NCBI GenBank assembly: GCA_037439425.1
Contig: JBBIWA010000010.1
Span: 41,590-105,589 of the forward strand
Source: Acidobacteriota bacterium
Lineage (GTDB): Bacteria; Acidobacteriota; Blastocatellia; RBC074
Direction of reading: 5' to 3'
DNA: 64,000 bases
Part shown: in pieces, positions 1 through 64,000 of the stretch
How positions within the stretch are numbered: the first letter of the stretch is position 1
Layout: the number at the start of each line of letters is the position of its first letter
The notes under the pieces: model-generated
What the model saw: the letters and a program-made list of their open reading frames with translations, nothing else
The model's database searches: none
What the model was told of the DNA's origin: nothing
Program-made: the position numbers and the translations under genes

Positions 1-321
1 CACGCTGCTTGAAGCATTGAGAATTGCCAGCCCGAGCTCGCCGTCGCGGAGCAAGGCATAGGTTTCAAAGGAAAAACTGGAAAAAGTAGTGTAGCCGCCA
101 AGCACACCCGTCAACAGCGCCGCTCGGATGGTTGGGGAGACTAAAAAACGAGTCTCGAAGAGTTCTGCCAAAAGGCCAATCATCAGGCTGCCAGAGACAT
201 TGATGATCAAGTTGGCGTAAGGGAACGTTGGCTCTTTGATCACTGAATAGACGAGTAATGACAGCGCGTACCGGCATCCTGTGCCTACTGCGCCACCTAG
301 CAGGATCAGGGGAATTTTCAA
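1..321 (-). CDS. crcB: Fluoride efflux channel CrcB/Fluc (partial, runs off window edge)
   Basis: Manual translation from TTG at 321 (not in ORF track): MKIPLILLGGAVGTGCRY...NVSGS...GVLGGYTTFSSFSFET, carrying the Fluc GGxxGxxxRY and GxxGGxTTFSxF motifs. Confidence 0.93.
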   Translation of the reverse strand, partial: MKIPLILLGGAVGTGCRYALSLLVYSVIKEPTFPYANLIINVSGSLMIGLLAELFETRFLVSPTIRAALLTGVLGGYTTFSSFSFETYALLRDGELGLAILNASSSV

Positions 322-411
322 ACCACCCATAGTTCATATCGCAGATTGGTGTTAACCCGGCGGCAAAACATCCTCTTTTTTTCGCGGGGCGAGGCCACTC
401 CGGCCTTCCAG

Positions 412-2136
412 TTACCGCAGCAAGAGCCAGGTGAGGAAGACGAGCAGCACGACCCAGAGCCAACCAAGAGCAAAACCGAGCAGGTCTACCCGGTAAGCCC
501 GGAAGAACCCGACCCCGTGGGTTGCGCGGAACGGACGAAGCAGATTAACCAGCAGCGATTGTTGCCCCGCTTCAGCTGCTGCTTTGCCGAGTTCAGGATT
601 TGAAGGTTTCTCGCTGGGATTGCCTACAGCAGAAGCATCGGCTAACGGATCATCGGGGCGTCCTGGCAGTTCGGTCGGCGTTTGGAGCCGGCTGAAAAAC
701 GAGTTGATCTTTTGCGCTGGTTCCGGCGCCGTCACCAGGCTCACTATCACCAGCGCCGCTATCCCAGAGGCCAGGGCTGCCAGAAACACGTTGGGGTCGA
801 AGTAATCGAGCCTCTCACCTCGCAGATAGTAGAGCGTAAAATTGGTCGCAAACGCAACGATCAAACTTGCCACCGCACCCCAGCGATTAGCTCTCTGCCA
901 GATGATCCCTCCAAGGATGCTAATGCCCATAAAGGTCGCCATCGTCTCGGTGAGCAGGAAAGAGTAAAGCACTCTTTCAATCAGAAAGAGCGCGTAAAGG
1001 ACTCCGAGCATGGTGATCAAAAAACCGCTGATGCGTCCTACCCACAGATAATGACGATCGGGGCGATCCGTGACCAGATGGCGGCGATAAAAGCTTTCCG
1101 TAAAGAGCGCGCCGCTGTTGACCATAAAAGCAGAAGTCGTAGACATATTGGCTGCCAGCACGCTGGCAATCATCAATCCGAGCGCGCCGGGGAAGAGCAG
1201 CTGGCGGCAGGCAAAGCCGAAAGCGTCTTCCATATCTTTCAACTCGGTGACGCCGAAACTGCCTCTCGCCAGCGTTGCTGCGACAATCAAACCCACCAGC
1301 GCCCAGCCAACCGTGCATATACGTTTGACGAAATTGCCGTAGAAGAAGCCGACCCGGCAAGTATATTCGTCCCGGCCGGTGCCTACAGCAGCCAGCATAT
1401 GCGGCTGCGAAATGATCCCGATCAAGCCGTTGATCGTCAGCATGGTGATGTACCAGGGGCCGATTCCTTCAGGCGCAGCGAGTGAGAATTTGTAAGCTTC
1501 CAGCGACTCTTTCATTCCGCTCATCCCGCCAACTACATTCCAACCCAGCGGGATCAGCAGGAACGAAAGCGCAATGATCAGGAAGCCTTGAAGAAAGTCG
1601 GTCCAGGCAGCGGCGACCAGGCCACCGATGAAGCTGTAGAAGATGAAGATCGCCGTCATGGCGATGACGATCTCGTTGACTTCAAGCTGTCCACCGGTCG
1701 CTTGACTGATGACTTTGCCTGCGCCCTTGAGCATGCTTGCGGTGTTGAGCGTGAAGAAGAGGAGAGCAAAGATCGTATAAACGCCGCCCATCCACTTACC
1801 GTAGCGATCTTCGGTCAGCTCGGCAATCGTGGTGCGGCGGATGCGCCGAAAGACTGGCGCGAAGACCCAGAAGAAGGGCGTGGCGAAGAGATTCTTCCAC
1901 TGATACCAGATGCCGGAAAAGCCGATGTGGTAGACCGCGCCGGCCAACGAGACCGGCATCTCTGCGTGAGTCCCAACGCCGAAGCTTTGCCCGATCATGA
2001 GCCATTTGCCGAATCCACGCTTGCCCAAGAAATAGTGAGAAGTGTCTTTCACCTTCAGGCCGACAATGACTCCGACCGAAGCAACAATGACAAAGTAAGC
2101 GATCAGAACGATCCAATCAGCTGTGCTGATGAGCAT
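412..2136 (-). CDS. Sodium:solute symporter family protein
   Basis: Many TM helices, YFLGKRG, WTDFLQG and SVLAANMST motifs; ATG at 2136 preferred because the ORF-track extension starts inside a repeat. Confidence 0.9.
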   Translation of the reverse strand: MLISTADWIVLIAYFVIVASVGVIVGLKVKDTSHYFLGKRGFGKWLMIGQSFGVGTHAEMPVSLAGAVYHIGFSGIWYQWKNLFATPFFWVFAPVFRRIRRTTIAELTEDRYGKWMGGVYTIFALLFFTLNTASMLKGAGKVISQATGGQLEVNEIVIAMTAIFIFYSFIGGLVAAAWTDFLQGFLIIALSFLLIPLGWNVVGGMSGMKESLEAYKFSLAAPEGIGPWYITMLTINGLIGIISQPHMLAAVGTGRDEYTCRVGFFYGNFVKRICTVGWALVGLIVAATLARGSFGVTELKDMEDAFGFACRQLLFPGALGLMIASVLAANMSTTSAFMVNSGALFTESFYRRHLVTDRPDRHYLWVGRISGFLITMLGVLYALFLIERVLYSFLLTETMATFMGISILGGIIWQRANRWGAVASLIVAFATNFTLYYLRGERLDYFDPNVFLAALASGIAALVIVSLVTAPEPAQKINSFFSRLQTPTELPGRPDDPLADASAVGNPSEKPSNPELGKAAAEAGQQSLLVNLLRPFRATHGVGFFRAYRVDLLGFALGWLWVVLLVFLTWLLLR

Positions 2137-2174
2137 GGTGGTCAATAGTCCTTTAATCGAGGGATGTGATTCTG

Positions 2175-2215
2175 CCTGGGTACGCACGCTTCCAGCGTGC
2201 CTTCCTGGGAGCGCA
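2175..2215. repeat. Partial REP-family copy (family A)
   Basis: CCTGGGTACGCACGCTTCCAGCGTGC followed by CCTGGGAGCGCA. Confidence 0.75.
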
Positions 2216-2245
2216 GGCCATTAGTTGCTACACCAGTTTCTTGCC

Positions 2246-2384
2246 AATTTTTCGGCCGGTGGAGCCGGCGGCCAGAGTGTAGCAGGGCCGCACGATCCGC
2301 TTAGCTTTGAGTGCAAAATTTTTCAGCCGGTGGAGCCGGCGGCCAAGAGTTTAGCTTGGGGTGAGGCGGAGCCGCAGCCCCAGG
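2246..2384. repeat. ~38-bp direct repeat pair plus hairpin (family B)
   Basis: AATTTTTCRGCCGGTGGAGCCGGCGGCCA(A)GAGTKTAGC at 2246 and 2317, then the imperfect palindrome CTTGGGGTGAGGCGGAGCCGCAGCCCCAGG. Confidence 0.7.
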
Positions 2385-2431
2385 CTTTATTCTCCCTTCG
2401 CGGATTGAAAGATGTGTAGAAGCTAATGGCC

Positions 2432-2520
2432 TACGCTTCCAGCGTACTTGTTTTTATCGAAGCAGTGACTGTCCTTAAAAGAGTCGCTTGGGTAATTCCA
2501 GCACGCAGGATGCGTGCGTA
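2432..2520. repeat. Degenerate REP doublet (family A)
   Basis: TACGCTTCCAGCGTA ... GCACGCAGGATGCGTGCGTA. Confidence 0.6.
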
Positions 2521-2570
2521 GTGCTACGGTGCTTCCTGCACAGAGCTTTCAAGGAGCTTTTATCCACATA

Positions 2571-2732
2571 GGGTGCGTCGTCTTTTAAGACGACAGGCTC
2601 ACATGAAAAATCAGTAACGGCAAGCGACGTGCGAGCATCGCTTTGTGAGCAGCGCTTGGGGGAGACCCGCTCGTTACTACTCGCTGCTACTGACTCGGCG
2701 CGACCCGCTGTCGTTCTAAAAGAGCTGCACCC
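2571..2732. mobile_element. MITE-like element with imperfect ~25-bp terminal inverted repeats
   Basis: GGGTGCGTCGTCTTTTAAGACGACAG (2571-2596) versus reverse complement of 2708-2732, GGGTGCAGCTCTTTTAGAACGACAG; internal inverted pair TCAGTAACGGCAAGCGA / TCGCTGCTACTGA; no clear target-site duplication. Confidence 0.55.
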
Positions 2733-2773
2733 ATCTCAATATGAGTATCTTCGCATTTCTGCTTAGCAGCCAA

Positions 2774-3784
2774 CTACCTTGGGGTAACAGTCTGTGTGAT
2801 GTCTGCGAGTGCTACTGGAGCGCCTTGACGCGCTTTGCTCAGATCGGCAGCTTCCATAAAAGCCATGATCTCCAGCGTCTCTTCCGGCGCCACCGGCGGC
2901 ACCCCGGTTTGGAAGAACTTGATGATCTCTACCATCAGGCCGCGGTAATCAGTCTTCATCGGCGGATTCGAGGCGATCACGGATTTGCTGCCAAAGACGA
3001 CTGCGCCATACGGCGTGGCGCCCTGGCGGATGCCGCGCACCGTGCCTGTGCGGCCGTCTTTCCAGCGGCCCACGACAACATCGGCCCCTTTGGTATGAAC
3101 GCGTGTGACGGTTTCGCAGCCCGGCCCCATTAGTGTGTAGAGCATCTCCACCGCGTGAATACCGTACCAGAACAGGTCTGGATGATGCGGTTCGGTGGGC
3201 GCAGGGCCGTAAGTGAAAGCGCCGAGAATCTCACCGAGCTTGACATTATGCTTCATCGCTTGAATTTCAGCAACGAAGCGCAGGCTGGAGGTGCTGAAAA
3301 ACGGGGTGCGAGACTCACGCGCCAGGCGGACGATCTCGTAAGCTTCGCGATAGCTGCTGGCAAAAGGTTTGTCAATGAAGACTCGTTTCCTGGCCGCAAG
3401 GACCGGGCGCACTTGTGGAAGATGGGCGCGCCCATCCACGCTCGTCAAGATCACAGCATCCACCTTCTGGCACAGCTCTTCAATCGAGCTGACCAGTTCT
3501 ACGCCCCATTTGTCGCGCAGCTCTGCCGTGAAGCCTTCAATTCTGCTCGCGCTCGCTTCCACATCTGCGCTGCCGCCTTTGAAAGCAGCGACGACACGGC
3601 CACCGGGCACGTGGTCGGGCCTTAAGGGATCATTGAGCAATTGTGTGAACTGAATGACGTGCGAAGTATCCAGCCCGATCAAGCCGATCTTAAGCGGCGT
3701 CAGCTTCGTCTCGCTCTGCGAAGGCAAGCCGGTGACCGGAAGCAGGATGATTGAGCAGAACATCAATCGGGCGATTGTGCGCAT
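2774..3784 (-). CDS. Gfo/Idh/MocA family oxidoreductase with predicted signal peptide
   Basis: [10 protein letters not shown] Rossmann start, FIDKP motif, WYGIHAVE; hydrophobic N-terminus. Confidence 0.85.
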
Positions 3785-3876
3785 ACTTCCCCCCCACGGT
3801 TATCAGAGAATTGGGGTTTAAAGGTGCGGAAAGAGCCCTGGCACCTGCTGGCAATACTGTTCCTACTCTTGGCCGA

Positions 3877-3959
3877 CCTAGGTAGGTGCGTCTCGTGCGC
3901 TCACTTCTTCGGAGCCAGCTCGTTGAAGGAAGCAAGCGCGCATCTCGCGCGCACCAGGG
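3877..3959. repeat. Highly degenerate REP doublet (family A)
   Basis: CCTAGGTAGGTGCGTCTCGTGCGC ... GCGCGCATCTCGCGCGCACCAGGG. Confidence 0.4.
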
Positions 3960-4003
3960 AAAAGCATCTTCTTGAATGCTATAGCAGGGGCGTTAGGTAA
4001 TAC

Positions 4004-4405
4004 CTAATCTCGTCTATCAGGGCTATCTCTCTTTCTGCCCTTTGTCTTTGCGTAGCGAGCCATCACCCACCCGTAGATTCCTAGATTGACCACCAGAACA
4101 AACAGCCCGAGGCTGATTTGCCAGCCGCGCGTCAGCAGCTCGGGATAAAGCAACGGAATAATATAATGCTCAATGAAGCTTTCGCCATAGCCCGCGGCCC
4201 CGCTTCTTCGACGTAGCCAATTCTCCAACGGCGTCAGCGGGCAGACCCAGCCGGCGAATTCGATCAGCATCGCCCATAACACAGCTGGTAGATGAAACCA
4301 CACGCAACGTTTCCATCTGAGCACCAGCAGCCCGCCAAAAACTACGAAGAGAATGAAAGCGAAATGAACGACCACGACCAGATCGGCGAAGATGCGGTAA
4401 AGCAT
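4004..4405 (-). CDS. DUF2784 family membrane protein
   Basis: ADLVVVVHFAFILFVVFGG, HLPAVLW, CPLTPLENWLR, FIEHYI signature. Confidence 0.88.
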   Translation of the reverse strand: MLYRIFADLVVVVHFAFILFVVFGGLLVLRWKRCVWFHLPAVLWAMLIEFAGWVCPLTPLENWLRRRSGAAGYGESFIEHYIIPLLYPELLTRGWQISLGLFVLVVNLGIYGWVMARYAKTKGRKRDSPDRRD

Positions 4406-4406
4406 G

Positions 4407-5585
4407 TCAGGCCGTCCGGGAATGGGCTTTAAGCAGGTCCATGGCTTTATCAGCCAGCTTGATCAAATGCTGATGCGCGCGATGCCCATTGGTCAAAATT
4501 GCGAAGCCGAGCTTTTGAGTGCGATTGCCGAGCAGAAAGGCGGTATATCCCGGTACGCTGCCACTGTGGGCAAAGTAGCGATCGCCATTGCGCTCAGCCA
4601 CCCACCAAGTCAACCCGAAACCGGCTTCTTCGTTGCCCCACAGCCCTTCTACCGGGCCTTTGAATTTATCGTACTGGCGCGTGAACATCTGCTCCAGGGT
4701 CTGCTCGCTGATGATCCTTCTCCCTTTGAAGAGGCCGCCATTCAGGTTCGCGATCAACCAGTTGGCCTGATTCAGCACCGTTCCGTAGACAATTCCTGCA
4801 GGCCAAACGCTGGCTTTGAGCCGCACCGCCGGCGTGAGCCGCCCGGTCTTTTCATCTGGCACGTAGGGGATGGCTAAGCGCTCTTCCATATCTGGCCGAG
4901 GCATAAAGTCGGTGCTTTCCATCTCCAGCGGCTGGAAAATGTGTTGGTGAATGTACTGCTTGTAAGGCACGCCAGAGATCTGCTGCACGAGATAACCGAT
5001 CAGCGCGTAGGCCATATTTGAGTAGACGACTTTTTGCAGCGGCGGGGTGCTGACTTTGAGCGAGCGCTTCAAATATTCTTCCAGCAACGGTGGGGCCGTC
5101 TCGCCCCAGACCGGATGCGGCCCGAAATCAGGTGGAAGGCCCGAAGTATGCGTCAGCAGATGCCGGAACGTGACAGGTTGCTTCGGGTCTTCGTTTTGAA
5201 TCTTGAAATCGGTGAGATAGTCATTGACCCGATCATCGAGTTTGAATTTGCCCTGTTCCATCAGTTGCAGCAAAGCGACACTTGACATGGTCTTGAAGGT
5301 CGAGCCGATCAGGTAGACTGTGCTGGGAGTGGCTGGAGTGCGCGCCCAAAGATTTGATTCGCCGTAGGCTGCTGTCCAGATGATGCTATCTCCGGCTACC
5401 AGGGCAATCGTGGCCGAAGGGATCTTGCCTTCGATCATGGTGCGTCTGATCTCTGGCTCAAGCTCTGCCACGACCCGATCGATTTCAATCTTTCCAACAG
5501 CGGTGGTCCTGACCCCTGGCAAGATCAGGCCGGCGATCAGAACTATTATGAATGTTTTGCAGCGCAACAGATTTGAAAGTCTCAT
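4407..5585 (-). CDS. Secreted serine hydrolase, beta-lactamase/AmpC family
   Basis: SxxK (STFK), LLTHTSG, YSN and HSG motifs; signal peptide. Confidence 0.9.
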   Translation of the reverse strand: MRLSNLLRCKTFIIVLIAGLILPGVRTTAVGKIEIDRVVAELEPEIRRTMIEGKIPSATIALVAGDSIIWTAAYGESNLWARTPATPSTVYLIGSTFKTMSSVALLQLMEQGKFKLDDRVNDYLTDFKIQNEDPKQPVTFRHLLTHTSGLPPDFGPHPVWGETAPPLLEEYLKRSLKVSTPPLQKVVYSNMAYALIGYLVQQISGVPYKQYIHQHIFQPLEMESTDFMPRPDMEERLAIPYVPDEKTGRLTPAVRLKASVWPAGIVYGTVLNQANWLIANLNGGLFKGRRIISEQTLEQMFTRQYDKFKGPVEGLWGNEEAGFGLTWWVAERNGDRYFAHSGSVPGYTAFLLGNRTQKLGFAILTNGHRAHQHLIKLADKAMDLLKAHSRTA

Positions 5586-5595
5586 CCTCGTTTTC

Positions 5596-6100
5596 TCCTC
5601 CTCAGAAAAACCCTAGGCAGGCACGCATCCTTGCGTGCCTGTCCTCGTTAAGCCAGCCATTACCGCAGAGAAAGCACGCTGGAAGCGTGCGCTCGTGAGG
5701 GTTTCATCATCTCTCCCGCGTCGTCCGTGACGACATCAACGGCTCCTGCGGAAAAACCCTGGGAGCGCACGCATCCTTGCGTGCTCATTGGGGCTGAAGA
5801 TCTTGCACGCTAGATCAGCGTGCGCTCGTGAGGGTTTGATCGTCTCTCCCGCGTCGCAGCGCGAGCTGAATGACTCCTAGGAAAAACCCTGGGAGCGCAC
5901 GCATCCTTGCGTGCTTATTTCCATCAAGCGAGTCGTCATCTTCAGACTAAGCACGCTAGAAGCGTGCGTACCCAGGCTTAGAAAGTCCCTAGGAGCGCAC
6001 GCCGCTGGCGTGCTCGTCTGGTTAAGAGTGAAAATCCTGCACGCTAGATCAGCGTGCCTACCCAGGTTCTTATCGTTTCTCTCGCGTCGCCCAAGCGACA
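5596..6100. repeat. Tandem array of four REP doublets (family A, REPIN/BIME-like)
   Basis: Units start at 5611, 5757, 5887, 5987: CCCTGGGAGCGCACGCATCCTTGCGTGC-spacer-GCACGCTRGAAGCGTGCGCTC, joined by a linker with a GTCGTCCGTGACGAC hairpin. Confidence 0.92.
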
Positions 6101-6155
6101 CAGCGCACTTTGTCGCAGGGCGTCGTCGCACGAGCTGCAGAACTCCTTTGCAGAG

Positions 6156-6923
6156 TCAACGGGAATGCTCTGCAGCAAGTCCAAACCATAGGAGATAGTT
6201 CTGCTCGCCGGGCAGTTCGCACTCGGCCAGCAACTGGAACCCGGCACGCCGGGCTTCGGAGATGACGAACTCCCTGGCGACCATATGCTCGTCAGTGGAT
6301 GCGGGAGGCTGCTGGGCCTGAGCTGGCTTCTGGGCCAGCAGCCAGCGCGCTTGTTCCCGTAATTTCGGGCTATCCTGGTCAATGATGGCCAGACGAGCGC
6401 CAGGCTTCAACGCCAGACGCACACGACGCAGCAGCGCCACAGGCGAGGCAATTTCGTGGTAAGTCTTCAGGATCATTGCAACATCGACAGCAGCCGGGGG
6501 AAGTTTGGGATCGTTTTCTTCACTGAGAATCGTGCGCACGTTAAATACTTTCTCCCGGGCAGCTCGCTTACGGATGTAAGCGAGCATGCGCGGCTCAATG
6601 TCTACTGCATAAACCAGGCCTTCGGCTCCCACTCGACGCGCGGCGTGAAAGGTGAAATAGCCACTGCCAGCGCCAATGTCAGCCACTACCTTGCCTGGCC
6701 CAATTCCTAACACCTCCATCGTTTGCTCAATCAGCAGCTCACGATCGCGCTGCGGATTGTCAAAGCTGGCCGGATCGCCTCGATATGGCTTGGCTACTGG
6801 CCGCCAGATGCGATCAAGCTCATCTATTGACTGGCTTGGTCGGGGCCGGACCTCACAGCCACTGCTCATCAACAGAGCGAGCCACACTCCCAAGATCCAT
6901 TTTCGAGAGACCTGACCTGTCAT
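6156..6923 (-). CDS. Class I SAM-dependent methyltransferase, possible lipoprotein
   Basis: VADIGAGSGYF, VYAVDI, YHEI; LLMSSGC lipobox-like; ATG at 6923 is inferred. Confidence 0.85.
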   Translation of the reverse strand: MTGQVSRKWILGVWLALLMSSGCEVRPRPSQSIDELDRIWRPVAKPYRGDPASFDNPQRDRELLIEQTMEVLGIGPGKVVADIGAGSGYFTFHAARRVGAEGLVYAVDIEPRMLAYIRKRAAREKVFNVRTILSEENDPKLPPAAVDVAMILKTYHEIASPVALLRRVRLALKPGARLAIIDQDSPKLREQARWLLAQKPAQAQQPPASTDEHMVAREFVISEARRAGFQLLAECELPGEQNYLLWFGLAAEHSR

Positions 6924-7066
6924 GAAAGTGGCGCGTAACCTCCCGCTCGCTTCAACTTCCCTGAAATGATGGATTTTTATCACCTGATCAGTTATGTTTT
7001 CATTGTAATCTTTATCTTGAGTCAAGAATGCTTTGATATTAACTGCTCAACCTAAAAGGAGAGAGA

Positions 7067-7417
7067 ATGGCAGAGCCCGATTGCCTCTTTTGCAAGATTG
7101 TCACCGGAGAGGTTCCCTCCACCAAGGTCTACGAGGATGAGAAAGCAGTGGCCTTCAGAGACATCAATCCTCAAGCTCCTGTCCATGTGCTCATTGTCCC
7201 CCGCGAACATATTGAATCGCTCAACGACGCTGGTCAAGGCGATGAGCTGTTGATCGGCCACCTGCTGCGCCTGGCACCTAAAATCGCCAATCAACTCGGC
7301 GTGGCTGAAGAAGGGTTCAGGACCGTCATCAATACGGGCGCCGAAAGTGGCCAGAGTGTATGGCACCTGCATCTCCACGTGCTTGGGGGACGGCGCATGG
7401 CCTGGCCACCGGGCTAG
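7067..7417 (+). CDS. hinT: Histidine triad nucleotide-binding protein
   Basis: CLFCKI N-terminus, DINPQAPVH, HLHLHVLGG triad; SD AGGAG upstream. Confidence 0.95.
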   Translation: MAEPDCLFCKIVTGEVPSTKVYEDEKAVAFRDINPQAPVHVLIVPREHIESLNDAGQGDELLIGHLLRLAPKIANQLGVAEEGFRTVINTGAESGQSVWHLHLHVLGGRRMAWPPG

Positions 7418-7537
7418 GCTGACTCGCTGCGGCCGGTGACCCAGATGACTATCACTGCTGCCGATGGCCAGTAAGGCCAGGTAGGCTTTTTTTGCCTCTT
7501 CTTGAAGAAAGAGTTCAGAGGCGACCAATTTATAAAC

Positions 7538-8287
7538 TCACAGTCTCTTTGTGGCACTAAGAAGCGAAGCCGAGTGACGGTCCAAAAACAGCGTGGTCGC
7601 CGGATGCCGCCGCAGAATTGAAGCCGGGTACTGAGGGCTGATCTCTAATTCAAGGCAGTTGCGTACGGCTTGAGCTTTGCGTCCATCTGGCACCACACAG
7701 ATGATGTGACGAGACCGGAGAATCTGTTGGATAGACATGGAGATGGCAGTACGCGGGACTTCTTCCAAACTGCTGAACCATCCTTCGCCCAACTGCTGCC
7801 GGCGGCAGGCTTCATCAAGCTGTACGACAAGGTAAGGCTCTTCGGTCTCGAAATCGGCTGGCGGATCGTTGAAAGCCAGATGGCCGTTTTCGCCAATCCC
7901 CACAAAAGCAGTGTCAATCGTGCAACGCGAGATCAGCTCGCCCAGCCTTCGACATTCAGCTACCGGGTCTGCGGCTTCACCATTGACGAAATGAAACGTA
8001 CCCGGATGGAGGCGATCAACGATCCGCTCTTTCAGGTAGCGCCTGAAACTTGCCGGATGCGACTGAGAGAGCCCGACATATTCGTCCAGATGAAAGAAAG
8101 TCGTGCGAGACCAATCGAGCTCCGGGGCTTGCGTCAGCGCTTCGAGGAATTCAAACTGCGAGGCTCCCGTCGCCGCGATCACATATGCCTGCCCACGTTC
8201 GGCAATCGCCTGACGTATGATCTCAGCCGCTTGACGAGCGGCGGCCTGAGCTAGCTCCTGTTTTGAACTGAAAATTTGAATCTCCAT
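7538..8287 (-). CDS. nagB: Glucosamine-6-phosphate deaminase family protein
   Basis: [37 protein letters not shown]. Confidence 0.88.
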
Positions 8288-8292
8288 GTGCT

Positions 8293-9192
8293 CTAAATGC
8301 CAATCACGTTCTTCAGATACTGCCGGCTGCGCAAGGCGCTCTCAAAAGGCTTGACGCCCGGCTGAGTGACATCCACGTCCTGCTCGACGATGGCCCATCC
8401 GTCATAACCACACTCACTGAGCCCTTGAATGATCTGAGGAAAATCCACGGCGCCTTCGCCTAGCTCGCAGAAGACACCGCGCCGCACCGCCTCGAGGAAG
8501 TCAACACTTTCCCGGCGAACTGTTTCAAGTACTGCTGGATTGACATCTTTCAAATGCAGATGCCGAATGCGCGCGCCGTACTTGCGCACCGCTTCGACGG
8601 GGTTGCCGCCACCATAAAAATAGTGGCCCGTGTCAAGACACAGTCCAATCAGTTCCGGGTCCGTGCTTGCGCACAAACGTGCGATCTCCTGCGGCGTTTC
8701 GATCAACGTGCCAGCGTGGTGATGAAACGTTGTGGCCAGCCCTAGCTCGCGCGCGGCCTGCGCGATGCGCGTGAGGAGCTTCACTGCGCCCTCCCATTGC
8801 TCGTCATTCATTCCATCGCGCGCTTCATTAACGCGCCCGGCTATGCTCATGCGCGCCTGGCTCATCTCATCAGCCAGGACAATCAGCTGTGCGCCCGTTT
8901 CAGCCAATACTCTGGCCAGCGTCATCGCTTGGTCGAACCCCGCTGCGTGGCGTTCCGGCCGCGCCAACGGAAGGGGGACGAAAGCTGAGACCAGCTGCAG
9001 ACCACGCTTTGACAACTCTTCGGTGATCCGCTTCGGCTCTTTCGGAAGGTAACCATGAGGGCCGAGCTCGGTGCCGCTGTAGCCGGCCTGTCTCATCTCG
9101 TCGAGGACTTCGCCATAGGGCTGCTGCTGGCCCCAGCCTTCTACCTCCATAATTCCCCAACTGACCGGAGCCGTTCCGATCCTGATACTCAT
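8293..9192 (-). CDS. iolE: Myo-inosose-2 dehydratase (IolE/MocC-type TIM barrel)
   Basis: [42 protein letters not shown]; iol context; SD GGAGG before ATG 9192. Confidence 0.75.
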
Positions 9193-9272
9193 TTCCACCT
9201 CCGCACATGGTAGTCAGTAGGAGGAGCGCCTTTCTTTACTGATTACTGGCTACCGACTACTGACTACTAGTA

Positions 9273-10220
9273 TTACTTCAAATACTCATCTGCGTTCTCT
9301 TTGGTCACCAGCGTCGTGCCGGTATCAATCCGTTTTTCGATCTTCTGGCCGCTGAGCACCTTGATCGCCGATTCAACTGCCAGCTTGCCCATCTGGGCCG
9401 GATGCTGAGCAACAACCGCGTCCATCTGTCCGGCTTTGACCGCGCGAACGGCTTCTTGCCCGGCGTCAAATCCGATGAGTTTGACTTTGCCGGTGAGCTT
9501 GCGCGCCGCAATCGCTTCCATTGCGCCGAGCGCCATTTGATCGCTGGTAGCAAAGACGGCGTCCAGGTCAGGATAGGTGGTCAACAAATTCTCCATCACC
9601 GACATCGCTTTGGCTCGCTCGCTGTCAGCCGGTTGAATAGCCAGTAATTGCATGCCCGGCGCGTCCGAGATCGCTTCCTGAAATCCGGCAACACGATCAG
9701 CGTGAGCAATCACACCTGAAATGCCTCGGATCACCGCGACCTTGCCTTTGCCATTAAGCAGCTTGACCAGAAACTCGCCAGCCAGCCTTCCGCCTAATTG
9801 GTTGTCGGTCCCGATGTAGGTCAACTTATCCGGCCAAGGCGCGTCGGTATCTACCAGCAGCACCGGAATGCCGGACCTTCTGGCCTTGCTGAGCACCGGC
9901 ACTACTTCGGCAGCGCCGGCCGGGGCAACTGCGATGGCTGAGACCTTCTTCAAAACCTGGTCTTCGAGGATCGAGACCTGCTGGTCAATGTTGATCTCGC
10001 GTTCGGGAGCCAGCACTGAGAGCTCGACCTCAGGATGCGCGGCCGCAGCTTCTTCCGCCCCTTTCTTCAGCGTCAGCCAGAATTCGCTGTCCAGCGCTTT
10101 CGTCACTACGACAATGTGCTTCTTCCTACCTGGTTCCGTGCCGCTACTGCAACCAGTAGCCAACAGCAGCCAAACCACAGCTAGAGTTACCACTCCCCAC
10201 CTTATGATTAGTCCTTTCAT
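9273..10220 (-). CDS. Sugar ABC transporter substrate-binding lipoprotein (RbsB-like)
   Basis: LATGC lipobox, IGTDN, GFDA, VAQHP. Confidence 0.9.
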   Translation of the reverse strand: MKGLIIRWGVVTLAVVWLLLATGCSSGTEPGRKKHIVVVTKALDSEFWLTLKKGAEEAAAAHPEVELSVLAPEREINIDQQVSILEDQVLKKVSAIAVAPAGAAEVVPVLSKARRSGIPVLLVDTDAPWPDKLTYIGTDNQLGGRLAGEFLVKLLNGKGKVAVIRGISGVIAHADRVAGFQEAISDAPGMQLLAIQPADSERAKAMSVMENLLTTYPDLDAVFATSDQMALGAMEAIAARKLTGKVKLIGFDAGQEAVRAVKAGQMDAVVAQHPAQMGKLAVESAIKVLSGQKIEKRIDTGTTLVTKENADEYLK

Positions 10221-10277
10221 GGTTCATTCTCCTGGATCAAGGATGAGCGTCAAGATGACTGAATCACTCATCAAGCC

Positions 10278-11312
10278 CTATTTACTGATTAACATTCGAC
10301 TCTTCATCGCTCGCTGGCGCCACACATCAATCCAAACAGCGACAACGATCACCGTGCCGATGACCACTGTTTGCCAGTAAGCTGAGACGTTGAGTAGGTT
10401 CAAACCATTCCTGAGCACGCCCATAATGAGCGCGCCGATCAATGTTCCCCACACCGAGCCGACGCCGCCAAAGAAACTCGCGCCACCGATGATCACCGCG
10501 GCAATCGCATCCAGCTCAGCGCCCATCCCGGCTAACGGAAAGCCAGAATTCATGCGCCCGGCCAGCACGACTGCGCCTAATGCAGCCAGTCCGCCGCTTA
10601 GCGCATAGACCGTCGTCAATCGCCGAGCGACGGGGATGCCCGACATCAAGGCGGCCTGCTGATTGCCGCCGATAGCATAAATGTCTCGGCCCAGCGTAGT
10701 GCGCGTCAGAAAGATGTGAAAGAGTGTGTAAACAACTAACACCAGGACTACTGGCGCGGGGATGTAGAAGATAGTGCCTGCACCGAGAAAGCGAAAATCA
10801 TCCGGCAATTCTGAAATAGGATAACCCCCGGAGATCACCAGCGCCAGCCCGCGCGCCACATTCATCATACCGAGCGTCGGGATAAACGGATGCGGCAGTC
10901 TCAATCTGGTCAGCAACAAGCCATTCACCATTCCGAGCGCTGCGCCGATGGCAATCGCTGCCACAATGGTCAGCCCAGACGGCGCGCCCGCTTTGACCAT
11001 CATCGCCGCCAGCACGCAGGACAATCCCAGAACCGAGCCGACGGAAAGGTCAATTCCAGCAGTGATAATGACCAGCAATTGTCCCAGCGCCAGCAGCGCA
11101 TTGACCGCCGATTGGCGAAAGACGTTGATCAAATTATCGAAGGTTAAAAAGAATGACGAAAGCGAGCTGAAGACCAGACATAGCAACACCAAACCCAGCA
11201 GCGGCCCGAAGCGCCGCAGCAACTGCCCCGGCATGCTTGGCCAGAAAGCGCGCCCTACGCTCTGTTTGCGCACGACTGGCTCTTGAGCCTGCTCTGCGCG
11301 TTGATCCATCAT
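10278..11312 (-). CDS. Sugar ABC transporter permease (RbsC-like)
   Basis: GIDLSVGS, ELDAIAAVIIGG. Confidence 0.93.
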   Translation of the reverse strand: MMDQRAEQAQEPVVRKQSVGRAFWPSMPGQLLRRFGPLLGLVLLCLVFSSLSSFFLTFDNLINVFRQSAVNALLALGQLLVIITAGIDLSVGSVLGLSCVLAAMMVKAGAPSGLTIVAAIAIGAALGMVNGLLLTRLRLPHPFIPTLGMMNVARGLALVISGGYPISELPDDFRFLGAGTIFYIPAPVVLVLVVYTLFHIFLTRTTLGRDIYAIGGNQQAALMSGIPVARRLTTVYALSGGLAALGAVVLAGRMNSGFPLAGMGAELDAIAAVIIGGASFFGGVGSVWGTLIGALIMGVLRNGLNLLNVSAYWQTVVIGTVIVVAVWIDVWRQRAMKSRMLISK

Positions 11313-11315
11313 TGA

Positions 11316-12830
11316 TTACTTTCCCCCTCCTGTTGCTAACAGCATGATTTTTTCTTCGCTGGCTTCTTCCCGGCGCAACTCGCCCGCGATGCGGCCACGG
11401 CAGATCACCAGAATGCGGTCCGCGAGGTGTAAAATTTCCTCCAGCTCTGACGAGACAAAAAGCACGGCCACGCCGCGCTCGGCCAGCTGCCGGATGAGCT
11501 GGTAAATTTCCGCCTTGGAGCCAACATCAATGCCACGCGTCGGCTCATCGAGGAGGAAGATCGTCGAGCCGGCCGAGAGCCATTTAGCCAGCACCACCTT
11601 CTGCTGATTTCCACCGCTCAGTGATACGACCGGCTGCTCAAGGTCTGCCATTTTGATTCGCAGCTCGCGCGCGAGCTGCCCGACCAGTTCCTTCTCTTTT
11701 TTTCCATTGAGAAAGATTCCGTATCGCGCAAACTCTCTTCCTGCTGCGAGCGCAACATTGAAATGAATCGAAGCGCCGAGCACCAGTCCTTTCGTTTTGC
11801 GATCATCAGTCACGAGCGCCATTCCATAACGCACCGCGTCCGCAGGCGTGTTGATCCTCACCGGCTGGCCATTGAGATAGACGCGCCCGGCATCGCGCTC
11901 GCCCGCGCCGAAAAGGGCTTCGACCAGTTCCGTGCGCCCGGCGCCAACCAAACCTGCTAAAGCGACGATCTCTCCGCGATGCACTGTGAAATTGATGTCG
12001 GAAAACTTGCCGCGCGCCGCTAGTCCTTCGACCCGCAGCGCCTCTTCCTTGTTGGCTTGAGCGCGTAGGGCTTCAGCTTGTTTGCGAATCTCGCGACCAA
12101 CCATGCAGCGCACCAGCGCCCCCACATCTGTCTCAGCTACCGAGGTGGTGATGATGTGATGGCCATCGCGCAGCACCGTCACCCGATCCGCCACCTCAAA
12201 AATTTCCTTCAGCCGGTGCGAAATGTAGATAATGCTCACGCCGCTCGCTTTGAGATGGGCGATAGTTTGAAAGAGGCGCGTGGTTTCGCGCTCCGAAAGC
12301 GGCGAGGTCGGCTCATCCATAATGATCAATTCAGAATTGGAGGAGAGAGCCCGCGCAATCTCGATCAGTTGCTGTTCGGCCACGCTCAGCTCTTCAACCA
12401 GTCTTCGCGGATCAATGTCATGCCCCAGGCTGCGCAGCAGTTTGATCGCTCTTTGGTACATCTCGCGCCAGAGCAGCCAACGAAAGACCAGGCGGCGCGC
12501 TGGATAGCGACCGAGGAAGATATTTTCAGCCACGCTCAATGATGGCACGAGCGCGAGCTCCTGATGGACGATGCTGATGCCCAGCTCAAAAGCCTGGCGT
12601 GGCGTGATGATCTGAACTTCGCGCCCTTTCCAGAAGATGCGCCCTTCATCGGCCTGATGAATCCCGGCCACGATCTTCATCAGCGTAGATTTGCCCGCAC
12701 CGTTTTCCCCCACAAGCGCATGGACTTCGCCTTTGCGCACCTCGAAATCCACTCCATGCAGAACGGTGACGCCGCTGAAAGATTTGGTAATACCGCTCAG
12801 TTTGAGCAAGGGTTCTGTGCGATTGATCAA
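11316..12830 (-). CDS. Sugar ABC transporter ATP-binding protein (RbsA-like, two domains)
   Basis: GENGAGKST, LSGGNQQK, DEPTRGID. Confidence 0.95.
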   Translation of the reverse strand: MINRTEPLLKLSGITKSFSGVTVLHGVDFEVRKGEVHALVGENGAGKSTLMKIVAGIHQADEGRIFWKGREVQIITPRQAFELGISIVHQELALVPSLSVAENIFLGRYPARRLVFRWLLWREMYQRAIKLLRSLGHDIDPRRLVEELSVAEQQLIEIARALSSNSELIIMDEPTSPLSERETTRLFQTIAHLKASGVSIIYISHRLKEIFEVADRVTVLRDGHHIITTSVAETDVGALVRCMVGREIRKQAEALRAQANKEEALRVEGLAARGKFSDINFTVHRGEIVALAGLVGAGRTELVEALFGAGERDAGRVYLNGQPVRINTPADAVRYGMALVTDDRKTKGLVLGASIHFNVALAAGREFARYGIFLNGKKEKELVGQLARELRIKMADLEQPVVSLSGGNQQKVVLAKWLSAGSTIFLLDEPTRGIDVGSKAEIYQLIRQLAERGVAVLFVSSELEEILHLADRILVICRGRIAGELRREEASEEKIMLLATGGGK

Positions 12831-12850
12831 AGTCGGCGCTATGTGTAACG

Positions 12851-12952
12851 CCCGGGAGCGCGCGCTGCCTGCTCGCCTCAGGCCTGCTGCGCAATTAATT
12901 CTCCCCAGGTCTTTCTGGCGAGAAAAGCACGCTAGAAGCGTGCGCTCCCAGG
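12851..12952. repeat. REP doublet (family A) overlapping the 3' end of the upstream CDS
   Basis: CCCGGGAGCGCGCGCTGCC ... GCACGCTAGAAGCGTGCGCTCCCAGG. Confidence 0.8.
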
Positions 12953-13927
12953 AATTAAAGAGACTCGTTCACCACTGCGAGCCGCAGCGTAGCAAGCCTC
13001 CACCAGTTCCACCGCTTTATAGCCATCAAACGCAGTTACCGGCGCAGGCTGGCCGTTCACAATGGCGTCAATAAAGGCCCGGTCTTCTTGCGCGTAGCCC
13101 CAACGCCATTGCTTCTCCATCTGCTCGAACGACTCCACAGTCGCCTCTGTCTCCAAGCCGATAGTGAAGCAAAGCCGCTCCATCTCTGCGGTTTCGATCG
13201 TCGCGTGATGGCAGAAGACTTCGATCCGCTCGAATGGGAAATGCCAGGTCGCATCGGCCGAAGTGGCAAGCGTCGCGTGCAGGCCGTTCTGAAACCGCAG
13301 TAGCATCGAGAAGTCATCTCTCTCAGAATATTCGTGTGAGGAAGCATGCACCATCACGCTTTCGACCTCGCCGAACAGCCAGCGCAGCAGATCGAGCATA
13401 TGGATCGGAGTCTCGTAAAGATAACCGCCAGTGATCGCTGGATCGCCAACCCAGGCAGGAATCAGCAACTCCCCGCGATTCATCTTGGCATGCGCTGAAT
13501 GAGGCGCCATTCCTTCTCGTCTGATCAACTCTTTCACTCTTTGATAGACTGGTGCGAAGCGGCGATTGTGGCCGACTTGAAAAACTCCGCGACTCCCTTG
13601 GCTGGCAGCTAAAACTTGCCTGGCTTCTGCGAGCGTCGTGGCCAGCGGCTTTTCGCAGAAGACGTGACGCTCGGCCGCCAGCGCTTTGAGCGTCACTTCA
13701 ACATGTTTCGTGTTCGGTGTGGTGATGTAGACAGCATTCACCGCTTCGATGAGTGCCTCCTCGCTCTCTTTGACTTCAGCGCCGTGCTCTCTGGCAATGG
13801 CCTGTGCGCGGTCAGGCACGAGATCATAAATCGCAGCCACACGCACCCGCTCATCGCGCTGAAGCAATCTCGCGTGCAAGCTGCCCATATGGCCGGCGCC
13901 AATAATTCCAATATTCAAACTCTCCAT
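12932..13927 (-). CDS. Gfo/Idh/MocA oxidoreductase (inositol dehydrogenase-like)
   Basis: GIIGAGHMG, CEKP, VGHNRRF. Confidence 0.9.
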   Translation of the reverse strand: MESLNIGIIGAGHMGSLHARLLQRDERVRVAAIYDLVPDRAQAIAREHGAEVKESEEALIEAVNAVYITTPNTKHVEVTLKALAAERHVFCEKPLATTLAEARQVLAASQGSRGVFQVGHNRRFAPVYQRVKELIRREGMAPHSAHAKMNRGELLIPAWVGDPAITGGYLYETPIHMLDLLRWLFGEVESVMVHASSHEYSERDDFSMLLRFQNGLHATLATSADATWHFPFERIEVFCHHATIETAEMERLCFTIGLETEATVESFEQMEKQWRWGYAQEDRAFIDAIVNGQPAPVTAFDGYKAVELVEACYAAARSGERVSLIPGSARF

Positions 13928-13971
13928 GCCTTCCTCTGATTTGTGTTCTTCGGGAGTTTCGTGGTTGACCG

Positions 13972-14613
13972 TCAGCTCAACAATGTCTGATAGCCTTCCA
14001 CGAAGACTTTGATAGCAAAGTATAAAAACAGCAAAGCGGAGCCAAACGATAGTGCCCGAATAAGGTTGGGCCCCATCACTCTACGTCCCTGCCCGGTGAT
14101 GATGGCGATGGCGAGCGACCAGCTCACTCCACATCCGAAGAACCCGGCCAAGAACGGCGCCAGCACCTTCGTCCCGTTTGCGCGCGACGCAATCACGCTC
14201 CCACCCACTGTCGCAAACCACAATATGGCCGAAGGTGAGGCCAGAGCTAAACCTAAACCGCGCGCGAAATCTCCGGCGCCAGAGCGATCTTCTGGCGGTG
14301 ACCCGTCACCTGAAGCATAGCTCACCTTCGCCGGATTAAAAGACTCTTTCAACATGCGATAGGTGAGCGCGAGCAACACGGCGGTGCCTCCAAGCCACAA
14401 GCACCAGCGCACAACCAGGTTCTGCAACACGAATGAGATAGCTACCAGTGAAGTAAGCGCATAGACTAGATCGCCGAAACTCGAACCGAGGCCGAGCAGG
14501 AAAGCTGCCCTCGCTCCGTGCTGAAGACCGGTGCGCACCATCGCCACGTTGACCACGCCCAGATCAAGACATAACGATAACGATAACAGAAAGCCCAAAA
14601 CGAAAAGCTCCAT
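13972..14613 (-). CDS. LysE family exporter
   Basis: Six TM segments; GFLLSLSLCLDLGVVN, GSSFGD, LALASPSAILWF. Confidence 0.85.
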   Translation of the reverse strand: MELFVLGFLLSLSLCLDLGVVNVAMVRTGLQHGARAAFLLGLGSSFGDLVYALTSLVAISFVLQNLVVRWCLWLGGTAVLLALTYRMLKESFNPAKVSYASGDGSPPEDRSGAGDFARGLGLALASPSAILWFATVGGSVIASRANGTKVLAPFLAGFFGCGVSWSLAIAIITGQGRRVMGPNLIRALSFGSALLFLYFAIKVFVEGYQTLLS

Positions 14614-14635
14614 CGAGCTACATTCCTTTACATGC

Positions 14636-15709
14636 TCAATTCAGTCGCACACCTGAGACCGCGTCAAAGAAGTGCAATTTGCGCTCATCAAATGACAGCC
14701 AGACTGGTGTTTCAATTTCCAGCTGGGTATCCGGGCTGGTGCGCGCGATGATCTTCTCCTGACCCAGCTGAAGAAAGACATACGTCTCGTTACCCATCAA
14801 CTCAGTGACGTAGACCTTCGCTGGGAACCCATCTGCGCTCTCGCTGGTCAAGATGCGCACATCTTCAGGGCGCACGCCGAGCGTGACTTGTTTTCGACCT
14901 TCCAGCAATGACAAAGTCTGAGCGTCAAGCCGCAGCGAGAAGTGGCGATTGACAAACCGACGCTCGGCTGGCGCGATCTCTCCCTCCAAGAAATTCATGC
15001 TCGGGCTGCCAATAAATCCGGCGACGAATTTGTTGGCCGGGCGCTCGTAGATTTCAAGTGGCGGAGAGCATTGTTGTAAGCGCCCGCCTTCCATCACCGC
15101 CACGCGATGGGCGAGCGTCATTGCTTCAGCCTGATCGTGCGTCACGTAAACGGTCGTTGTGCCCAACTCGTATTGCAATCGCTTCAACTCACCGCGCATC
15201 TGCACGCGCAATTTAGCGTCGAGATTCGAGAGCGGCTCGTCCATCAAGAAAGCGCGCGGCTCGCGCACAATCGCGCGCGCCAACGCCACACGCTGGCGCT
15301 GACCGCCGGAGAGCTCTCTCGGCTGGCGCGCAAGTAACTCACCGATGCCGAGCAGTTCCGCCACTTTTTTCACCCGTGTGTCAATGCTCGCTTTATCCAC
15401 CTTGCGCACGCGCAGCGGATAGGCGATGTTCTCTGCGACCGTCATATGTGGATAAAGCGCATAGCTCTGAAAGACCATCGCCACATCGCGATAGCGCGGT
15501 GGAAGGCCATTCACACATCTTTCACCGATGAAGATGCGCCCGCTGGTTGGCTCTTCCAGACCAGCGATCATCCTCAGCGTCGTCGTCTTGCCACAACCCG
15601 ACGGCCCGAGCAGCACGACGAACTCGCCGTCTGCGATCCTCAGATCCAGATGATCAACTGCGACAACCGAACCATATCTTTTAGAGATCTCTTCACAGAT
15701 AACTTCCAT
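14636..15709 (-). CDS. Carbohydrate ABC transporter ATPase (MalK/UgpC-like)
   Basis: GPSGCGKTT, LSGGQRQR, DEPLSNLDAKLR, C-terminal TOBE-like region. Confidence 0.95.
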   Translation of the reverse strand: MEVICEEISKRYGSVVAVDHLDLRIADGEFVVLLGPSGCGKTTTLRMIAGLEEPTSGRIFIGERCVNGLPPRYRDVAMVFQSYALYPHMTVAENIAYPLRVRKVDKASIDTRVKKVAELLGIGELLARQPRELSGGQRQRVALARAIVREPRAFLMDEPLSNLDAKLRVQMRGELKRLQYELGTTTVYVTHDQAEAMTLAHRVAVMEGGRLQQCSPPLEIYERPANKFVAGFIGSPSMNFLEGEIAPAERRFVNRHFSLRLDAQTLSLLEGRKQVTLGVRPEDVRILTSESADGFPAKVYVTELMGNETYVFLQLGQEKIIARTSPDTQLEIETPVWLSFDERKLHFFDAVSGVRLN

Positions 15710-15710
15710 C

Positions 15711-16580
15711 TCACCCTTTCACTGCTCCGAGCGACAAACCGCGCACCAGATACCGCTGCACAGCCAGCGCGAAGACCAGAATCGGTATCATCGCGACCAC
15801 GCCCGCTGCGCTCATGGCGCCCCATTTGATTTCGTATTGAGTCACGCGCCCGGCGATGCCAACGGGCAAGGTGATCGCTGCATCGGTCTGCGTCAGGATC
15901 AGCGCGAACAGAAATTCATTCCAACAAATGATCAAACAAAAAATAGCCGTGGCCGCTAAGCCTGGCTTCACCAGCGGCAGAATCACGCGCCAGAGCGCGC
16001 CCCATCGCGAATCTCCATCCACCATCGCCGCCTCTTCCAGATCGCGCGGCAGCTCTTCAAAAAATCCTCGCATCATCCATACCACAAACGGAAGATTGAA
16101 GCCCGTGTAGACGATAATGAGTGCCGGGATCGTGTCAAGCAAGCGCAGATCGCGCATCATCAAAAAGAGCGGAATGATGGTCACAATCGGCGGAAACATC
16201 CGCGTCGAGATAATCCATAACGAAAGACGCTCGTGTAACTCGAAGGGCAGTTCAAATCGCGCCAGGCTGTAAGCGGCCAGCGTGCCAATGACGAGCGCCA
16301 GCGCCGTTGAGCTGACGGCCACGATCGTGCTGGTCACCAGGTAGCGCCCGAAAGGCCGCACGAAGAAGGTTTCGTAGTAGTGCGCCCACGTCGGTTTGAA
16401 GGAAAACCAGATCGGCGGCACAGCGAATTGATCTACTTCGGCCTTGAGCGAAATGGTCAGCATCCAGTAGACAGGCAAGAGCGCAATCAGCACCGCAAGG
16501 ATGAGCAGCGCGTACTTCAAGGCCACCACCATCAGGCGGTTAGCCGATCGAGATGCTGATTTGTGGAGTGGCGCGTTCAT
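15711..16580 (-). CDS. Carbohydrate ABC transporter permease (MalG-like)
   Basis: EAA motif EEAAMVDG, WNEFLFA. Confidence 0.93.
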   Translation of the reverse strand: MNAPLHKSASRSANRLMVVALKYALLILAVLIALLPVYWMLTISLKAEVDQFAVPPIWFSFKPTWAHYYETFFVRPFGRYLVTSTIVAVSSTALALVIGTLAAYSLARFELPFELHERLSLWIISTRMFPPIVTIIPLFLMMRDLRLLDTIPALIIVYTGFNLPFVVWMMRGFFEELPRDLEEAAMVDGDSRWGALWRVILPLVKPGLAATAIFCLIICWNEFLFALILTQTDAAITLPVGIAGRVTQYEIKWGAMSAAGVVAMIPILVFALAVQRYLVRGLSLGAVKG

Positions 16581-16830
16581 CTATAGTTTCGGTAGCTGCG
16601 TTAGGGGCACACCATTCTGCCTTTGATGCGGCTTCACCTCGCGGATCACGACTTGCCCGGCTCTATCCTGCCCTCATCTTTCTCCTGACCAGGTATCTGC
16701 GCGGCGCCGATGGCTCAGGCGGATGATGGCCTCTGCCTTCAATCCAGCCTCGGCCTGCGAGCTCCCTTCGAGGTGGGCTGCAAGCCAACAGGCGCGCGAG
16801 TCTCTTTTCGAGACCCTGCCGTGCGAAAGG

Positions 16831-17017
16831 GATTTCCCGAGAAATCTTTCATGCCGTCTTCGACGACACCTTGAGATGATGAAAAGCTCACGAGCGCCTG
16901 CTTGCGCGCTGCGCGCAGGCAAGCACGCTGACCTAGTGCGCTCGGTCTTCGGTAATGGCTTGCTTAACGAAGACCGGCACGCAAAGATGCGTGCGCTCCC
17001 AGGGATTTTCCGCAGGA
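16831..17017. repeat. Family A element in reverse orientation with a nested palindrome
   Basis: Linker, class I spacer and GCACGCAAAGATGCGTGCGCTCCCAGGGATTTTCCGCAGGA; extra GCCTGCTTGCGCGCTGCGCGCAGGC segment. Confidence 0.85.
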
Positions 17018-17118
17018 ACTGGTTGTGCATATCCGCCAGGCCTACCACAAGCTTGCCGAAGGATGGGGAGGCGCGCTTCATGAATTCCTCTAACCCCTTT
17101 CCTTCTCGCTGCCCACCA

Positions 17119-18033
17119 CTATGAAGTTTGTTGCGGCCGCCTCAGCAGGCGAATGTAACCAATGCTGACGAAGTTGATCAGCACAAGCAAGACAAACGAC
17201 ATCGCCGCAGCGTAACCGAAATCGAAGAAGCGAAACGCGGTCTTGTAGATATACAGGCTGATCGTTTCGGTCGCAAAGCCTGGGCCACCTTGCGTGAGAA
17301 TGAAGATCTGATCGAAGATGCGCAGCAAGTCCATCGTCCTCAGCAGCAGCGCGATCAAAATCGCCGGCTTCAACAGCGGCAGTGTGATATAGCGAAAAGT
17401 TTGCCACGCCGATGAGCCATCAATCATCGCCGCCTCGTAAGGCTCTTGCGGAATCGCTTGCAATCCAGCCAGCAGGATCAGAAACATAAACGGCGTCCAC
17501 TGCCACACGTCTACCAGAATGACCGAGGGCAAGGCCATTGTCGGACTGGCGATCCAGGTGAGACTCGAGGTGTCAATCCCCCAGCCTTTCAATGTGCCGT
17601 TGATAGCGCCGAAGTTCGGGTTGTAAATCAATCGCCAGACGACGGCGACCACCACCGGCGGCAGCATCATCGGGATGAGCAGCAAAGCACGAAATAGATT
17701 GCGCGCTCGAATCTGACTATCGAGCAACAGTGCCAGCCCTAATCCCAAGATCAATTCAATGACGAGCGCCGTCGCTGTGTAGGCGAAGGTTTGCAGCAAT
17801 GCAACGCCGAAGAAATGATCTGAAAACAGCCGCGCGAAATTCGCTAGCGTCCAGCCACCTGCTCGATTCTGCAGGCTGACCGTGACGGCATAGACGAGCG
17901 GATAGATCGTCAGCAGCAATAACACCAGCACCGCTGGCGCAAGCAACAGATAGGGCAATGCGCGCTCGTGCCAGGGCGCGCGAAACTTGGTCGCTCGTTC
18001 GCTGCCAGTCGTTGCTATTCCGCGTTCAGCCAT
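17119..18033 (-). CDS. Carbohydrate ABC transporter permease (MalF-like)
   Basis: DVWQWTPF, YEAAMIDG, TQGGPG. Confidence 0.93.
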   Translation of the reverse strand: MAERGIATTGSERATKFRAPWHERALPYLLLAPAVLVLLLLTIYPLVYAVTVSLQNRAGGWTLANFARLFSDHFFGVALLQTFAYTATALVIELILGLGLALLLDSQIRARNLFRALLLIPMMLPPVVVAVVWRLIYNPNFGAINGTLKGWGIDTSSLTWIASPTMALPSVILVDVWQWTPFMFLILLAGLQAIPQEPYEAAMIDGSSAWQTFRYITLPLLKPAILIALLLRTMDLLRIFDQIFILTQGGPGFATETISLYIYKTAFRFFDFGYAAAMSFVLLVLINFVSIGYIRLLRRPQQTS

Positions 18034-18790
18034 TAAAGATGATGCTCGAACAAGTCAATCCCGATTCTGCCTTCAGCAGTTCTGAGACATCAAGCGCACG
18101 CGTGTGAAAGCCTCGTCCTTCCAGCAATGCGCGTGTGCGCGGGAACGAACTGGGCAGCAGCACCACTTCACCTACAACGAGCGCATTGGCTGCCCAGGGT
18201 TCATACGGATGGACATCAATCACGTCGCATCCTGCAAACTGCGCCGCATCCACCCAGGAGCGATTTACCAGAATGGTACTCCGGCCCAGATACGAGACCC
18301 CGCTCTTAAGGTGCAGACAACCGGTGACAGTTGCGGCTTTGACCTGATAGCCGTAAGGCTCCAGCAACTCGCGCAGTTGAAGAATGCCTTCCCGATTCGT
18401 GCGCGCTGTTTCGCCCACGTAAAAGATGCTACCGATGCGCAGCACATCTCCGCCATCAAGCGTGGCAGGCGCGCGCATAAACTGGAGCGGCCGGTAAGGG
18501 GCAAGAGCCGCCGCCACGCTTTCTACTTCCGGTTGGCGGCTCGCGGCTCCCGGCCTTGTCATCACGGCCACTTCATCAACTACGACGGCGGTGTCTTCGA
18601 CAAAGACGGAGTCCGGTAGATCCGGCTCAGCCGGAAGAGAGATCACGCTCACTCCCAACTCGGTCAGACAGCGCTCGTATGCCTGATGCTGCTCGATGGC
18701 TCTGGCAACGTCTATCGGTTGCCGTGGCAAGTAACTCAGCTCGCAATTACCGATCTTAGGGCTGACTGCGCGGGTGATAGCAGTAAGCAC
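18026..18790 (-). CDS. Dimethylarginine dimethylaminohydrolase / amidinotransferase-fold protein
   Basis: PDSVFVEDT, DGGD, CLHLKSG and LTCSS (Asp-His-Cys triad); GTG start after GGAGG. Confidence 0.9.
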   Translation of the reverse strand: MLTAITRAVSPKIGNCELSYLPRQPIDVARAIEQHQAYERCLTELGVSVISLPAEPDLPDSVFVEDTAVVVDEVAVMTRPGAASRQPEVESVAAALAPYRPLQFMRAPATLDGGDVLRIGSIFYVGETARTNREGILQLRELLEPYGYQVKAATVTGCLHLKSGVSYLGRSTILVNRSWVDAAQFAGCDVIDVHPYEPWAANALVVGEVVLLPSSFPRTRALLEGRGFHTRALDVSELLKAESGLTCSSIIFNG

Positions 18791-18810
18791 TCTTCTTTTA
18801 CCTCCAATCA

Positions 18811-20082
18811 CTATGGTTGCCAGCGAGTGATAATTCGGGCAATCTCCTCATTCGCCCGATTCATCGCCTCTTCGGGCGTCAGCTCACCGCTGTTAGCTTT
18901 TGACAGAAAGATGCCGAAAGCGTTTTCGATCTCGTTCCAGAGCGGGGTGCGCGGGCGCGGGCGCGACGTGGCTAGTGATTTCAACTGCACCGGATAGGAA
19001 GGGAACTTTGCTTGCAGCTCCGGATCGTTGAAGATGCTCTCGCGCGTGGGCGGATTACCACGCAGCGCCGATTTACGCATCTGCTCTTTACTTGTTACCC
19101 AGAGTATAAAGTCAAAAGCAGCCTCCTTATTGCGCGCTCCCAGGGGGATAGCCAGTAGCCAATTGCCGATCTCAGCCTGCCCCGGGCGCTTCTGTCCCGG
19201 CACGGTGGTGATCTCCACTTTGCCGATCACTTTCGATTTGGCCGGATCACGAAACGCGGGAATCCAGGCGGGCCAGTTGATGCTTTGCGCGGCGGTGCCT
19301 TGTAAGAGATGAGCCGCGACCTCATCTGCATTGAAGCTGACGTAGCCCGGCGGCGCATACTTGCCCAGCTCAAGCATGAACTTAAGCGCAGCGATACCTT
19401 CAGGGCTGTTGACCGAGGGCTGCCCTTCAGCATCAAACATCTCCGCACCGAAAGCCCAGAAGAGTGGGAGAAAATCGGCGACCACGGCGTTGCCCTGTGC
19501 AGCCCGCATCACATAACCATGAATCTTCTCCTGCTCCTGAATCGTACGCGCTGCTGTCAAAACCTCATCCCAGGTGGCGGGCGGGTTGAGGCCATATTTT
19601 TCAAACAGGTCTTGGCGATAGAAATAGAGCTGCGAATTGCCGACGTAAGGCAGCGCATAGAGCTTGCCCGTTTTGTAAGGATGGCGACAGAGCGCGAGGG
19701 ATGCTGGAACGAAGTCTTCATCTGGCCCCTTCAACCCACGCGCCTGATAAAGCGGCTCCAGCTCCGCTAGATTGTTCTCCACCGCAGTGAAGCGCGGAAA
19801 CCACGGATCATCGAGCATGATGATGTCGTAAGCGCCGGTGCGACTGATCAGGTCTACCAGCTCCTTCTCGAACAGATTCGCGTAGGGAAATTCAGCGATG
19901 GTGATCCTGATGCCGCGTTCCGCTTCGTAGTCCTCAGCTGCTGCCTTCAGCGCATCGCCTTCGACGCCAGAGTTGACAGCGATGGTTAGTTCTTTTCCGC
20001 TCGGGTCTCGTTGGCAGGCTGCGGGAAAGAGCATCAGAGCCGTGGCCAACCAGAGCTTAATCAAGGTGTGGGGTAGTTTCAT
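18811..20082 (-). CDS. Carbohydrate ABC transporter substrate-binding lipoprotein
   Basis: PAAC lipobox, YALPY, PPATWDE; ATG at 20082. Confidence 0.9.
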   Translation of the reverse strand: MKLPHTLIKLWLATALMLFPAACQRDPSGKELTIAVNSGVEGDALKAAAEDYEAERGIRITIAEFPYANLFEKELVDLISRTGAYDIIMLDDPWFPRFTAVENNLAELEPLYQARGLKGPDEDFVPASLALCRHPYKTGKLYALPYVGNSQLYFYRQDLFEKYGLNPPATWDEVLTAARTIQEQEKIHGYVMRAAQGNAVVADFLPLFWAFGAEMFDAEGQPSVNSPEGIAALKFMLELGKYAPPGYVSFNADEVAAHLLQGTAAQSINWPAWIPAFRDPAKSKVIGKVEITTVPGQKRPGQAEIGNWLLAIPLGARNKEAAFDFILWVTSKEQMRKSALRGNPPTRESIFNDPELQAKFPSYPVQLKSLATSRPRPRTPLWNEIENAFGIFLSKANSGELTPEEAMNRANEEIARIITRWQP

Positions 20083-20105
20083 CTGGTCTTGGCTCTCTTC
20101 CTCCA

Positions 20106-20194
20106 CCTGGGTAGGTGCGCCTCCGGGCGTGCCTGGTTTCAATTAGCGCGCCGTGTTCGGAAGCTGAAGCACGCTAGATGCGTGCCTACCCAGG
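20106..20194. repeat. REP doublet (family A)
   Basis: CCTGGGTAGGTGCGCCTCCGGGCGTGC ... GCACGCTAGATGCGTGCCTACCCAGG. Confidence 0.8.
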
Positions 20195-20367
20195 GAAGTC
20201 TTACTTTTCATCGCACCCAATCGCCACTTTTCACTCCCTTTGGCGATGAGGGCCGGTGTAAAGAGACTATTGAATGGCGCCGTGATCTGGCCAAGGCTGG
20301 CTACGCCACTGCTGACACTACCTGCCTCCCCTTTAAGCCACATATCGGAGGGAGAGATCAAAACTCA

Positions 20368-20424
20368 AGGGGGCGCAGCCTGTAACGTTGATGATCGTTG
20401 AAGCACTTCTTGACTGCGCCCCCT
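20368..20424. other. 11-bp perfect inverted repeat downstream of the dehydrogenase
   Basis: AGGGGGCGCAG ... CTGCGCCCCCT with a 35-nt loop; possible terminator or mRNA-stabilising stem. Confidence 0.4.
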
Positions 20425-20457
20425 GTATCGCGGGTGTCAGGCGCGCTCTATCGGTGA

Positions 20458-21480
20458 TCACGGTTCGACGACAACTTTAATGGCTTCTCCAGCGCGCAGG
20501 GCCTCAAAGCCTTCACCAACACGGGGCAGCTTCAATTTGTGGGTTACCAGTTTTTCAACCGGCAGCAATCCTGCCTCCAAACTGCGCACCACTTTGGGGA
20601 AGGCAGTGCGCTGAATATAAGAGCCGAAGATGGAGATCTCGTAGCGCGTAATCGTGTTCTGATTCACTGGACGCTCAGCCTGCTCATTCATGCCAAAAAG
20701 AATAATGCGTCCGCCACGCCTCACTAACTCCATCGCTTCAGGAAAGAGTATTCCAACAGCATCCACCACAATGTCAGCACCGACGCGAGTCAGCGCTTTG
20801 ACTTCAGCCGTGCTGTTTTGCGTCTTCGGATCAAGCACCACATCGGCGCCGAGCCGTTGCGCTGCGCGTCGTCGAAACTCAACCGGTTCGATCAGGATCA
20901 CTTTGCCTGCGCCGGCGAGTTTGAAATAGAGCAGAAACAGAAGCCCGATCGGACCAGCGCCCAAAATCGCGACGCTTTCACCAGGCATCGGCGCCGCCTT
21001 TTCCACCGCAGGCAAGACACAGGCGAGTGGTTCAGATAACGTAGCACGCTCAGTCGGCACATCACGATGGATCTTGTGCAGCGCTCTGGCTGGAGCCAGG
21101 TTGAACTCGGCCAAACCACCATGACGGAAGATGCCGAGCGAAGTCATGTTTTCGCACATGTTCGTAATGCCTGAGCGGCAATAATCGCACCATCCACAGG
21201 TGATGTTCGGATCAATCACCACGCGATCTCCAATCTGCACGTGCTGCACTTTATCGCCCGCATCAATCACCGTCGCCACATACTCATGGCCGAGAATGCT
21301 CCCTGGTGTGGCCGGATGGCCGGGTGGATCGGCGAGAATGTGAAGATCCGTCCCGCAGATGCTGGCGCAATCTACCTTGAGCAGCACATCATCGTCGGCG
21401 GTAATGCGAGGGCGCGGGACCTCTTCAATGCCCCACCTCCCCGCTCCGTGAAAAACGACGGCTTGCATTTTTTCACTCAT
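20458..21480 (-). CDS. Zn-dependent medium-chain (polyol/threonine dehydrogenase-like) dehydrogenase
   Basis: ICGTD, GHE, CxxCxxC-x7-C structural Zn site, GAGPIG. Confidence 0.92.
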   Translation of the reverse strand: MSEKMQAVVFHGAGRWGIEEVPRPRITADDDVLLKVDCASICGTDLHILADPPGHPATPGSILGHEYVATVIDAGDKVQHVQIGDRVVIDPNITCGWCDYCRSGITNMCENMTSLGIFRHGGLAEFNLAPARALHKIHRDVPTERATLSEPLACVLPAVEKAAPMPGESVAILGAGPIGLLFLLYFKLAGAGKVILIEPVEFRRRAAQRLGADVVLDPKTQNSTAEVKALTRVGADIVVDAVGILFPEAMELVRRGGRIILFGMNEQAERPVNQNTITRYEISIFGSYIQRTAFPKVVRSLEAGLLPVEKLVTHKLKLPRVGEGFEALRAGEAIKVVVEP

Positions 21481-22262
21481 ACGAAAATCTCCAGTGGTGC
21501 TTGCGCTGCTGCTTCATCCGGGCCGAGCGGAAAAAACTCCATCCCGACCAGCCCATCATATTTGATCCGCTTGAGCAATTGAACCACAGCGCAATAATCG
21601 ATCTTTCCTGTGCCCGGTTGATGGCGTCCGGGCATATCGGCGACGTGAAGATAGCCAATCCATCGCCAGTTTCTTTCGATTTCAGCGAGCACATCTTCGC
21701 CCATCATGCTCATGTGGTAGATGTCGTAGAGCAAACTCACTTGCGGGCTGGCCACCTGCTGCACGATCTCTAGGCCCACTTTTGAGCTGTTGAGGAAACA
21801 CCTGCGATGATCAAGCGCAGTGTTAAGCGGCTCCAGCAGCATCACCACACCTGATGCCCTTGCCCATTCGGCCAGCTCGCTTAGTCCCTCCACCATGCTT
21901 TCAACCTTCTTCTCCGCCGGAAGCGAGGAGGTGGAAGCGGCGCTACCATCAGCTTCCAGCACATCGCTGAGCATCATGACATGAGGACACCGCAGCCGCC
22001 GCGCGGCGCCAAAGACCTGCATCATCTCCTCAACCAATCCACTTCGATCATCAGGATCCACAAGCGAGTGCCGGCGATTCCCGCTCATGGCTGCTACGGT
22101 CAGCCCCTCTTCTGCCGCTGTCTCCGCAATCGCCGCCAGGTCTTTATCGCGCCAATCCCAGAATTCAATGGCGCGATAGCCCAGCCGGGACGCAAGGCGC
22201 ATCCGTTCGGTGAAGGGACGATCCGTAAACAGTGTTTCTAAGCAGAGCGAGAGTTTCATCAC
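21477..22262 (-). CDS. Hydroxypyruvate isomerase-like TIM-barrel isomerase
   Basis: AIEFW, LLEPLN, LYDIYH, HVADMPGRHQPGTG. Confidence 0.85.
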   Translation of the reverse strand: MMKLSLCLETLFTDRPFTERMRLASRLGYRAIEFWDWRDKDLAAIAETAAEEGLTVAAMSGNRRHSLVDPDDRSGLVEEMMQVFGAARRLRCPHVMMLSDVLEADGSAASTSSLPAEKKVESMVEGLSELAEWARASGVVMLLEPLNTALDHRRCFLNSSKVGLEIVQQVASPQVSLLYDIYHMSMMGEDVLAEIERNWRWIGYLHVADMPGRHQPGTGKIDYCAVVQLLKRIKYDGLVGMEFFPLGPDEAAAQAPLEIFV

Positions 22263-22265
22263 AGA

Positions 22266-23915
22266 TCATCTGGGAGTGATCACCACGATGCCGATCCGCA
22301 AAGTGTTTTTCTCTGCTGTCTGCGCCGGGAAGACGAACTTCTGAAGCGCGAACTGATTTTTGAGTCCTTCGATACTGCCCACCTCACGGCGCTCCCAATC
22401 TTCAAAGCGAACTGTGTGGCCGCGAATCTTGCCGGTCAAGACCAGCTCCAGCCCCAGTGGATCGTGGACCAGCTCCACCAGGTTGCCTTTCAAATCGGCA
22501 TACTCTCCCGTCCGCCCACAGATCGGACAGATTTCTACGTCCGCGTGATTCGGGTTGGTGTGCTCGACCTCGTAATGTGCGCTCGCAGCAAAACGATAAA
22601 ACGCACCTTCACCGGTTGAAGTCTTGAGTCTCACCTGATCCAACTTCTGTTTTGCCAGCGCGCTGTAGTAATAGCGCATATGAAAAGCATGCGCGTGTTG
22701 CAGCGCGCGATGCTCGCGCACTTCCCAGGGTTGCAGGTGCTCCAACCGCACTTCGAAGTCGCAGCCTTCGGGATTGGTGAAAGGCCCGTAAAATTCCATC
22801 AGTCGCATCGTCGTGCGCAAATTCTCCGTCACCAGTTTGACCGCAGCTTCGTAGGAGGGAGCTAACGCCGCATCCACGTAGAACCAGAGGTTCGGATAGC
22901 GCGGCATCGCCCGATCAAAGACCGTTTTCGGCGGCAGTTGAAAATCGTCCAGCGAAGGTGCGCTCAGGATAACAATCCCCTCTTTATTGGGGCTTTGCGC
23001 TTCAACGGGCCACTCAGTCTTGGGGCGAAAGTTGTAGCTCAGGAAATGCTGATTGATCGTCGCACTATTCCAGCGTGAGACCAGAGCCATTCGCTTCTTA
23101 TCAAGCCACTCTAGTGGATCAATCAAGCGAGAGAAGTTGATGAAATCATCCCACAAGCCAGCGAATTTGTTCGGCCAGCCTGAGCGAATGCCCAGAGGAT
23201 GAGTAGCCATTCGCCGCCCTTCTCGAGAGAGTTTGGCATAGGTCCCCTGATTATAAAGCTTGAGCGAGATCGGTTGATGGAGCGGATAATGCTCTCTTTC
23301 CGCATCCCCAAGATCGGCGATGATAGTCAGTTCTTCCCATCCAACTGGCATCGAACCGTGCTTGCCCCATTGCACGTTGACGCGCGGACGCATCCCATGC
23401 TGGCGCGCATCCGCCAACGCCGCCTCACCACCCACTAGAATGCGACCATGAAAGTAGGTCCAGATTTTCTCGATAGACTTCTGATCCGGCGCATACTGCA
23501 CCCACATCAATTCGTGATCGCACGGATCGTTGTCTTCGGGAAAGTCTATGTCATCCTCCCAAAAGAAGTGGTAAGCGATTAACCGCGCAGTTGGATGGAG
23601 AATGACAGCAAAATCCTTGAGTGGGAAAAACTCCGTCGGAGTAACATAGATGCGCGGCGCGAAACGGCGCACCAGTTGCCACTCTTCAGCCGTCAGTGCG
23701 CGCGGCGGATCCAGCTCTAGCGCGCGCGCATAAGACTTGCTGGCATCATCCAGACAGCGGCGCAAATGATAAGCCACGCCTAACTGATGGTGAAACTCAG
23801 CAGTATCTTCGACTCGTTGCGCGGCTACAGGTAGATGAAGACAGGCGATCATCAACCACACCATTAGACCGCTACTGCGCCACCGGGCGATATGCGATAG
23901 ATAAGTTATCAGCAT
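22266..23915 (-). CDS. Hypothetical secreted protein with N-terminal TPR-like repeat
   Basis: Signal peptide, HHQLGVAYH...YARALELDP, His/Cys-rich C-terminus; co-directional with neighbours. Confidence 0.75.
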   Translation of the reverse strand: MLITYLSHIARWRSSGLMVWLMIACLHLPVAAQRVEDTAEFHHQLGVAYHLRRCLDDASKSYARALELDPPRALTAEEWQLVRRFAPRIYVTPTEFFPLKDFAVILHPTARLIAYHFFWEDDIDFPEDNDPCDHELMWVQYAPDQKSIEKIWTYFHGRILVGGEAALADARQHGMRPRVNVQWGKHGSMPVGWEELTIIADLGDAEREHYPLHQPISLKLYNQGTYAKLSREGRRMATHPLGIRSGWPNKFAGLWDDFINFSRLIDPLEWLDKKRMALVSRWNSATINQHFLSYNFRPKTEWPVEAQSPNKEGIVILSAPSLDDFQLPPKTVFDRAMPRYPNLWFYVDAALAPSYEAAVKLVTENLRTTMRLMEFYGPFTNPEGCDFEVRLEHLQPWEVREHRALQHAHAFHMRYYYSALAKQKLDQVRLKTSTGEGAFYRFAASAHYEVEHTNPNHADVEICPICGRTGEYADLKGNLVELVHDPLGLELVLTGKIRGHTVRFEDWERREVGSIEGLKNQFALQKFVFPAQTAEKNTLRIGIVVITPR

Positions 23916-23979
23916 GAAGGTAATAATTCATTCACCCCGAAGAGACGAAGAAGACAAAGTAATTCTCCTTCACCCCCTC

Positions 23980-24066
23980 CCTGGGAGCGCAGACATCTTG
24001 CCTGCCTGGCTTCGATGAGTAGGTGGCAGCCGGAAGCTCCGGCACGCTTACAAGTGCGCTCCCAGG
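23980..24066. repeat. REP doublet (family A)
   Basis: CCTGGGAGCGCAGACATCTTGCCTGC ... GCACGCTTACAAGTGCGCTCCCAGG. Confidence 0.8.
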
Positions 24067-24142
24067 GGGGCATTGTTGCAGGGCGTTGCCAGCAACCTCA
24101 ACCCCTCTTTACTCTCCTCGTGTCCTTCGTGGTGAAATGTTG

Positions 24143-27100
24143 TTAGAAGTAGAGCTTCAATCCGAACTGAATGATGCGCGCGTTACCCGCCGTCAGAATC
24201 TGTCCAAAGCCGCTCGACTCGCGCCGAATATCGGGCGGGCCGAAATTGGCGCGATTGAAGGCATTGAACAGCTCGGTGCGGAACTGGAAGTAGCGCCGTT
24301 CAGTGAGATAGAAGTTCTTCGCCAGCGTGAAGTCGAAGTTCACCAAACCAGGGCCACGCATGATGCCGACCCCGGCGTTGCCGAAGGCCTGCGGCGCCGG
24401 GTTGTAGAAAGCAAACGCATCGGTATTGAACCAGCGCTGAATGCTTCTCTGAGATTCTGGCAAAACGGGATTGCCGACCAGGTTGGGACGGGCGCGGCGC
24501 TCACCGCCGAGACTGAGCACCGTGGCACCACTTACTGTGGCCGTGAGTCCCAGGCCGCCCTGCAACACGTGGATGCCAGTCACCTGCCAGCCGCCAAACA
24601 CCAGATCGGCAAACGTGCTCCAGTTATTGCCCCAGCGCCTGCCGCGCCCGAACGGAAGCTCATAGATGTAGCTGGCGACGAAGCGGTGCTTGATGTCGAA
24701 TTCGGCCAGCCCACGTTCGGCCTTCAGATTGTTTCCATCCTGCGGCTCACGGAAAGTGCCGGTATCAACGCCCGCGCCCGCGCCGCTGGTGGAGATATGA
24801 TCGGGCGACTCGGTCAACGCCTTGCCCCACGTATAGCTGACCAGCCCGGTCAAGCCGCTAGAGAAACGCTTCTCCAAACGCACTTGCAGCGAGTGGTAGC
24901 TAGAATTGACGCGGTTCTCCATCCACTGGATATCACCGAAGGCCGGGAATGGGCGCGCGCCAGCCGAGTGCGAGCCATTAGGATTGACGATCACCGCGCG
25001 CTGATTCAGATTGCGGAAGCCGTTCAGCTTCGTTCCCTTGTTGCCCACATAAGCCACATCCAGCAGCAGGTCTTTGACCAGCTCATACTGCATCCCGAAG
25101 TTGTACTGCTGGACGTAGGGACTGCGCTGGAAGGGGTCTTGCGCGCGACGCAGCACCGTGGGCGAAAGCGTGTTCGGATCGAGCAAGCCCGAAGGATAGC
25201 CGTTGACCAGACGGAAGATTGCTGCCGAGGCTACCGCCGCCGATCCCGTCACGTTGGTCTGCAACAGGTTGTCCACCAGGAAGGGCGGATTGAACCCAAG
25301 CAAGCCTTCGCGCCCTTGCCTGACGGTGTGCGTGTAGAAGATGCCGTAGGCGCCGCGAATCACCCAGCGCTGCGCCGCCTGATAAGCGAAGCCGAAACGC
25401 GGCGCGAAGTTGTTGCGATCCGGATGAATCAGCGCGCGCTCAAAAGTGCTGCCTGGCCGGGCGAAGAATACCGTGCCTGTCTTCGGATCGAAGTTAGCAA
25501 AGCGATTCTCCTTCTCCCGCGGCGGCGTCGCGTACTCATAGCGCAGCCCCAGATTCAAAGTGAGTTGGGGAGTCACCTTGAAATCGTCCTGCAGGAAGAG
25601 GAAGTACATATCCTGGCCCTGATCCATGATCGAGAGGCTGGTGAGCGCTAACTGAGAAGGCAGACCTAACAGCAGATCGCCCACCGCGCGTCCGGTGAAG
25701 CGATTATCGAAGTTCATGCGGCCAATGGTCGCATTCAGATCATTGATCTTGGTCTGAACATGCAGAAACTCCGTCCCGAACTTGAGGAAGTGGCGCCCCT
25801 GATTGAGGCTGAAAGTAGCACGTGGATTCCAGGAGCGCGGCGTCTGGAACTGCGGCGTGGAAGTGTGGCGCCCCACTGCGTCAAAGCCTTGAATGTTGAT
25901 CTTGGGCAGACCACCCAGGATCGCAGGGTTGTTCGGCACATTCTTTAATCCGACCTGCGCCGGGCCATCCACGCCAAAGTTGGGTGGGAAGGTGAAATAG
26001 TTGCCACGCGCCCAGCCAAAGCGAAAATCACCGACAAAGGCCGGATTGAAGGTCCAGGTCAAACCAATAGCCAGACCTTGCGAACGATTCTGGTTCGACC
26101 CGAAAGCATCATTGAACGATCCTTCAGCCAATCCAGGCAGCGGAGCCGGACGGAAGGTGTCGGTGTCTACGAAGCTGTAGCGAGTGAAGAAGTTGATATT
26201 TGGCGCGAACTGATGATCAACTCGGACATCGAATTGATCCTGTCGCGTGCGCGTGACCGGTGTCGAAGCATAGATCGTCGTGCCCGGCACATTCGGATCA
26301 GGGATGAGCGCCACGATCTTGGCTCCGACCGGATCCCAGAGGCTTTGCGGAATGACCCACTTCCCTTGAGCATTCTTGCTGAATTCGGGTCGCCCCGCCG
26401 CGAAAGGATTGAAGACAGCACTGCTGAAGATGCCAGCCTTCTCCTCCGCCGTGGGCACCCGCCGCACGCGCGGCACACCTTCACGCTCGCGCAAGCCCTC
26501 GTAATCCCCAAACCAGAAGGTGCGGTTTTTGACCAGCGGCCCACCGACTGCTGTGCCAAACTGATTGCGTTGGCGGCGGGGTTTCGGCGCGCCGAGCGCA
26601 TTGGAGAAGAAGTTGTTAGCATCCAGCACGTCGTTGCGCAAGAATTCATAAACGCTGCCGCGAATGCTGTTGGTCCCCGATTTGATCGTGGCGTTGACTA
26701 CAGCTCCAGAGCTGCGGCCAAACTCCGCCGAATAAGCGTTGGTTTGAATCTTGAACTCCTGCAACGCTTCGATTGAAGGCTGCACCAGTTGCACGTTTTC
26801 ACCGCGGAATGAGTTGGAGTAAGAGATGTTGTCCACCCCATCCAGCAGGAAGACGTTGTTGAAGGTGCGATTGCCGTTGACATTGAGCACGCCTTTGAAG
26901 TTGACCACTGCGAGCCGTGGCGTGCCTGGCAGGACGCCCGGCGAAAGCAGCGCGAGCTGATTGTAGTCGCGGCCATTCAAGGGCAAATCAACGATCTTCT
27001 TCTGATCTATGACCGAGCCGCGCGCCGAGGTCTCCGTCTCCAGCAGCGGTGCGGCTTCGACGATCTCAACGACTGTGGTCAGTTCCCCAATCTGCAAAGT

Positions 27101-27418
27101 GACGTCTATGCGGGCTACCTGATTGACTTGCAGCGTGATCCCGCTGCGCACAGCTTTTTTGAAGCCAGCTTTCTCGACCGTAATCGAGTAGGAGCCGGGC
27201 TTGAGGCTAGGCACGAAGTAGATGCCTTGATCATTGGTTTCGCTCTTGAGGCTGACGTTCGTTTCGACATTGGTGATGGTGATGGTTGCTTTCGGCACCA
27301 CCGCACCTGAAGCATCCTTCACTTCACCGGTGATTGTCGCCGTCTCTTGCTGCGCCAGTAGCGGGCAGACCAAGAGCAAGACTAAGAAGAGCGTAAAAAG
27401 TGGTCGTCGCGCGTTCAT
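24143..27418 (-). CDS. TonB-dependent receptor (carboxypeptidase-regulatory N-domain, Oar-like)
   Basis: ITGEVKDASGAVVP, LPLNGR, LNLGLRYE, C-terminal RIIQFGLKLYF; SD GGAGG before ATG 27418. Confidence 0.93.
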   Translation of the reverse strand: MNARRPLFTLFLVLLLVCPLLAQQETATITGEVKDASGAVVPKATITITNVETNVSLKSETNDQGIYFVPSLKPGSYSITVEKAGFKKAVRSGITLQVNQVARIDVTLQIGELTTVVEIVEAAPLLETETSARGSVIDQKKIVDLPLNGRDYNQLALLSPGVLPGTPRLAVVNFKGVLNVNGNRTFNNVFLLDGVDNISYSNSFRGENVQLVQPSIEALQEFKIQTNAYSAEFGRSSGAVVNATIKSGTNSIRGSVYEFLRNDVLDANNFFSNALGAPKPRRQRNQFGTAVGGPLVKNRTFWFGDYEGLREREGVPRVRRVPTAEEKAGIFSSAVFNPFAAGRPEFSKNAQGKWVIPQSLWDPVGAKIVALIPDPNVPGTTIYASTPVTRTRQDQFDVRVDHQFAPNINFFTRYSFVDTDTFRPAPLPGLAEGSFNDAFGSNQNRSQGLAIGLTWTFNPAFVGDFRFGWARGNYFTFPPNFGVDGPAQVGLKNVPNNPAILGGLPKINIQGFDAVGRHTSTPQFQTPRSWNPRATFSLNQGRHFLKFGTEFLHVQTKINDLNATIGRMNFDNRFTGRAVGDLLLGLPSQLALTSLSIMDQGQDMYFLFLQDDFKVTPQLTLNLGLRYEYATPPREKENRFANFDPKTGTVFFARPGSTFERALIHPDRNNFAPRFGFAYQAAQRWVIRGAYGIFYTHTVRQGREGLLGFNPPFLVDNLLQTNVTGSAAVASAAIFRLVNGYPSGLLDPNTLSPTVLRRAQDPFQRSPYVQQYNFGMQYELVKDLLLDVAYVGNKGTKLNGFRNLNQRAVIVNPNGSHSAGARPFPAFGDIQWMENRVNSSYHSLQVRLEKRFSSGLTGLVSYTWGKALTESPDHISTSGAGAGVDTGTFREPQDGNNLKAERGLAEFDIKHRFVASYIYELPFGRGRRWGNNWSTFADLVFGGWQVTGIHVLQGGLGLTATVSGATVLSLGGERRARPNLVGNPVLPESQRSIQRWFNTDAFAFYNPAPQAFGNAGVGIMRGPGLVNFDFTLAKNFYLTERRYFQFRTELFNAFNRANFGPPDIRRESSGFGQILTAGNARIIQFGLKLYF

Positions 27419-27545
27419 GGTTTCATCCTCCAATTCGGGTTGATAGGACTGGGGCTACCATCGCGATAGCCGTCACCACTGCAAGACTGCTCGTGAGCAA
27501 AAACCTGGCGGGCAGCTTCCTGCCCTTAATCTCAGATGAGATTGA

Positions 27546-27580
27546 CAGGGCGCAGCTTGGGCTGCCCGAGCTGCACCCTG
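27546..27580 (-). terminator. GC-rich hairpin between the two TonB receptor genes
   Basis: CAGGGCGCAGCTTGGGCTGCCCGAGCTGCACCCTG directly after the stop codon; no U-tract, so it may be a stabilising stem. Confidence 0.4.
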
Positions 27581-27592
27581 CTTGTTTAGTCT

Positions 27593-30500
27593 TCAGAAGA
27601 CGAACTTCAAAGCAAATTGCATCAAGCGCGGATCGCCTGCCAGCGATGAGATGCGCCCTACATCGCTGCTGGAACGATTCGCATTGGGTAAGCCGAACTG
27701 CGGCGTATTGAACATATTGAACATCTCCCAGCGGAACTCCAGCCGGCGCCCTTCGCCGAAATACTCAAATGACCGCGCCAGGGCAAAGTCGAAATTGACA
27801 TACCCAGGCCCGTCCAGCGTGTTCCTGCCGCAGGTGCCCAAGCGTGCTGGCGTCGGCACCGCGTAAGCCGAAGTGTCAAACCAGCGGTCCACGTTGCGCT
27901 CATCGCCTGACAGCTTGCCGTCCCTCAAGCAATCGGCCAAGGCATTGGCCAACCCACCGCGATTGCCGACCAGGCTGTTGTTGGCGCTGGCGAAGACGGT
28001 GAAAGGACGCCCCGAACGGATGTTGGTCACACCGCTCAGGCGCCATCCCCCAAAAATATGCGCCGCCGGGCCAGCAGTCAGATAGCGGCGTCCCGGACCG
28101 AATGGCAGTTCGTAGATGTAGCTGGCGACAAAGCGATGCCGGATGTCGAAATCGCTGCGACCGCGTTGTGATTTGAGGTTGCGCGAATTCTGCATGAAGC
28201 TGTTCGAGCCGCCGCTGAAGAGATGCTCCATCCCGTAATCGAGCGACTTGGCGAAAGTGTAGGCAACGCGGAACGAAAGGCCCTGGCTGAAGCGCCGCTC
28301 AAGGGTCACCTCTCCACCGTGATAATTCGAGTTGCCTACATTGTCGCGGAACTCGATAGGGCCAAAGGCAGGGAAGGGAATGGTTCCCGTGCCGGTTCCA
28401 TCAGCATTGAAGAGTTGCTGGTTCAGATTGCGCAGGATGGAAAGATGCGTGCCTTTGGTGCCGACGTAGTCAATGGTCGCCACCATGTCACCGGGCAGCA
28501 GATACTGGAACCCAAGGTTCCACTGATCAACGCTCGGAGTGCGCGCATCCAGTGCCACCGCGCGCAACCGCACCGTCGCAGGATTGACCGCGCTCGGATC
28601 GAGCGAGAGATTAAATCCCGTCTGGACGCGCATGTTATTGGCCGTGGTACTGGTGCTTGTCACGCCCACCACGTTGTTGACCAGCCAGGGCAGGTTAAGT
28701 CCCAACTGATCTTCGCTGCCCGCGCGCTCAAAGAGCATATAGAACCGGCCATAGCCAGTGCGCATCACCAGCTTGTCCGTGATCTGATAGGCAATCCCGA
28801 AGCGCGGAGCCCAATTGTTTTTATCCGACTTGACCAGGCTGCGCCCAAATGGCGAGTTGGCGGGAGTGAAGGTTCTGCCCGTCGTAGGATCGAGGTTGGT
28901 CATGCGGTCTGCACCTTCATAGGGCCAGGTGGCGAAGTCATAGCGCAGACCGAGATTGAGCGTCAATCTGGGCGTCGCCTTCCAATCATCCTGGAAGAAC
29001 CCGGAGATCATCCACAGACGCTGATCCACCACAGCCAGATTCGACAGTTGCGCGCCCGAAGGATAACCGAGTAGGAAATCGGCCAGACCGATACCCGTGC
29101 GCTGTCCATCGAAATTCCACGTCCCGCGCAATCCCGGCACGTCGAGATAGATGTTGCGCATCGGCGCGCGCAGATCAATGCCGAACTTCATCTGATGCGC
29201 GCCGTAAGAAAGGCTCATCGTGTCGAGCCATTGAAATTGATTGGTGATCTGGAATTTAGGCAAAAAATCAGGCGAGCCGAGCCGGGTCGTCCCGCCAACG
29301 GTGCCACCGATGGTCGGCGTTCCGCCGCGCCCGCTGATGTTGATCCCCGGCAACCCGCCGCTGTAGACCGGGCTATCGGGCACTCCTTTGATGCCGAACT
29401 CGGCCAGCGTGTTTTGACCGAACGGGTCTTGATTGCCACGCGATTCGTTGCGTCCCCACCCCAAGCGGAATTCATTGATCAGCCGCGCCCCCAGCGTCCG
29501 CGTCCAACCAACGGCGGCCGAATGGGCCTTCATAATCAAGCGGCCAAAGGCCGAAGTTGAAGTGCCATCAATGATCCCGCCGAAAGCGCCAGGGACGAAG
29601 CGGAAGCGATCGGAATAGGTATAGCGCACGAAGATGCTATCGTTTGGGCTGGCCTGCCAATCACCCCGCGTGGTGAAGCTATCGGTGTCATCAATCAGAC
29701 TCGGAGTCCGAATGAAGTTCTGAACATTGAGCGGCCCTGATGCCGGCACCACGTTGGGCAGTGGCACCAGGCTTAGGATCTTCTGCGCTACCGGGTCCAA
29801 ACAAGCCGCCGGGATCTGATTATTCTTAAATGATCCGTCGGCTTCGAAGGCTGCTGGCACCTTAGCGCGACAATCGCCCACGCGATCAAAGAGCTTGGCA
29901 TAGCCACCGGAGATCCTGTTGGCTGCCGCTGCCGCTGCCGAAAAGTCGCCATTGCGTTCATTGGCAAGCGGCACATTAGCGGTGCGATTGAGTCCCTTAC
30001 GAATGCGCGTGCCTTCGTAGTTGAAGAAGAAGAAGGCGTGATTTCTGATGATCGGACCGCCGAGATTGCCGCCGAATTGATTCTGAATGTGCTGCGGTTT
30101 GTCGCGTCCGGCGCGATTGAGGAAAAAGTCATTAGCATCGAAGACGCGATTGCGATGGAATTCGTAGAGCGTGCCGTGAAACTCGTTCGAGCCACTGCGG
30201 GTGGTGACGCTGATGACGGCCCCGGGGCTGCGCCCATTCTCAGCATTGTACGGATTGGTGCTGACTTTGAATTCCTGAATCGAATCCACTGAAGGACGCG
30301 CCACCTGTGTGGTCAGCTCCTGTACGTTGGTCGAGATTGAATTATTATCCACGCCATCGAGCACGAAGTTATTTTGCAGCGAGCGCACTCCGTGCACATT
30401 AGCGCCGCCTGTGCGTCCGGCTGCCGTCCCACCGCCTTGCTCGGTGTAACGGTCTGCTTGCACCCCTGCGACCAGAGTCAGCAAATCATCCCAGTTGCGC

Positions 30501-30952
30501 GCCGAAAGTGGCAGATCCGACACCTGGCGATTTTCGATCACGCCCCCGGTGGTGGCTTCCTGCGTGACGAGCAACGGTGCCGTCGCTGTGATGGTGGCTG
30601 TTTCAGTTACAGCGCCGACTTCGAGCGTGAAGTCGATGCGCGCTTTCTGCCCGACTTCGAGCTTGACATTTTCGCGCAAGGCTTTCTTGAAGCCCTGCAA
30701 CTCGACTGTCAGGGTATAAACCCCAACGGGCAAGCTGGCCAAGGTGTAATACCCTGAACTATCAGTCAGGGCAGTGTATTCGACATTGGTCGCATTGTTT
30801 TTCGCTCTCACTGTAGCGTTAGCAGCCACAGCTCCAGCCGCATCGGTAATCAGGCCGGTAAGACTCGCATTCTGGACTTGAGCCAGGCTGGCAAACGCCA
30901 AACTTGCAGACAGTAACATGCCGGCCAGGATTTGCAGTGATCTCCTCAACAT
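27593..30952 (-). CDS. TonB-dependent receptor (carboxypeptidase-regulatory N-domain, Oar-like)
   Basis: Same architecture as the neighbour; C-terminal PRLMQFALKFVF. Confidence 0.93.
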   Translation of the reverse strand: MLRRSLQILAGMLLSASLAFASLAQVQNASLTGLITDAAGAVAANATVRAKNNATNVEYTALTDSSGYYTLASLPVGVYTLTVELQGFKKALRENVKLEVGQKARIDFTLEVGAVTETATITATAPLLVTQEATTGGVIENRQVSDLPLSARNWDDLLTLVAGVQADRYTEQGGGTAAGRTGGANVHGVRSLQNNFVLDGVDNNSISTNVQELTTQVARPSVDSIQEFKVSTNPYNAENGRSPGAVISVTTRSGSNEFHGTLYEFHRNRVFDANDFFLNRAGRDKPQHIQNQFGGNLGGPIIRNHAFFFFNYEGTRIRKGLNRTANVPLANERNGDFSAAAAAANRISGGYAKLFDRVGDCRAKVPAAFEADGSFKNNQIPAACLDPVAQKILSLVPLPNVVPASGPLNVQNFIRTPSLIDDTDSFTTRGDWQASPNDSIFVRYTYSDRFRFVPGAFGGIIDGTSTSAFGRLIMKAHSAAVGWTRTLGARLINEFRLGWGRNESRGNQDPFGQNTLAEFGIKGVPDSPVYSGGLPGINISGRGGTPTIGGTVGGTTRLGSPDFLPKFQITNQFQWLDTMSLSYGAHQMKFGIDLRAPMRNIYLDVPGLRGTWNFDGQRTGIGLADFLLGYPSGAQLSNLAVVDQRLWMISGFFQDDWKATPRLTLNLGLRYDFATWPYEGADRMTNLDPTTGRTFTPANSPFGRSLVKSDKNNWAPRFGIAYQITDKLVMRTGYGRFYMLFERAGSEDQLGLNLPWLVNNVVGVTSTSTTANNMRVQTGFNLSLDPSAVNPATVRLRAVALDARTPSVDQWNLGFQYLLPGDMVATIDYVGTKGTHLSILRNLNQQLFNADGTGTGTIPFPAFGPIEFRDNVGNSNYHGGEVTLERRFSQGLSFRVAYTFAKSLDYGMEHLFSGGSNSFMQNSRNLKSQRGRSDFDIRHRFVASYIYELPFGPGRRYLTAGPAAHIFGGWRLSGVTNIRSGRPFTVFASANNSLVGNRGGLANALADCLRDGKLSGDERNVDRWFDTSAYAVPTPARLGTCGRNTLDGPGYVNFDFALARSFEYFGEGRRLEFRWEMFNMFNTPQFGLPNANRSSSDVGRISSLAGDPRLMQFALKFVF

Positions 30953-30956
30953 ATAT

Positions 30957-31230
30957 TCCTCCTCCGAAAGAAAATCCCTAGGAGCGGCAGCATCCTTGCG
31001 TGCTCGTTAAGAGTGGAAAGCCCCGCACGTTCGCAAGCGTGCGCTCCCAGGATGTTCATTGCTTTCAGGGTGTTATCAAAGACGACATGCACGACTCCTC
31101 GGAAAATTCCTGGGAGCGGCAGCATCCTTGCGTGCTCGTTGATATTGAAAACCCTGCACGCTGGAAGCGTGCGCTCCCAGGTTCTCACTATCTCTGGGCG
31201 TCGTCGTGATTACATGGACGACCCCTCAGA
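30957..31230. repeat. Two tandem family A units with linkers
   Basis: Units at 30976-31051 and 31109-31181, both with class III spacers. Confidence 0.9.
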
Positions 31231-31415
31231 TATTCATAACTTGAACTCAGCACCAGATAGACCGCTGCTGAGCAGGCACACTACGTCTTCGATGTCAAAG
31301 AGTAAGTCAGCTCCGACTCCTCAACACCGACGCAACATCCCAGCTAGCCCAAAAGGCAGGTGAATCTGATTTCCCGTTTTGTTGTCTTTACAGTGTAATT
31401 CTTCTCGATCCCAGC

Positions 31416-32894
31416 TCAGAACTTACGAGACCATTCTTTCGGCCACCGTTCGATCACCACTTTTTTATCAGTGTAAAATTCAATGGCATCGCGCCCTTGA
31501 CCGTGCAAGACACCAAGGAAACTGTCTTTCCAGCCGCTGAAGGGGAAATAGGCCATCGGCGCAGCCACGCCGATGTTGATGCCGATATTGCCTGCGGGCG
31601 CTTCGTAGCGGAATTTGCGCGCCGCTGCCCCGGAGGAAGTAAAGATCGAAGCCGCATTGCCATACTGGCTGCGCGAAAGGATCGCTATCGCTTCATCAAC
31701 TGTCTCAGCCTGCAGCAGGCTCAAGACCGGGCCGAAGATCTCTGTGTCTGCGATCCCAGTCTCAGGTGTGACATTATCGAGAATAGTCGGCTTGATGAAG
31801 TTGCCCTGTTCGTAACGTGCGATCTTCGCATTGCGCCCATCGAGCAGGATGGTGGCACCGGCGCTGGCACCTTTAGCAATCAAACCTTCGATGCGCTGCT
31901 TGCTTTCACGCGTGATGACCGGCCCCATCTGTACTCCTTCTTCGAGACCGTAGCCAACTTTGATTGAACTGGCCATCTCGGCAATGGCTTCGCGGAAAGC
32001 CTTATGCGCTTCACCTACGGTTACCGCCACGGAAACAGCCAAACAGCGTTGCCCGGCGCAGCCAAAGGCGCTGTCGCTGATGATTTGGGTGGTCATCTCC
32101 AGGTCCGCATCGGGCAAAACGACGACGTGATTTTTGGCCCCGCCCTGACACTGCACCCGTTTGCCATTGGCCGCGCTGCGCGAGTAGATGTATTTGGCCA
32201 CAGGCGTTGAGCCGACGAAGCTGATGGCGCGCACCTGTGGATGATCAAGCAAAGCATCAACGGCCGGTTTGGCTCCGTTGACTATGTTGAATACGCCGGG
32301 CGGCAATCCGGTTTGCTCGACAAGCTCAGCAATGCGCTGCATAGCGACAGGCACGCGCTCAGATGGCTTGGAAATGAACGTATTGCCGCAGGCAATCGCG
32401 TAAGGCATAAACCACAGCGGCACCATGACGGGGAAGTTGAACGGCGTGATCGCCGCCACTACGCCGAGCGGTTGACGGATCATGAGTTCATCAATGCCGC
32501 GTGCGACATCTTCCAGGTTATAGCCTTGCATCATCGTGGGAATGCCGCAGGCGACTTCGACGTTTTCAATCGCCCGGCGCAATTCGGCTTTCGCTTCCAC
32601 GAGCGTCTTGCCGTTCTCCATCGTGATCAGCCGGGCGAGACCTTCAAAGTTCTCTTCGAGCAGTTGTTTGAACTTGAACAGATACTGGATGCGCTCTTCT
32701 GGTGGCGTGCGTCGCCATTCGGGAAAAGCCGTGGCTGCGGCTGCGACTGCTGCATTGACATCCTCGGCGCCGCCGAGCGGCGTTTGCGCAATGACTTCGG
32801 CCGTAGCCGGATTGATCACCTCCAGGTACTGGCTGGCGGTCGAACGTTGCCACTGGCCGTTGATATAGTTGGGTAGTTGACCATTCGTTGGCAT
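31416..32894 (-). CDS. iolA: CoA-acylating (methyl)malonate-semialdehyde dehydrogenase
   Basis: [35 protein letters not shown]; iol context. Confidence 0.93.
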
Positions 32895-32912
32895 AAATAC
32901 CTCCGGTTAGCT

Positions 32913-35570
32913 TTATGGCTGTCGTTTCTTCAGGCTGATCAGATTGGCAAACAGCCGATACGCGCCTGCTACGCCGGCAGGCAACTGCCGATAGAAAGCG
33001 TAAGCCGCGTAAGTGAAAGTGCCGCGACCGTACTGCGCCTGCAACATCCCGCCGCGCTGTGGCGGTTGCTCGCGATCATGGCTTTCAAGCAAGGGCTTGT
33101 AGCGCGCATCCCACTGGCTCATCCACTTCGAGCCGCGCTCTTCGACCCAGCCCTCGAAATCGGCTTCCGTGATCTTGTTTGGCCAGTTGAAGACGGGATT
33201 GGCTGGATCGAGGATCCTCACCCTGGCATCTTCTTCTGATACCTCTTCAGCGCGCGGCGTGAGTTTGTAGGGATAGGGCCCATAAGAGGCGGTATCGAAC
33301 TCCTGCGTTTGATATTGGTAGATGAGGTTGCCGCCGCCTTCGACGTAATCGAGCAAGCGGCGGCTGTAAGCCTTCAAATCATTGCGCACGGCCGTGGCGC
33401 GAATGCCAATCACGATGGCATCGAACTGATCCAGCTGGCCGCTGGCCAGCTCCTCTTCACCGAGCATCTGGACTTTAACTCCGATCTGCCGGAGCGCCTC
33501 TGGCACCTCATCCCCGACGCCCATCACATAGCCGACGTTCAGATCAGGCGCAACTTTCACTTCAATTCCGCGAAGCTCGATCACTGCCGGGCGATAAAGA
33601 TGGCGCACTTCCAATCCGCGGTGCGCAATCACCCGATAGCCTTCGGTGTACTCCTTGCCTTGATACTCGGCTACAGCTTGCACCCGGTAATCCCTGCCCG
33701 GTGCAAGGTGCGGAATGGAGAGCTTGAAAGCGAAATTTTGGACCTCGCCTTCGTGCGTGAAGCTGAAGGAAGCTTCGGCCGGTATAGCTTGCCATCCTTC
33801 GGGCAAACGCAAGCGGACTTTGCCGCTGGCCGCGCCTTTGACGTTGCTCGCCACATTAACGCGCACACTGTAGCTGGCCTGCGTTGCTGCAGTCGGAATC
33901 ACACCCACAGGGGGTGAAACGCTGAGGTTGAGCGCAGGCGCAACCGCAAGCAAGCGCCGTTGCTCGCCCCATGGGCGAGCCACAAAGACAGTTTGCGCTG
34001 GCTGCGTCAGCGTGAAAGAGACCCCATTGACCTGATAGGTGAAGGCTCCCACTACCTCCGGCGGCGTGAAAGGGAGGCCTAGATATTCAGCTCGGTGAAT
34101 CGTGTATAGATGATCGCGCAGTTCCGAAGCGCGCGACCAGTAAGGCCGCGTGTATTGAGCCTGCTCGGGCACAGTCAGCTCGAAGCGCGCCAGATGTCGC
34201 TCGTTGTAAAGCGGCGCTCCTGTAGAACGGGCGATTTCCTTAACTTGCCACCCTGCTGGCACGCGCAACGCCAACGCCGGTGAACTAATGGCTACTTTGC
34301 TGCGATTAACAATGGTCGCAGTGAGTGTGAATCGCTGGCCAGGGATGACCACTGCCGGAGTCTCACGCGACTGGAAAGGCATCCCGCCTTCGTTGCCTCC
34401 TTCAGGATCAACGAGCACTTCCATCACCAGGCCGAGCGCTTTATTCATAGCCTCGTTGAACTCACGCTCTTTGTTGCTGAGCAGGAAGAGCAGATGATCC
34501 TTGCTCGCAGCCTCAAGCTGCGAAACGCGCACTTTCTCTATCACCGCGCGCGTCAGGCGCATCCCTGATGCCAGTTCCGGCGCGACCAGCCACGGCGCAC
34601 GTGCCTCGAACTTTCTGATGGCCGTTTCAACCTGATGGCTAAGCTCAGCCAGCTCTGGCGCCAGATTCACCGATGAAGCAGCGAGACGAGCCATCCCGAT
34701 AATTGTCGTATCGAGACCATCAAACAGACTCTTCTCGGTCTCGGGCTGGGGGAACTGACTCTCGACCAGTTGCACCGCCGAGAAAGCAGAAGCTGCCATT
34801 ACGCGCGCCTGGCCTACCCCTTGTGAGCGGTGCTGGCTGTAGCCTTCGCGCGCGATCTCACGATATGAACGCCCAAGCAGCGGATCGTACTCGCCCACAT
34901 CGATCTTCAGCGTCGCCGGCTCGTTCTCGCGCACGCTGAGGTAAAGCTTCTTGACCTGCCAGGGGCGCAAGCCTTCGGCGAACTGCTCGGGGAAACGATT
35001 CGGATCAGCAGCAGCGCGAAAAGCTTCGAGGCTGAGCAGCCCGGCTGCCTGATGATTGCCGTGACCATCGCGCCGCTGGCCGTGAAAGCGCGAAATGATC
35101 ACATCCGGGCGATACCTTCTGATGGCGCGCACTACATCGTCGAGCACCCGCTCCTTATCCCAGTGCTCTAGCGTTTCATCGAGTCGCTTGGAAAAGCCGA
35201 AATCGGTCGCGCGCGTGAAGAGCTGCTGATCAATGCCGTAATAACGCCCCGCAGCGAGCAGCTCTTCGGTACGCACCAGACCGAGCGCATCGTATAGCTC
35301 TGGGCCGATCAAATTAGCGCCACCTTCGCCGCGAGTGAGAGTGAGCAACCCTGTGCGCACGCCTTGCCCGCGCGCCAGCCACGTAAGCAACGCCGCGTCT
35401 TCATCATCCGGATGCGCGGTCGTGTGCAAGACGGTCGCGGTCGTCCGCAAGCGCAGCAATGCTTGCCAGGCAGCGGCTGCGCCTCGGTTTTCGCCAGGCT
35501 CCTGGAGGCGCGCCGCCAGGCCGGCCCCCGCCAGAAAGCCCCCCAGTATGAGCGTTGCTACTTTCTGCAT
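32913..35570 (-). CDS. Secreted PIG-L/LmbE family de-N-acetylase with Ig-like (NEW3-type) and GATase-like C-terminal domains
   Basis: AHPDDED, TRGEGG, DFGFSK, GHGNHQ; ATG at 35570 gives a signal peptide. Confidence 0.88.
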   Translation of the reverse strand: MQKVATLILGGFLAGAGLAARLQEPGENRGAAAAWQALLRLRTTATVLHTTAHPDDEDAALLTWLARGQGVRTGLLTLTRGEGGANLIGPELYDALGLVRTEELLAAGRYYGIDQQLFTRATDFGFSKRLDETLEHWDKERVLDDVVRAIRRYRPDVIISRFHGQRRDGHGNHQAAGLLSLEAFRAAADPNRFPEQFAEGLRPWQVKKLYLSVRENEPATLKIDVGEYDPLLGRSYREIAREGYSQHRSQGVGQARVMAASAFSAVQLVESQFPQPETEKSLFDGLDTTIIGMARLAASSVNLAPELAELSHQVETAIRKFEARAPWLVAPELASGMRLTRAVIEKVRVSQLEAASKDHLLFLLSNKEREFNEAMNKALGLVMEVLVDPEGGNEGGMPFQSRETPAVVIPGQRFTLTATIVNRSKVAISSPALALRVPAGWQVKEIARSTGAPLYNERHLARFELTVPEQAQYTRPYWSRASELRDHLYTIHRAEYLGLPFTPPEVVGAFTYQVNGVSFTLTQPAQTVFVARPWGEQRRLLAVAPALNLSVSPPVGVIPTAATQASYSVRVNVASNVKGAASGKVRLRLPEGWQAIPAEASFSFTHEGEVQNFAFKLSIPHLAPGRDYRVQAVAEYQGKEYTEGYRVIAHRGLEVRHLYRPAVIELRGIEVKVAPDLNVGYVMGVGDEVPEALRQIGVKVQMLGEEELASGQLDQFDAIVIGIRATAVRNDLKAYSRRLLDYVEGGGNLIYQYQTQEFDTASYGPYPYKLTPRAEEVSEEDARVRILDPANPVFNWPNKITEADFEGWVEERGSKWMSQWDARYKPLLESHDREQPPQRGGMLQAQYGRGTFTYAAYAFYRQLPAGVAGAYRLFANLISLKKRQP

Positions 35571-35580
35571 CTTGCTGCTT

Positions 35581-36609
35581 CTATGATCTCGTTCTTTCGC
35601 GGTACTGCTGAAGCGATACCGGACGATCTTCTTTGAATGAGAGCGTCGCTGCGAGGCAGACCTCCAGCGCCGCCACGCCATCAGCGCAGGTAACCGATGG
35701 CGGCTCATCGCGCCAGAGCCGATCAACGAAATCTTGTAACTGCGCGATGTAAGCCTGCTCGAAGCGCTGCATAAAGTACGGCACCGCGTCATGCGTGATC
35801 CCTTCTTTAGTCATCACCAACACCGGAGTTTCGCGCAGATAACCGATCTTAAGCGTGCCTTTAGTGCCCAAAATCTCGGTGCGAATATCATAGCCATAGA
35901 CGCCACTGCGGCTGAGATCAACGACGCCGAGCGTCCCACTTTCAAAGTATAGATTGACGATCGCATTATCCAGATCGCCTATCTCTTTCATCTCCGGGTA
36001 AGCCAGCGTGCCGCCGAGGCTGTAGACGCTGCGCACCTCGCCCATCACCCAGCGCGCGATGTCCAGATCGTGAATGCCCATATCCACGATGATCCCCCCG
36101 CTTTTGTTCGGGTCCAGAAACTCCAGACTCGGACGGTAAGGATCACGCGAAGAGGATTTGTAAACCACCGGAGTGCCAATTACGCCTTGCTCGATCTTCT
36201 CTTTCGCTGCGCGATAGCCCTTATCAAAGCGGCGCATCAAGCCCATATGAAAGAAGACTCTCGTGCTGGCAATCACCTGCTCGATGGCGCGCGCTTCGGC
36301 CAGAGAAAGCGAGAGCGGCTTTTCGCAAAAGATCGCTTTGCCTGCTTGCGCGGCGCAGCTCACGATGTCGTGATGCGTGCTGGTCGGCGTGACGATGACC
36401 ACAGCGTCAATCTCTCTGTCAGCCAACAGGTCTTGATAGTGCGGATACCATTTGGTCACGCCCAATTCTCTGGCCTGCGTTTCGGCAGCGGCGTTGTGAT
36501 CCGAAGCAGCCAGCAGCTTGGCCTTTTGCACGCGCTGCGTCAGATAGCCGGCGTAGACGCTGCCCAGGCGTCCCATGCCGATCAGCCCGAGATTGATCTT
36601 TCGACTCAT
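35581..36609 (-). CDS. iolG: Myo-inositol 2-dehydrogenase
   Basis: GMGRLG, CEKP, RRFD, SRDP, SGGIIVDMGIHD, YGYDIRTE. Confidence 0.88.
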   Translation of the reverse strand: MSRKINLGLIGMGRLGSVYAGYLTQRVQKAKLLAASDHNAAAETQARELGVTKWYPHYQDLLADREIDAVVIVTPTSTHHDIVSCAAQAGKAIFCEKPLSLSLAEARAIEQVIASTRVFFHMGLMRRFDKGYRAAKEKIEQGVIGTPVVYKSSSRDPYRPSLEFLDPNKSGGIIVDMGIHDLDIARWVMGEVRSVYSLGGTLAYPEMKEIGDLDNAIVNLYFESGTLGVVDLSRSGVYGYDIRTEILGTKGTLKIGYLRETPVLVMTKEGITHDAVPYFMQRFEQAYIAQLQDFVDRLWRDEPPSVTCADGVAALEVCLAATLSFKEDRPVSLQQYRERTRS

Positions 36610-36629
36610 CGTTGCCTCGTCTCTTCGGT

Positions 36630-37677
36630 TCACGATCTCTTCTCGGTGTGCTTCCGCAACCAGGCTGTCAGTTCGTCCAGCGAGCGAAAGTCAAGCAAAG
36701 CTTCTCCAAGTTCCTCAAGCTGCGCAACCGACAGCGCCCGAATGCGCTCTTGCATTTCAGCATCTACCTTGCTCTTGCCCAAACGGCGGCGCAGCAGGCG
36801 CAGTGCGAACGCTGCCGCCTCTTCCTGCCGCCCTTGCTCTAAGCTTTGTTCTAAGCCTTGCTCTAAGCCTTGTTGCAAACCTTGCTGCAAGCCTTGCTGT
36901 AAGCCCCTTTGGATACCTTCTTGAACCCACTCATCAACAAATGAGCCCATGATTTTCTCTCCTTCCTTGCGAGAAAAGAGCGCGACCAACCCAGCCCGAA
37001 AATTCTCTGCCGAGACGTGAGGCGACCCGTACCGCAGGTACTGGGCAATCGTGCCTAGATATTCCAACGCTCTGGCCTTCGGCCACGACTTCATCAATCT
37101 GAAGATCTCAGCCGGGCGCGAGCCAATCTCGCGGCTGAAGATATGTTTCATCAACAGCAGCGCCACGCGCAGCCGCACGCCCCCTTTGATCTCTTCCTCA
37201 GCATACGTCGTCAGGTCGCACAGGAAACACTCAAATTCCGGCACGTACTTTTGCAAGGCCGCGGCGCCATTCCATTCGATCAGCTCGCCGAAGCGACGCG
37301 CCGCATTCCAGCGCCGCCGCCCGTGGTAGAAGACCACAGGGAAGATCGGCGGTAGTTTCCTAACCCTCTGCTCTACGAGCGGCTCCCAGATCCGCACCGA
37401 CCTAGAACGCTGTCTCTGCTACAGGCGCGCTCTTGTGCTCAAGGAGCAAATAAATAAAGGCTCTCCCACCGCGCTTGAGCTTGATCCGGTAGAGCAGATC
37501 GGAGAAATGCTCTTGCAGTTCCGGATCCACGAAAGAGTCTTTGACCAACTCCAGTGACTGCAAGTCGAGCGCCTTGACGACCTCTGGCGGCAGATAGTGT
37601 GCCAGAAAGTCCACCGCCACATCAGTCCGCGAGAAGACCTCCTTGAAAAACACATCGTGCGGATTGCTAACCTCCGA
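36630..37677 (-). pseudogene. Rpn/YhgA-like PD-(D/E)XK nuclease (putative transposase) with DUF4351-like C-terminus, disrupted
   Basis: HDVFFKEVF, SDLLY, LLEHKS in the first ORF; TAG stop plus frameshift near 37400; PVVFYHG, QQGL repeats and LEELGEALLDF in the second ORF. Confidence 0.85.
36832..36906. repeat. 12-bp coding tandem repeat (~6 copies, QQGL/EQGL)
   Basis: CCTTGYTSYAAG-type units. Confidence 0.8.
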
Positions 37678-37713
37678 CATAGGCCGCCTCACCTCAGGCC
37701 CTCAAACCTACCG

Positions 37714-39576
37714 TCAGAGAAAATAACGCTCCTTCTTGACGGCCTTCTCGTAGTCGGCGCGCACACGCTGCACGGCAGCAACTTCTGAAACCTCAGCGAT
37801 CGGCACATCCCACCACGATTCATATCCGGGCACGCGCACCTCCTTATCCACTTCCACCACGATCACGCTGGTGCGGTCTTGCTGACGCGCCTCTTGCAGC
37901 GCCCGCTGCAAATCATCGCGCGTGGTAGCGCGCACAGCATACGCACCGAGGCTGGCCGCGTTAGCCACGAAATCCACCGGCAACCACTCCCCGTCTAGTT
38001 GCCCCGTGTCCGGATGGCGATACCGATAGTCGGTGCCAAAACCGCCGGAGCCGACCGCTTGCGACAAACCGCCGATGCTCGAAAAGCCATGGTTGTCCAA
38101 CAGCACGATATTAAGCTTATAGCCTTCCGCAATAGATGTGATGATCTCCTGCGACATCATCAGGTAGGAGCCATCACCGACCAGGACATAGACTTCCCGC
38201 GACGGGTCGGCCATCTTGATCCCTAAGCCGCCCGCAATCTCGTAACCCATGCACGAATAGCCGTATTCCAGGTGATAGCCTTTCGGGTCGCGCGTCCGCC
38301 ACAGCTTATGCAGATCGCCGGGCAGGCTGCCAGCCGCACACACGACCACATCCTGAGGACGAGAGAAGTTGTTAACGATCCCAATGACCTCGCTTTGAGC
38401 TATCGGCGGAGAGTGGCGGAGGTTGAAGAGACGTTCGACTTCTGCTTCCCACTCGGCTTTGTAGCGAGCGATGCGAGCTGCGTAGTCGCTCTCCACGCGA
38501 TAGCCAGCGAGCGCTGCGCTCAGCTCTTCCAACGTCACGCGCGCATCCGCTACGAGCGGCAAAGCAGCATGTTTGTATGCATCAAACTCCGCCACGTTGA
38601 TGTTGATGAAACGCACCGCCGGATTTTGAAAGGCGGTCTTTGACGCCGTCGTAAAATCGCTCAAGCGGGTGCCGATGGCGATCACCAGATCGGCTTGGCG
38701 CGCCATCAGGTTTGCTCCTGGAGTGCCGCTCACGCCGATGGCCCCGAGGTTTTGCGCATGATCGTAAGCAAGTGAGCCTTTGCCGGCTTGCGTCTCGCCC
38801 ACGGCAATGCCCGTCTCTTCGGCCAGCCGCGCCAACGCTTCTGTCGCCTCAGCGTAAATGACGCCGCCGCCGGCGATGATCAATGGAGCTTTCGCGGCGC
38901 GAATCGACTGCGCGGCTCGCTCCAGCAACGCGCGATCCGCCATCGGTCGAGCGATGTGCCAGACACGTTTCTCAAACAATGCTTCTGGATAATCCCAAGC
39001 CTCCGTCTGCACATCCTGCGGCAAGGCGAGTGTCACCGCGCCGGTCTCAGAGGGCGAAGTCAACACTCGCATCGCCTCCATCAAGGCAAACGGAAGTTGA
39101 TCTGCACGATTGATCCGATCCCAGTAGCGGGAAACGGGCTTGAAGCAATCGTTGACTGATATGTCTTGCGTCTGGGTGGATTCGAGCTGTTGCAATACGG
39201 GAGCCACGTTGCGACGGGCAAAGATGTCGCCGGGCAAAAGCAATACCGGCAGGCGATTGATAGTCGCCGTGGCGGCGCCCGTGATCATATTGGTGGCACC
39301 GGGGCCGATGGATGAAGTGCAGACGAAGGTGCGCAATCGGTTGTTCATCTTGGCAAAGGCGGTTGCTGTGTGCACCATCGCCTGTTCATTACGACACAGG
39401 TAGTAACGAAACTCCGGCGTCTGATGCAGTGCCTGCCCGATGCCAGCCACGTTGCCGTGACCGAAGATGCCCCACACGCCAGCGAAGAAAGGCTGCTGGC
39501 GCCCATCGCGCTCTATGTATTGTTGTTTGAGAAAAGTGATCAAGGCTTGCGCCATGGTTAATCGTCTGGTCTTCAC
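37714..39576 (-). CDS. iolD: 3D-(3,5/4)-trihydroxycyclohexane-1,2-dione acylhydrolase
   Basis: RLTMAQAL, GIFGHGNVAG, EYGYSCMGYE, TPP motif GDGS. Confidence 0.96.
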   Translation of the reverse strand: MKTRRLTMAQALITFLKQQYIERDGRQQPFFAGVWGIFGHGNVAGIGQALHQTPEFRYYLCRNEQAMVHTATAFAKMNNRLRTFVCTSSIGPGATNMITGAATATINRLPVLLLPGDIFARRNVAPVLQQLESTQTQDISVNDCFKPVSRYWDRINRADQLPFALMEAMRVLTSPSETGAVTLALPQDVQTEAWDYPEALFEKRVWHIARPMADRALLERAAQSIRAAKAPLIIAGGGVIYAEATEALARLAEETGIAVGETQAGKGSLAYDHAQNLGAIGVSGTPGANLMARQADLVIAIGTRLSDFTTASKTAFQNPAVRFININVAEFDAYKHAALPLVADARVTLEELSAALAGYRVESDYAARIARYKAEWEAEVERLFNLRHSPPIAQSEVIGIVNNFSRPQDVVVCAAGSLPGDLHKLWRTRDPKGYHLEYGYSCMGYEIAGGLGIKMADPSREVYVLVGDGSYLMMSQEIITSIAEGYKLNIVLLDNHGFSSIGGLSQAVGSGGFGTDYRYRHPDTGQLDGEWLPVDFVANAASLGAYAVRATTRDDLQRALQEARQQDRTSVIVVEVDKEVRVPGYESWWDVPIAEVSEVAAVQRVRADYEKAVKKERYFL

Positions 39577-39611
39577 AGTCGCCTCCTATAGCGATCTTCA
39601 GTCGCCTTTGT

Positions 39612-39650
39612 CCTGGGGGCGTACAGCACGCTGGAAGCGTGCGCTCCCAG
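39612..39650. repeat. Collapsed family A copy
   Basis: CCTGGGGGCGTACAGCACGCTGGAAGCGTGCGCTCCCAG. Confidence 0.75.
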
Positions 39651-39817
39651 AATAAGCCCACTCGCAAACCGCTCTAAACGTGACAGTAGCCCGTTAGCAA
39701 GAGTTTGACTGCAAGCACTTCCTCCTAGCACGGTGCCTGACTCACATCATTTTTCGAGAGCAAGTTCAGGAGGTCTGCCACCACCTGGCTACTGAAGCCT
39801 GAGAACTGACCTTAAAA

Positions 39818-39862
39818 CGATGATCGAAGCTCGATGATCGAAGCTCGCGATCTTCGATCATC
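39818..39862. repeat. 14-bp direct repeat with inverted copy
   Basis: CGATGATCGAAGCT x2, then CTTCGATCATC. Confidence 0.65.
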
Positions 39863-39956
39863 TACCTTCAATCTTCGTCTAACTGAGGGGGCTCTTGCTG
39901 AACTTGCGCTTGAGAGCTGCCGGACTCTTATGGGGATCCAGCCCCTCTTTCCTGGC

Positions 39957-40982
39957 TCAACACTCCCACTTCGACTTGATAAGCGAATCCAGCCCCGAAT
40001 CGGTAACCCGTCTCTGCGCCTCCAACACCTGCTCGACTGTCGCACTGAAGTGAATGAGCTGGCCGATCGCCTCAGCGATATAGCAAGGATCAGCCGCACC
40101 AGGATAGAGCACATTGCGCCCCACAAGCGCGCCCCGCACATTCATCGCCGTTCTCATCCCAGCCTCGACCTCACGCATAAATCCTATGGGATCGCCCGTT
40201 GATTCGCCGCCGAGCAGCAGGATGGGCAGCGTTGTGGCACGCGCAACCAGGCCATAGTCTTCGCAATAGGGTAGCTTCAACCACAAATAGCGACTGCTAT
40301 CGCCCAGCGCAGAGGCTACGCCCACGATTTTGGCCAGTGCCTCTGCGGTCTTAACCACCTGGTAACCTTTCTCGGTTTTGACCACGGGCAGCGGTTCCAG
40401 AAAGGTCGGCAATCCCAGCGCATTCATCTCTGTAATCACGCGGGCGGCAGCGACCATCGTCTTGAGCGAAGCCGGCTCGTCATCGCACAGACGCAGGAGC
40501 ACCTTCGCACCATCGAGATTCCAGGCGGCGATGGTGGTCGGAGCTGGCCCGGTCATCGGGTCATCCATCTCCCAACTGCTTCCGGCCAGCCCGCCGCGGT
40601 TGAGGCTCGCAATCAGCAGCTTGTTGTTCAGAATCGCTGGGCCATCGTCTTCACTCAACAAATCGTGCAGCACAAGCAGGTCTTCGAGGATGTCCATCGT
40701 CGCCACCACTCCATCCACGTGCTCGCTGGCCAGCACGCGAAGGATGCGGGAGAGATAATCCTGGCGGTCAGCCATGCCGAGCGGATCGGAGCCGAGTCCG
40801 GTGACGCGCCGCGCTGGATGGTCAGCAGCCAGGATATTGAGCCGACCATCAGGGGTCAGTTTGGCGCGCCGCTGACGCTGCTGGGCTGCTCGCAAGGCGC
40901 GATCCGGATCGCTGACGCGCAGCTCTGTGACATAGGCCAACACCTTGGCTGGTAGAAATTTCTTAGGGTCCCACTCTCTCAT
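39957..40982 (-). CDS. Cgl0159-type (beta/alpha)8 aldolase-like protein
   Basis: LAADHPAR, SLNRGGLAG, WEMDD, WLKLP, LLLGG, VGRNVLYP; adjacent to iolC. Confidence 0.8.
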   Translation of the reverse strand: MREWDPKKFLPAKVLAYVTELRVSDPDRALRAAQQRQRRAKLTPDGRLNILAADHPARRVTGLGSDPLGMADRQDYLSRILRVLASEHVDGVVATMDILEDLLVLHDLLSEDDGPAILNNKLLIASLNRGGLAGSSWEMDDPMTGPAPTTIAAWNLDGAKVLLRLCDDEPASLKTMVAAARVITEMNALGLPTFLEPLPVVKTEKGYQVVKTAEALAKIVGVASALGDSSRYLWLKLPYCEDYGLVARATTLPILLLGGESTGDPIGFMREVEAGMRTAMNVRGALVGRNVLYPGAADPCYIAEAIGQLIHFSATVEQVLEAQRRVTDSGLDSLIKSKWEC

Positions 40983-41996
40983 TTAAAACCCCCCTCTTGC
41001 GGCGATGAATTGAAGCGCTTCGTCTTCATAAGGCATAAAGTTAGCGCAGCCGTGGCGCGTCACCACAATCGCGCCGCAGGCGTTGCCCATACGCGCCGCA
41101 CGATACCAGTCCCAACCTTTGAGATAGCCGTAAATGAAACCGCTGGCGAAAGCATCTCCTGCGCCCAGCACGTTGTAGACCTCGACCGGAAAGGCTGCAG
41201 CCTCGATCATCTCGCCGCTCTGCAAATAGACCGTGGTCTTTTCCGCGCCGCATTTCATCACTAGCGCTTCTGGTCCTGAGGCGAGCACGGTTTCAATTGC
41301 CTGCTGTAGATCACCGCTCACCTGCGCACCTGAAACCTGCGAGTGCTCAAGCCGTACAGCGGCCCGCTCTTTGAGCGCCACGGCTTTGATTTCATCTGCC
41401 GTGCCGATAGCCACATCCACCAAGCGCAGCACTGAACGAAGCGTCACGCCATAGGCGCGCGGGTCGTGCCATTGATCAGGACGAAAATCCAGATCCAGAA
41501 ATACGCTCGTGCCACTGACCCGCGCCTGCTCAGCCGCGAAGATCGTCGCGCTGCGCGAGGGTTCGCGGCTCAGCCCCGTGCCGCTCACCAGCAGCAGGCG
41601 GCTCTCAGCCACGGGCGCAGCCAGCACATCATCAATCGTCAATTCAATGTCAGCGCAGTTGTCACGATAATAGACCAGCGGAAACTTATCCGGTGGCTCG
41701 ATGCCCAGCAGGACGGCACTGGTGCGCCGGCCTGCTTTGCGCGGGATGAAGCTGGTGACTACACCCTCTCGCTCAAGAAAATTGAGAATGAAATCGCCGA
41801 CCGGATCCTGCCCCACAGCAGTGAGCACAGCGGAACGCAAACCCAGGCGCCGCGTCCCAACACTGATGTTGGTAGGACAACCACCGACATAAGCCGCGAA
41901 GCTTTTGATCTCCGTGAAAGGAGCGCCGATCTCATTCGCATACAGATCAATCGAACTGCGACCGGCGGCCAGTACGTCGTAGCTTCGATCACTCAT
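40983..41996 (-). CDS. iolC: 5-dehydro-2-deoxygluconokinase
   Basis: GRSSIDLY, YVGGCPTN, DLDFRP, PfkB motif GAGDAF, RHGC. Confidence 0.93.
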   Translation of the reverse strand: MSDRSYDVLAAGRSSIDLYANEIGAPFTEIKSFAAYVGGCPTNISVGTRRLGLRSAVLTAVGQDPVGDFILNFLEREGVVTSFIPRKAGRRTSAVLLGIEPPDKFPLVYYRDNCADIELTIDDVLAAPVAESRLLLVSGTGLSREPSRSATIFAAEQARVSGTSVFLDLDFRPDQWHDPRAYGVTLRSVLRLVDVAIGTADEIKAVALKERAAVRLEHSQVSGAQVSGDLQQAIETVLASGPEALVMKCGAEKTTVYLQSGEMIEAAAFPVEVYNVLGAGDAFASGFIYGYLKGWDWYRAARMGNACGAIVVTRHGCANFMPYEDEALQFIAARGGF

Positions 41997-42016
41997 CACT
42001 TCCCTCTCATCGCTGG

Positions 42017-42439
42017 CTACTGATCGGCTTCAGCCAGCAGATCTATCTTCGTCGCAGCCCCTTCAAGCGCAACCATCAGAGTTGAGAACTCCCATTTCCC
42101 AGCCGACTTCTCGGCCTCCACGTAGAGGGTCGCCGCCCCCTTGGGCCCGGAAATTGGGATTGCGAGATCAGCCTGCCCTGATAAATCGTTGACCTGAATA
42201 TTCCCACTGACCAGGAACCCTTCTTCGATTGGAGTTCCAAGCACGGCCTGAACCTCTTCGCTCGCCTTGGCTCTGAGCACAGCTTCTTTATACACCTCGG
42301 ACGATTTGATCTTGCTGAAGATGAAAATCAAAAAAAGCGCAAGACCACCAGCGCAAACGAGCAAAGTAGTGAGACATCCTACCGGGACGAACCACTTCCA
42401 GTTACGACTCCACCAGTTTGGTTTCGGAGGCTGATACAT
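42017..42439 (-). CDS. Coa1-family membrane-anchored protein
   Basis: WWSRNWKWFVPVGCL, LGTPI, ADLAIPISGPKG. Confidence 0.75.
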   Translation of the reverse strand: MYQPPKPNWWSRNWKWFVPVGCLTTLLVCAGGLALFLIFIFSKIKSSEVYKEAVLRAKASEEVQAVLGTPIEEGFLVSGNIQVNDLSGQADLAIPISGPKGAATLYVEAEKSAGKWEFSTLMVALEGAATKIDLLAEADQ

Positions 42440-42479
42440 AGAGCAACCTCACGGAAAGCCTAACTGCTCGCCCTATCAA

Positions 42480-42845
42480 TCAGCGCCGATTGTCTATCAG
42501 ATAAAGCCAGCTCCCATCAGGCTGTTGCCGGGCGACTTCTGTGCTCTGGCCGGACATGGTGATGGGGCCGCCATCAGGCCCGGTGCCAGTCAGACTCCAT
42601 TGCGAATGCAGCAACGCGACGTCTTCAGCCTGGATGAGCTTCTTCACTTCCAGATTCATTTTCGGCTTCAGCGCGAGAAAGCCCTCTAGAGCCGCTCGAA
42701 TCGCTTCATGCCCGCTCACTACCTGGCCTGGCTGCGAGACGAGTTTTGCTTCCGGCTCGTAAAGAGCCATGATTGAATTTAGGTCGCCAGAGTTGAACGC
42801 TGCGCAAAAAATTTGACCGATCTCTTCAGGCTTGTGTGCCGCCAT
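42480..42845 (-). CDS. SnoaL/NTF2-like (YybH/DUF4440) protein
   Basis: AFNSGDL, LYEPEA, GHEAIR, RQQPDGSW. Confidence 0.82.
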   Translation of the reverse strand: MAAHKPEEIGQIFCAAFNSGDLNSIMALYEPEAKLVSQPGQVVSGHEAIRAALEGFLALKPKMNLEVKKLIQAEDVALLHSQWSLTGTGPDGGPITMSGQSTEVARQQPDGSWLYLIDNRR

Positions 42846-42898
42846 GCTTTCTCCCTCATTCGATTTGATCTGAATCTGGTTATTGCCTCACCGGCAAG

Positions 42899-43750
42899 TT
42901 AACTCACCAAGGGTAGGCGCGGATCTTTCTCCTTCCAGCTTTCGCGCACCCAGGCATAAGCGGGATCATCTGAGGCCGCCATTGAGCGTGCACTGCCTGC
43001 GAGCGCGTTCAGGTAATAAACGTTATAGCCGTGTGCAGCGACGACCGGATGATAGCCCTCGGGGATCAACACCAGCTCGCCATCGCGCACCGTCAAAGTT
43101 TCATCAATCCGGCCATCAGGCGTGTAGACTTTCTGGATTGCATATCCGGCAGGACGATCAACCTTGTAGTAGTAGATCTCTTCCAGGTCTACTTCGCCCG
43201 GCGGATTGTGAACATCGTGTTTGTGAGGCGGATAGCTCGACCAGTTGCCGCTCGGGGTGTAGACTTCGACCACCATCAAACGATGAGCCGGAAATTCCGG
43301 TTTGAGAAGATGATTGATCTGTCGTGTCGCATTACCGCCGCCACGAATCTCTACTTCAACCTCGTCTGGAGTGATGAGATGTGCTGGATAAGCTTCTTCG
43401 GCGCGGCAAAAACAGAAAGCGATTTCGCAATCGGTTTCGGCTGTGACGGTGAACTGGGTTTGAAGCGGCAAGTAGAGGGCGAAGGGCAGGCCGCTGAAAA
43501 CGTGTGCGCGGCTGCCGAAATTAACCCAGCTCCCGGCCGAAGACTCAACCGAGCAGCGACCGCCCAAAAGCACCATACCCAATTCATTCTCGCCTGTCTC
43601 ACCCAAGTAGCTATCACCCTTGGCAAGCCTCCGCACACGGAAAGTGAGATAGTCAAAGCCCACTGACTCAGGGGTGATCAATTGCGTATCTCCCGATGGT
43701 TCAGCAAGCGGTGCAGGCCGAATCAGTAATCCTTTACGAGGTTGCGACAT
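42899..43750 (-). CDS. iolB: 5-deoxy-glucuronate isomerase
   Basis: GNWSSYPPHKHD, LEEIYY, GYHP; ATG at 43750 (ORF-track extension is repeat sequence). Confidence 0.95.
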   Translation of the reverse strand: MSQPRKGLLIRPAPLAEPSGDTQLITPESVGFDYLTFRVRRLAKGDSYLGETGENELGMVLLGGRCSVESSAGSWVNFGSRAHVFSGLPFALYLPLQTQFTVTAETDCEIAFCFCRAEEAYPAHLITPDEVEVEIRGGGNATRQINHLLKPEFPAHRLMVVEVYTPSGNWSSYPPHKHDVHNPPGEVDLEEIYYYKVDRPAGYAIQKVYTPDGRIDETLTVRDGELVLIPEGYHPVVAAHGYNVYYLNALAGSARSMAASDDPAYAWVRESWKEKDPRLPLVS

Positions 43751-43761
43751 AATTTTGCCTT

Positions 43762-44003
43762 TTGCGGAAAATCCTGGGCAGGCACGCATCCTTGCGTGCT
43801 TGGCTTGGTTAAGCAAGCCATTACCGAAGACCGAGCACGCTCGCAAGCGTGCGTACCTAGGTTTTCATCATTTCTGGGCGTCGTCCGTGACGACATGAAA
43901 GACTCCTCGGAAAATTCTGGGTACGCACGCATCCTTGCGTGCTTGGCTTCGACGAGCGAGCTATCGTCAGAAAGTAGCACGCTCGCAAGCGTGCGCTGCC
44001 AGG
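43762..44003. repeat. Two tandem family A units between the LacI gene and iolB
   Basis: Class I and class II spacers with a full linker containing GTCGTCCGTGACGAC. Confidence 0.92.
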
Positions 44004-44015
44004 CTTTCTCCTCTC

Positions 44016-45023
44016 TCAAGACGCAGGCGCAGCAGTCGACTCTCTGATGATCAATTCGCCATTGACCTTGAGGCTGGTCTTGGTTTGCTCGCCGGAAAAG
44101 AGCTTGAGCAAGATCTGCATCGCCAGGCGTCCCATCTGCCGCATCGGCTGGCGGATGGTGGTCAGTGGCGGATGGGTATAAGAAGCGATGAATAGATCAT
44201 CAAAGCCTACGAGCGAGACCTCCTCAGGCACGCGCAATCGCTGCCTGCGAAGGACGCACAGCGCACCCAGAGCTGACATATCGTTGTAACAAAAGACCGC
44301 CGTGGGTCTTTCAGCCAGCTCAAGCAGCTTCTCCATAGCCTGCGCGCCACCTTCAGCCTTGCCATCGCCGTGCACGATCAGTTCCGGTCTGAAAGGTAGA
44401 TCAGCCAGTTCCAGCGCCTGCCGATAGCCCGTAAACCTCTCGGTGTCGGATTGAAACCCGAACCGATCGCCGAGATAGGCAATCCGCCTGTGACCCAGCT
44501 CGATCAGATGCTCCGTGGCCAGGCGGCCCGCAGCTACGTTGTCTATCATCACTGAGTGCGCAAACTCGCTGGGGTGTTGATTGTTGATGAGCACAATCGG
44601 CACCTGCATTTGCGCTAGTCGCGGCATATAGAGCGCACCGACGCGCGAAGCCAGGACTAAAATTCCATCCACGCGCCGCTCGTGGAAAGAATGCACGACT
44701 TTGATTTCACGCTCCGGATCGGCATTAGAATTGGCCAGCAACACCGAGTAATCGTGATCGTTGGCTACTTCTTCCACACCGCTGACCACCTCAGCGATAA
44801 AAGGGTCAGCAATCGTGGTGACAACGATGCCAATCGTATGCGTCTTGCGCGTGACCAGACTGCGCGCCACGGCGCTGGGACGGTAACCCAGCCGCCGCGC
44901 GATTTGCCGGATCCGGTCTGCCGTCTCGCGGTTGACCAGCGGGCTGCCGCGCAAGGCGCGTGAAACTGTCGCGTGCGAGACATTGGCCGCGCGCGCGATG
45001 TCTTTGATCGATATCTCATTCAT
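44016..45023 (-). CDS. LacI family transcriptional regulator (probable iol repressor)
   Basis: SIKDIARAANVSHATVSRAL HTH, YRPSAVARSL, GFDD, PPLTT. Confidence 0.95.
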   Translation of the reverse strand: MNEISIKDIARAANVSHATVSRALRGSPLVNRETADRIRQIARRLGYRPSAVARSLVTRKTHTIGIVVTTIADPFIAEVVSGVEEVANDHDYSVLLANSNADPEREIKVVHSFHERRVDGILVLASRVGALYMPRLAQMQVPIVLINNQHPSEFAHSVMIDNVAAGRLATEHLIELGHRRIAYLGDRFGFQSDTERFTGYRQALELADLPFRPELIVHGDGKAEGGAQAMEKLLELAERPTAVFCYNDMSALGALCVLRRQRLRVPEEVSLVGFDDLFIASYTHPPLTTIRQPMRQMGRLAMQILLKLFSGEQTKTSLKVNGELIIRESTAAPAS

Positions 45024-45026
45024 CCT

Positions 45027-45040
45027 TGCAAACGTGTGCA
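45027..45040. promoter_or_regulatory. Putative LacI-type operator
   Basis: TGCAAACGTGTGCA, a one-mismatch palindrome with central CG, 3 nt upstream of the LacI ATG. Confidence 0.65.
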
Positions 45041-45126
45041 GCCAAACCGCAAACAGAAAGCAGCACACTGCTGCTTAAAGAGAACTTCCCCCCCCAACAG
45101 CTGTTTGTGGTCTTGCTGAGAGCTAG

Positions 45127-45154
45127 ATCATACTCTGGCTGAGTGATTTGTCAA
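45127..45154 (-). promoter_or_regulatory. Sigma70-type promoter for lacI-iol transcription
   Basis: TTGACA-16 nt-TATGAT on the minus strand. Confidence 0.7.
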
Positions 45155-45235
45155 GCGGCTACCCAAAGCTCAGCCGTGGATGCCCATTCGTCGCTTGCCA
45201 GAAGGCGTAGCGTTTGACGCGCCCGGAAGTAGCGA

Positions 45236-45703
45236 TCATTCCACATAATCATCTAAGATCACAATAGCCACCCCTTCGGTCTTCAGCTTGCGTAGTTGGT
45301 GGTCATTGGTGAGAAAGGCATTCGCTTTCTCTACCAGCGCCGTCGCCACCAGCAGGGCATCTGGCATTCGCAGTCTATATTCTCCCCGCAACCGAGCTGC
45401 CTGTTTGGCAATCTCATAATGTGGTGATAGCAAGATGGTGTTGGGTAAAGATTGAACGAAGTGTTCAAAGACCGCCACCCGATCCAGCTGCCCATCCGCA
45501 AATGGTTTGACCAACAGCTCCGTCACTGAGATCGTGGATAGCACGGCCGTATGTGTTCCTGCACCGATGGCGGCGAAAACCATCTCAGTGAGAACGGCGT
45601 GAGGTTCTATATCTTCGAGGTGATAGATCAGGAGCGAACTATCGAGCCCCACTTTGTCGAACCGCTTGAGGTCTTTGATAAACTTCGCTCGCTTTACTCC
45701 CAC
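45236..45703 (-). CDS. PIN-domain (VapC-like) toxin
   Basis: LDSSLLIY, ISVTELL, LRMPDALLVATA, FLTND; GTG start overlapping the antitoxin stop. Confidence 0.9.
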   Translation of the reverse strand: MGVKRAKFIKDLKRFDKVGLDSSLLIYHLEDIEPHAVLTEMVFAAIGAGTHTAVLSTISVTELLVKPFADGQLDRVAVFEHFVQSLPNTILLSPHYEIAKQAARLRGEYRLRMPDALLVATALVEKANAFLTNDHQLRKLKTEGVAIVILDDYVE

Positions 45704-45939
45704 GACTGACGCTCCTGATCCAAATAGCGGGCCACCTCCTGTTTGGTCCTCCCCCACGTTCCTTTGAGCAGACCTCGCGTTGTCCGGGCATACTGTTCGG
45801 GTCGCGTCAGGATCATCCGCCCTTCCTCAAAAGTGATCAGCAGCTCATCACCAGCCTCCAACCCTAGCGCCTGACGCATCTCCTGAGGGATGACCAATTG
45901 TCCTTTTTGGCTCAGTCTTACTATCTTGGTTATCGTCAT
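45694..45939 (-). CDS. AbrB/MazE/SpoVT family antitoxin
   Basis: LSQKGQLVIPQEMRQALGLEAGD. Confidence 0.92.
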   Translation of the reverse strand: MTITKIVRLSQKGQLVIPQEMRQALGLEAGDELLITFEEGRMILTRPEQYARTTRGLLKGTWGRTKQEVARYLDQERQSWE

Positions 45940-46322
45940 ACTTCTTCCTCCACGGTTTGATTGTATCTATTCCGTCACAACCCAGCAAGCGTCAGGCTTC
46001 GGACCCGGCAATTCTCGGCTACCCACCACCGTAGCCCTCTAAGAGAAGTATCGCTCCCGAGATTGACTGACGAGGGAGACCTTTCCCCCTCACTCCGCGA
46101 GTGAGCGCGGCAGAATCGAGAGCAGGGTTTTGAGAGCTTGCTTCTACGCCTGGGATCGGAATTGCCCACCAGATAAGAACCAGGATCACTGTTGGGCCGC
46201 TTGGTGGCGCGAGCTTATCCCGCAGCAGTGCGCCACTAAAGGCTTGAGCGAGTCGGTTGCCGGCCTTTTGCCCGCTCACCTATTTCCAGGCTTTATGAGC
46301 CAACCGGGAATTGCTGGCTCAC

Positions 46323-46351
46323 TTGACTTTGCCAAAGCAGTTGCATATGTT
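46323..46351 (+). promoter_or_regulatory. Possible sigma70 promoter
   Basis: TTGACT-17 nt-TATGTT upstream of the cytochrome c gene. Confidence 0.45.
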
Positions 46352-46396
46352 GCACTCAATCAGCAATGGCAGCAACCTTCACGGCGGTGAGGCAGG

Positions 46397-46951
46397 ATGA
46401 AAAACAAGGTCAAGCGAAACGAAGCCATCCGAGATCAGACTCAGGGAGATAACTACGCTTTGAACCAGCCCCGCTTGAAGAACTCTTCTCACTGCTGCAA
46501 GCTCGCGCTCCTCATAACCATTATCCTGGGTCTGCCCTGCACAGCTTATCAGTTGCTTCCATCAGCGATGGGCGCGGCGGGCATAGCACTGCAAGAGACC
46601 CAAACAGCCGAGCCGGCCAAATCGGTTTGGGATGGTGTCTATACAGAAGCGCAGGCCGGACGTGGAGAGACACTCTACGGGCGAGAATGTCTGAAATGTC
46701 ACGATAGAAGTGAATTCACTGGCTATCGTTTTATCTCTATCTGGGGTGGGCGCACGGCGTATGACCTGTTTGAGAATCTCCGCACCACCATGCCGCTAGA
46801 CGGTCCTGGCAGGCTGGGCCGTCAGGGATATACTGACGTCATAGCCTATATCTTCAGATGCAACGAATTTCCGACCGGCGAGCTCGAACTCGCCAGCAGC
46901 GCAGAAACTCTCAAACAGATTCGTATCGAACCCAGACCACCTCAGAAATAG
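46397..46951 (+). CDS. Monoheme cytochrome c
   Basis: SVWDGVYTEAQAGRG, CLKCH, TMP axial Met; N-terminal hydrophobic segment. Confidence 0.85.
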   Translation: MKNKVKRNEAIRDQTQGDNYALNQPRLKNSSHCCKLALLITIILGLPCTAYQLLPSAMGAAGIALQETQTAEPAKSVWDGVYTEAQAGRGETLYGRECLKCHDRSEFTGYRFISIWGGRTAYDLFENLRTTMPLDGPGRLGRQGYTDVIAYIFRCNEFPTGELELASSAETLKQIRIEPRPPQK

Positions 46952-47086
46952 TACGGCGAGAGAGTAGAGTGCAAATGAAGATCAAGCCACGAAGGATCAG
47001 GCCCGTGAGAAGTCAGCAGGTCCGCAACTCTGAGCTCTCTTCGTGATGTTGCGTGTCCTTTGTGGTTCGCCTTCCGAGGAGGATTT

Positions 47087-47881
47087 ATGGAGATCAACCG
47101 GAGAGCCTTCCTGGCCACATTGGGCGGGGCTGCTGCCGTTGAGACGATGTCGTCCGAGGCGCTAGCCGACGCGCTCGAACACCATATGATCCGATGGCTC
47201 GATCAAGCCGCCAGCACGATGCCCGACCAGCAGGTCGAGGTTACAGGAATGAAGTATCGGCGCGGGGTGGGCACTCTCTTCGTGCCCGGTGAGGACCGCG
47301 CTGCGCTGAGGAAGCTGGAACCGATGCCACCCAAACCGACGCTGCTGGACTTCTTTCAGCTGCGGTTTGCTCCGGCCAACCACGTGTTGCAAAGCGCCAC
47401 TCGTGCGCTGAAAACAGGGATGAGCGAAGAGACGATCCTCGCTTGCCTGCTGCACGATGTGGTCCTGAGTCTGATCAAGCCCGATCACGGATGGTGGGGC
47501 GCACAGCTTGTGGAACCCTATGTCTCCGAGAAGGTGAGTTGGGCGATTCGTTATCATCAGGCGCTGCGCTTCTATCCAGACCTGTCAGTCGGTTATGAAT
47601 ACCCGGAGATGTATAACCGGATCTTTGGCCGGGACTACGTGCCGCCCCCTTACATTGAGGCTGCATACAAATATGCCCGCAATCACAGGTGGTATATGGA
47701 AGCTCGCCTGATCACAGTCAACGATCTGTACAGTTTTGATCCGAGCGCCAAAGTTTCCATTGAGCCATTCATTGACATCATCGGGCGCCATTTCAAGCAG
47801 CCCAAAGAAGGGTTGGGCAATGACAACAGCCCGGTAGCCCATATGTGGCGAACGATCGCCAACCCGGACCAGCCACTGTAA
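47087..47881 (+). CDS. Tat-signal HD-domain protein (PhnZ/MIOX-like metal ligand pattern)
   Basis: NRRAFL twin-arginine motif; HVLQSATRA, CLLHD, DH, RYH and ND residues. Confidence 0.78.
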   Translation: MEINRRAFLATLGGAAAVETMSSEALADALEHHMIRWLDQAASTMPDQQVEVTGMKYRRGVGTLFVPGEDRAALRKLEPMPPKPTLLDFFQLRFAPANHVLQSATRALKTGMSEETILACLLHDVVLSLIKPDHGWWGAQLVEPYVSEKVSWAIRYHQALRFYPDLSVGYEYPEMYNRIFGRDYVPPPYIEAAYKYARNHRWYMEARLITVNDLYSFDPSAKVSIEPFIDIIGRHFKQPKEGLGNDNSPVAHMWRTIANPDQPL

Positions 47882-47958
47882 GAGATGAAAATCAAACTAT
47901 GCAGAGACTTCATGCTTCCTGCGAGAGACGCGATGAAAGGTTTGCAAGTTTGAGCTCT

Positions 47959-48117
47959 GATTTTCCGCAGGAGTCATTCAGCTCGCTTGAGCGACACCCA
48001 GAAACGATGAAAAGCCGGGTACGCACGCTTGCGAGCGTGCTTGGTCTTCGGTAATGGCTTGCTTAACGAAGGCAGGCACGCAAGGATGCGTGCGTACCCA
48101 GGATTTTCCGCAGGAGG
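47959..48117. repeat. Single family A unit bounded by 15-bp direct repeats
   Basis: GATTTTCCGCAGGAG at 47959-47973 and 48102-48116. Confidence 0.92.
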
Positions 48118-48121
48118 AACC

Positions 48122-49549
48122 ATGTCCCGGAAGATACTGATCGCAATCGTGAACAGTGCGCTCCTGTCACTGCTAGCCTTTACCCAGAGCGCCCCAACGG
48201 TGCTTGAGAAAGCGGCGCAAGCGATGGGAGCGACCGACCTCAAATCAATCCAATATTCGGGCAGCGGCTATAACTTTGCTGTCGGTCAGAGCGTCAACCC
48301 AACAGCGCCGTGGCCTCGTTTCAATGTGAAGAGCTACACGCGCACGATCAACTTCGACACGGCCTCATCACGAGAAGAGCTACTGCGCACGCAAGGCGAA
48401 AATCCGCCACGAGGTGGCGGCGGTCAGCCGCTCATCGGCGAGCAGCGCCAAATACTTCTCGTGAGCGGCAACTATGCTTGGAACCTGGTCGGCAACAACG
48501 CTGTCCCGGCACAGGCAGCCGCGGAAGAACGCCAGCTCCAGATCTGGCTCACGCCCCAGGGTTTTATCAAAGCTGCCCTGAAGCACAAGGCGAGCGCCAC
48601 ACCGCGCACCGCTGGCGGCAAGAGAGTCACCGTAGTCTCTTTCACCGTGCACAACAAGTTCCAGGTGAGCGGAATAATCAATGCTGAGAATCTGGTCGAG
48701 CGGGTTGAGACTGCGATTGAGCATCCTTTGCTCGGTTCCCTGCCGATAGTGACGACCTACTCGGATTACAAAGACTTCAGCGGCATCAAGTTCCCCACCC
48801 GCATCGTCCAGCGTCAGGGCGGCCACCCTGCGCTGGAGATCACTATTGCTCAGGTGCAACCGAACGCAACGGCTGATTTCGCCGTGCCTGATAACGTCCG
48901 CCAGGCTCCAGCGCCAACGGTTCGAGTGGAGACGCAGAAGCTGGCCGAGGGCGTGTGGTATCTGACGGGCGGATCGCATCACAGCGTGGCCGTGGAATTC
49001 AAGGATTATGTCGTAGTGATCGAAGGCCCGCTCAACGAGGCGCGCTCACTGGCCGTTATGGATGAAGTGAAAAAGGCGGTGCCGAATAAACCGATCCGGT
49101 ATCTGGTCAACACACACCACCACTTCGATCATGCGGGCGGCATTCGTGCCTACGCCGCCCGGGGCGTGACGATCATCACTCATCAGATCAACAGGCCGTA
49201 TTACCAGAAAGTGCTGCGCGGCCTGAAGCTGGTCAAGATCCTCTCCCTCACCGACAAATACGTTTTGACCGATGGGATGCGCCTGCTGGAGCTGTATCAC
49301 GTCAAAGGGAACACGCACAACGATGGGATCATCATGGCTTATCTTCCCAAAGAGAAGCTACTGATCGAAGCTGATGTGTTCACCCCACCCGCCGCAGGCG
49401 CGCCGCCACCATCTACGCCCAATCCTTTCAGCGTGAATTTGCACGAGAACATCGAGCGGCTCAAACTCGCCGTCGAGCAGATCGCGCCGCTGCACGGGCG
49501 GCTGGTACCAATGGCAGAGTTGCTGAAAGCCATCGGGAAGGCTGGCTAG
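48122..49549 (+). CDS. Secreted MBL-fold metallo-hydrolase
   Basis: Signal peptide, THHHFDH (HxHxDH), EAD, PLHG. Confidence 0.88.
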   Translation: MSRKILIAIVNSALLSLLAFTQSAPTVLEKAAQAMGATDLKSIQYSGSGYNFAVGQSVNPTAPWPRFNVKSYTRTINFDTASSREELLRTQGENPPRGGGGQPLIGEQRQILLVSGNYAWNLVGNNAVPAQAAAEERQLQIWLTPQGFIKAALKHKASATPRTAGGKRVTVVSFTVHNKFQVSGIINAENLVERVETAIEHPLLGSLPIVTTYSDYKDFSGIKFPTRIVQRQGGHPALEITIAQVQPNATADFAVPDNVRQAPAPTVRVETQKLAEGVWYLTGGSHHSVAVEFKDYVVVIEGPLNEARSLAVMDEVKKAVPNKPIRYLVNTHHHFDHAGGIRAYAARGVTIITHQINRPYYQKVLRGLKLVKILSLTDKYVLTDGMRLLELYHVKGNTHNDGIIMAYLPKEKLLIEADVFTPPAAGAPPPSTPNPFSVNLHENIERLKLAVEQIAPLHGRLVPMAELLKAIGKAG

Positions 49550-49670
49550 CGCGCTAATAGCCGCAGGTGAAACGAAAAAAGTATTTTCGCCACGAGGAAA
49601 CAAAGACTCCCAAGGAAGGGAGGTTCGGCTCGCTCATCTTCGTAGTCTGTCAATGCAAGGGGGAACAGAG

Positions 49671-51236
49671 ATGAGTTTGGCATCTGAGATCAACCTTCTG
49701 GCTGACATCGTTCGCGTTCACGCGGCCGAGCGACCGGGGAAGGCGGCGATCTTTTTCAATGGACACGAAACAACGTATGCCGAACTTGACCGGTATTCCA
49801 ATCAAGCGGCTCATGGGTTTATCAACGAAGGGCTGAAGCCGCAGACGCGCATCGCGCATCTGGACAAAAACTCCGATCTTTACTTTGAACTCCTCTTCGG
49901 CGCAGCGAAAGCCAATGAGGTGCTGGTCTCGGTCAACTGGCGGCTGGCTCCAGCCGAGATCGCTTACGTGATTAACGACGCGATGGCCGAAATGCTCTTC
50001 GTTGGGCCTGACTATTTTGAGACCATCGAAAAGATTCGCGGCGAGCTGAAGAGGGTCAAAAAGATCCTGGCGCTGGGTGCCCCTCATCCAGAGTGGGAAG
50101 AATATACCGTCTGGCGCGACCGCCAGAGCCAGGCGGATCCGGCCGTGCCGGTCGCCGGTTCTGATGTTGTGCTTCAGTTGTACACCAGCGGCACAACCGG
50201 GCACCCCAAAGGCGCGCAATTGACAAACGACAATCTGCTCACCTTGCTGCCTGCTGCTGTGCGCGAATGGGGTGATTGGAACGAGCAGGATGTGACGCTG
50301 ATCTGTATGCCGCTTTTTCACATCGGCGGCTGTGGAGTGGGATTGCTGAACTTTTACGTGGGTGCCAGGGGCGTGGTGATGCGCGAGCTGGTTCCGGCTG
50401 AGATCCTGCGGCTGATCGCCGAGCAACGCGTCACCAAAGCCTTCTTCGTTCCCGCGGTGATTCTCTTCCTGCTACAAACGCCTGGGGTCGAAGAAGCTGA
50501 CCTGTCGAGTCTCAAACTGATCATCTATGGCGCCTCGCCGATGCCCGTTGATCTGCTGCGCCGCGCGATGAAGACGCTGAAATGCGGCTTCGGGCAAGTT
50601 TACGGCTTGACTGAAACGACAGGAGCTTTCACTTATCTGCCGCCGGAAGAGCACGACCCGAGCAATGAAAAACGGTTGCGTTCGTGCGGCAAGCCGCTCA
50701 GCATCGCTGAAGTTCGTGTGGTTGACGCCCTGGGTCAGGAGGTGCCTCCGGGCGAGGTGGGCGAGATCATCATTCGGTCGTCGCAGAACATGAAAGGCTA
50801 CTGGAATCTGCCGGAGGAGACCGCTAAGGCGATCAAAGGCGGTTGGTTCTACACGGGCGATGCCGGTTACTTTGATGAGGATGGTTATCTATACATTCAC
50901 GACCGCGTCAAAGACATGATTATTTCGGGCGGCGAAAACATCTATCCAGCGGAGGTCGAAAACGCGCTCTTCGGCCACCCAGCTATCGCCGATGTCGCTG
51001 TGATCGGCGTACCTGATGAGACGTGGGGCGAAGCGGTGAAAGCTATCGTGGTCAAAAAACCAGGCGTGGAGGTGACGGCCGAGGAGATCATTGCCTTCGC
51101 CCGGGAGCGCATCGCGTATTACAAAGCGCCCAAGTCAGTGGACTTTATTGATGCGCTGCCGCGCAATCCGTCCGGCAAGGTTCTCAAGCGCGAATTGCGC
51201 AAACCCTATTGGGAGGGGCGCGACCGGCAGGTCTAG
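49671..51236 (+). CDS. Long-chain fatty acid--CoA ligase
   Basis: YTSGTTGHPKG, YGLTE, TGD, SGGENIYPAEVE, PSGK. Confidence 0.93.
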   Translation: MSLASEINLLADIVRVHAAERPGKAAIFFNGHETTYAELDRYSNQAAHGFINEGLKPQTRIAHLDKNSDLYFELLFGAAKANEVLVSVNWRLAPAEIAYVINDAMAEMLFVGPDYFETIEKIRGELKRVKKILALGAPHPEWEEYTVWRDRQSQADPAVPVAGSDVVLQLYTSGTTGHPKGAQLTNDNLLTLLPAAVREWGDWNEQDVTLICMPLFHIGGCGVGLLNFYVGARGVVMRELVPAEILRLIAEQRVTKAFFVPAVILFLLQTPGVEEADLSSLKLIIYGASPMPVDLLRRAMKTLKCGFGQVYGLTETTGAFTYLPPEEHDPSNEKRLRSCGKPLSIAEVRVVDALGQEVPPGEVGEIIIRSSQNMKGYWNLPEETAKAIKGGWFYTGDAGYFDEDGYLYIHDRVKDMIISGGENIYPAEVENALFGHPAIADVAVIGVPDETWGEAVKAIVVKKPGVEVTAEEIIAFARERIAYYKAPKSVDFIDALPRNPSGKVLKRELRKPYWEGRDRQV

Positions 51237-51603
51237 AGCGAATTTCATTCAGGTGGGCGGTGCTTGGAGTTGCGGCCTTCAGATGGGCTTTTCGTCACCT
51301 CAGCGCAAAAAACGCCTGGAGGCGATACCCCAGACCAGACAATTCCACTCGGAGGTAAGAGTAGCTGGGGCCTGTCTTTCGCATTGCCAAGAACGTTGGC
51401 ATTGAGCTCTTGCTAGGCTTCGGGCGCCGGTTCTATTCGAGAAGAGAAGGCAATTTTGCCGGGCTTTTCATGGCAACGTGGCTATAGGGCTTTCGCCTTT
51501 AGTCGATCAAATGGGGACAAGGTGGGGATTACATTGCATGACAATTCGCAGCAGCCTCAACGGAAATCGCCGGGGTGGGGCAAATAACACTACAGGAGAC
51601 GGT

Positions 51604-52248
51604 ATGAGACGTCAGGCATTGCTTTTAGCTTCAGCTCTGTTGATCTTCCTCTGGCCTGCCGCCACGCCAGCTTCGAGCGGCCAGTGGCGCAGGCTGTTTG
51701 ATGGTAGAACAATGAATGGATGGCGACTGATGGCGGTGCACGGTGGGCGCGGCGGCGTGTGGACAGTTGAAAGTGGTGCGCTCGTGGCAGATCAGGATAA
51801 GGATCACACTGGCGGGCTACTTGGCACGGAAGAGAAATTCTCGGACTTCGAGATCGAGCTGGAATTTCAAGCCGACTTCCCAGTTGATTCGGGCCTGTTT
51901 TTGCGCACGCGCGAGGATGGGATGGGTTATCAGATCACGATTGATTATCGCGAAGGCGGCTTTGTCGGCAGCCTTTACGCTCCGGCGGAAGGCGGATTCA
52001 TTCAGCAGAATAAGAACTGGGAGAAAGTTTTTCGCAAAGGCAGATGGAACAGGCTGCGTGCCCGCATCGAAGGCCAGCCGGCGCACGTTCAGGCGTGGCT
52101 CAATGGGGTGAAGATGGTTGATTTCAAAGACCACCGTGAACGCTATCCGCGCGAAGGCTACATTGGATTGCAAGTGCATGGCGGCAAAGGCGCGTGGGGT
52201 GATAACAGCAAAGCCCGCTTCCGCAACATCCGGATTATAGTGCTGTAG
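51604..52248 (+). CDS. Secreted DUF1080 (3-keto-disaccharide hydrolase) protein
   Basis: LFDGRTMNGW, DSGLF, GYQ, WN, GYIGLQVH, FRNIRI. Confidence 0.88.
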   Translation: MRRQALLLASALLIFLWPAATPASSGQWRRLFDGRTMNGWRLMAVHGGRGGVWTVESGALVADQDKDHTGGLLGTEEKFSDFEIELEFQADFPVDSGLFLRTREDGMGYQITIDYREGGFVGSLYAPAEGGFIQQNKNWEKVFRKGRWNRLRARIEGQPAHVQAWLNGVKMVDFKDHRERYPREGYIGLQVHGGKGAWGDNSKARFRNIRIIVL

Positions 52249-52375
52249 TCGCTCAGCCTGACTTGCCACTCGTCATCTTTAAAAATCCTCTCTCAGCTGG
52301 TTGGCAAGGTGGACTCAGCAAGGTAAACTTCAAGCGTGAAAGCGGCCGGCGACCTGATTGAAAGGAGCGCAAACG

Positions 52376-53278
52376 ATGGTCACTAAAAACCTCTACGTCC
52401 AAGACACGGAAATGCCACTTCCGCCGAAAGAGGTGCTGCCAACGATGCATGACCTACCTGACGAAGAGGAGGGACAGCCTGGTATGCCGGATATCTTTCA
52501 TGTCTGGCAAGCGCGCTTGCTGGATGAAACCTTCCGCCCACCCAACTACGAGCCAGAGGAAATCTTCACAGCCAGCGACCTGAACATTTACTACAACGTC
52601 CACGACTTCAGCCAGCACAAGCGTCCTGACTGGTTTGCTGTGGTGGGGCTGCCGAAGCTGGGCAAGAAGCCGGAGATGCGCCGGAGCTATGTGATGTGGC
52701 AGGAAGGCCTGGCTCCGCTGATCGTGGTGGAATTGCTTTCGCCTAGCACCGAGAAGGAGGATCTCGGCCAGACACCGCGTGGAGCTAATGAACCGCCGAC
52801 CAAGTGGGAGGTCTACGAACACTGGTTGCGTGTGCCCTATTACGTGATCTTCAGCCGTTACACTGATGAGTTGCGCATCTTTAAGTTGTCAGGGCCCTAT
52901 TACCAGGAGGTCCAAGATCATCAGGGGCGACTCTGGGTTGAGGGAGCCGAGCTGGGGCTGGGGCTGTGGCAGGGCCGCTACCTGGGCGAAGACCGGCTTT
53001 GGCTGCGGTGGTATGACCGTGAGGGCAATTGGATCCCGACACCAGCGGAACAGGCTGAGCAGCAACGTCGCCTCGCCGAGGCAGAGCGGCAACGCGCCGA
53101 GGCAGAGCGGCAACGCGCCGAGGCAGAGCGGCAACGCGCCGAGTCAGAGCGACAACGCGCCGAGGCAGAGCGGCAACGCGCCGAGGCAGAGTGCAAAGAG
53201 AAAGAAGCGGCCTGGCAGAGAGCGCAACAATTAGAAGCCAAACTGCGCGAGCTGGGAATTGATCCCGACCGGATGTAG
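52376..53278 (+). CDS. Uma2/DUF820 family endonuclease-fold protein
   Basis: LPTMHDLP, RPDWF, SYVMWQEG, VELLSPST, WLRWYD, LRELGIDP. Confidence 0.9.
   Translation: MVTKNLYVQDTEMPLPPKEVLPTMHDLPDEEEGQPGMPDIFHVWQARLLDETFRPPNYEPEEIFTASDLNIYYNVHDFSQHKRPDWFAVVGLPKLGKKPEMRRSYVMWQEGLAPLIVVELLSPSTEKEDLGQTPRGANEPPTKWEVYEHWLRVPYYVIFSRYTDELRIFKLSGPYYQEVQDHQGRLWVEGAELGLGLWQGRYLGEDRLWLRWYDREGNWIPTPAEQAEQQRRLAEAERQRAEAERQRAEAERQRAESERQRAEAERQRAEAECKEKEAAWQRAQQLEAKLRELGIDPDRM
53074..53191. repeat. 21-bp coding tandem repeat (~5.6 copies, AEAERQR)
   Basis: CGCCGAGGCAGAGCGGCAACG units. Confidence 0.92.
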
Positions 53279-53283
53279 CTAAA

Positions 53284-54174
53284 ATGAAACAGCATTGGCC
53301 AATCAAGACCTTCGTTCATACTCACAACGCTTTTCTTCTCTGGCTTGCGCTTGCGACGGCGGCATTCCTGCTTCCGGCGACGGCGGCAGAGCGCGGTCAA
53401 TCCTCTGCACCGTCGAGCAAGCCTCTCGTCATTGCGCACCGCGGCGGCGCCCGGGAATCAACCGAAAACACGATCCTGGCTTTTCAGCGTGCTGTGAAGA
53501 TCGGCTCGGACGGCATCGAGACCGATCTTCGTTTGACGCGCGACGGGATGGTAGTGATCTACCACGATGAAAAGTTCGGTCGCGTCGAAGGGCTGCCTAA
53601 AGAGAAGCAGACGCGGTTGATTTCAGAGATGACCTATGCCGAGCTGAGTGCGCAGCCGCTCGCGCCCGTTGGTGAAGACACGGGTGGACGCCGTGTGCCG
53701 ACGCTCAAAGAGTTACTCAGCAGCGTCAATTCCGGGCTGCTCAACATTGAGATCAAACGCGGAGCGCGCTTTGATGAGCTGGTCAATAAGACCATCGAGA
53801 TCCTCAAAGGCTTTCCTGAGTTGGAGCGCGTAGTGCTTGAGCCGCCCGATTTAAAAACGGCGCAGAGACTGCGCGCCGCGCTTGGGGCGCAACTCAAGCT
53901 GCATCTCAATCCCGGCTATGATGAATCGCGCCCCTACCTGGACTCGCTCAAGCGGGTGCTCGCCTTCAAGCCGCACTCGATCTCAGTTTCTTACAAGAAG
54001 CTCTCCTGGGAGATCGTTGATCTGGCGCACAAGGCGGGTGTCGAAGTGTGGGTCTGGACAGTTGATGATCCCGAACTCGCTCAGGCAATGGCACTACTGG
54101 GCGTGGATGCGATCAAGACCGACAGGCCGGCGATGCTGCTTGAGCTGTTTAAGCGCAGTAGCAAACGACCATAG
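53284..54174 (+). CDS. Secreted glycerophosphodiester phosphodiesterase
   Basis: IAHRGG, ENT, IETD, HD, NIEIK, WTVD, TD. Confidence 0.92.
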
Positions 54175-54248
54175 CATCGAGACTGGCCATAGAGCGTGCG
54201 GCGCTGCGAAAGCGCGCTGGGAGCGCCGGTGGAAGGAGCCTTGTAGTC

Positions 54249-55019
54249 ATGAAAGCCGTCTCTGCACTCTTGTTATTGATTGGCTTGCCGCTGTTGGCCT
54301 GGCCCTCGCAGGTGACACGGCAGCCGCGCCTGCCAGGTTATCTCTCGTCTCCGCATTCGGGCGGGGCATCTGAATTCACCTTCGCGCGATTGATCTACCA
54401 TTCGGAATGGCGCAGGACATGGGCCGTGGATTGGCCAAAGGCCGATGAGCAGTTCATCTACGGATTGCGCGGCTGGGCGCGGAGCCTGCTGGCGATCTCC
54501 GATGATCCGGCCGCAGTCTCTTTGTTCGATCCTCAACTCTTCAAATATCCCTTCATCTACGCAGTTGAGCCTGGCTTTATGGGGCTGTCGCAGGGAGAGG
54601 CTGAAAGATTGCGCGAGTACTTATTGCGGGGCGGGCTTCTCATGCTTGATGACTTCTGGGGAGAATGGGAGTGGCAGAATGTGCAAGAGCAGATGCGGAA
54701 GGTCTTCCCCGAATACCGCATTCAGGAGCTTCCACTCACTCATCCGATCTTTCATTGCTATTTCGATATCAATGAGGTGACCCAGGTTCCCGGCATCGGC
54801 TCCTGGTTCTATCGCGGCGTGACGCACGAAAAGGGTGGGTACGTGCCGCACTACATGGGGATTATAGATGAAACAGGCCGGTTGCTGGTCTTTATTGCCC
54901 GCAACACGGATAATGGTGATGCCTGGGAATGGATTGATCATCCTGATTATCCCTTGAAGTATGGGCTGGCAGCTTATCGGCTGGGGATGAACGTAATCGT
55001 CTACGCGATGACTCATTGA
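54249..55019 (+). CDS. DUF4159 domain protein
   Basis: [40 protein letters not shown]. Confidence 0.88.
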
Positions 55020-55447
55020 TGACCTAGGCCCCGCAATTTTAGTCTCTTCTCGACATTGCTTTCTTCAGCTTGCCTCTGAGTTACCTGAGCAGTAATCCAT
55101 CCCCAACGTATTTCTACCGGCCTAAGCACTGGCACCATCTGGGGCATCTGCTGGGACAGCGGTGATACATTCTGTTTCACTCCCGCCCCTTGTAACGGTG
55201 GCTGAGGCTGAGTTGGCGGATGCCAGAATGTTTTTAAAGCTTTGCCAGTTCAAGGGATGGTGGGCTTGCCTGATCAACGCGCAGATGGGGAGCGCTACTT
55301 GCAGTGTTCATTTTGTTACCTCTATTACGCAGGCTGCATTTCTAAACTCATACCAGACAAGCAGTCTGATGTCGGGCAAATTGTTAGTTTGCCAAGCGGC
55401 TCCGTAGCATTGCACAAGAGGGAGGCCCACTGAGAATTGGCCTGACG

Positions 55448-55685
55448 TTTTCCCAGGAGTCTTTCAGGGCGTTACGGACGACGCGGGAAAGACGATGAAA
55501 ACCTGGGTACGCACGCTTCTAGCGTGCAAGCTTTTCACTCTTAACCAGGCGAGCACGCAAGAACGCGTGCCTGCCCAGGATTCGCCCTGGGAGCGCACGT
55601 TTGCGAGCGTGCTGCTTTCTAACAATAGCTCGCTCGTCGAAGCCAAGCACGCAAGGATGCGTGCCTGCCCAGGATTTTCTGAGGA
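55448..55685. repeat. Two tandem family A units
   Basis: Linker, class III unit (55502-55579) and class II unit (55586-55673), ending ATTTTCTGAGGA before ATG 55691. Confidence 0.92.
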
Positions 55686-55690
55686 AAGAG

Positions 55691-56998
55691 ATGAAAAGCC
55701 AGACCAGATCATTCAGACTTTTCATTCTTGCCATCGGCAGTTTGTTGATCGTTATGCATTACTTCTCGACGCGCCGGATCAACGCCTTTAGCGGTGGGCC
55801 ACCAGCTTCGCACACAGGCGCTCCCAATGAGGAGACCTGCGTGGTCTGTCATAGTAGCTTCGCTCTCAATAGTGGTCCCGGGAGGTTGACCCTGTCGGGA
55901 TTGCCAGTTGGTTATTTGCCCAACCAGGAAATAACCGTGACTGTCACTCTCACGCAGGCTGACCGCGTACGCTATGGATTCCAGGCAACTGCGCTGGATG
56001 AGAGCGGCAGACAGGTGGGCAGCTTCATTGTCACTGACAGTGTGCGTACCCAAACCAGCTCTGGAACTGTCAGGGGCAACGCTCGCAGCTACATCAATCA
56101 TACCTCTGACGGCACTTTTCCTTCCGGCCCCAATCAAGGGAGTTGGAGCTTCAAATGGAGAGCCCCAGCAAACAGCGCTGGCAAGGTAACTTTCTACGTG
56201 GCTGGTAACGCGGCCAATGGCAATGGCAACACTTCGGGAGACTACATCTACACCACTCTGGCTTCCATCTTTCCCGCGGTGACCAGTGTCTCCGCTGCGA
56301 GCTTTGCCAGTGAAGCCGCACTGGCTAGCGAGGCGATTGCGGCAGCCTTTGGCACGGTGCTGGCTGCTGCTACTGCCGGGGCCGACACGCTGCCACTTCC
56401 CACGGACCTGGTCGGGACTCAGGTCTTGGTCAAAGACAGCGCTGGGACTGAGCGCCACGCACCTCTCTTCTTCGTCTCGCCGATGCAGGTCAACTATCTG
56501 ATCCCGTCAGGTACGGCTAACGGGCCTGCGACGGTGACGATCAGGAGCGGAGATGGCTCAATCTCAATGGGGACAGTCTTAATCGAGCGCGTCGCACCCG
56601 GTGTGTTTTCAGCCAACGCTAATGGTCAGGGCGTAGCTGCCGCTGTGATACTGCGCGTCAGGGCTGACGGCTCACAGCAGTATGAATCAGTCGCACAGTT
56701 TGATCCAGCCCAAGACCGGTTTGTCTCGGTCCCGATCGATCTTGGGCCGGAAACCGATCAGGTCTTCCTGGTGCTGTTTGGCACGGGCATACGCTTTTTC
56801 AGCTCTCTGGCAGCAATCACGGCGAAGATAGGCGGCCTGGATATGCAGGTGGTGGGCGCAGCAGCGCAGCCTGATTTTGTGGGCCTGGATCAAGTCAATG
56901 TCCGTCTGGGGCGCGATCTGGCCGGGCGTGGCGAGGTAGATGTGAGCCTGACTGTGGATGGCAAGACGGCTAATACCGTCAGGATCAACATTCGATGA
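55691..56998 (+). CDS. Secreted Reeler-like protein with Solibacter-type (TIGR03437-like) C-terminal domain
   Basis: [28 protein letters not shown]; then [34 protein letters not shown]. Confidence 0.8.
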
Positions 56999-57003
56999 GT
57001 GGG

Positions 57004-58197
57004 TTAGATAACCCCCTCTTTTCGGAACAGAGCTATCTCTTCCTCATTGAAACCCAACTCTCGCAGCACCTCATCAGTGTGTTCGCCAAGCTCTGGAGCG
57101 CGATGACGCACTGCTCCCGGAGTTTTAGAAAGCCTGACTGGAGTCTCAGCCACGGGCACCGCTTTGGGAGTGCCGGGAAAGTCGACGTATTTTAATAACC
57201 CAAGTGCTTTCACTTGCGGATCAGCCAGCACCTCTTCCAGATTATAAATCGGGCCGCAGGGAATGCGCGCGGTTTCCAACTGCCTGACTGCTTCAGCCGT
57301 GGTGCGCTTGGCGGCCCAGGCTGACATGACTTCGTTGATCAGCTCGTGGTTGTTAGCGCGCGTAAGGTCATCGGCGCAGCGCGGATCAGCGATCAAATCC
57401 TCGCGACCCATCAGGCGCGCCCAGCGTTTGAACATTGGCTGGCCGTTGACCAGCACGATGATCCAGCCATCTGAGGTTTGATAGGTGTCGGCAGGCGCAG
57501 CGTAGAATCCCGTATTGCCTTGTTGCTGGCGATTGGCCTTGAGGACATATTGCTCGGCCAGGAGCGATTGCATAAATGTCACGCCGGTCGCCAACAGGGA
57601 AGCGTCAACCACCTGTCCGCGCCCGGTCTTTTGCTTCTCGTATAGGGCCACCATCGCCCCGAAGGCCGCATGCAGCGCTGTGCCGAAGTCTTCAAAGTTG
57701 ACAATGCTGCGCACAGGCGTTCCGGGAAAACCCGTCAAACTCATCGCGCCTGACATGGCCTGGACGACCGGATCAAAGCCCACTCGATGGGCATACGGGC
57801 CATCAGGGCCGAAGGTCGAAATGCGCACCAGGATGATCTCTTCTTTGATCGCTTTGAGTGACTGGTAATCCAGCTCCAGCTTGCGCAAGACATCGATCGG
57901 CAAATTAGCAATCACCACATCAGCGCTGGCGATTAAGCGTCGTTTGATCTCGCGGCTGTTAGGATGCGCTGGGTCGAGCGTGATCCCTTTTTTGTTGCGG
58001 TTCAAGCCGATAAACATCCCGCCTGCGCCGCTTCCCGAAAGCGGCCCGAGGTAGCGATCTTCGCTCCCCTCTCGGCGCTCGACGCGAATGACTTCAGCAC
58101 CCATATCGGCCAGCAAGGCAGCGCAGTAGGGAGCAGCAATGTAACGACCGAAATCAATTACTCGAATACCCGCCAGGGGAGCCCTCATCAATATCAT
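57004..58197 (-). CDS. CaiB/BaiF family III CoA transferase
   Basis: [34 protein letters not shown]. Confidence 0.93.
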
Positions 58198-58254
58198 CTC
58201 CTTTCCCAGCAATTAGACCGAAGAAGTAGTGCAGCACCATGGACAATTACTTGA

Positions 58255-58695
58255 TCAGGGCAGGTGTTCCATCTCGTCCGGGTCTTTATATCTTCCATTG
58301 GCCTTCTTGTTGATCTTCAGATGATTCAAGCTAATGAGATTGACTTCGACTCCGTCTATCATATCAACCACTCGTTCAGCATAAGACTCGTCAAAACTTA
58401 CGCCTGAAATAGTGGTGGTAACTTCAATGCGCATAGGTGGCTGCCCCAGGCGGACTATGCTGTGATCCTGTAGGAAAAGATCAGGTGATAAATCAGGCAG
58501 GCCAAACCCAAACTCCTGCAGAACAGAGACCATCCGTTCGGCATTGTCGGGGTGCCGGGCAATCCAAATGTCAATAGTTGCCCTTGGGTAGCCAAGATAG
58601 CCGACGGCATATCCGCCAATCAGCAGGTACTCAACTCCATGGGCGTGGAGCAAGCTCAAGAATTCTTTGAAGTCTTTCGGTAGCCCTATCTCCAT
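58255..58695 (-). CDS. Nucleotidyltransferase-like protein (possibly degenerate)
   Basis: VEYLLIGGYAV, GYPRAT, NKKANGRYKD. Confidence 0.75.
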   Translation of the reverse strand: MEIGLPKDFKEFLSLLHAHGVEYLLIGGYAVGYLGYPRATIDIWIARHPDNAERMVSVLQEFGFGLPDLSPDLFLQDHSIVRLGQPPMRIEVTTTISGVSFDESYAERVVDMIDGVEVNLISLNHLKINKKANGRYKDPDEMEHLP

Positions 58696-58846
58696 AATTT
58701 ATCAGGCGCAGGATTTCAATCTGTTGCAAGCGCTCCTGAGGGGTTCGGGAGAGCCAGTAAACTTTTTTGTCGGACTCGTCGAACAAAGGGGCTGTTGAAA
58801 AGGCCGTCTTATCCAACTTGAGAAGTGATAAAGCGTCAGTTGCCAT
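58631..58846 (-). CDS. Small protein paired with the nucleotidyltransferase (putative antitoxin)
   Basis: YWLSRTPQERL...RLQRILE; SD AAGGAG; overlaps the downstream gene. Confidence 0.65.
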   Translation of the reverse strand: MATDALSLLKLDKTAFSTAPLFDESDKKVYWLSRTPQERLQQIEILRLINYGDRATERLQRILELAPRPWS

Positions 58847-58943
58847 ATAGCGTGCACTCCTTGTCTAATTATACTCGTTATACTCGATCGCCCTGATGAC
58901 GATAGCGAGTGCCCAACTTCTTGCGAGCTTGTGCGGCGGCGAT

Positions 58944-61469
<2,526 letters not shown>

Positions 61470-61537
61470 GAAAATTCCTCCGTAACTAAGGATGGGTTTT
61501 GCCTGAGATGAGTGACAGGAATAGAAAGCAACGATTT

Positions 61538-61750
61538 TTACTTTGCTGGCGCTTCGCCTTTGATTCGTTCTACCAGCTCTTCGGCGTGCTCCATTGCTTC
61601 AAGCATCGCGAGCGTCTCAGGATTGACTGCTTCCATTAGCATCAACTCAGGGTAGTCGAGCACGCAGATGGTGCAGCCGGAACGGCAACAGAGTTGCAAC
61701 AGATGCCGCGCTTTTACGGGCTTGGTTAATTGATTCTGTCTTTGGTTCAT
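61538..61750 (-). CDS. Small Cys-motif protein (CCxSGCxxCV)
   Basis: ATG at 61750 gives 70 aa; CCRSGCTICVLDY resembles the oxidoreductase-like N-terminal metal-binding motif. Confidence 0.55.
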   Translation of the reverse strand: MNQRQNQLTKPVKARHLLQLCCRSGCTICVLDYPELMLMEAVNPETLAMLEAMEHAEELVERIKGEAPAK

Positions 61751-61911
61751 CTCTTCAGTTGCCACCTGGTCTTCCCTCTTCAGTCCGCCACTCCGATGGA
61801 GTTCAAGCAAGAGATTTGCAGGCATAATCTTCACCGCCAAGCTCACGAGGCAGGCGAAGAAATTCCTCCTCGTTCTTCCGTGCTCTTTGTGTCCTTCGTG
61901 GTTTTCACGAA

Positions 61912-62733
61912 CTATTTCCCTTTGAATGACGGCTGGCGTTTCTCGACAAAAGCATTCAGTCCTTCGGTCGCATCTTCGGACTCAAACAACTGTTGTTGTA
62001 GCTCACGTTCGAGCGCTAGGCCAGATTCAAATGGCATCTCCAAACCTGACTGGACTGCGCGTTTGATCTTTCCCACGGCGGCTGCGGCTTTGGCAGGCGG
62101 AGCGAACTGCGTGGCATAGTTCATCACCTGAGCCATAAAGTCTTCGCTCGGAAAGAGGTGATTGATGAGGCCGATCTCTTTCGCCTGCTCGAAGTCAAAG
62201 GTTGCGCCGAGTACCATCATTTCAATCGCACGCGATTTGCCAATGAGCCGCGCCAGCCGCTGCGTCCCGCCAGTGCCAGGCAGCAGGCCGAGATTGATCT
62301 CCGGCAACCCGATCTTGCCTGCGCCTTGGCGGGCAATACGAATGTCAGCGGCCAGCGCGATCTCCAGACCGCCGCCTACCGTGTGGCCATTGAGCGCCGC
62401 GATGACCAGTTTCGGCGTCTGCTCCAGACGGTTGAGCGTCTCATTAGCATGCAGACAAAAGTAGTATTTGAATCGTGGCGTGACCTCAGCCAGCATGTTG
62501 ATGTTGGCTCCGGCGGAAAAGAACTTGTCACCTGCGCCGGTCACTACGATCACGTAAATGTCATCGTCAAAGCGCGCGCGCAAGATCGCTTCGTCCAGCT
62601 CGCGCATCATCTCGTAGGTGTAAGCATTGGCTGGTGGATCATTCAATTCCAGCACAGCAATTCCGCCTTCCGCGCGGTAATTGACGCGCGCGCTGGCGGA
62701 ACCTGACTCGGTCATCAGTTTAGCTTCACTCAT
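61912..62733 (-). CDS. Enoyl-CoA hydratase/isomerase family protein
   Basis: FFSAGAN, GGGLEIAL, GLPEINLGLLPGTGGTQRL; start at 62733 (extension is repeat-derived). Confidence 0.92.
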   Translation of the reverse strand: MSEAKLMTESGSASARVNYRAEGGIAVLELNDPPANAYTYEMMRELDEAILRARFDDDIYVIVVTGAGDKFFSAGANINMLAEVTPRFKYYFCLHANETLNRLEQTPKLVIAALNGHTVGGGLEIALAADIRIARQGAGKIGLPEINLGLLPGTGGTQRLARLIGKSRAIEMMVLGATFDFEQAKEIGLINHLFPSEDFMAQVMNYATQFAPPAKAAAAVGKIKRAVQSGLEMPFESGLALERELQQQLFESEDATEGLNAFVEKRQPSFKGK

Positions 62734-62881
62734 CGGCAGCCATCCTTTCTGTGGCCTGGTTGTTAGTTTGGATGGGAGATATGGAAGAGTCATCTTACAG
62801 CGGTTTTCAGTGGCGTGTCTAGATGAATGGGTTTGACTGACGGCTGATGCCTGAGCTCTGACAACTGGGGTGGGAGAAAAT

Positions 62882-63049
62882 CCTCCTGCGGAAGGTCCCG
62901 GGAGCGCACGCATCCTTGCGTGCTCGGTCTTCGTCAAGCAAGCCATTACCGAAGACCGAGCACGCTCGCAAGCGTGCGCTCGTGAGGTTCTCATCGTTTC
63001 TCTGGGCGTCGTCCGTGACGACCTGAAAGACTTCTCGGAAAATCCCTGA
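62882..63049. repeat. Single family A unit plus linker
   Basis: CTCCTGCGGAAGGTCCCGGGAGCGCACGCATCCTTGCGTGC, class I spacer, linker ending TCGGAAAATCCCTG. Confidence 0.92.
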
Positions 63050-63326
63050 GTAGACTGCTGGGCCGCCAGCAATTCACTTTCATGGCTTTCAGAGCGTTTG
63101 AGATCGGTCATCAGTTTTCAGTGGTCAGATGCTAGTAAGCGTTCGCCACTTGAACGCCTGGAAAACGCTGTAATTAATAACCCGCGAGACTGTCAATCAG
63201 TGAAACTGTGAGCCGTAGGGAGTGCGTGAAACCACAGTCTGCGCTCAGAATCACCGGATTCAGATACTCAGAAATTGTCCGTCAAGGTAGATACTTTTAC
63301 GCAGGTGCGAAAGGAGCCACCAGAAG

Positions 63327-63335
63327 TGGTATAAT
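63327..63335 (+). promoter_or_regulatory. Extended -10 promoter element
   Basis: TGGTATAAT about 90 nt upstream of ATG 63428. Confidence 0.5.
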
Positions 63336-63427
63336 GGCGCGGCTGTAAACCAAACCAATTAGTCCCTGATCCTTAGCTTCTAAGCCGCGGCCGCAGGGTG
63401 GAGATTAAGAACCGGGGAGCAGCGATC

Positions 63428-64000
63428 ATGCGCATAAGTTGGGAACCGAGCGTTGGCGCTCGACATCTGATGGTAAGCGTAGGATTGGTGTGGTTAATCA
63501 TCCTCCTCTTGACGCTCTTCACCTATGCGCGGTTGATCAATTTCAAGCTCGACTCGAAACGCGAGGCCGAGAAGCGCGTGGCCGACTACCTTTTCCAGGC
63601 CGCCCAGCAGGCGATTCTCAACCATCCGCAGCAGGCACCGGAGCAAGCCATCAGGGAAGATGCAGCCGTGCGCTGGTTGCTGGAGGCCAGCGTAGGCACA
63701 GATAAAGATTTCGCCTATCTCGCCATCATCTCGACCGAAGGCGTGACGATTGCTGAGGCTGACCCGCAACAAATTCGCCAGGCCAGGCAGCGGATTGCGC
63801 CGATTGAGGAGTTGGAAGAGGCACGCCTGCTGCGCCAGATGCTTGCACTTGGCCAGCACGATCGCATCTATGAGGTGGCCATCCCGCTGAGTCTGAGCGG
63901 CAAACCTTTCGGCCAGATCGTCGCTGGCATTCCAATGGCTTCTTTGCGAGAAGAGTTGAGCATGCCCTTATGGCTGACCACGACCATCGCGTTGACGGTG
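63428..64000 (+). CDS. Membrane sensor protein N-terminus, probably a histidine kinase (partial)
   Basis: Manual translation is open to the window edge: TM helix, ~140-aa periplasmic domain, start of a second TM; kinase domain not visible. Confidence 0.6.
   Translation, partial: MRISWEPSVGARHLMVSVGLVWLIILLLTLFTYARLINFKLDSKREAEKRVADYLFQAAQQAILNHPQQAPEQAIREDAAVRWLLEASVGTDKDFAYLAIISTEGVTIAEADPQQIRQARQRIAPIEELEEARLLRQMLALGQHDRIYEVAIPLSLSGKPFGQIVAGIPMASLREELSMPLWLTTTIALTV

Follow-up and report, generated by a model that had tools for sequence, protein, structure and literature searches.

Many REP doublets of an acidobacterial genome stand in one orientation directly before host ribosome-binding sites

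REPINs are among the commonest repeats in bacteria, and the window analysed here, a 64,000-nt stretch from the genome of a soil acidobacterium (Acidobacteriota), raises the question of what copies such elements and what decides where they stand. The original prediction described a dense family of inverted hairpin doublets with no transposase in view. Both points hold: nhmmer matches 12 of the 14 positions noted, the other two (3877 and 39612) are weaker and visible by eye, and the window is without a Y1 transposase gene. The arm pattern of 18 nt, with as many as 3 mismatches allowed, matches 12 times in the window, whereas 100 shuffles gave 0.21 matches on average and never more than 2; exact GCACGC-N(3-9)-GCGTGC hairpins number 26 there and 634 in the 6.0-Mb genome. 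With an nhmmer profile made from 132 oriented doublets, we count 18 non-overlapping elements in the window, which is the densest 64-kb stretch of the genome, and 553 elements at 407 loci genome-wide, copy counts that are approximate for an assembly of 145 contigs in which arrays may be collapsed. Exact foot-plus-hairpin units number 394 in the genome, with none for a reversed-pattern control. The elements are mostly extragenic: crude ORF calls, which serve as genes throughout, contain 32% of element bases yet span 84% of the genome. No match to a described Rfam family was found, covariance models giving none at gathering score over the whole window and none at E up to 1 in the region 43600-48300.

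The REP unit reads CCTGGG-NNN-GCACGC-loop-GCGTGC, where NNN is TAC, AGC, CAG or TAG, and two inverted units form a REPIN; as described earlier, each arm is a hairpin and the two are inverted. In the canonical unit, arm A (CTCCT / GCGGAAAAT-CCTGGG-NNN-GCACGC-ATCCTT-GCGTGC, the slash marking the junction) is followed by ~35 nt and then by arm B (GCACGC-loop-GCGTGC-NNN-CCCAGG). The spacer between the arms is mostly 34-36 nt (mode 35-36 nt among 205 strict doublets), with a minor 20-nt class. What had been seen as a ~55-nt linker with a GTCGTC-CGT-GACGAC hairpin proves to be a conserved tail 3' of arm B, ~43 nt long with the small hairpin inside and GACTCCT at its end, and is present in ~290 of the 553 genome copies (about half). 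Tandem arrays occur, in which REPINs join directly at 23-33 nt (Table 1).

Table 1. Elements of the repeat family in the window, with strand and the evidence for each
Position	Strand	Feature	Evidence
2174..2201	-	Single REP unit, weak profile match, CCTGGGTAC-GCACGC-TTCCA-GCGTGC	nhmmer 20.7 bits; exact hairpin
2433..2519	-	Degenerate doublet	nhmmer 21.8 bits
3877..3959	.	Degenerate doublet, GCGCGC-type stems, like the decayed REPs next to the RAYT of this genome	direct reading; missed by nhmmer
5599..5751	+	Array unit 1 of 4, REPIN + tail	111.2 bits; Pfam
5743..5884	+	Array unit 2 of 4, REPIN (20-nt spacer) + tail	88.8 bits
5876..5979	+	Array unit 3 of 4, REPIN without tail	98.6 bits
5979..6159	+	Array unit 4 of 4, REPIN + long tail	69.2 bits
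12851..12958	+	Decayed REPIN inside a sugar ABC-transporter/oxidoreductase cluster, between two of its genes	28.1 bits; Pfam
16828..17017	-	Full unit (REPIN + tail) between two ABC permease genes; arm-A end away from gene start	103.9 bits
20106..20215	+	REPIN upstream of a solute-binding-protein gene; arm-A end 23 nt from an ATG	48.1 bits
23978..24105	+	REPIN, partial tail	47.2 bits
30967..31105	+	Pair unit 1	71.7 bits
31097..31236	+	Pair unit 2	83.2 bits
39612..39651	.	Single REP	exact hairpin 39626-39642; direct reading
43761..43909	+	Pair unit 1; arm-A end directly adjoins AAAAGG, the host ribosome-binding site of iolB (42899-43732, -)	141.5 bits; orthologue comparison
43905..44018	+	Pair unit 2, truncated tail	99.3 bits
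47956..48116	-	Full unit	148.2 bits; Pfam; DNA fold
55443..55583	-	Unit of pair, REPIN + tail	96.1 bits
55585..55685	-	Unit of pair; arm-A end, then ATTTTCTG-AGGAA-AGAG-ATG of a gene starting 55691 (+)	95.6 bits
62883..63047	+	Full unit upstream of an enoyl-CoA hydratase gene	125.4 bits; Pfam

The genome holds one intact RAYT gene (copy number 1), which lies outside the window at C15:55143-55766 and encodes 208 aa. Its product scores 83.3 bits against NCBIfam REP_Tyr_transpos NF047646 (cut-off 80), and its alignment to E. coli TnpA-REP (PDB 4ER8; E 2.9e-8) brings HxH and YIxxNPV into register; the motifs NHVH, WQ and YIENNP fit subclass 2.4 as tabulated in Table 1 of PMC6006769, a putative call from three motifs only. 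In the source genome (G000) the gene is flanked by decayed palindromes in which the CCTGGG...CCCAGG foot survives, and in 8 of the 10 relatives inspected its orthologues are flanked by clear REPs with the same CC(T/C)GGG foot. Furthermore, the abundant stem variant of each genome is the one that flanks that genome's own RAYT: GCACGC stem units number 394 in G000, 146 in G018 and 0 in G033, and GCAGGC units 156 in G033, 21 in G025 and 1 in G000 (G004, G006, G017, G018, G025 and G033 are comparison genomes from other genera). The intact gene and its REP-flanked orthologues support the REPIN/BIME layout and RAYT mobilisation that had been proposed, and the stem variants, which differ by genome and track the RAYT flanks, agree with a lineage-specific family. 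A miniature element derived from IS200/IS605, which a class-1 TnpA (Y---Q) would mobilise and the end hairpins of that insertion sequence would bound, was also considered and was rejected: beside the class-1-like Y1 genes of the genome (C107, C44 and C22) stand different repeat families.

Copies of mixed ages, as predicted, fit both the near absence of identical sequences (the 211 strict REPINs comprise 210 distinct sequences) and profile scores that span 20 to 148 bits; with so many strict REPINs differing, nothing points to recent activity, and no event of transposition was observed. Stem changes within the genome are 104 one-sided against 5 compensated (498 units), a predominance which argues that single copies decay rather than being kept as structures. 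In REPs flanking RAYT genes (n = 21 from 12 genomes), units preselected for perfect stems, both-sided change occurs at 3 of the 6 stem pairs; the 95% paired figure is circular given this choice of units, and only the variety of stems is informative.

The placement of the elements, missed by the original prediction, is polar: in about a third of cases, arm A directly precedes a host ribosome-binding site. At 151 of 438 unique arm-A ends, an AGGAG-like motif is followed after 3-12 nt by a start codon that opens an ORF of at least 80 aa. Random positions pass the same test in 214 of 5000 cases, or 92 of 3000 outside ORFs (3-4%), and the other ends of the element pass at ~1% (arm B, 4/319; tail, 3/294). 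At 130 of the 438 arm-A ends, 15-24 nt separate CCCAGG from the first start codon that opens an ORF, with a flat control. Counted by locus, 150 of 407 pass, as do 127 of 272 where the element is strong, and the genes so preceded include eno, gap, pgk, rplI and acpP. Within the window, the arm-A end of 5599..5751 is ~25 nt from the ATG (5583-5585) of a beta-lactamase-family gene (4407-5585, -), with GAGGAGGAG in between; beyond that of 30967..31105 the other strand reads GGAGGAGG-AATAT-ATG, the start of an Oar-like receptor gene (27593-30952, -; Pfam OMP_b-brl_4); and that of 47956..48116 is followed by ATTTTCCGC-AGGAG-GAACC-ATG of a metallo-beta-lactamase-fold gene starting at 48122 (+). The habit is not general across the clade. 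A pattern of REP end, GGAG and ATG is found 0 times in G006 (81 REPs) and once in G017 (28 REPs), inspection of 10 loci in each of these genomes revealed no such habit, and in G033 it is weak (9/30).

Orthologues of four genes (iolB, eno, gap and pgk) show the ribosome-binding site to be the host's own. At iolB, the source genome reads CCGC/AAAAGG-N8-ATG and orthologues without the element read AAAGGA-N7-8-ATG, the adjoining host site AAAAGG differing here from AGGAG; for eno, gap and pgk the site is likewise present in element-free orthologues. The orthologous sites are empty in other genera, and in these four comparisons the family is not fixed at orthologous positions. At eno, G018 has a REP, inserted independently, at this very junction and G004, of the same genus (g5), is empty, which makes the sole clean filled/empty pair. 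We additionally compared contigs of four sequencing runs over 1000-20999. For a relative ~92% alike, from a run of another study, the alignment of contigs breaks off at element borders or close to them, examples being 5599 and 20097, the latter shortly ahead of the 20106 element. Repeat depth is 600-1600 in the likely source run, against ~27 elsewhere, and its contig joints in 1000-20999 resemble repeat cross-talk. Among 29 upstream regions of metagenomic relatives of gene 4407-5585 (best 81% protein identity, with N-termini too divergent for placing junctions), none holds a REP of the family.

We consider the best reading, and a probable one, to be that the elements are REPINs, copied by the genome's RAYT and inserted next to CTCCT/AGGAG. 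Copying most likely proceeds through single-stranded DNA and is the work of this one enzyme, a class-2 Y1 HUH protein. Integration would be aimed at CTCCT, a pentamer complementary to AGGAG, through recognition of a short sequence akin to the target choice of IS200/IS605 transposases; since ~45% of the AGGAG sites that fall outside crude ORFs occupy a ribosome-binding position, a target set by sequence only would suffice. Insertions within genes would be lost, so that surviving copies stand before ribosome-binding sites, and because insertion would leave the ribosome-binding site and its distance from the start codon unchanged, even essential genes may tolerate it. The element's own ...CTCCT end would offer a fresh target, which would explain the tandem arrays. 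That integration reads CTCCT in this way, with copies landing exactly at the 5' edge of the ribosome-binding site and leaving translation signals intact, is a tentative proposal to which we give slightly less than an even chance. If true, this would give REPIN transposition its first target rule and be a natural case of a mobile element taking a translation start signal as its address.

Selection for function rather than target choice seems to us an unlikely source of this placement, although it can coexist with insertion of REPINs at CTCCT/AGGAG. The elements would then be 5'-leader or intercistronic RNA structures kept where expression benefits, as mRNA stabilisers, attenuators or terminators, roles that some E. 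coli REPs have. In their favour, one long hairpin and a smaller one form when a full unit is folded (47956..48116 as DNA, -36.5 kcal/mol, z -4.3), the consensus has a short T run after both REPIN ends, neighbouring genes are co-directional at 234 of the 375 loci having genes on both sides, and housekeeping genes tolerate the elements. The excess of one-sided over compensated stem changes speaks against such a role, however, as do orthologues in other genera that manage without the element, and a fixed AGGAG junction at ~150 unrelated genes is hard to reach through random insertion followed by selection. Scans of 43000-56500 found 5 promoter-like sites against 5.4 expected and a few arm-B hairpins that score as weak terminator-like sites, neither of which is decisive for this alternative.

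It is very unlikely, in our estimation, that the RAYT has been domesticated for some other task while the repeats owe their spread or persistence chiefly to recombination, gene conversion and replication slippage. Tandem arrays with directly joined REPINs, the virtual absence of identical copies and the decay of the REPs beside the RAYT in the source genome would all suit such a history, but 407 dispersed loci are unreachable by slippage, RAYT flanks co-vary with the abundant REP variant across genera, and the eno junction in G018 received its insertion independently. Hardly credible is a DDE-transposase MITE whose terminal inverted repeats would be CCTGGG...CCCAGG and whose 5-bp target duplication would be CTCCT: CTCCT is exact at the two ends in 90 and 102 of the 176 full units, but the end pentamers vary independently (identical non-consensus pentamers in 2 units against 0.9 expected), the ends of the unit beyond the REPIN form no inverted repeats, and the repeat adjoins Y1 genes in relatives. 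CTCCT is rejected as a target duplication on the same count of pentamers, and target-site duplication is absent.

The RAYT of these REPINs is homologous to E. coli TnpA-REP, a hairpin with a 5' foot would be the substrate in both systems, and the arm types and linkers differ from those of the E. coli REP/BIME system. The E. coli enzyme reportedly cleaves at CT beside REPs; E. coli REPs stand mostly after genes, and we know of no ribosome-binding-site habit for them. IS200/IS605 elements such as IS608 and ISDra2, with their short derivatives, rely on a Y1 HUH enzyme and subterminal hairpins, insert beside a fixed 4-5-nt target without duplication and hold their own cleavage motif in the element end. 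Unlike in those elements, the enzyme here is class 2 (Y---NP) rather than class 1, its gene lies outside the element and the proposed target is CTCCT. With the REPINs and RAYTs of Pseudomonas fluorescens SBW25, as portrayed by Bertels and Rainey 2011 (PMC3116915), the family shares two inverted REP hairpins forming a long hairpin, hundreds of extragenic copies with a single RAYT in the genome, and REP-flanked RAYTs with lineage-specific variants. The acidobacterial system differs in a RAYT with subclass 2.4 (group 4) rather than group 3 motifs, in a foot of CCTGGG-NNN that is not GTAG-like, in an asymmetric tail with a third hairpin and no abundant master sequence, and in its polar position at ribosome-binding sites. 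GTAG-tagged REPs (PMC3733652, PMC6006769) carry GTAG or GT[AG]G at the 5' foot of the hairpin; this class was rejected for the present family, in which CCTGGG precedes TAC, AGC, CAG or TAG and GTAG can be read in the TAG variant only. For group 4 RAYTs, Bertels et al. 2017 (PMC5581495) found repeat association to be weak only; the present family widens clear association with REPINs to Acidobacteria and also, on the evidence of motifs, to RAYT subclass 2.4 (group 4).

Titles and abstracts on REPINs or RAYTs together with Shine-Dalgarno or ribosome-binding sites yielded no relevant report. To our knowledge, RAYT target choice and the completion of copies have been shown in no system, and REPIN transposition has not been reconstituted. 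The sharp junction ...CTCCT/GCGGAAAAT..., ~150 occupied ribosome-binding sites and a small enzyme together offer a concrete biochemical assay. The placement further raises a question of expression, namely what a 90-150-nt hairpin directly 5' of a ribosome-binding site does to the downstream gene. As a side observation on gene starts, ORF callers extend start codons into the elements, as at 42899-43846 and 48029-49549 in the window.

The repeats of the window are a real family of REPINs (two inverted REP hairpins, arm A and arm B) whose RAYT, the REP-associated Y1 enzyme proposed to move them, is located elsewhere in G000, the studied genome (6.0 Mb, 145 contigs, 56% G+C). The window contains 12 occurrences of the arm pattern, where 0.21 would be expected, and exact GCACGC-N-GCGTGC hairpins number 26 there and 634 genome-wide; demanding the outer motif CCTGGG-NNN gave 698 units in G000 and, among them, 205 strict inverted doublets, with spacers mostly of 34-36 nt and a minor class of 20 nt. 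A profile built on 132 oriented doublets found 553 non-overlapping elements at 407 loci (293 with one element, 85 with two, 26 with three and 3 with four), approximate counts in view of the assembly's collapsing of repeats. Eighteen elements fall in the window, against a mean of 5.9 over 101 windows of 64 kb; the top values of that scan, 14-16, all come from contig C10, on which the window spans 41590-105589. Twelve of the 14 REP-doublet positions of the original prediction coincide with profile matches, and the other two are real repeats outside the profile's reach, 3877 being a degenerate doublet and 39612 a single REP.

The doublets are asymmetric, with the loop ATCCTT in arm A and TTGCGA, TTCTA or a related loop in arm B. 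Profile matches stop either at positions 105-107 (REPIN only, ~75 copies) or at 148-161 (tail included, ~290 copies). The small tail hairpin comes in several variants, for example GTCGTC-CGT-GACGAC and GTCGC-AGC-GCGAC, and 82 strictly matched tails have a mean fold energy of -7.9 kcal/mol vs -5.3 in shuffles; folded as single-stranded DNA, a full unit is predicted to form two hairpins, a long one pairing arm A with arm B and that of the tail (-36.5 kcal/mol, z -4.3). Among 498 anchored G000 units, 348 have the consensus stem, 104 a one-sided change and only 5 a compensated one, so single copies decay; we saw no sign of recent copying among the G000 elements. In many copies genome-wide the tail begins, in gene sense, with AGGAG-TCGTTT-ATG-TCG..., which resembles a ribosome-binding site and start codon opening a very short ORF and may represent a captured gene start.

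As a type the element is ordinary; its landing rule is unusual and testable. Solitary elements, read arm A first, carry the flank CTCCTGCGGAAAAT, very often with CAT 5-10 nt upstream, and the opposite strand reads CCCAGG-ATTTTCCGC-AGGAG-N-ATG. Requiring an AGGAG-like motif no more than 30 nt away, then a start codon at a distance of 3-12 nt and an ORF of 80 aa or longer, we found gene starts at 151 of 438 unique arm-A ends (155/444 with duplicates); random positions passed in 214 of 5000 cases and positions outside ORFs in 92 of 3000, the G000 gene calls being crude ORF calls; the other ends gave 4/319 (arm B) and 3/294 (tail). At 130 of the 438 ends, the first start codon to open an ORF is 15-24 nt past CCCAGG, against a flat control of ~1.4% per 5-nt bin. 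Counted by locus, 150 of 407 passed, as did 127 of the 272 loci where an element scores 60 bits or more. From their N-terminal sequences we take the genes concerned to include eno, gap, pgk, rplI, acpP and gltX, and many with signal peptides; in the window, the elements at 5599, 30967, 43761, 47956 and 55585 adjoin gene starts. Outside the crude ORFs, ~45% of AGGAG sites are placed where a ribosome-binding site would be, enough for targeting by sequence alone to yield the observed share. Only G000 shows the habit strongly; it is partial in the relative G018, and none was seen in G006 or G017 (10 loci each). At 42899-43846 and 48029-49549 of the window, the start codons of the longest ORFs extend into repeats; the true starts are likely 43732 (minus strand) and 48122 (plus strand).

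Orthologue junctions in relatives, all of other genera, bear on whose ribosome-binding site this is. For iolB (11 relatives of 13 other loci, omitting G002 and one paralogue), G000 reads CCGC|AAAAGG-CAAAATT-ATG, and element-free G009, G003 and G015 have AAAGGA 7-8 nt ahead of ATG. For eno (23 relatives of 29 loci, omitting G002 and five more distant ones), every relative compared has an AGGAG-type site and only G018 has a REP, its junction reading ...CCCAGGGCTTTCCG|AGGAGAAGGTCATT; G004, of the same genus, reads ...TTACTTA|AGGAGAAGGTCATT with no REP. No REP lies upstream of gap in 23 relatives or of pgk in 20 (each of 29), and their ribosome-binding sites are host-like. These comparisons place the element's end at ...ATTTTC(C/T)G(C) and assign the ribosome-binding site to the host. 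Target duplication is ruled out, since the two end pentamers of the units do not co-vary. Unrelated palindromic repeats, GGTCAGTGG..., GGGAGTAGGGAGT... and GTCCGTAGTCCGT..., lie upstream of the start codons of eno in G017 (L202) and G004 (L189) and of pgk in G033 (L268), and likewise stop just ahead of the ribosome-binding site or start codon.

The absence of a Y1 transposase from the window was borne out: none of the six places in G000 matching Pfam Y1_Tnp falls there. In an alignment with E. coli TnpA-REP (4ER8; E 2.9e-8), HVH of the RAYT falls opposite HMH, and its YIENNPV opposite YIYINPV. Its motifs NHVH, WQ and YIENNP, three motifs only, appear to fit subclass 2.4, equivalent to Bertels' group 4, in Table 1 of PMC6006769. 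The G000 gene is flanked by decayed palindromes that retain the CCTGGG...CCCAGG foot. RAYT matches occur in 33 of 41 genomes, G000 itself included (best 71% identical), and the closest named public relatives are in two MAGs labelled Blastocatellia bacterium (60% and 59% identity). CC(T/C)GGG-foot REPs or REPINs flank 8 of 10 inspected RAYT loci (L011, L012, L013, L015, L016, L017, L019 and L020); L014 is flanked by hairpins sharing the stem and L018 by another type. The exact G000 unit has 394 copies in G000, 146 in G018, 81 in G006, 28 in G017 and 26 in G012, and none in 20 of the 41 genomes. In G033 and G025 the RAYTs are flanked by a GCAGGC/GCCTGC variant, which has 156 and 21 copies there and 1 in G000. 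Between 12 genomes the stems vary by paired changes, a finding limited by circularity in that units were chosen for perfect stems. Of the hairpin families around other Y1 genes, that of C107 has 67 copies when up to 2 mismatches are allowed and that of C44 has 80.

The RAYT association and the junction rule are observed as patterns; cutting and joining would follow the chemistry described for IS200/IS605 elements and TnpA-REP, our model here. The CTCCT at the end of each unit may account for the tandem arrays.

Segments of the element profile, Y1 genes of G000 and further features of the window
Location	Feature	Details
Profile 1-5	CTCCT	
Profile 6-14	GCGGAAAAT	
Profile 15-104	REPIN	
Profile 105-147	Tail	terminates in GACTCCT
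C15:55143-55766	RAYT	208 aa; NCBIfam REP_Tyr_transpos 83.3 bits, cut-off 80
C107:12700-13943	Intact IS200-like gene	different, GCCCGC...GCGGGC-type hairpin family around gene
C44:4200-5100	Y1 gene interrupted by two stop codons	third family, GGAGCGACCTGTCTATAG-type repeat, around gene
C22	IS605-like pair	
C142	Partial Y1 gene at contig end	
C50	Weak Pfam Y1_Tnp match	24.7 bits
Window 2255-2345	~70-nt local direct repeat	hairpin GCCGGTGGAGCCGGCGGCC; only 3 genome copies, 2 at this location
Window 24143-30952 (-)	Pair of neighbouring Oar-like outer-membrane receptor genes	OMP_b-brl_4 + CarboxypepD_reg
Window 36630-37397 (-)	ORF with Transposase_31 (YhgA-like) + DUF4351 domains	no relation to REP family
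Window 37714-43732	Inositol catabolism cluster (Pfam)	IolD-like TPP enzyme, PfkB kinase, Cgl0159-like protein, IolB, LacI regulator

Sugar-uptake and catabolic operons are abundant throughout the window, and its high repeat density may be related to this richness. The REPIN pair at 30967 precedes the second Oar-like receptor gene.

Follow-up and report, generated by a model that had tools for sequence, protein, structure and literature searches.

The intergenic region ahead of the gene that starts at 48122 carries an exact 15-bp direct repeat, GATTTTCCGCAGGAG, at 47959-47973 and again at 48102-48116, with a period of 143 bp. The second copy closes with GGAG at 48113-48116. Next come GAACC and the ATG at 48122 of a 475-codon open reading frame (ORF), which leaves a gap of 5 nt, and this GGAG is presumably the Shine-Dalgarno (SD) sequence of the putative MBL-fold gene. 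The locus raises the question of what kind of element ends in the ribosome-binding site (RBS) of its neighbour, and how it came to lie there. The original prediction saw a circular unit of ~145 bp that integrates at SD-like sequences and regenerates the RBS. It had correctly described the perfect repeat, its period and the RBS position of the second copy, and the further copies that it named are present as well: four arrays that abut start codons (5594-6100, 30956-31231, 43756-44022 and 55448-55687), three copies that begin and end in variants of the motif (at 16833, 55448 and 62878) and, as exceptions, two that face no start codon (16833-17019 and 2431-2520). With up to three mismatches, the 15-mer matches seven times in the window, that is, the whole stretch of 64,000 nt that was analysed, whereas 100 shuffles gave 2.83 matches on average and never more than 6. 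The features discussed below are collected in Table 1.

Table 1. Features at the seed locus (47040-49549), other copies in the window and the transposase gene; positions are those of the window unless a contig is named.
Feature	Position	Strand	Description
U1-J unit	47040..47081	+	...GTGATGTTGCGTGTCCTTTGTGGTTCG + CCTTCCGAGGAG; GGAG 47078-47081, 5 nt before ATG 47087
Upstream gene	47087..47881	+	264 codons from ATG 47087; stop TAA 47879-47881
Decayed short upstream unit	47903..47973	+	L-like head ACTTCATGC...GATGAAAG, U3-type GTYTGA-rich linker, tail J 47959-47973; limits approximate, by eye
L module of full unit	47974..48014	+	TCATTCAGC, hairpin GCTCGC-TTG-AGCGAC, then CCCAGAAACGATGAAAAG; part of the family profile
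P core	48015..48102	+	Two inverted REP hairpins within outer arms CCGGGTAC.../...GTACCCAGG; REPIN-like palindrome of ~88 nt
Tail J of full unit	48102..48116	+	Second copy of the 15-mer; full unit = 47974-48116
MBL-fold gene (candidate)	48122..49549	+	475 aa, secreted-looking; candidate assignment, label from HHHFDH motif by eye
Four-unit array	5594..6100	-	Tail end TTTTTCTGAGGAGGAGA + aaacgagg + ATG; full junction ...TTTTTCTGAGGAGGAGAaaacgaggATG
Unit	16833..17019	+	Tail GATTTTCCGCAGGAA intact, without adjacent start codon; both neighbour genes opposed
Two-unit array	30956..31231	-	Tail end TTTTCTTTCGGAGGAGGAA + tat + ATG; junction TTTTCTTTCGGAGGAGGAAtatATG
Two-unit array	43756..44022	-	Tail end ...TTTTCCGCAAAAGGCA + aaatt + ATG of minus-strand gene; junction TTTTCCGCAAAAGGCAaaattATG
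Two-unit array	55448..55687	+	Tail end ATTTTCTGAGGAAA + gag + ATG; junction TTTTCTGAGGAAAgagATG
Full unit	62878..63043	-	Tail CCTTCCGCAGGAG; no start codon within 89 nt
RAYT gene	C15:55143-55766		NCBIfam NF047646 (REP-associated tyrosine transposase), 83.3 bits, cut-off 80

The two 15-mers belong to a large repeat family. Merging the 1034 matches that a second nhmmer iteration gave on the two strands leaves ~603 non-overlapping units (233 of full length) in 425 intergenic arrays, occupying 68,443 bp or 1.1% of the 6.0-Mb genome, which is probably that of a member of the Blastocatellia (Acidobacteriota). Overlap with a called gene exceeds 30 nt in only 37 of the 603 units, the calls being those of an ad hoc ORF-based caller (4398 genes, 80.5% of the bases). 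Each unit is built from a head hairpin, L, which may be absent, a core, P, or one of its short substitutes U1 and U3, and a 3' tail J, (A)TTTTCCGCAGGAG. The combinations seen are L-P-J, P-J, U1-J and L-U3-J, and the tail alone is common to all of them; the ~145-bp unit that had been proposed as the element is thus only one of several that share nothing but J. The consensus P arms read CCTGGG(A/T)(G/A)CGCACGC, and GCACGC-N6-GCGTGC is present twice, in inverted orientation, within complementary outer arms, which is a REPIN-like layout. The consensus fold of eight window copies comprises the L hairpin, the two REP hairpins and the outer stem, and a perfect L stem of at least 5 bp occurs in 73 of the 233 full units, compared with 5% of shuffles. 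In the seed copy, the REP hairpins are GCACGC-TTGCGA-GCGTGC (48023-48040) and GCACGC-AAGGAT-GCGTGC (48077-48094), and the P core forms a long palindromic fold with a predicted energy of -78.8 kcal/mol (z -3.9); the single terminator-like call at the seed locus is the left REP hairpin.

The U1 module has 32 copies in the genome, 27 of which were aligned, against none for a reversed-pattern control, and the short U1-J units, which lack any REP core, are likewise located at gene starts. One of them accounts for the site at ATG 47087, where CCTTCCGAGGAG, GATTT and ATG follow one another at 47070-47089: the motif noticed there is real, but it is not an empty or relic site, since a U1 pattern match at 47050-47068 makes it the tail of a U1-J unit. 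Loose searches for U1-U4 motifs with two mismatches gave matches no commoner than in the nulls, and only the longer U1 pattern forms a clean family. The L-U3-J arrangement of the decayed unit upstream of the seed copy is seen more clearly at C83:268-334, with examples of U3 and J also at other sites. A strict definition of J yields 250 copies (null: 23), of which 194 come immediately after the end of P; bare J, unattached to any module, is near chance (35 versus 23). Unit periods are 143 or ~105 nt and are not multiples of three. A role of L as a leader peptide (GGAG-N6-ATG...) was considered and rejected, given the variable ATG in L and unit lengths not divisible by three. The median pairwise identity among units is 71%. 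Arrays are not recent duplications, because neighbouring units within them are hardly more alike than random pairs (74.9% versus 71.6% identity), and more than 95% identity is reached in only 4 of 81 adjacent pairs. A search of the whole window against Rfam returned no match at the gathering thresholds, and with E values up to 1 the sole match was a chance-level miRNA model (E 0.15; 19.4 bits, where the gathering score is 90).

The conserved, SD-like end of the family lies at start codons throughout the genome. Among 284 arrays with an intact tail, 150 (53%) have a start codon that lies 3-14 nt past the tail GGAG and opens an ORF of at least 80 codons, and in these 150 of 284 the tail is, by position only, the carrier of the RBS of the downstream ORF. 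The spacing has its mode at 5-6 nt (35, 37, 19 and 22 cases at 5, 6, 7 and 8 nt, respectively), and the start codons are ATG in 130 cases (87%), GTG in 13 and TTG in 7. By comparison, 1645 of 11319 intergenic GGAG (14.5%) and 840 of 3743 intergenic AGGAG (22.4%) outside the elements stand at start spacing, a null that includes uncalled genes, which lowers its rate; at the mirror-image 5' end of the arrays such a start is found in 9 of 240. If the arrays were placed uniformly within their gaps, 24.9 of 222 loci would be expected to show the arrangement, and 131 do, which bears out the expectation that distances between element ends and starts would be non-random genome-wide. The predicted orientation is seen as well, in that the downstream gene runs in the same direction as the array in 304 cases and against it in 95 (207 versus 63 when only co-directional gene pairs are counted), and divergent gaps hold 90 arrays compared with 31 in convergent ones. 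Where an array stops at P and lacks the tail, a start lies within 30 nt in only 10 of 47 cases, and 134 of the 284 tails have no neighbouring start.

A signal of this kind could in principle arise from geometry and annotation, if the repeats simply fill short gaps, GGAG is common and ORF-based start calls do the rest. Indeed, the gene calls are ad hoc, and 10.1% of random genome positions pass the start criterion. However, the peak at 5-8 nt is sharp, the 53% contrasts with 10-22% in the nulls, neither the mirror end nor uniform placement reproduces the observed counts, and most of the starts are ATG, those of rplI and eno being also confirmed by homology. We regard such an artefact as scarcely credible.

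The boundaries of the units show to which side the SD-like motif belongs. Conservation of J amounts to 1.4-1.8 bits per position and falls to zero directly after GGAG. In the motif at the 5'-most end of arrays, GGAG is kept (1.0-1.4 bit), whereas the T-rich half is mostly lost (0.2-0.6 versus 1.4-1.8 bit). Bare J is near chance, as noted above, and native SDs do not have the T-rich context, so the tail belongs to the repeat. On the same two grounds, the candidate explanation that J is a native leader motif that hosts insertions was rejected. There is one GGAG at each junction, and each junction within an array has one J motif. The 5' motif favours GAGGAG (58 versus 24 for CAGGAG) and the 3' motif CAGGAG (84 versus 31); GAGGAG makes up 58 of 179 5' flank motifs, while AAGGAG is the commonest form among 640 native SD sites. 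The 5' flank is thus unlike native SDs, and the upstream GGAG may therefore be either the repeat's own or a preferred J-like target.

These boundaries also bear on the idea that a ~143-bp double-stranded circle integrates site-specifically at SD-like sites, with an att-like core of ~13-15 bp that is duplicated or shared and so regenerates the RBS. The perfect 15-mer on both sides of the copy at 47959-48116 and the single J motif at every array junction are what such a process would leave. Yet no signal of target-site duplication was found: within an array, the 5' motif differs from the 3' motif by a mean Hamming distance of 5.22, compared with 5.30 for shuffled pairs (z -0.8; 179 arrays), and identical 13-mers occur in 8 of 179 pairs, where 4.3 are expected and shuffles reach as many as 11. 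By this same comparison, a flanking duplication of the MITE type is absent. Moreover, the two ends favour different variants, the T-rich half is largely gone at array starts, the tail is common to units of very different content and length, and the window shows no attC-like or other Rfam family. The upstream 15-mer of the seed copy itself is part of a decayed preceding unit. The 15-bp direct repeat at 47959 and 48102 is the tail J of two consecutive units rather than a duplicated target or shared recombination core, and integration of a double-stranded circle is highly improbable.

Comparison with related genomes indicates what stood at some of these sites before. The rpsR-rplI spacer has 314 nt in this genome and contains two units; it reads TAG, 21 nt ending in GGAGGAG, the units ending in GGAG, 8 nt and ATG. 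In 25 relatives the same spacer is ~9-177 nt long and usually has a GGAG-type SD (GGAG, GGGAG or GGAGG) ~7-10 nt before the ATG. Upstream of eno, the order is CAAAAGGAG, L-P-J...GGAG, ACCAGATTGCA and ATG here, and most relatives have an A-rich AAGGAG ~9-13 nt before the ATG; the 5' flank of the eno element resembles this ancestral AAGGAG. In one relative (G018), the GGAG of the element at eno is followed by AAGGTCATTTTTATG, which is the spacer behind the native AAGGAG in its congener G004. The entire spacer upstream of GGAG differs between the two, and this pair therefore represents a replacement and not a clean insertion. As judged from these alignments, the tail GGAG at rplI and eno is at the place of the ancestral SD, with the spacer between SD and ATG kept. 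At a hutH-like locus, empty sites in relatives have the sequence CCTGGAGG, pointing to a target of the CCTGG type in that genus. In other genera, related elements likewise end just before an SD and ATG, and one locus carries the element in two species of a single genus (L055/L060). With its median identity of 71%, the family is old and diverse, and, given this shared locus, it appears to be vertically inherited. Orthologues of the MBL gene were found in 3 of 30 family genomes, with no empty site for the seed copy among them. The 475-aa protein also has homologues in soil metagenome contigs, with identity up to 57%, and the corresponding metagenome loci (≤57% identity, 285 kb) carry no element.

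A plausible source of mobility is encoded in the genome. The RAYT (REP-associated tyrosine transposase) gene on contig C15 is a single-copy gene, and against PDB its product matched only 4ER8 (TnpArep; E 2.9e-8), with the HUH and Tyr regions aligned. The alignment pairs NHVHTL with EHMHCI and YIENNPVKAG with YIYINPVKHG, and we take NHVHTL and YIENNPVKAG to be the HUH motif region and the catalytic Tyr region, respectively. In relatives, P-core-like matches adjoin the orthologous gene at 8 of 19 loci, in most of these on either flank; in G018, one flank holds seven tandem REPs identical to the left P arm, and the opposite flank holds inverted REP copies. The flanks of the C15 gene itself contain no recognisable P core, only a degenerate L-end with a CCTGGGTAGGCGCGCG hairpin and a short CCTGGGT...ACCCAGG hairpin. 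The presence of a RAYT with flanking cores in relatives means that a transposition route is available, and this single-copy enzyme of the HUH/Y1 type, which would act on hairpins in single-stranded DNA, is the most likely agent of the spread.

Taken together, we favour, with a probability of about 0.6, a modular family of the REP/REPIN type that is spread by the RAYT, integrates next to GGAG and places its own tail GGAG at the SD position of the downstream gene. That the RAYT drives mobility, that GGAG is the integration site and that the tail works as an SD are all inferred from sequence. The simplest mechanism would be strand-specific integration directly beside GGAG by a single-strand HUH route, 3' of a short target as in IS200/IS605; the upstream flank keeps GGAG, each junction has one GGAG and no target-site duplication is detectable. 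The terminal GGAG of the unit would then replace the displaced SD, and fresh insertions next to an existing tail could build the head-to-tail arrays. Placement of a unit either 3' or 5' of the native GGAG would fit the sequence. HUH enzymes of the IS200/IS605 type use circular single-stranded DNA, and a circular intermediate of that kind is therefore conceivable. A stronger version, in which the SD tetranucleotide is the integration site proper of a RAYT/REPIN system that homes to RBSs on the sense strand and rebuilds them with its own tail, is possible but doubtful.

On the favoured reading, at least 150 genes would be preceded by one or more hairpins, a U-rich stretch and a repeat-borne SD, and it may be asked whether the host, rather than the transposase, has put them there. 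According to this alternative, the combination of hairpin, U-rich stretch and SD benefits expression as an RNA module, spreads mainly by recombination or gene conversion and owes its position to selection; the gain might come from a more stable mRNA, from a processing site, from an insulated RBS or from partial termination ahead of re-initiation. Array orientation follows the gene in 98 of 128 cases, at least as well as it follows GC skew (88 of 128), with 21 versus 11 discordant cases in favour of the gene. The layout of a hairpin followed by an SD recurs in several genera, also with unrelated palindromes in the same spacers, and U1-J units without any REP core stand at gene starts too. The age and diversity of the family and the locus filled in two species of one genus also agree with a selected module. 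However, the RNA-level tests do not lend it support. Outside J-J pairs, the hairpins show no strand asymmetry (739 wobble pairs versus 686 A-C mismatches). The outer-arm 6-mers are perfectly complementary in 38 of 226 units, compared with 30.9 in shuffles, which is chance level; the alifold covariation term of the consensus fold is +1.28 and not favourable, and RNAalifold returned nothing of use for 150 profile-aligned units. Predicted accessibility is the same for the tail GGAG (0.35, n=132) as for native GGAG SDs (0.32, n=150; p = 0.28), and the notion of an RBS 'insulator' is therefore unsupported. A simple consensus scan of the seed copy found no sigma-70-like promoter site in 47850-48200, and a RAYT with flanking cores already offers a route by transposition. 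We consider host selection unlikely as the main cause; it is compatible with RAYT-driven spread and does not exclude it, and the enrichment at starts could come partly from selection after insertion.

Discussions of REP and REPIN repeats usually place them at the 3' ends of genes, and we know of no account that establishes where and how RAYTs insert REPs. The coincidence of the unit-end GGAG with the SD of the next gene provides a readable landmark in this respect, with which the place where a RAYT system integrates can be tested directly. By position, the family is also a natural example of a repeat that furnishes a large number of genes with ribosome-binding sites, which has a bearing on how mobile DNA can persist harmlessly in dense genomes and on whether many unrelated genes have a common 5' leader. 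If homing to SD sequences were true, a domesticated transposon would have rewritten the initiation regions of at least 150 genes, or ~3% of the total, and the shared leader of hairpin, U-tract and SD might be regulated or processed by the cell as a group.

In several respects the family resembles known REP/REPIN-RAYT systems: it consists of hundreds of short, G+C-rich, extragenic palindromes (603 units at 425 loci), its core is formed by two inverted REPs that make a long hairpin, and a single-copy HUH/Tyr transposase is present, with REPs of this kind beside its orthologues at 8 of the 19 loci in relatives. Like the BIMEs as treated in part of the Delihas 2011 review (PMC3184786), the units form mosaic clusters with other motifs. 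Unlike REP/REPIN elements, they have a conserved 13-nt tail that ends in GGAG and an extra head hairpin, they are strongly oriented and lie at gene starts, with the preference for divergent gaps given above, and no clean REPINs flank the RAYT gene here. The REPs of Pseudomonas syringae show the opposite bias, toward convergent genes, in the passage of the same review that deals with them. Those described in the relevant part of Di Nocera 2013 (PMC3733652) have a GTAG/CGTC tetranucleotide tag at the REP end, whereas none was seen by eye in the consensus arms here.

The closest counterpart that we found is Neisseria REP2; a search of open-access papers and preprints gave no description of a tail-bearing REP family of this kind. 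In the section of the Delihas review devoted to them (PMC3184786), REP2 elements are intergenic repeats of 120-150 bp with two internal stem-loops and no TIRs that lie directly upstream of ORFs and bear an RBS; the same section credits them with a promoter and an ATG of their own and ~26 copies, and mentions no link to a transposase. As in REP2, and in IR-A/IR-B of Borrelia as covered there, stem-loop repeats in intergenic regions upstream of ORFs supply, here by position, the RBS. In contrast to REP2, our family comprises ~600 units in arrays, its core is a REP doublet of the RAYT type, the start codon is the gene's own, conservation stops at GGAG before it, and the seed copy has no sigma-70-like promoter. 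MIRUs, in the part of the review that concerns them (PMC3184786), are tandem intergenic units of 40-100 bp in polycistrons whose ends overlap the neighbouring genes and which contain ORFs and tetranucleotide direct repeats. The units described here are likewise tandem and intergenic, but their period is not divisible by three, the ATG-like triplet in L varies and no target-site duplication is detectable.

The remaining comparison is with IS200/IS605-family elements and their hairpin-ended miniature derivatives, whose mechanism is well established. The likeness lies in the hairpin ends, the lack of target duplication, the short conserved motif in the upstream flank, the HUH/Y1 enzyme family and, as far as it can be deduced here, strand-specific insertion. 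Examined for a fixed target of the IS200/IS605 type, the arrays show the upstream GGAG at 1.0-1.4 bit and no duplication, together with first units that begin inside L in 80 of 420 arrays and with other junctions in relatives. Unlike in IS200/IS605, no IS200-type tnpA is associated with the repeat: the genome has nine Y1_Tnp matches at six loci, and none of the six is flanked by it. The Y1 transposase copy on contig C44 carries its own, different REP.

The element at 47959 is a tail-bearing REPIN-type repeat, that is, an inverted REP doublet that carries a tail. A profile search seeded with this copy returned 446 matches from the 6.0-Mb, 145-contig genome in its first round and 1034, on both strands, in its second. 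Many loci score on both strands because the core is palindromic, and collapsing overlaps left 603 units, 233 of them full length. They cover 68,443 bp in total (~1.1% of the genome) and stand at 425 loci (292 single, 97 double, 27 triple and 9 quadruple), only 5 of which mix orientations; with genes called by a simple method of our own (4398 genes, 80.5% of bases), 37 of the 603 units share more than 30 nt with a gene. The only exact match to a 34-letter core pattern in the species collection came from a Blastocatellales MAG, so that the genome probably belongs to Blastocatellia; diverged versions of the repeat were found in 10 of the 30 relatives searched and 9 of the 18 within the same bacterial family, a tally that includes the unpublished genome G002, on which no result given here rests.

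Oriented as the copy at 47959(+), a full unit has three parts: a head hairpin module (L), a core (P) and a 3' tail ending in GGAG (J). P is one ~30-nt hairpin present twice in inverted orientation, and is predicted to fold as a single long hairpin (-78.8 kcal/mol for 196 nt, z -3.9). The consensus fold of eight window copies comprises the L hairpin, two small hairpins and a closing stem, with compensatory changes in 4 of 27 pairs and an unfavourable covariation term. Units occur as L-P-J, as P-J or as short forms in which other modules replace P, the tail being common to all types; within arrays (head-to-tail units at one locus), internal units begin at profile position 1-12 (83 cases) or 48-64 (62 cases). 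The substitute module U1 has 32 genome copies, against none for a reversed-pattern control, and in the 27 aligned copies it is followed by a J-like motif, beyond which lies an L-P-J unit or, several times, directly a gene start. A second substitute, U3, is a GTCTGAR-rich linker. Taken as a repeat in its own right, with 31 sites besides the one in the window, U1 is rich in CTTCGTG motifs, usually has the J-like motif on its 3' side, and in several copies abuts a gene start with no REP core. It was also seen that the L head reads GGAG-TCTTTC-ATG in many copies (profile consensus positions 12-21), mimicking an SD and start codon; since the T of this ATG is variable, a conserved mini-ORF is unlikely.

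Parts of the repeat unit and positions of the features discussed (window positions unless a contig or locus is named)
Feature	Position	Length	Sequence or description
L, head		~41 nt	TCTTTCAKG, small hairpin, CCCWGAAAnGATGAAAAC
P, core		~88 nt	CCTGGG(A/T)(G/A)CGCACGC-loop-GCGTGC ... GCACGC-AAGGAT-GCGTGCG(Y)(W)CCCAGG
J, tail			(A)TTTTCCGCAGGAG
Profile seed	47959-48124
15-mer, first copy	47959-47973	15 nt	GATTTTCCGCAGGAG
15-mer, second copy	48102-48116	15 nt	GATTTTCCGCAGGAG, exact; period 143 bp
GGAG ending the second 15-mer	48113-48116		followed by GAACC
Start codon	48122		ATG of a 475-codon ORF with MBL-type HHHFDH motif
Stretch just 5' of the full unit	~47903-47973		(G)AG / ACTTCATGC...GCGATGAAAG / GTTTGCAAGTTTGAGCTCTGA / TTTTCCGCAGGAG
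Clearer example of that unit type	C83:268-334
U1, window copy	47040-47081		…TGCGTGYCCTTYGTGGTTC
RAYT gene	C15:55143-55766	208 aa
Second REP family beside Y1_Tnp copy, L002 (G000:C44)	1360-1450, 1950-2070		…GCTGCGGTCAGGAGCGAGCTGTTTATAGA… and inverse
Perfect palindrome, L228 (G004:C62)	~1440-1500	15 nt	CTGGGCGCGCCCAGG, then GTTTTTCGAGGAGG
Direct repeat	24634-24731, 28084-28181	98 nt	72% identity, 3450 bp apart
Head-to-tail repeats	53049-53195	21 bp each	~seven, GCCGAGGCAGAGCGGCAACGC-like

The perfect 15-bp direct repeat whose second copy precedes the start codon of the MBL gene is present exactly as originally described, and the four other abutments on start codons named for the window are all real. 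At up to 3 mismatches, the 15-mer has 7 matches in the window, where 100 shuffles average 2.83 and never exceed 6. The stretch just 5' of the full unit consists of an L head, now decayed, followed by a U3-type linker and a tail, so the two 15-mers are the tails of two consecutive units. What had been taken for an empty or relic site before ATG 47087 is instead the tail of a U1 unit.

The original prediction also held that a ~145-bp circular unit integrates at SD-like sequences and regenerates the RBS. A model of this kind with a double-stranded circle and a duplicated target is unsupported: the 13-mers at the two ends of the 179 arrays with both ends intact gave no target-site duplication signal genome-wide. 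Their mean Hamming distance was 5.22 within an array and 5.30 between shuffled partners (z -0.8), and 8 of the 179 pairs were identical, where 4.3 were expected and shuffles reached 11. The end preferences also differ, GAGGAG (58) exceeding CAGGAG (24) at the 5' end and CAGGAG (84) exceeding GAGGAG (31) at the 3' end. Information in the T-rich half of the motif is 1.4-1.8 bits per position at junctions inside arrays and at their 3' end, and 0.2-0.6 at the 5' array edge, where GGAG retains 1.0-1.4 bits; directly beyond the 3' GGAG conservation is zero. Strict copies of J (at most 1 mismatch) number 250 against 23 in a reversed-genome null: 194 directly follow the end of P, 21 follow a U-type module, and the 35 that follow neither are close to chance. 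Native SDs, taken from 640 genes without a nearby element, have no T-rich context and prefer AAGGAG. With the near-chance number of unattached copies, this makes the tail a part of the repeat and not a leader motif of the host.

By position, the tail is strongly associated with ribosome-binding sites. It is intact in 284 of the 420 single-orientation arrays, and in 150 of these a start (the first ATG, GTG or TTG to open an ORF of 80 codons or more) is found 3-14 nt past the GGAG; 130 of the starts are ATG, 13 GTG and 7 TTG, and 35, 37, 19 and 22 arrays have distances of 5, 6, 7 and 8 nt. The same holds at 10.1% of random genome positions and, in intergenic sequence outside the elements (a null diluted by uncalled genes), at 1645 of 11319 GGAG (14.5%), 840 of 3743 AGGAG (22.4%) and 4.5% of the complement CTCC. 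A mirror test outward from the 5' end gave 9 of 240, uniform placement within gaps predicts 24.9 cases at 222 loci where 131 were observed, and of 47 tailless arrays ending at P only 10 have a start at 30 nt or less. Arrays share the direction of the downstream gene in 304 cases and oppose it in 95 (207 against 63 between co-directional genes); divergent gaps hold 90 arrays and convergent gaps 31. Orientation agrees with the gene in 98 of 128 cases and with local GC skew in 88 of 128; where the two conflict, 21 cases side with the gene and 11 with the skew, a non-significant difference. Post-insertion selection may also contribute to the enrichment at starts. The idea that the repeat donates ribosome-binding sites is supported by position, and also by two loci, rplI and eno, compared among relatives, where the tail GGAG stands at the SD position.

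Our rpsR-rplI spacer measures 314 nt, against ~9-177 nt in the 25 relatives in which the S18 stop was found (of 29 loci), and consists of TAG, 21 nt ending GGAGGAG, two units, and GGAG with AAACAATT before the ATG. In the relatives, rplI usually has a GGAG-type SD (GGAG, GGGAG or GGAGG) ~7-10 nt before its ATG, often behind an unrelated hairpin or short tandem repeat. At eno (29 loci including ours), most relatives have an A-rich AAGGAG ~9-13 nt before the ATG, and ours reads ...TCTTCAAAAGGAG / TTGTCGATG...(L-P-J)...CTGCAGGAG / ACCAGATTGCA ATG. Here the upstream flank resembles the ancestral SD, and the tail GGAG now stands in its stead at the same spacing. Of the two possible placements, 3' of a native GGAG (the tail GGAG being the unit's own) or 5' of it (the upstream GGAG being the unit's own), the eno flank favours the first. 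In the relative G018, eno has a related element ending CCGAGGAG / AAGGTCATTTTTATG, and in its congener G004 a different palindrome precedes AAGGAG / AAGGTCATTATG; the junction is exact on the 3' side, and the upstream spacer is replaced wholesale.

Three further G018 loci were compared with congeners. The first is filled against two empty sites (GTTTAATGTCCyyrCCTGGAGGTyktTAAATG), the junction lying inside the SD region; the second is matched by a collapsed remnant, CTGGGCGCGCCCAGG, with the tail still present; the third is again a wholesale replacement. The G004 palindrome at L228 occupies the place of a full REPIN in G018 and resembles a REPIN that has collapsed or been excised with its tail retained. 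Among 20 elements from four other genera, many end a few nt from an SD and ATG (by eye, including L042, L052 and L055-L060), and L055 and L060 are one locus in two species. From these comparisons, a hairpin followed by an SD is characteristic of the bacterial family, and its elements outlast speciation. Elsewhere, the spacers before the SD hold different short tandem or palindromic repeats (rpsR-rplI L030, L037, L032, L033, L013 and L014; eno L196, L208 and L214), with heptamers such as CTGTCTA, TGCCAAC, CCGACCA, GGGAGTA and CAACCGG in other genera, and in this bacterial family hairpin repeats seem to have a general hot spot in the spacer just 5' of the SD. At L034 (G041), an unrelated hairpin (GCGGTCCGG...CCGGACCGC) is followed by a J-like ATTATCCGCAGGAG that stands 8 nt from the rplI ATG; other genera may carry J-like tails on hairpin repeats of other kinds.

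The source genome has six Y1_Tnp loci, and the repeat was not found in the flanks of those that are IS200-like. The IS200/RAYT-like gene on contig C44, which contains an internal TAA, has its own, unrelated REP family on both sides. The single-copy gene on contig C15 encodes a protein with a weak Pfam match that passes the NCBIfam model NF047646 (REP-associated tyrosine transposase, RAYT) at 83.3 bits (cut-off 80); its sole PDB match is 4ER8 (TnpArep), with the HUH and tyrosine regions aligning. It has matches at E <=1e-20 in 17 of 30 relatives, and at 8 of 19 loci taken from relatives the repeat profile matches positions of the P core next to the gene, in most cases on each side. In G018 the gene is followed by the left arm of P, CCTGGGAGCGCACGCTTCYAGCGTGCTT, in seven tandem copies of 28 nt, and preceded by inverted copies. 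The flanks of our own gene are degenerate, with an L-end-like stretch and then CCTGGGTAGGCGCGCG...CGCGCGCAGCCAGG on one side, and CCTGGGT...ACCCAGG, an SD and the start of the gene itself on the other. From these matches and flanks, P reads as a REPIN-like doublet of the REP belonging to this RAYT clade, whose enzyme would mobilise the repeat.

Judged by the similarity of their units, the arrays did not arise by recent tandem duplication. Adjacent units are barely more alike than random ones (74.9% against 71.6% identity, p = 0.007; above 95% in 4 of 81 adjacent pairs), and random P-core pairs have a median identity of 71% (5th-95th percentile 59-85%). The unit starts inside L in 80 of 420 first units against 7 of 173 internal units, which points to erosion or truncation at the upstream array edge. 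We propose that units travel as single strands by the action of a RAYT-type HUH enzyme and would be joined on the sense strand directly beside GGAG; the terminal GGAG of the unit would then act as the SD, and arrays would grow by insertion beside an existing tail. The motif at the 5' array edge is unlike ordinary SDs, so the preferred target may resemble J, or else the tails of decayed units may account for many of the 5' motifs.

The analyses gave no sign of an effect on expression. Numbers of wobble pairs and A-C mismatches are balanced (739 against 686), outer arms pair at chance (38 of 226 against 30.9), and predicted SD accessibility equals that of native genes; a scan of the seed copy gave no promoter-like site. 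We may speculate that a hairpin followed by AUUUU and an SD provides the upstream gene with a 3' stabiliser or a weak terminator, and the gene downstream with a 5' hairpin.

In the literature, the closest kinds are REP/REPIN-RAYT systems and BIME-type mosaics (Bertels and Rainey 2011; Di Nocera 2013, PMC3733652; Delihas 2011, PMC3184786). Closest for the ribosome-binding site is Neisseria REP2, described as a 120-150-bp repeat upstream of ORFs with two stem-loops, a promoter, RBS and ATG (Delihas 2011, PMC3184786). The same source gives Pseudomonas syringae REPs as biased towards convergent genes, the opposite of the gap bias found here. A search of open-access papers and preprints yielded neither a REP/REPIN family whose tail bears an SD nor any description of such repeats from Acidobacteria.

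Two other repeats were seen in the window. The 98-nt direct repeat probably marks two paralogous genes, and the 21-bp repeats would, if coding, be in frame as 7-residue repeats.
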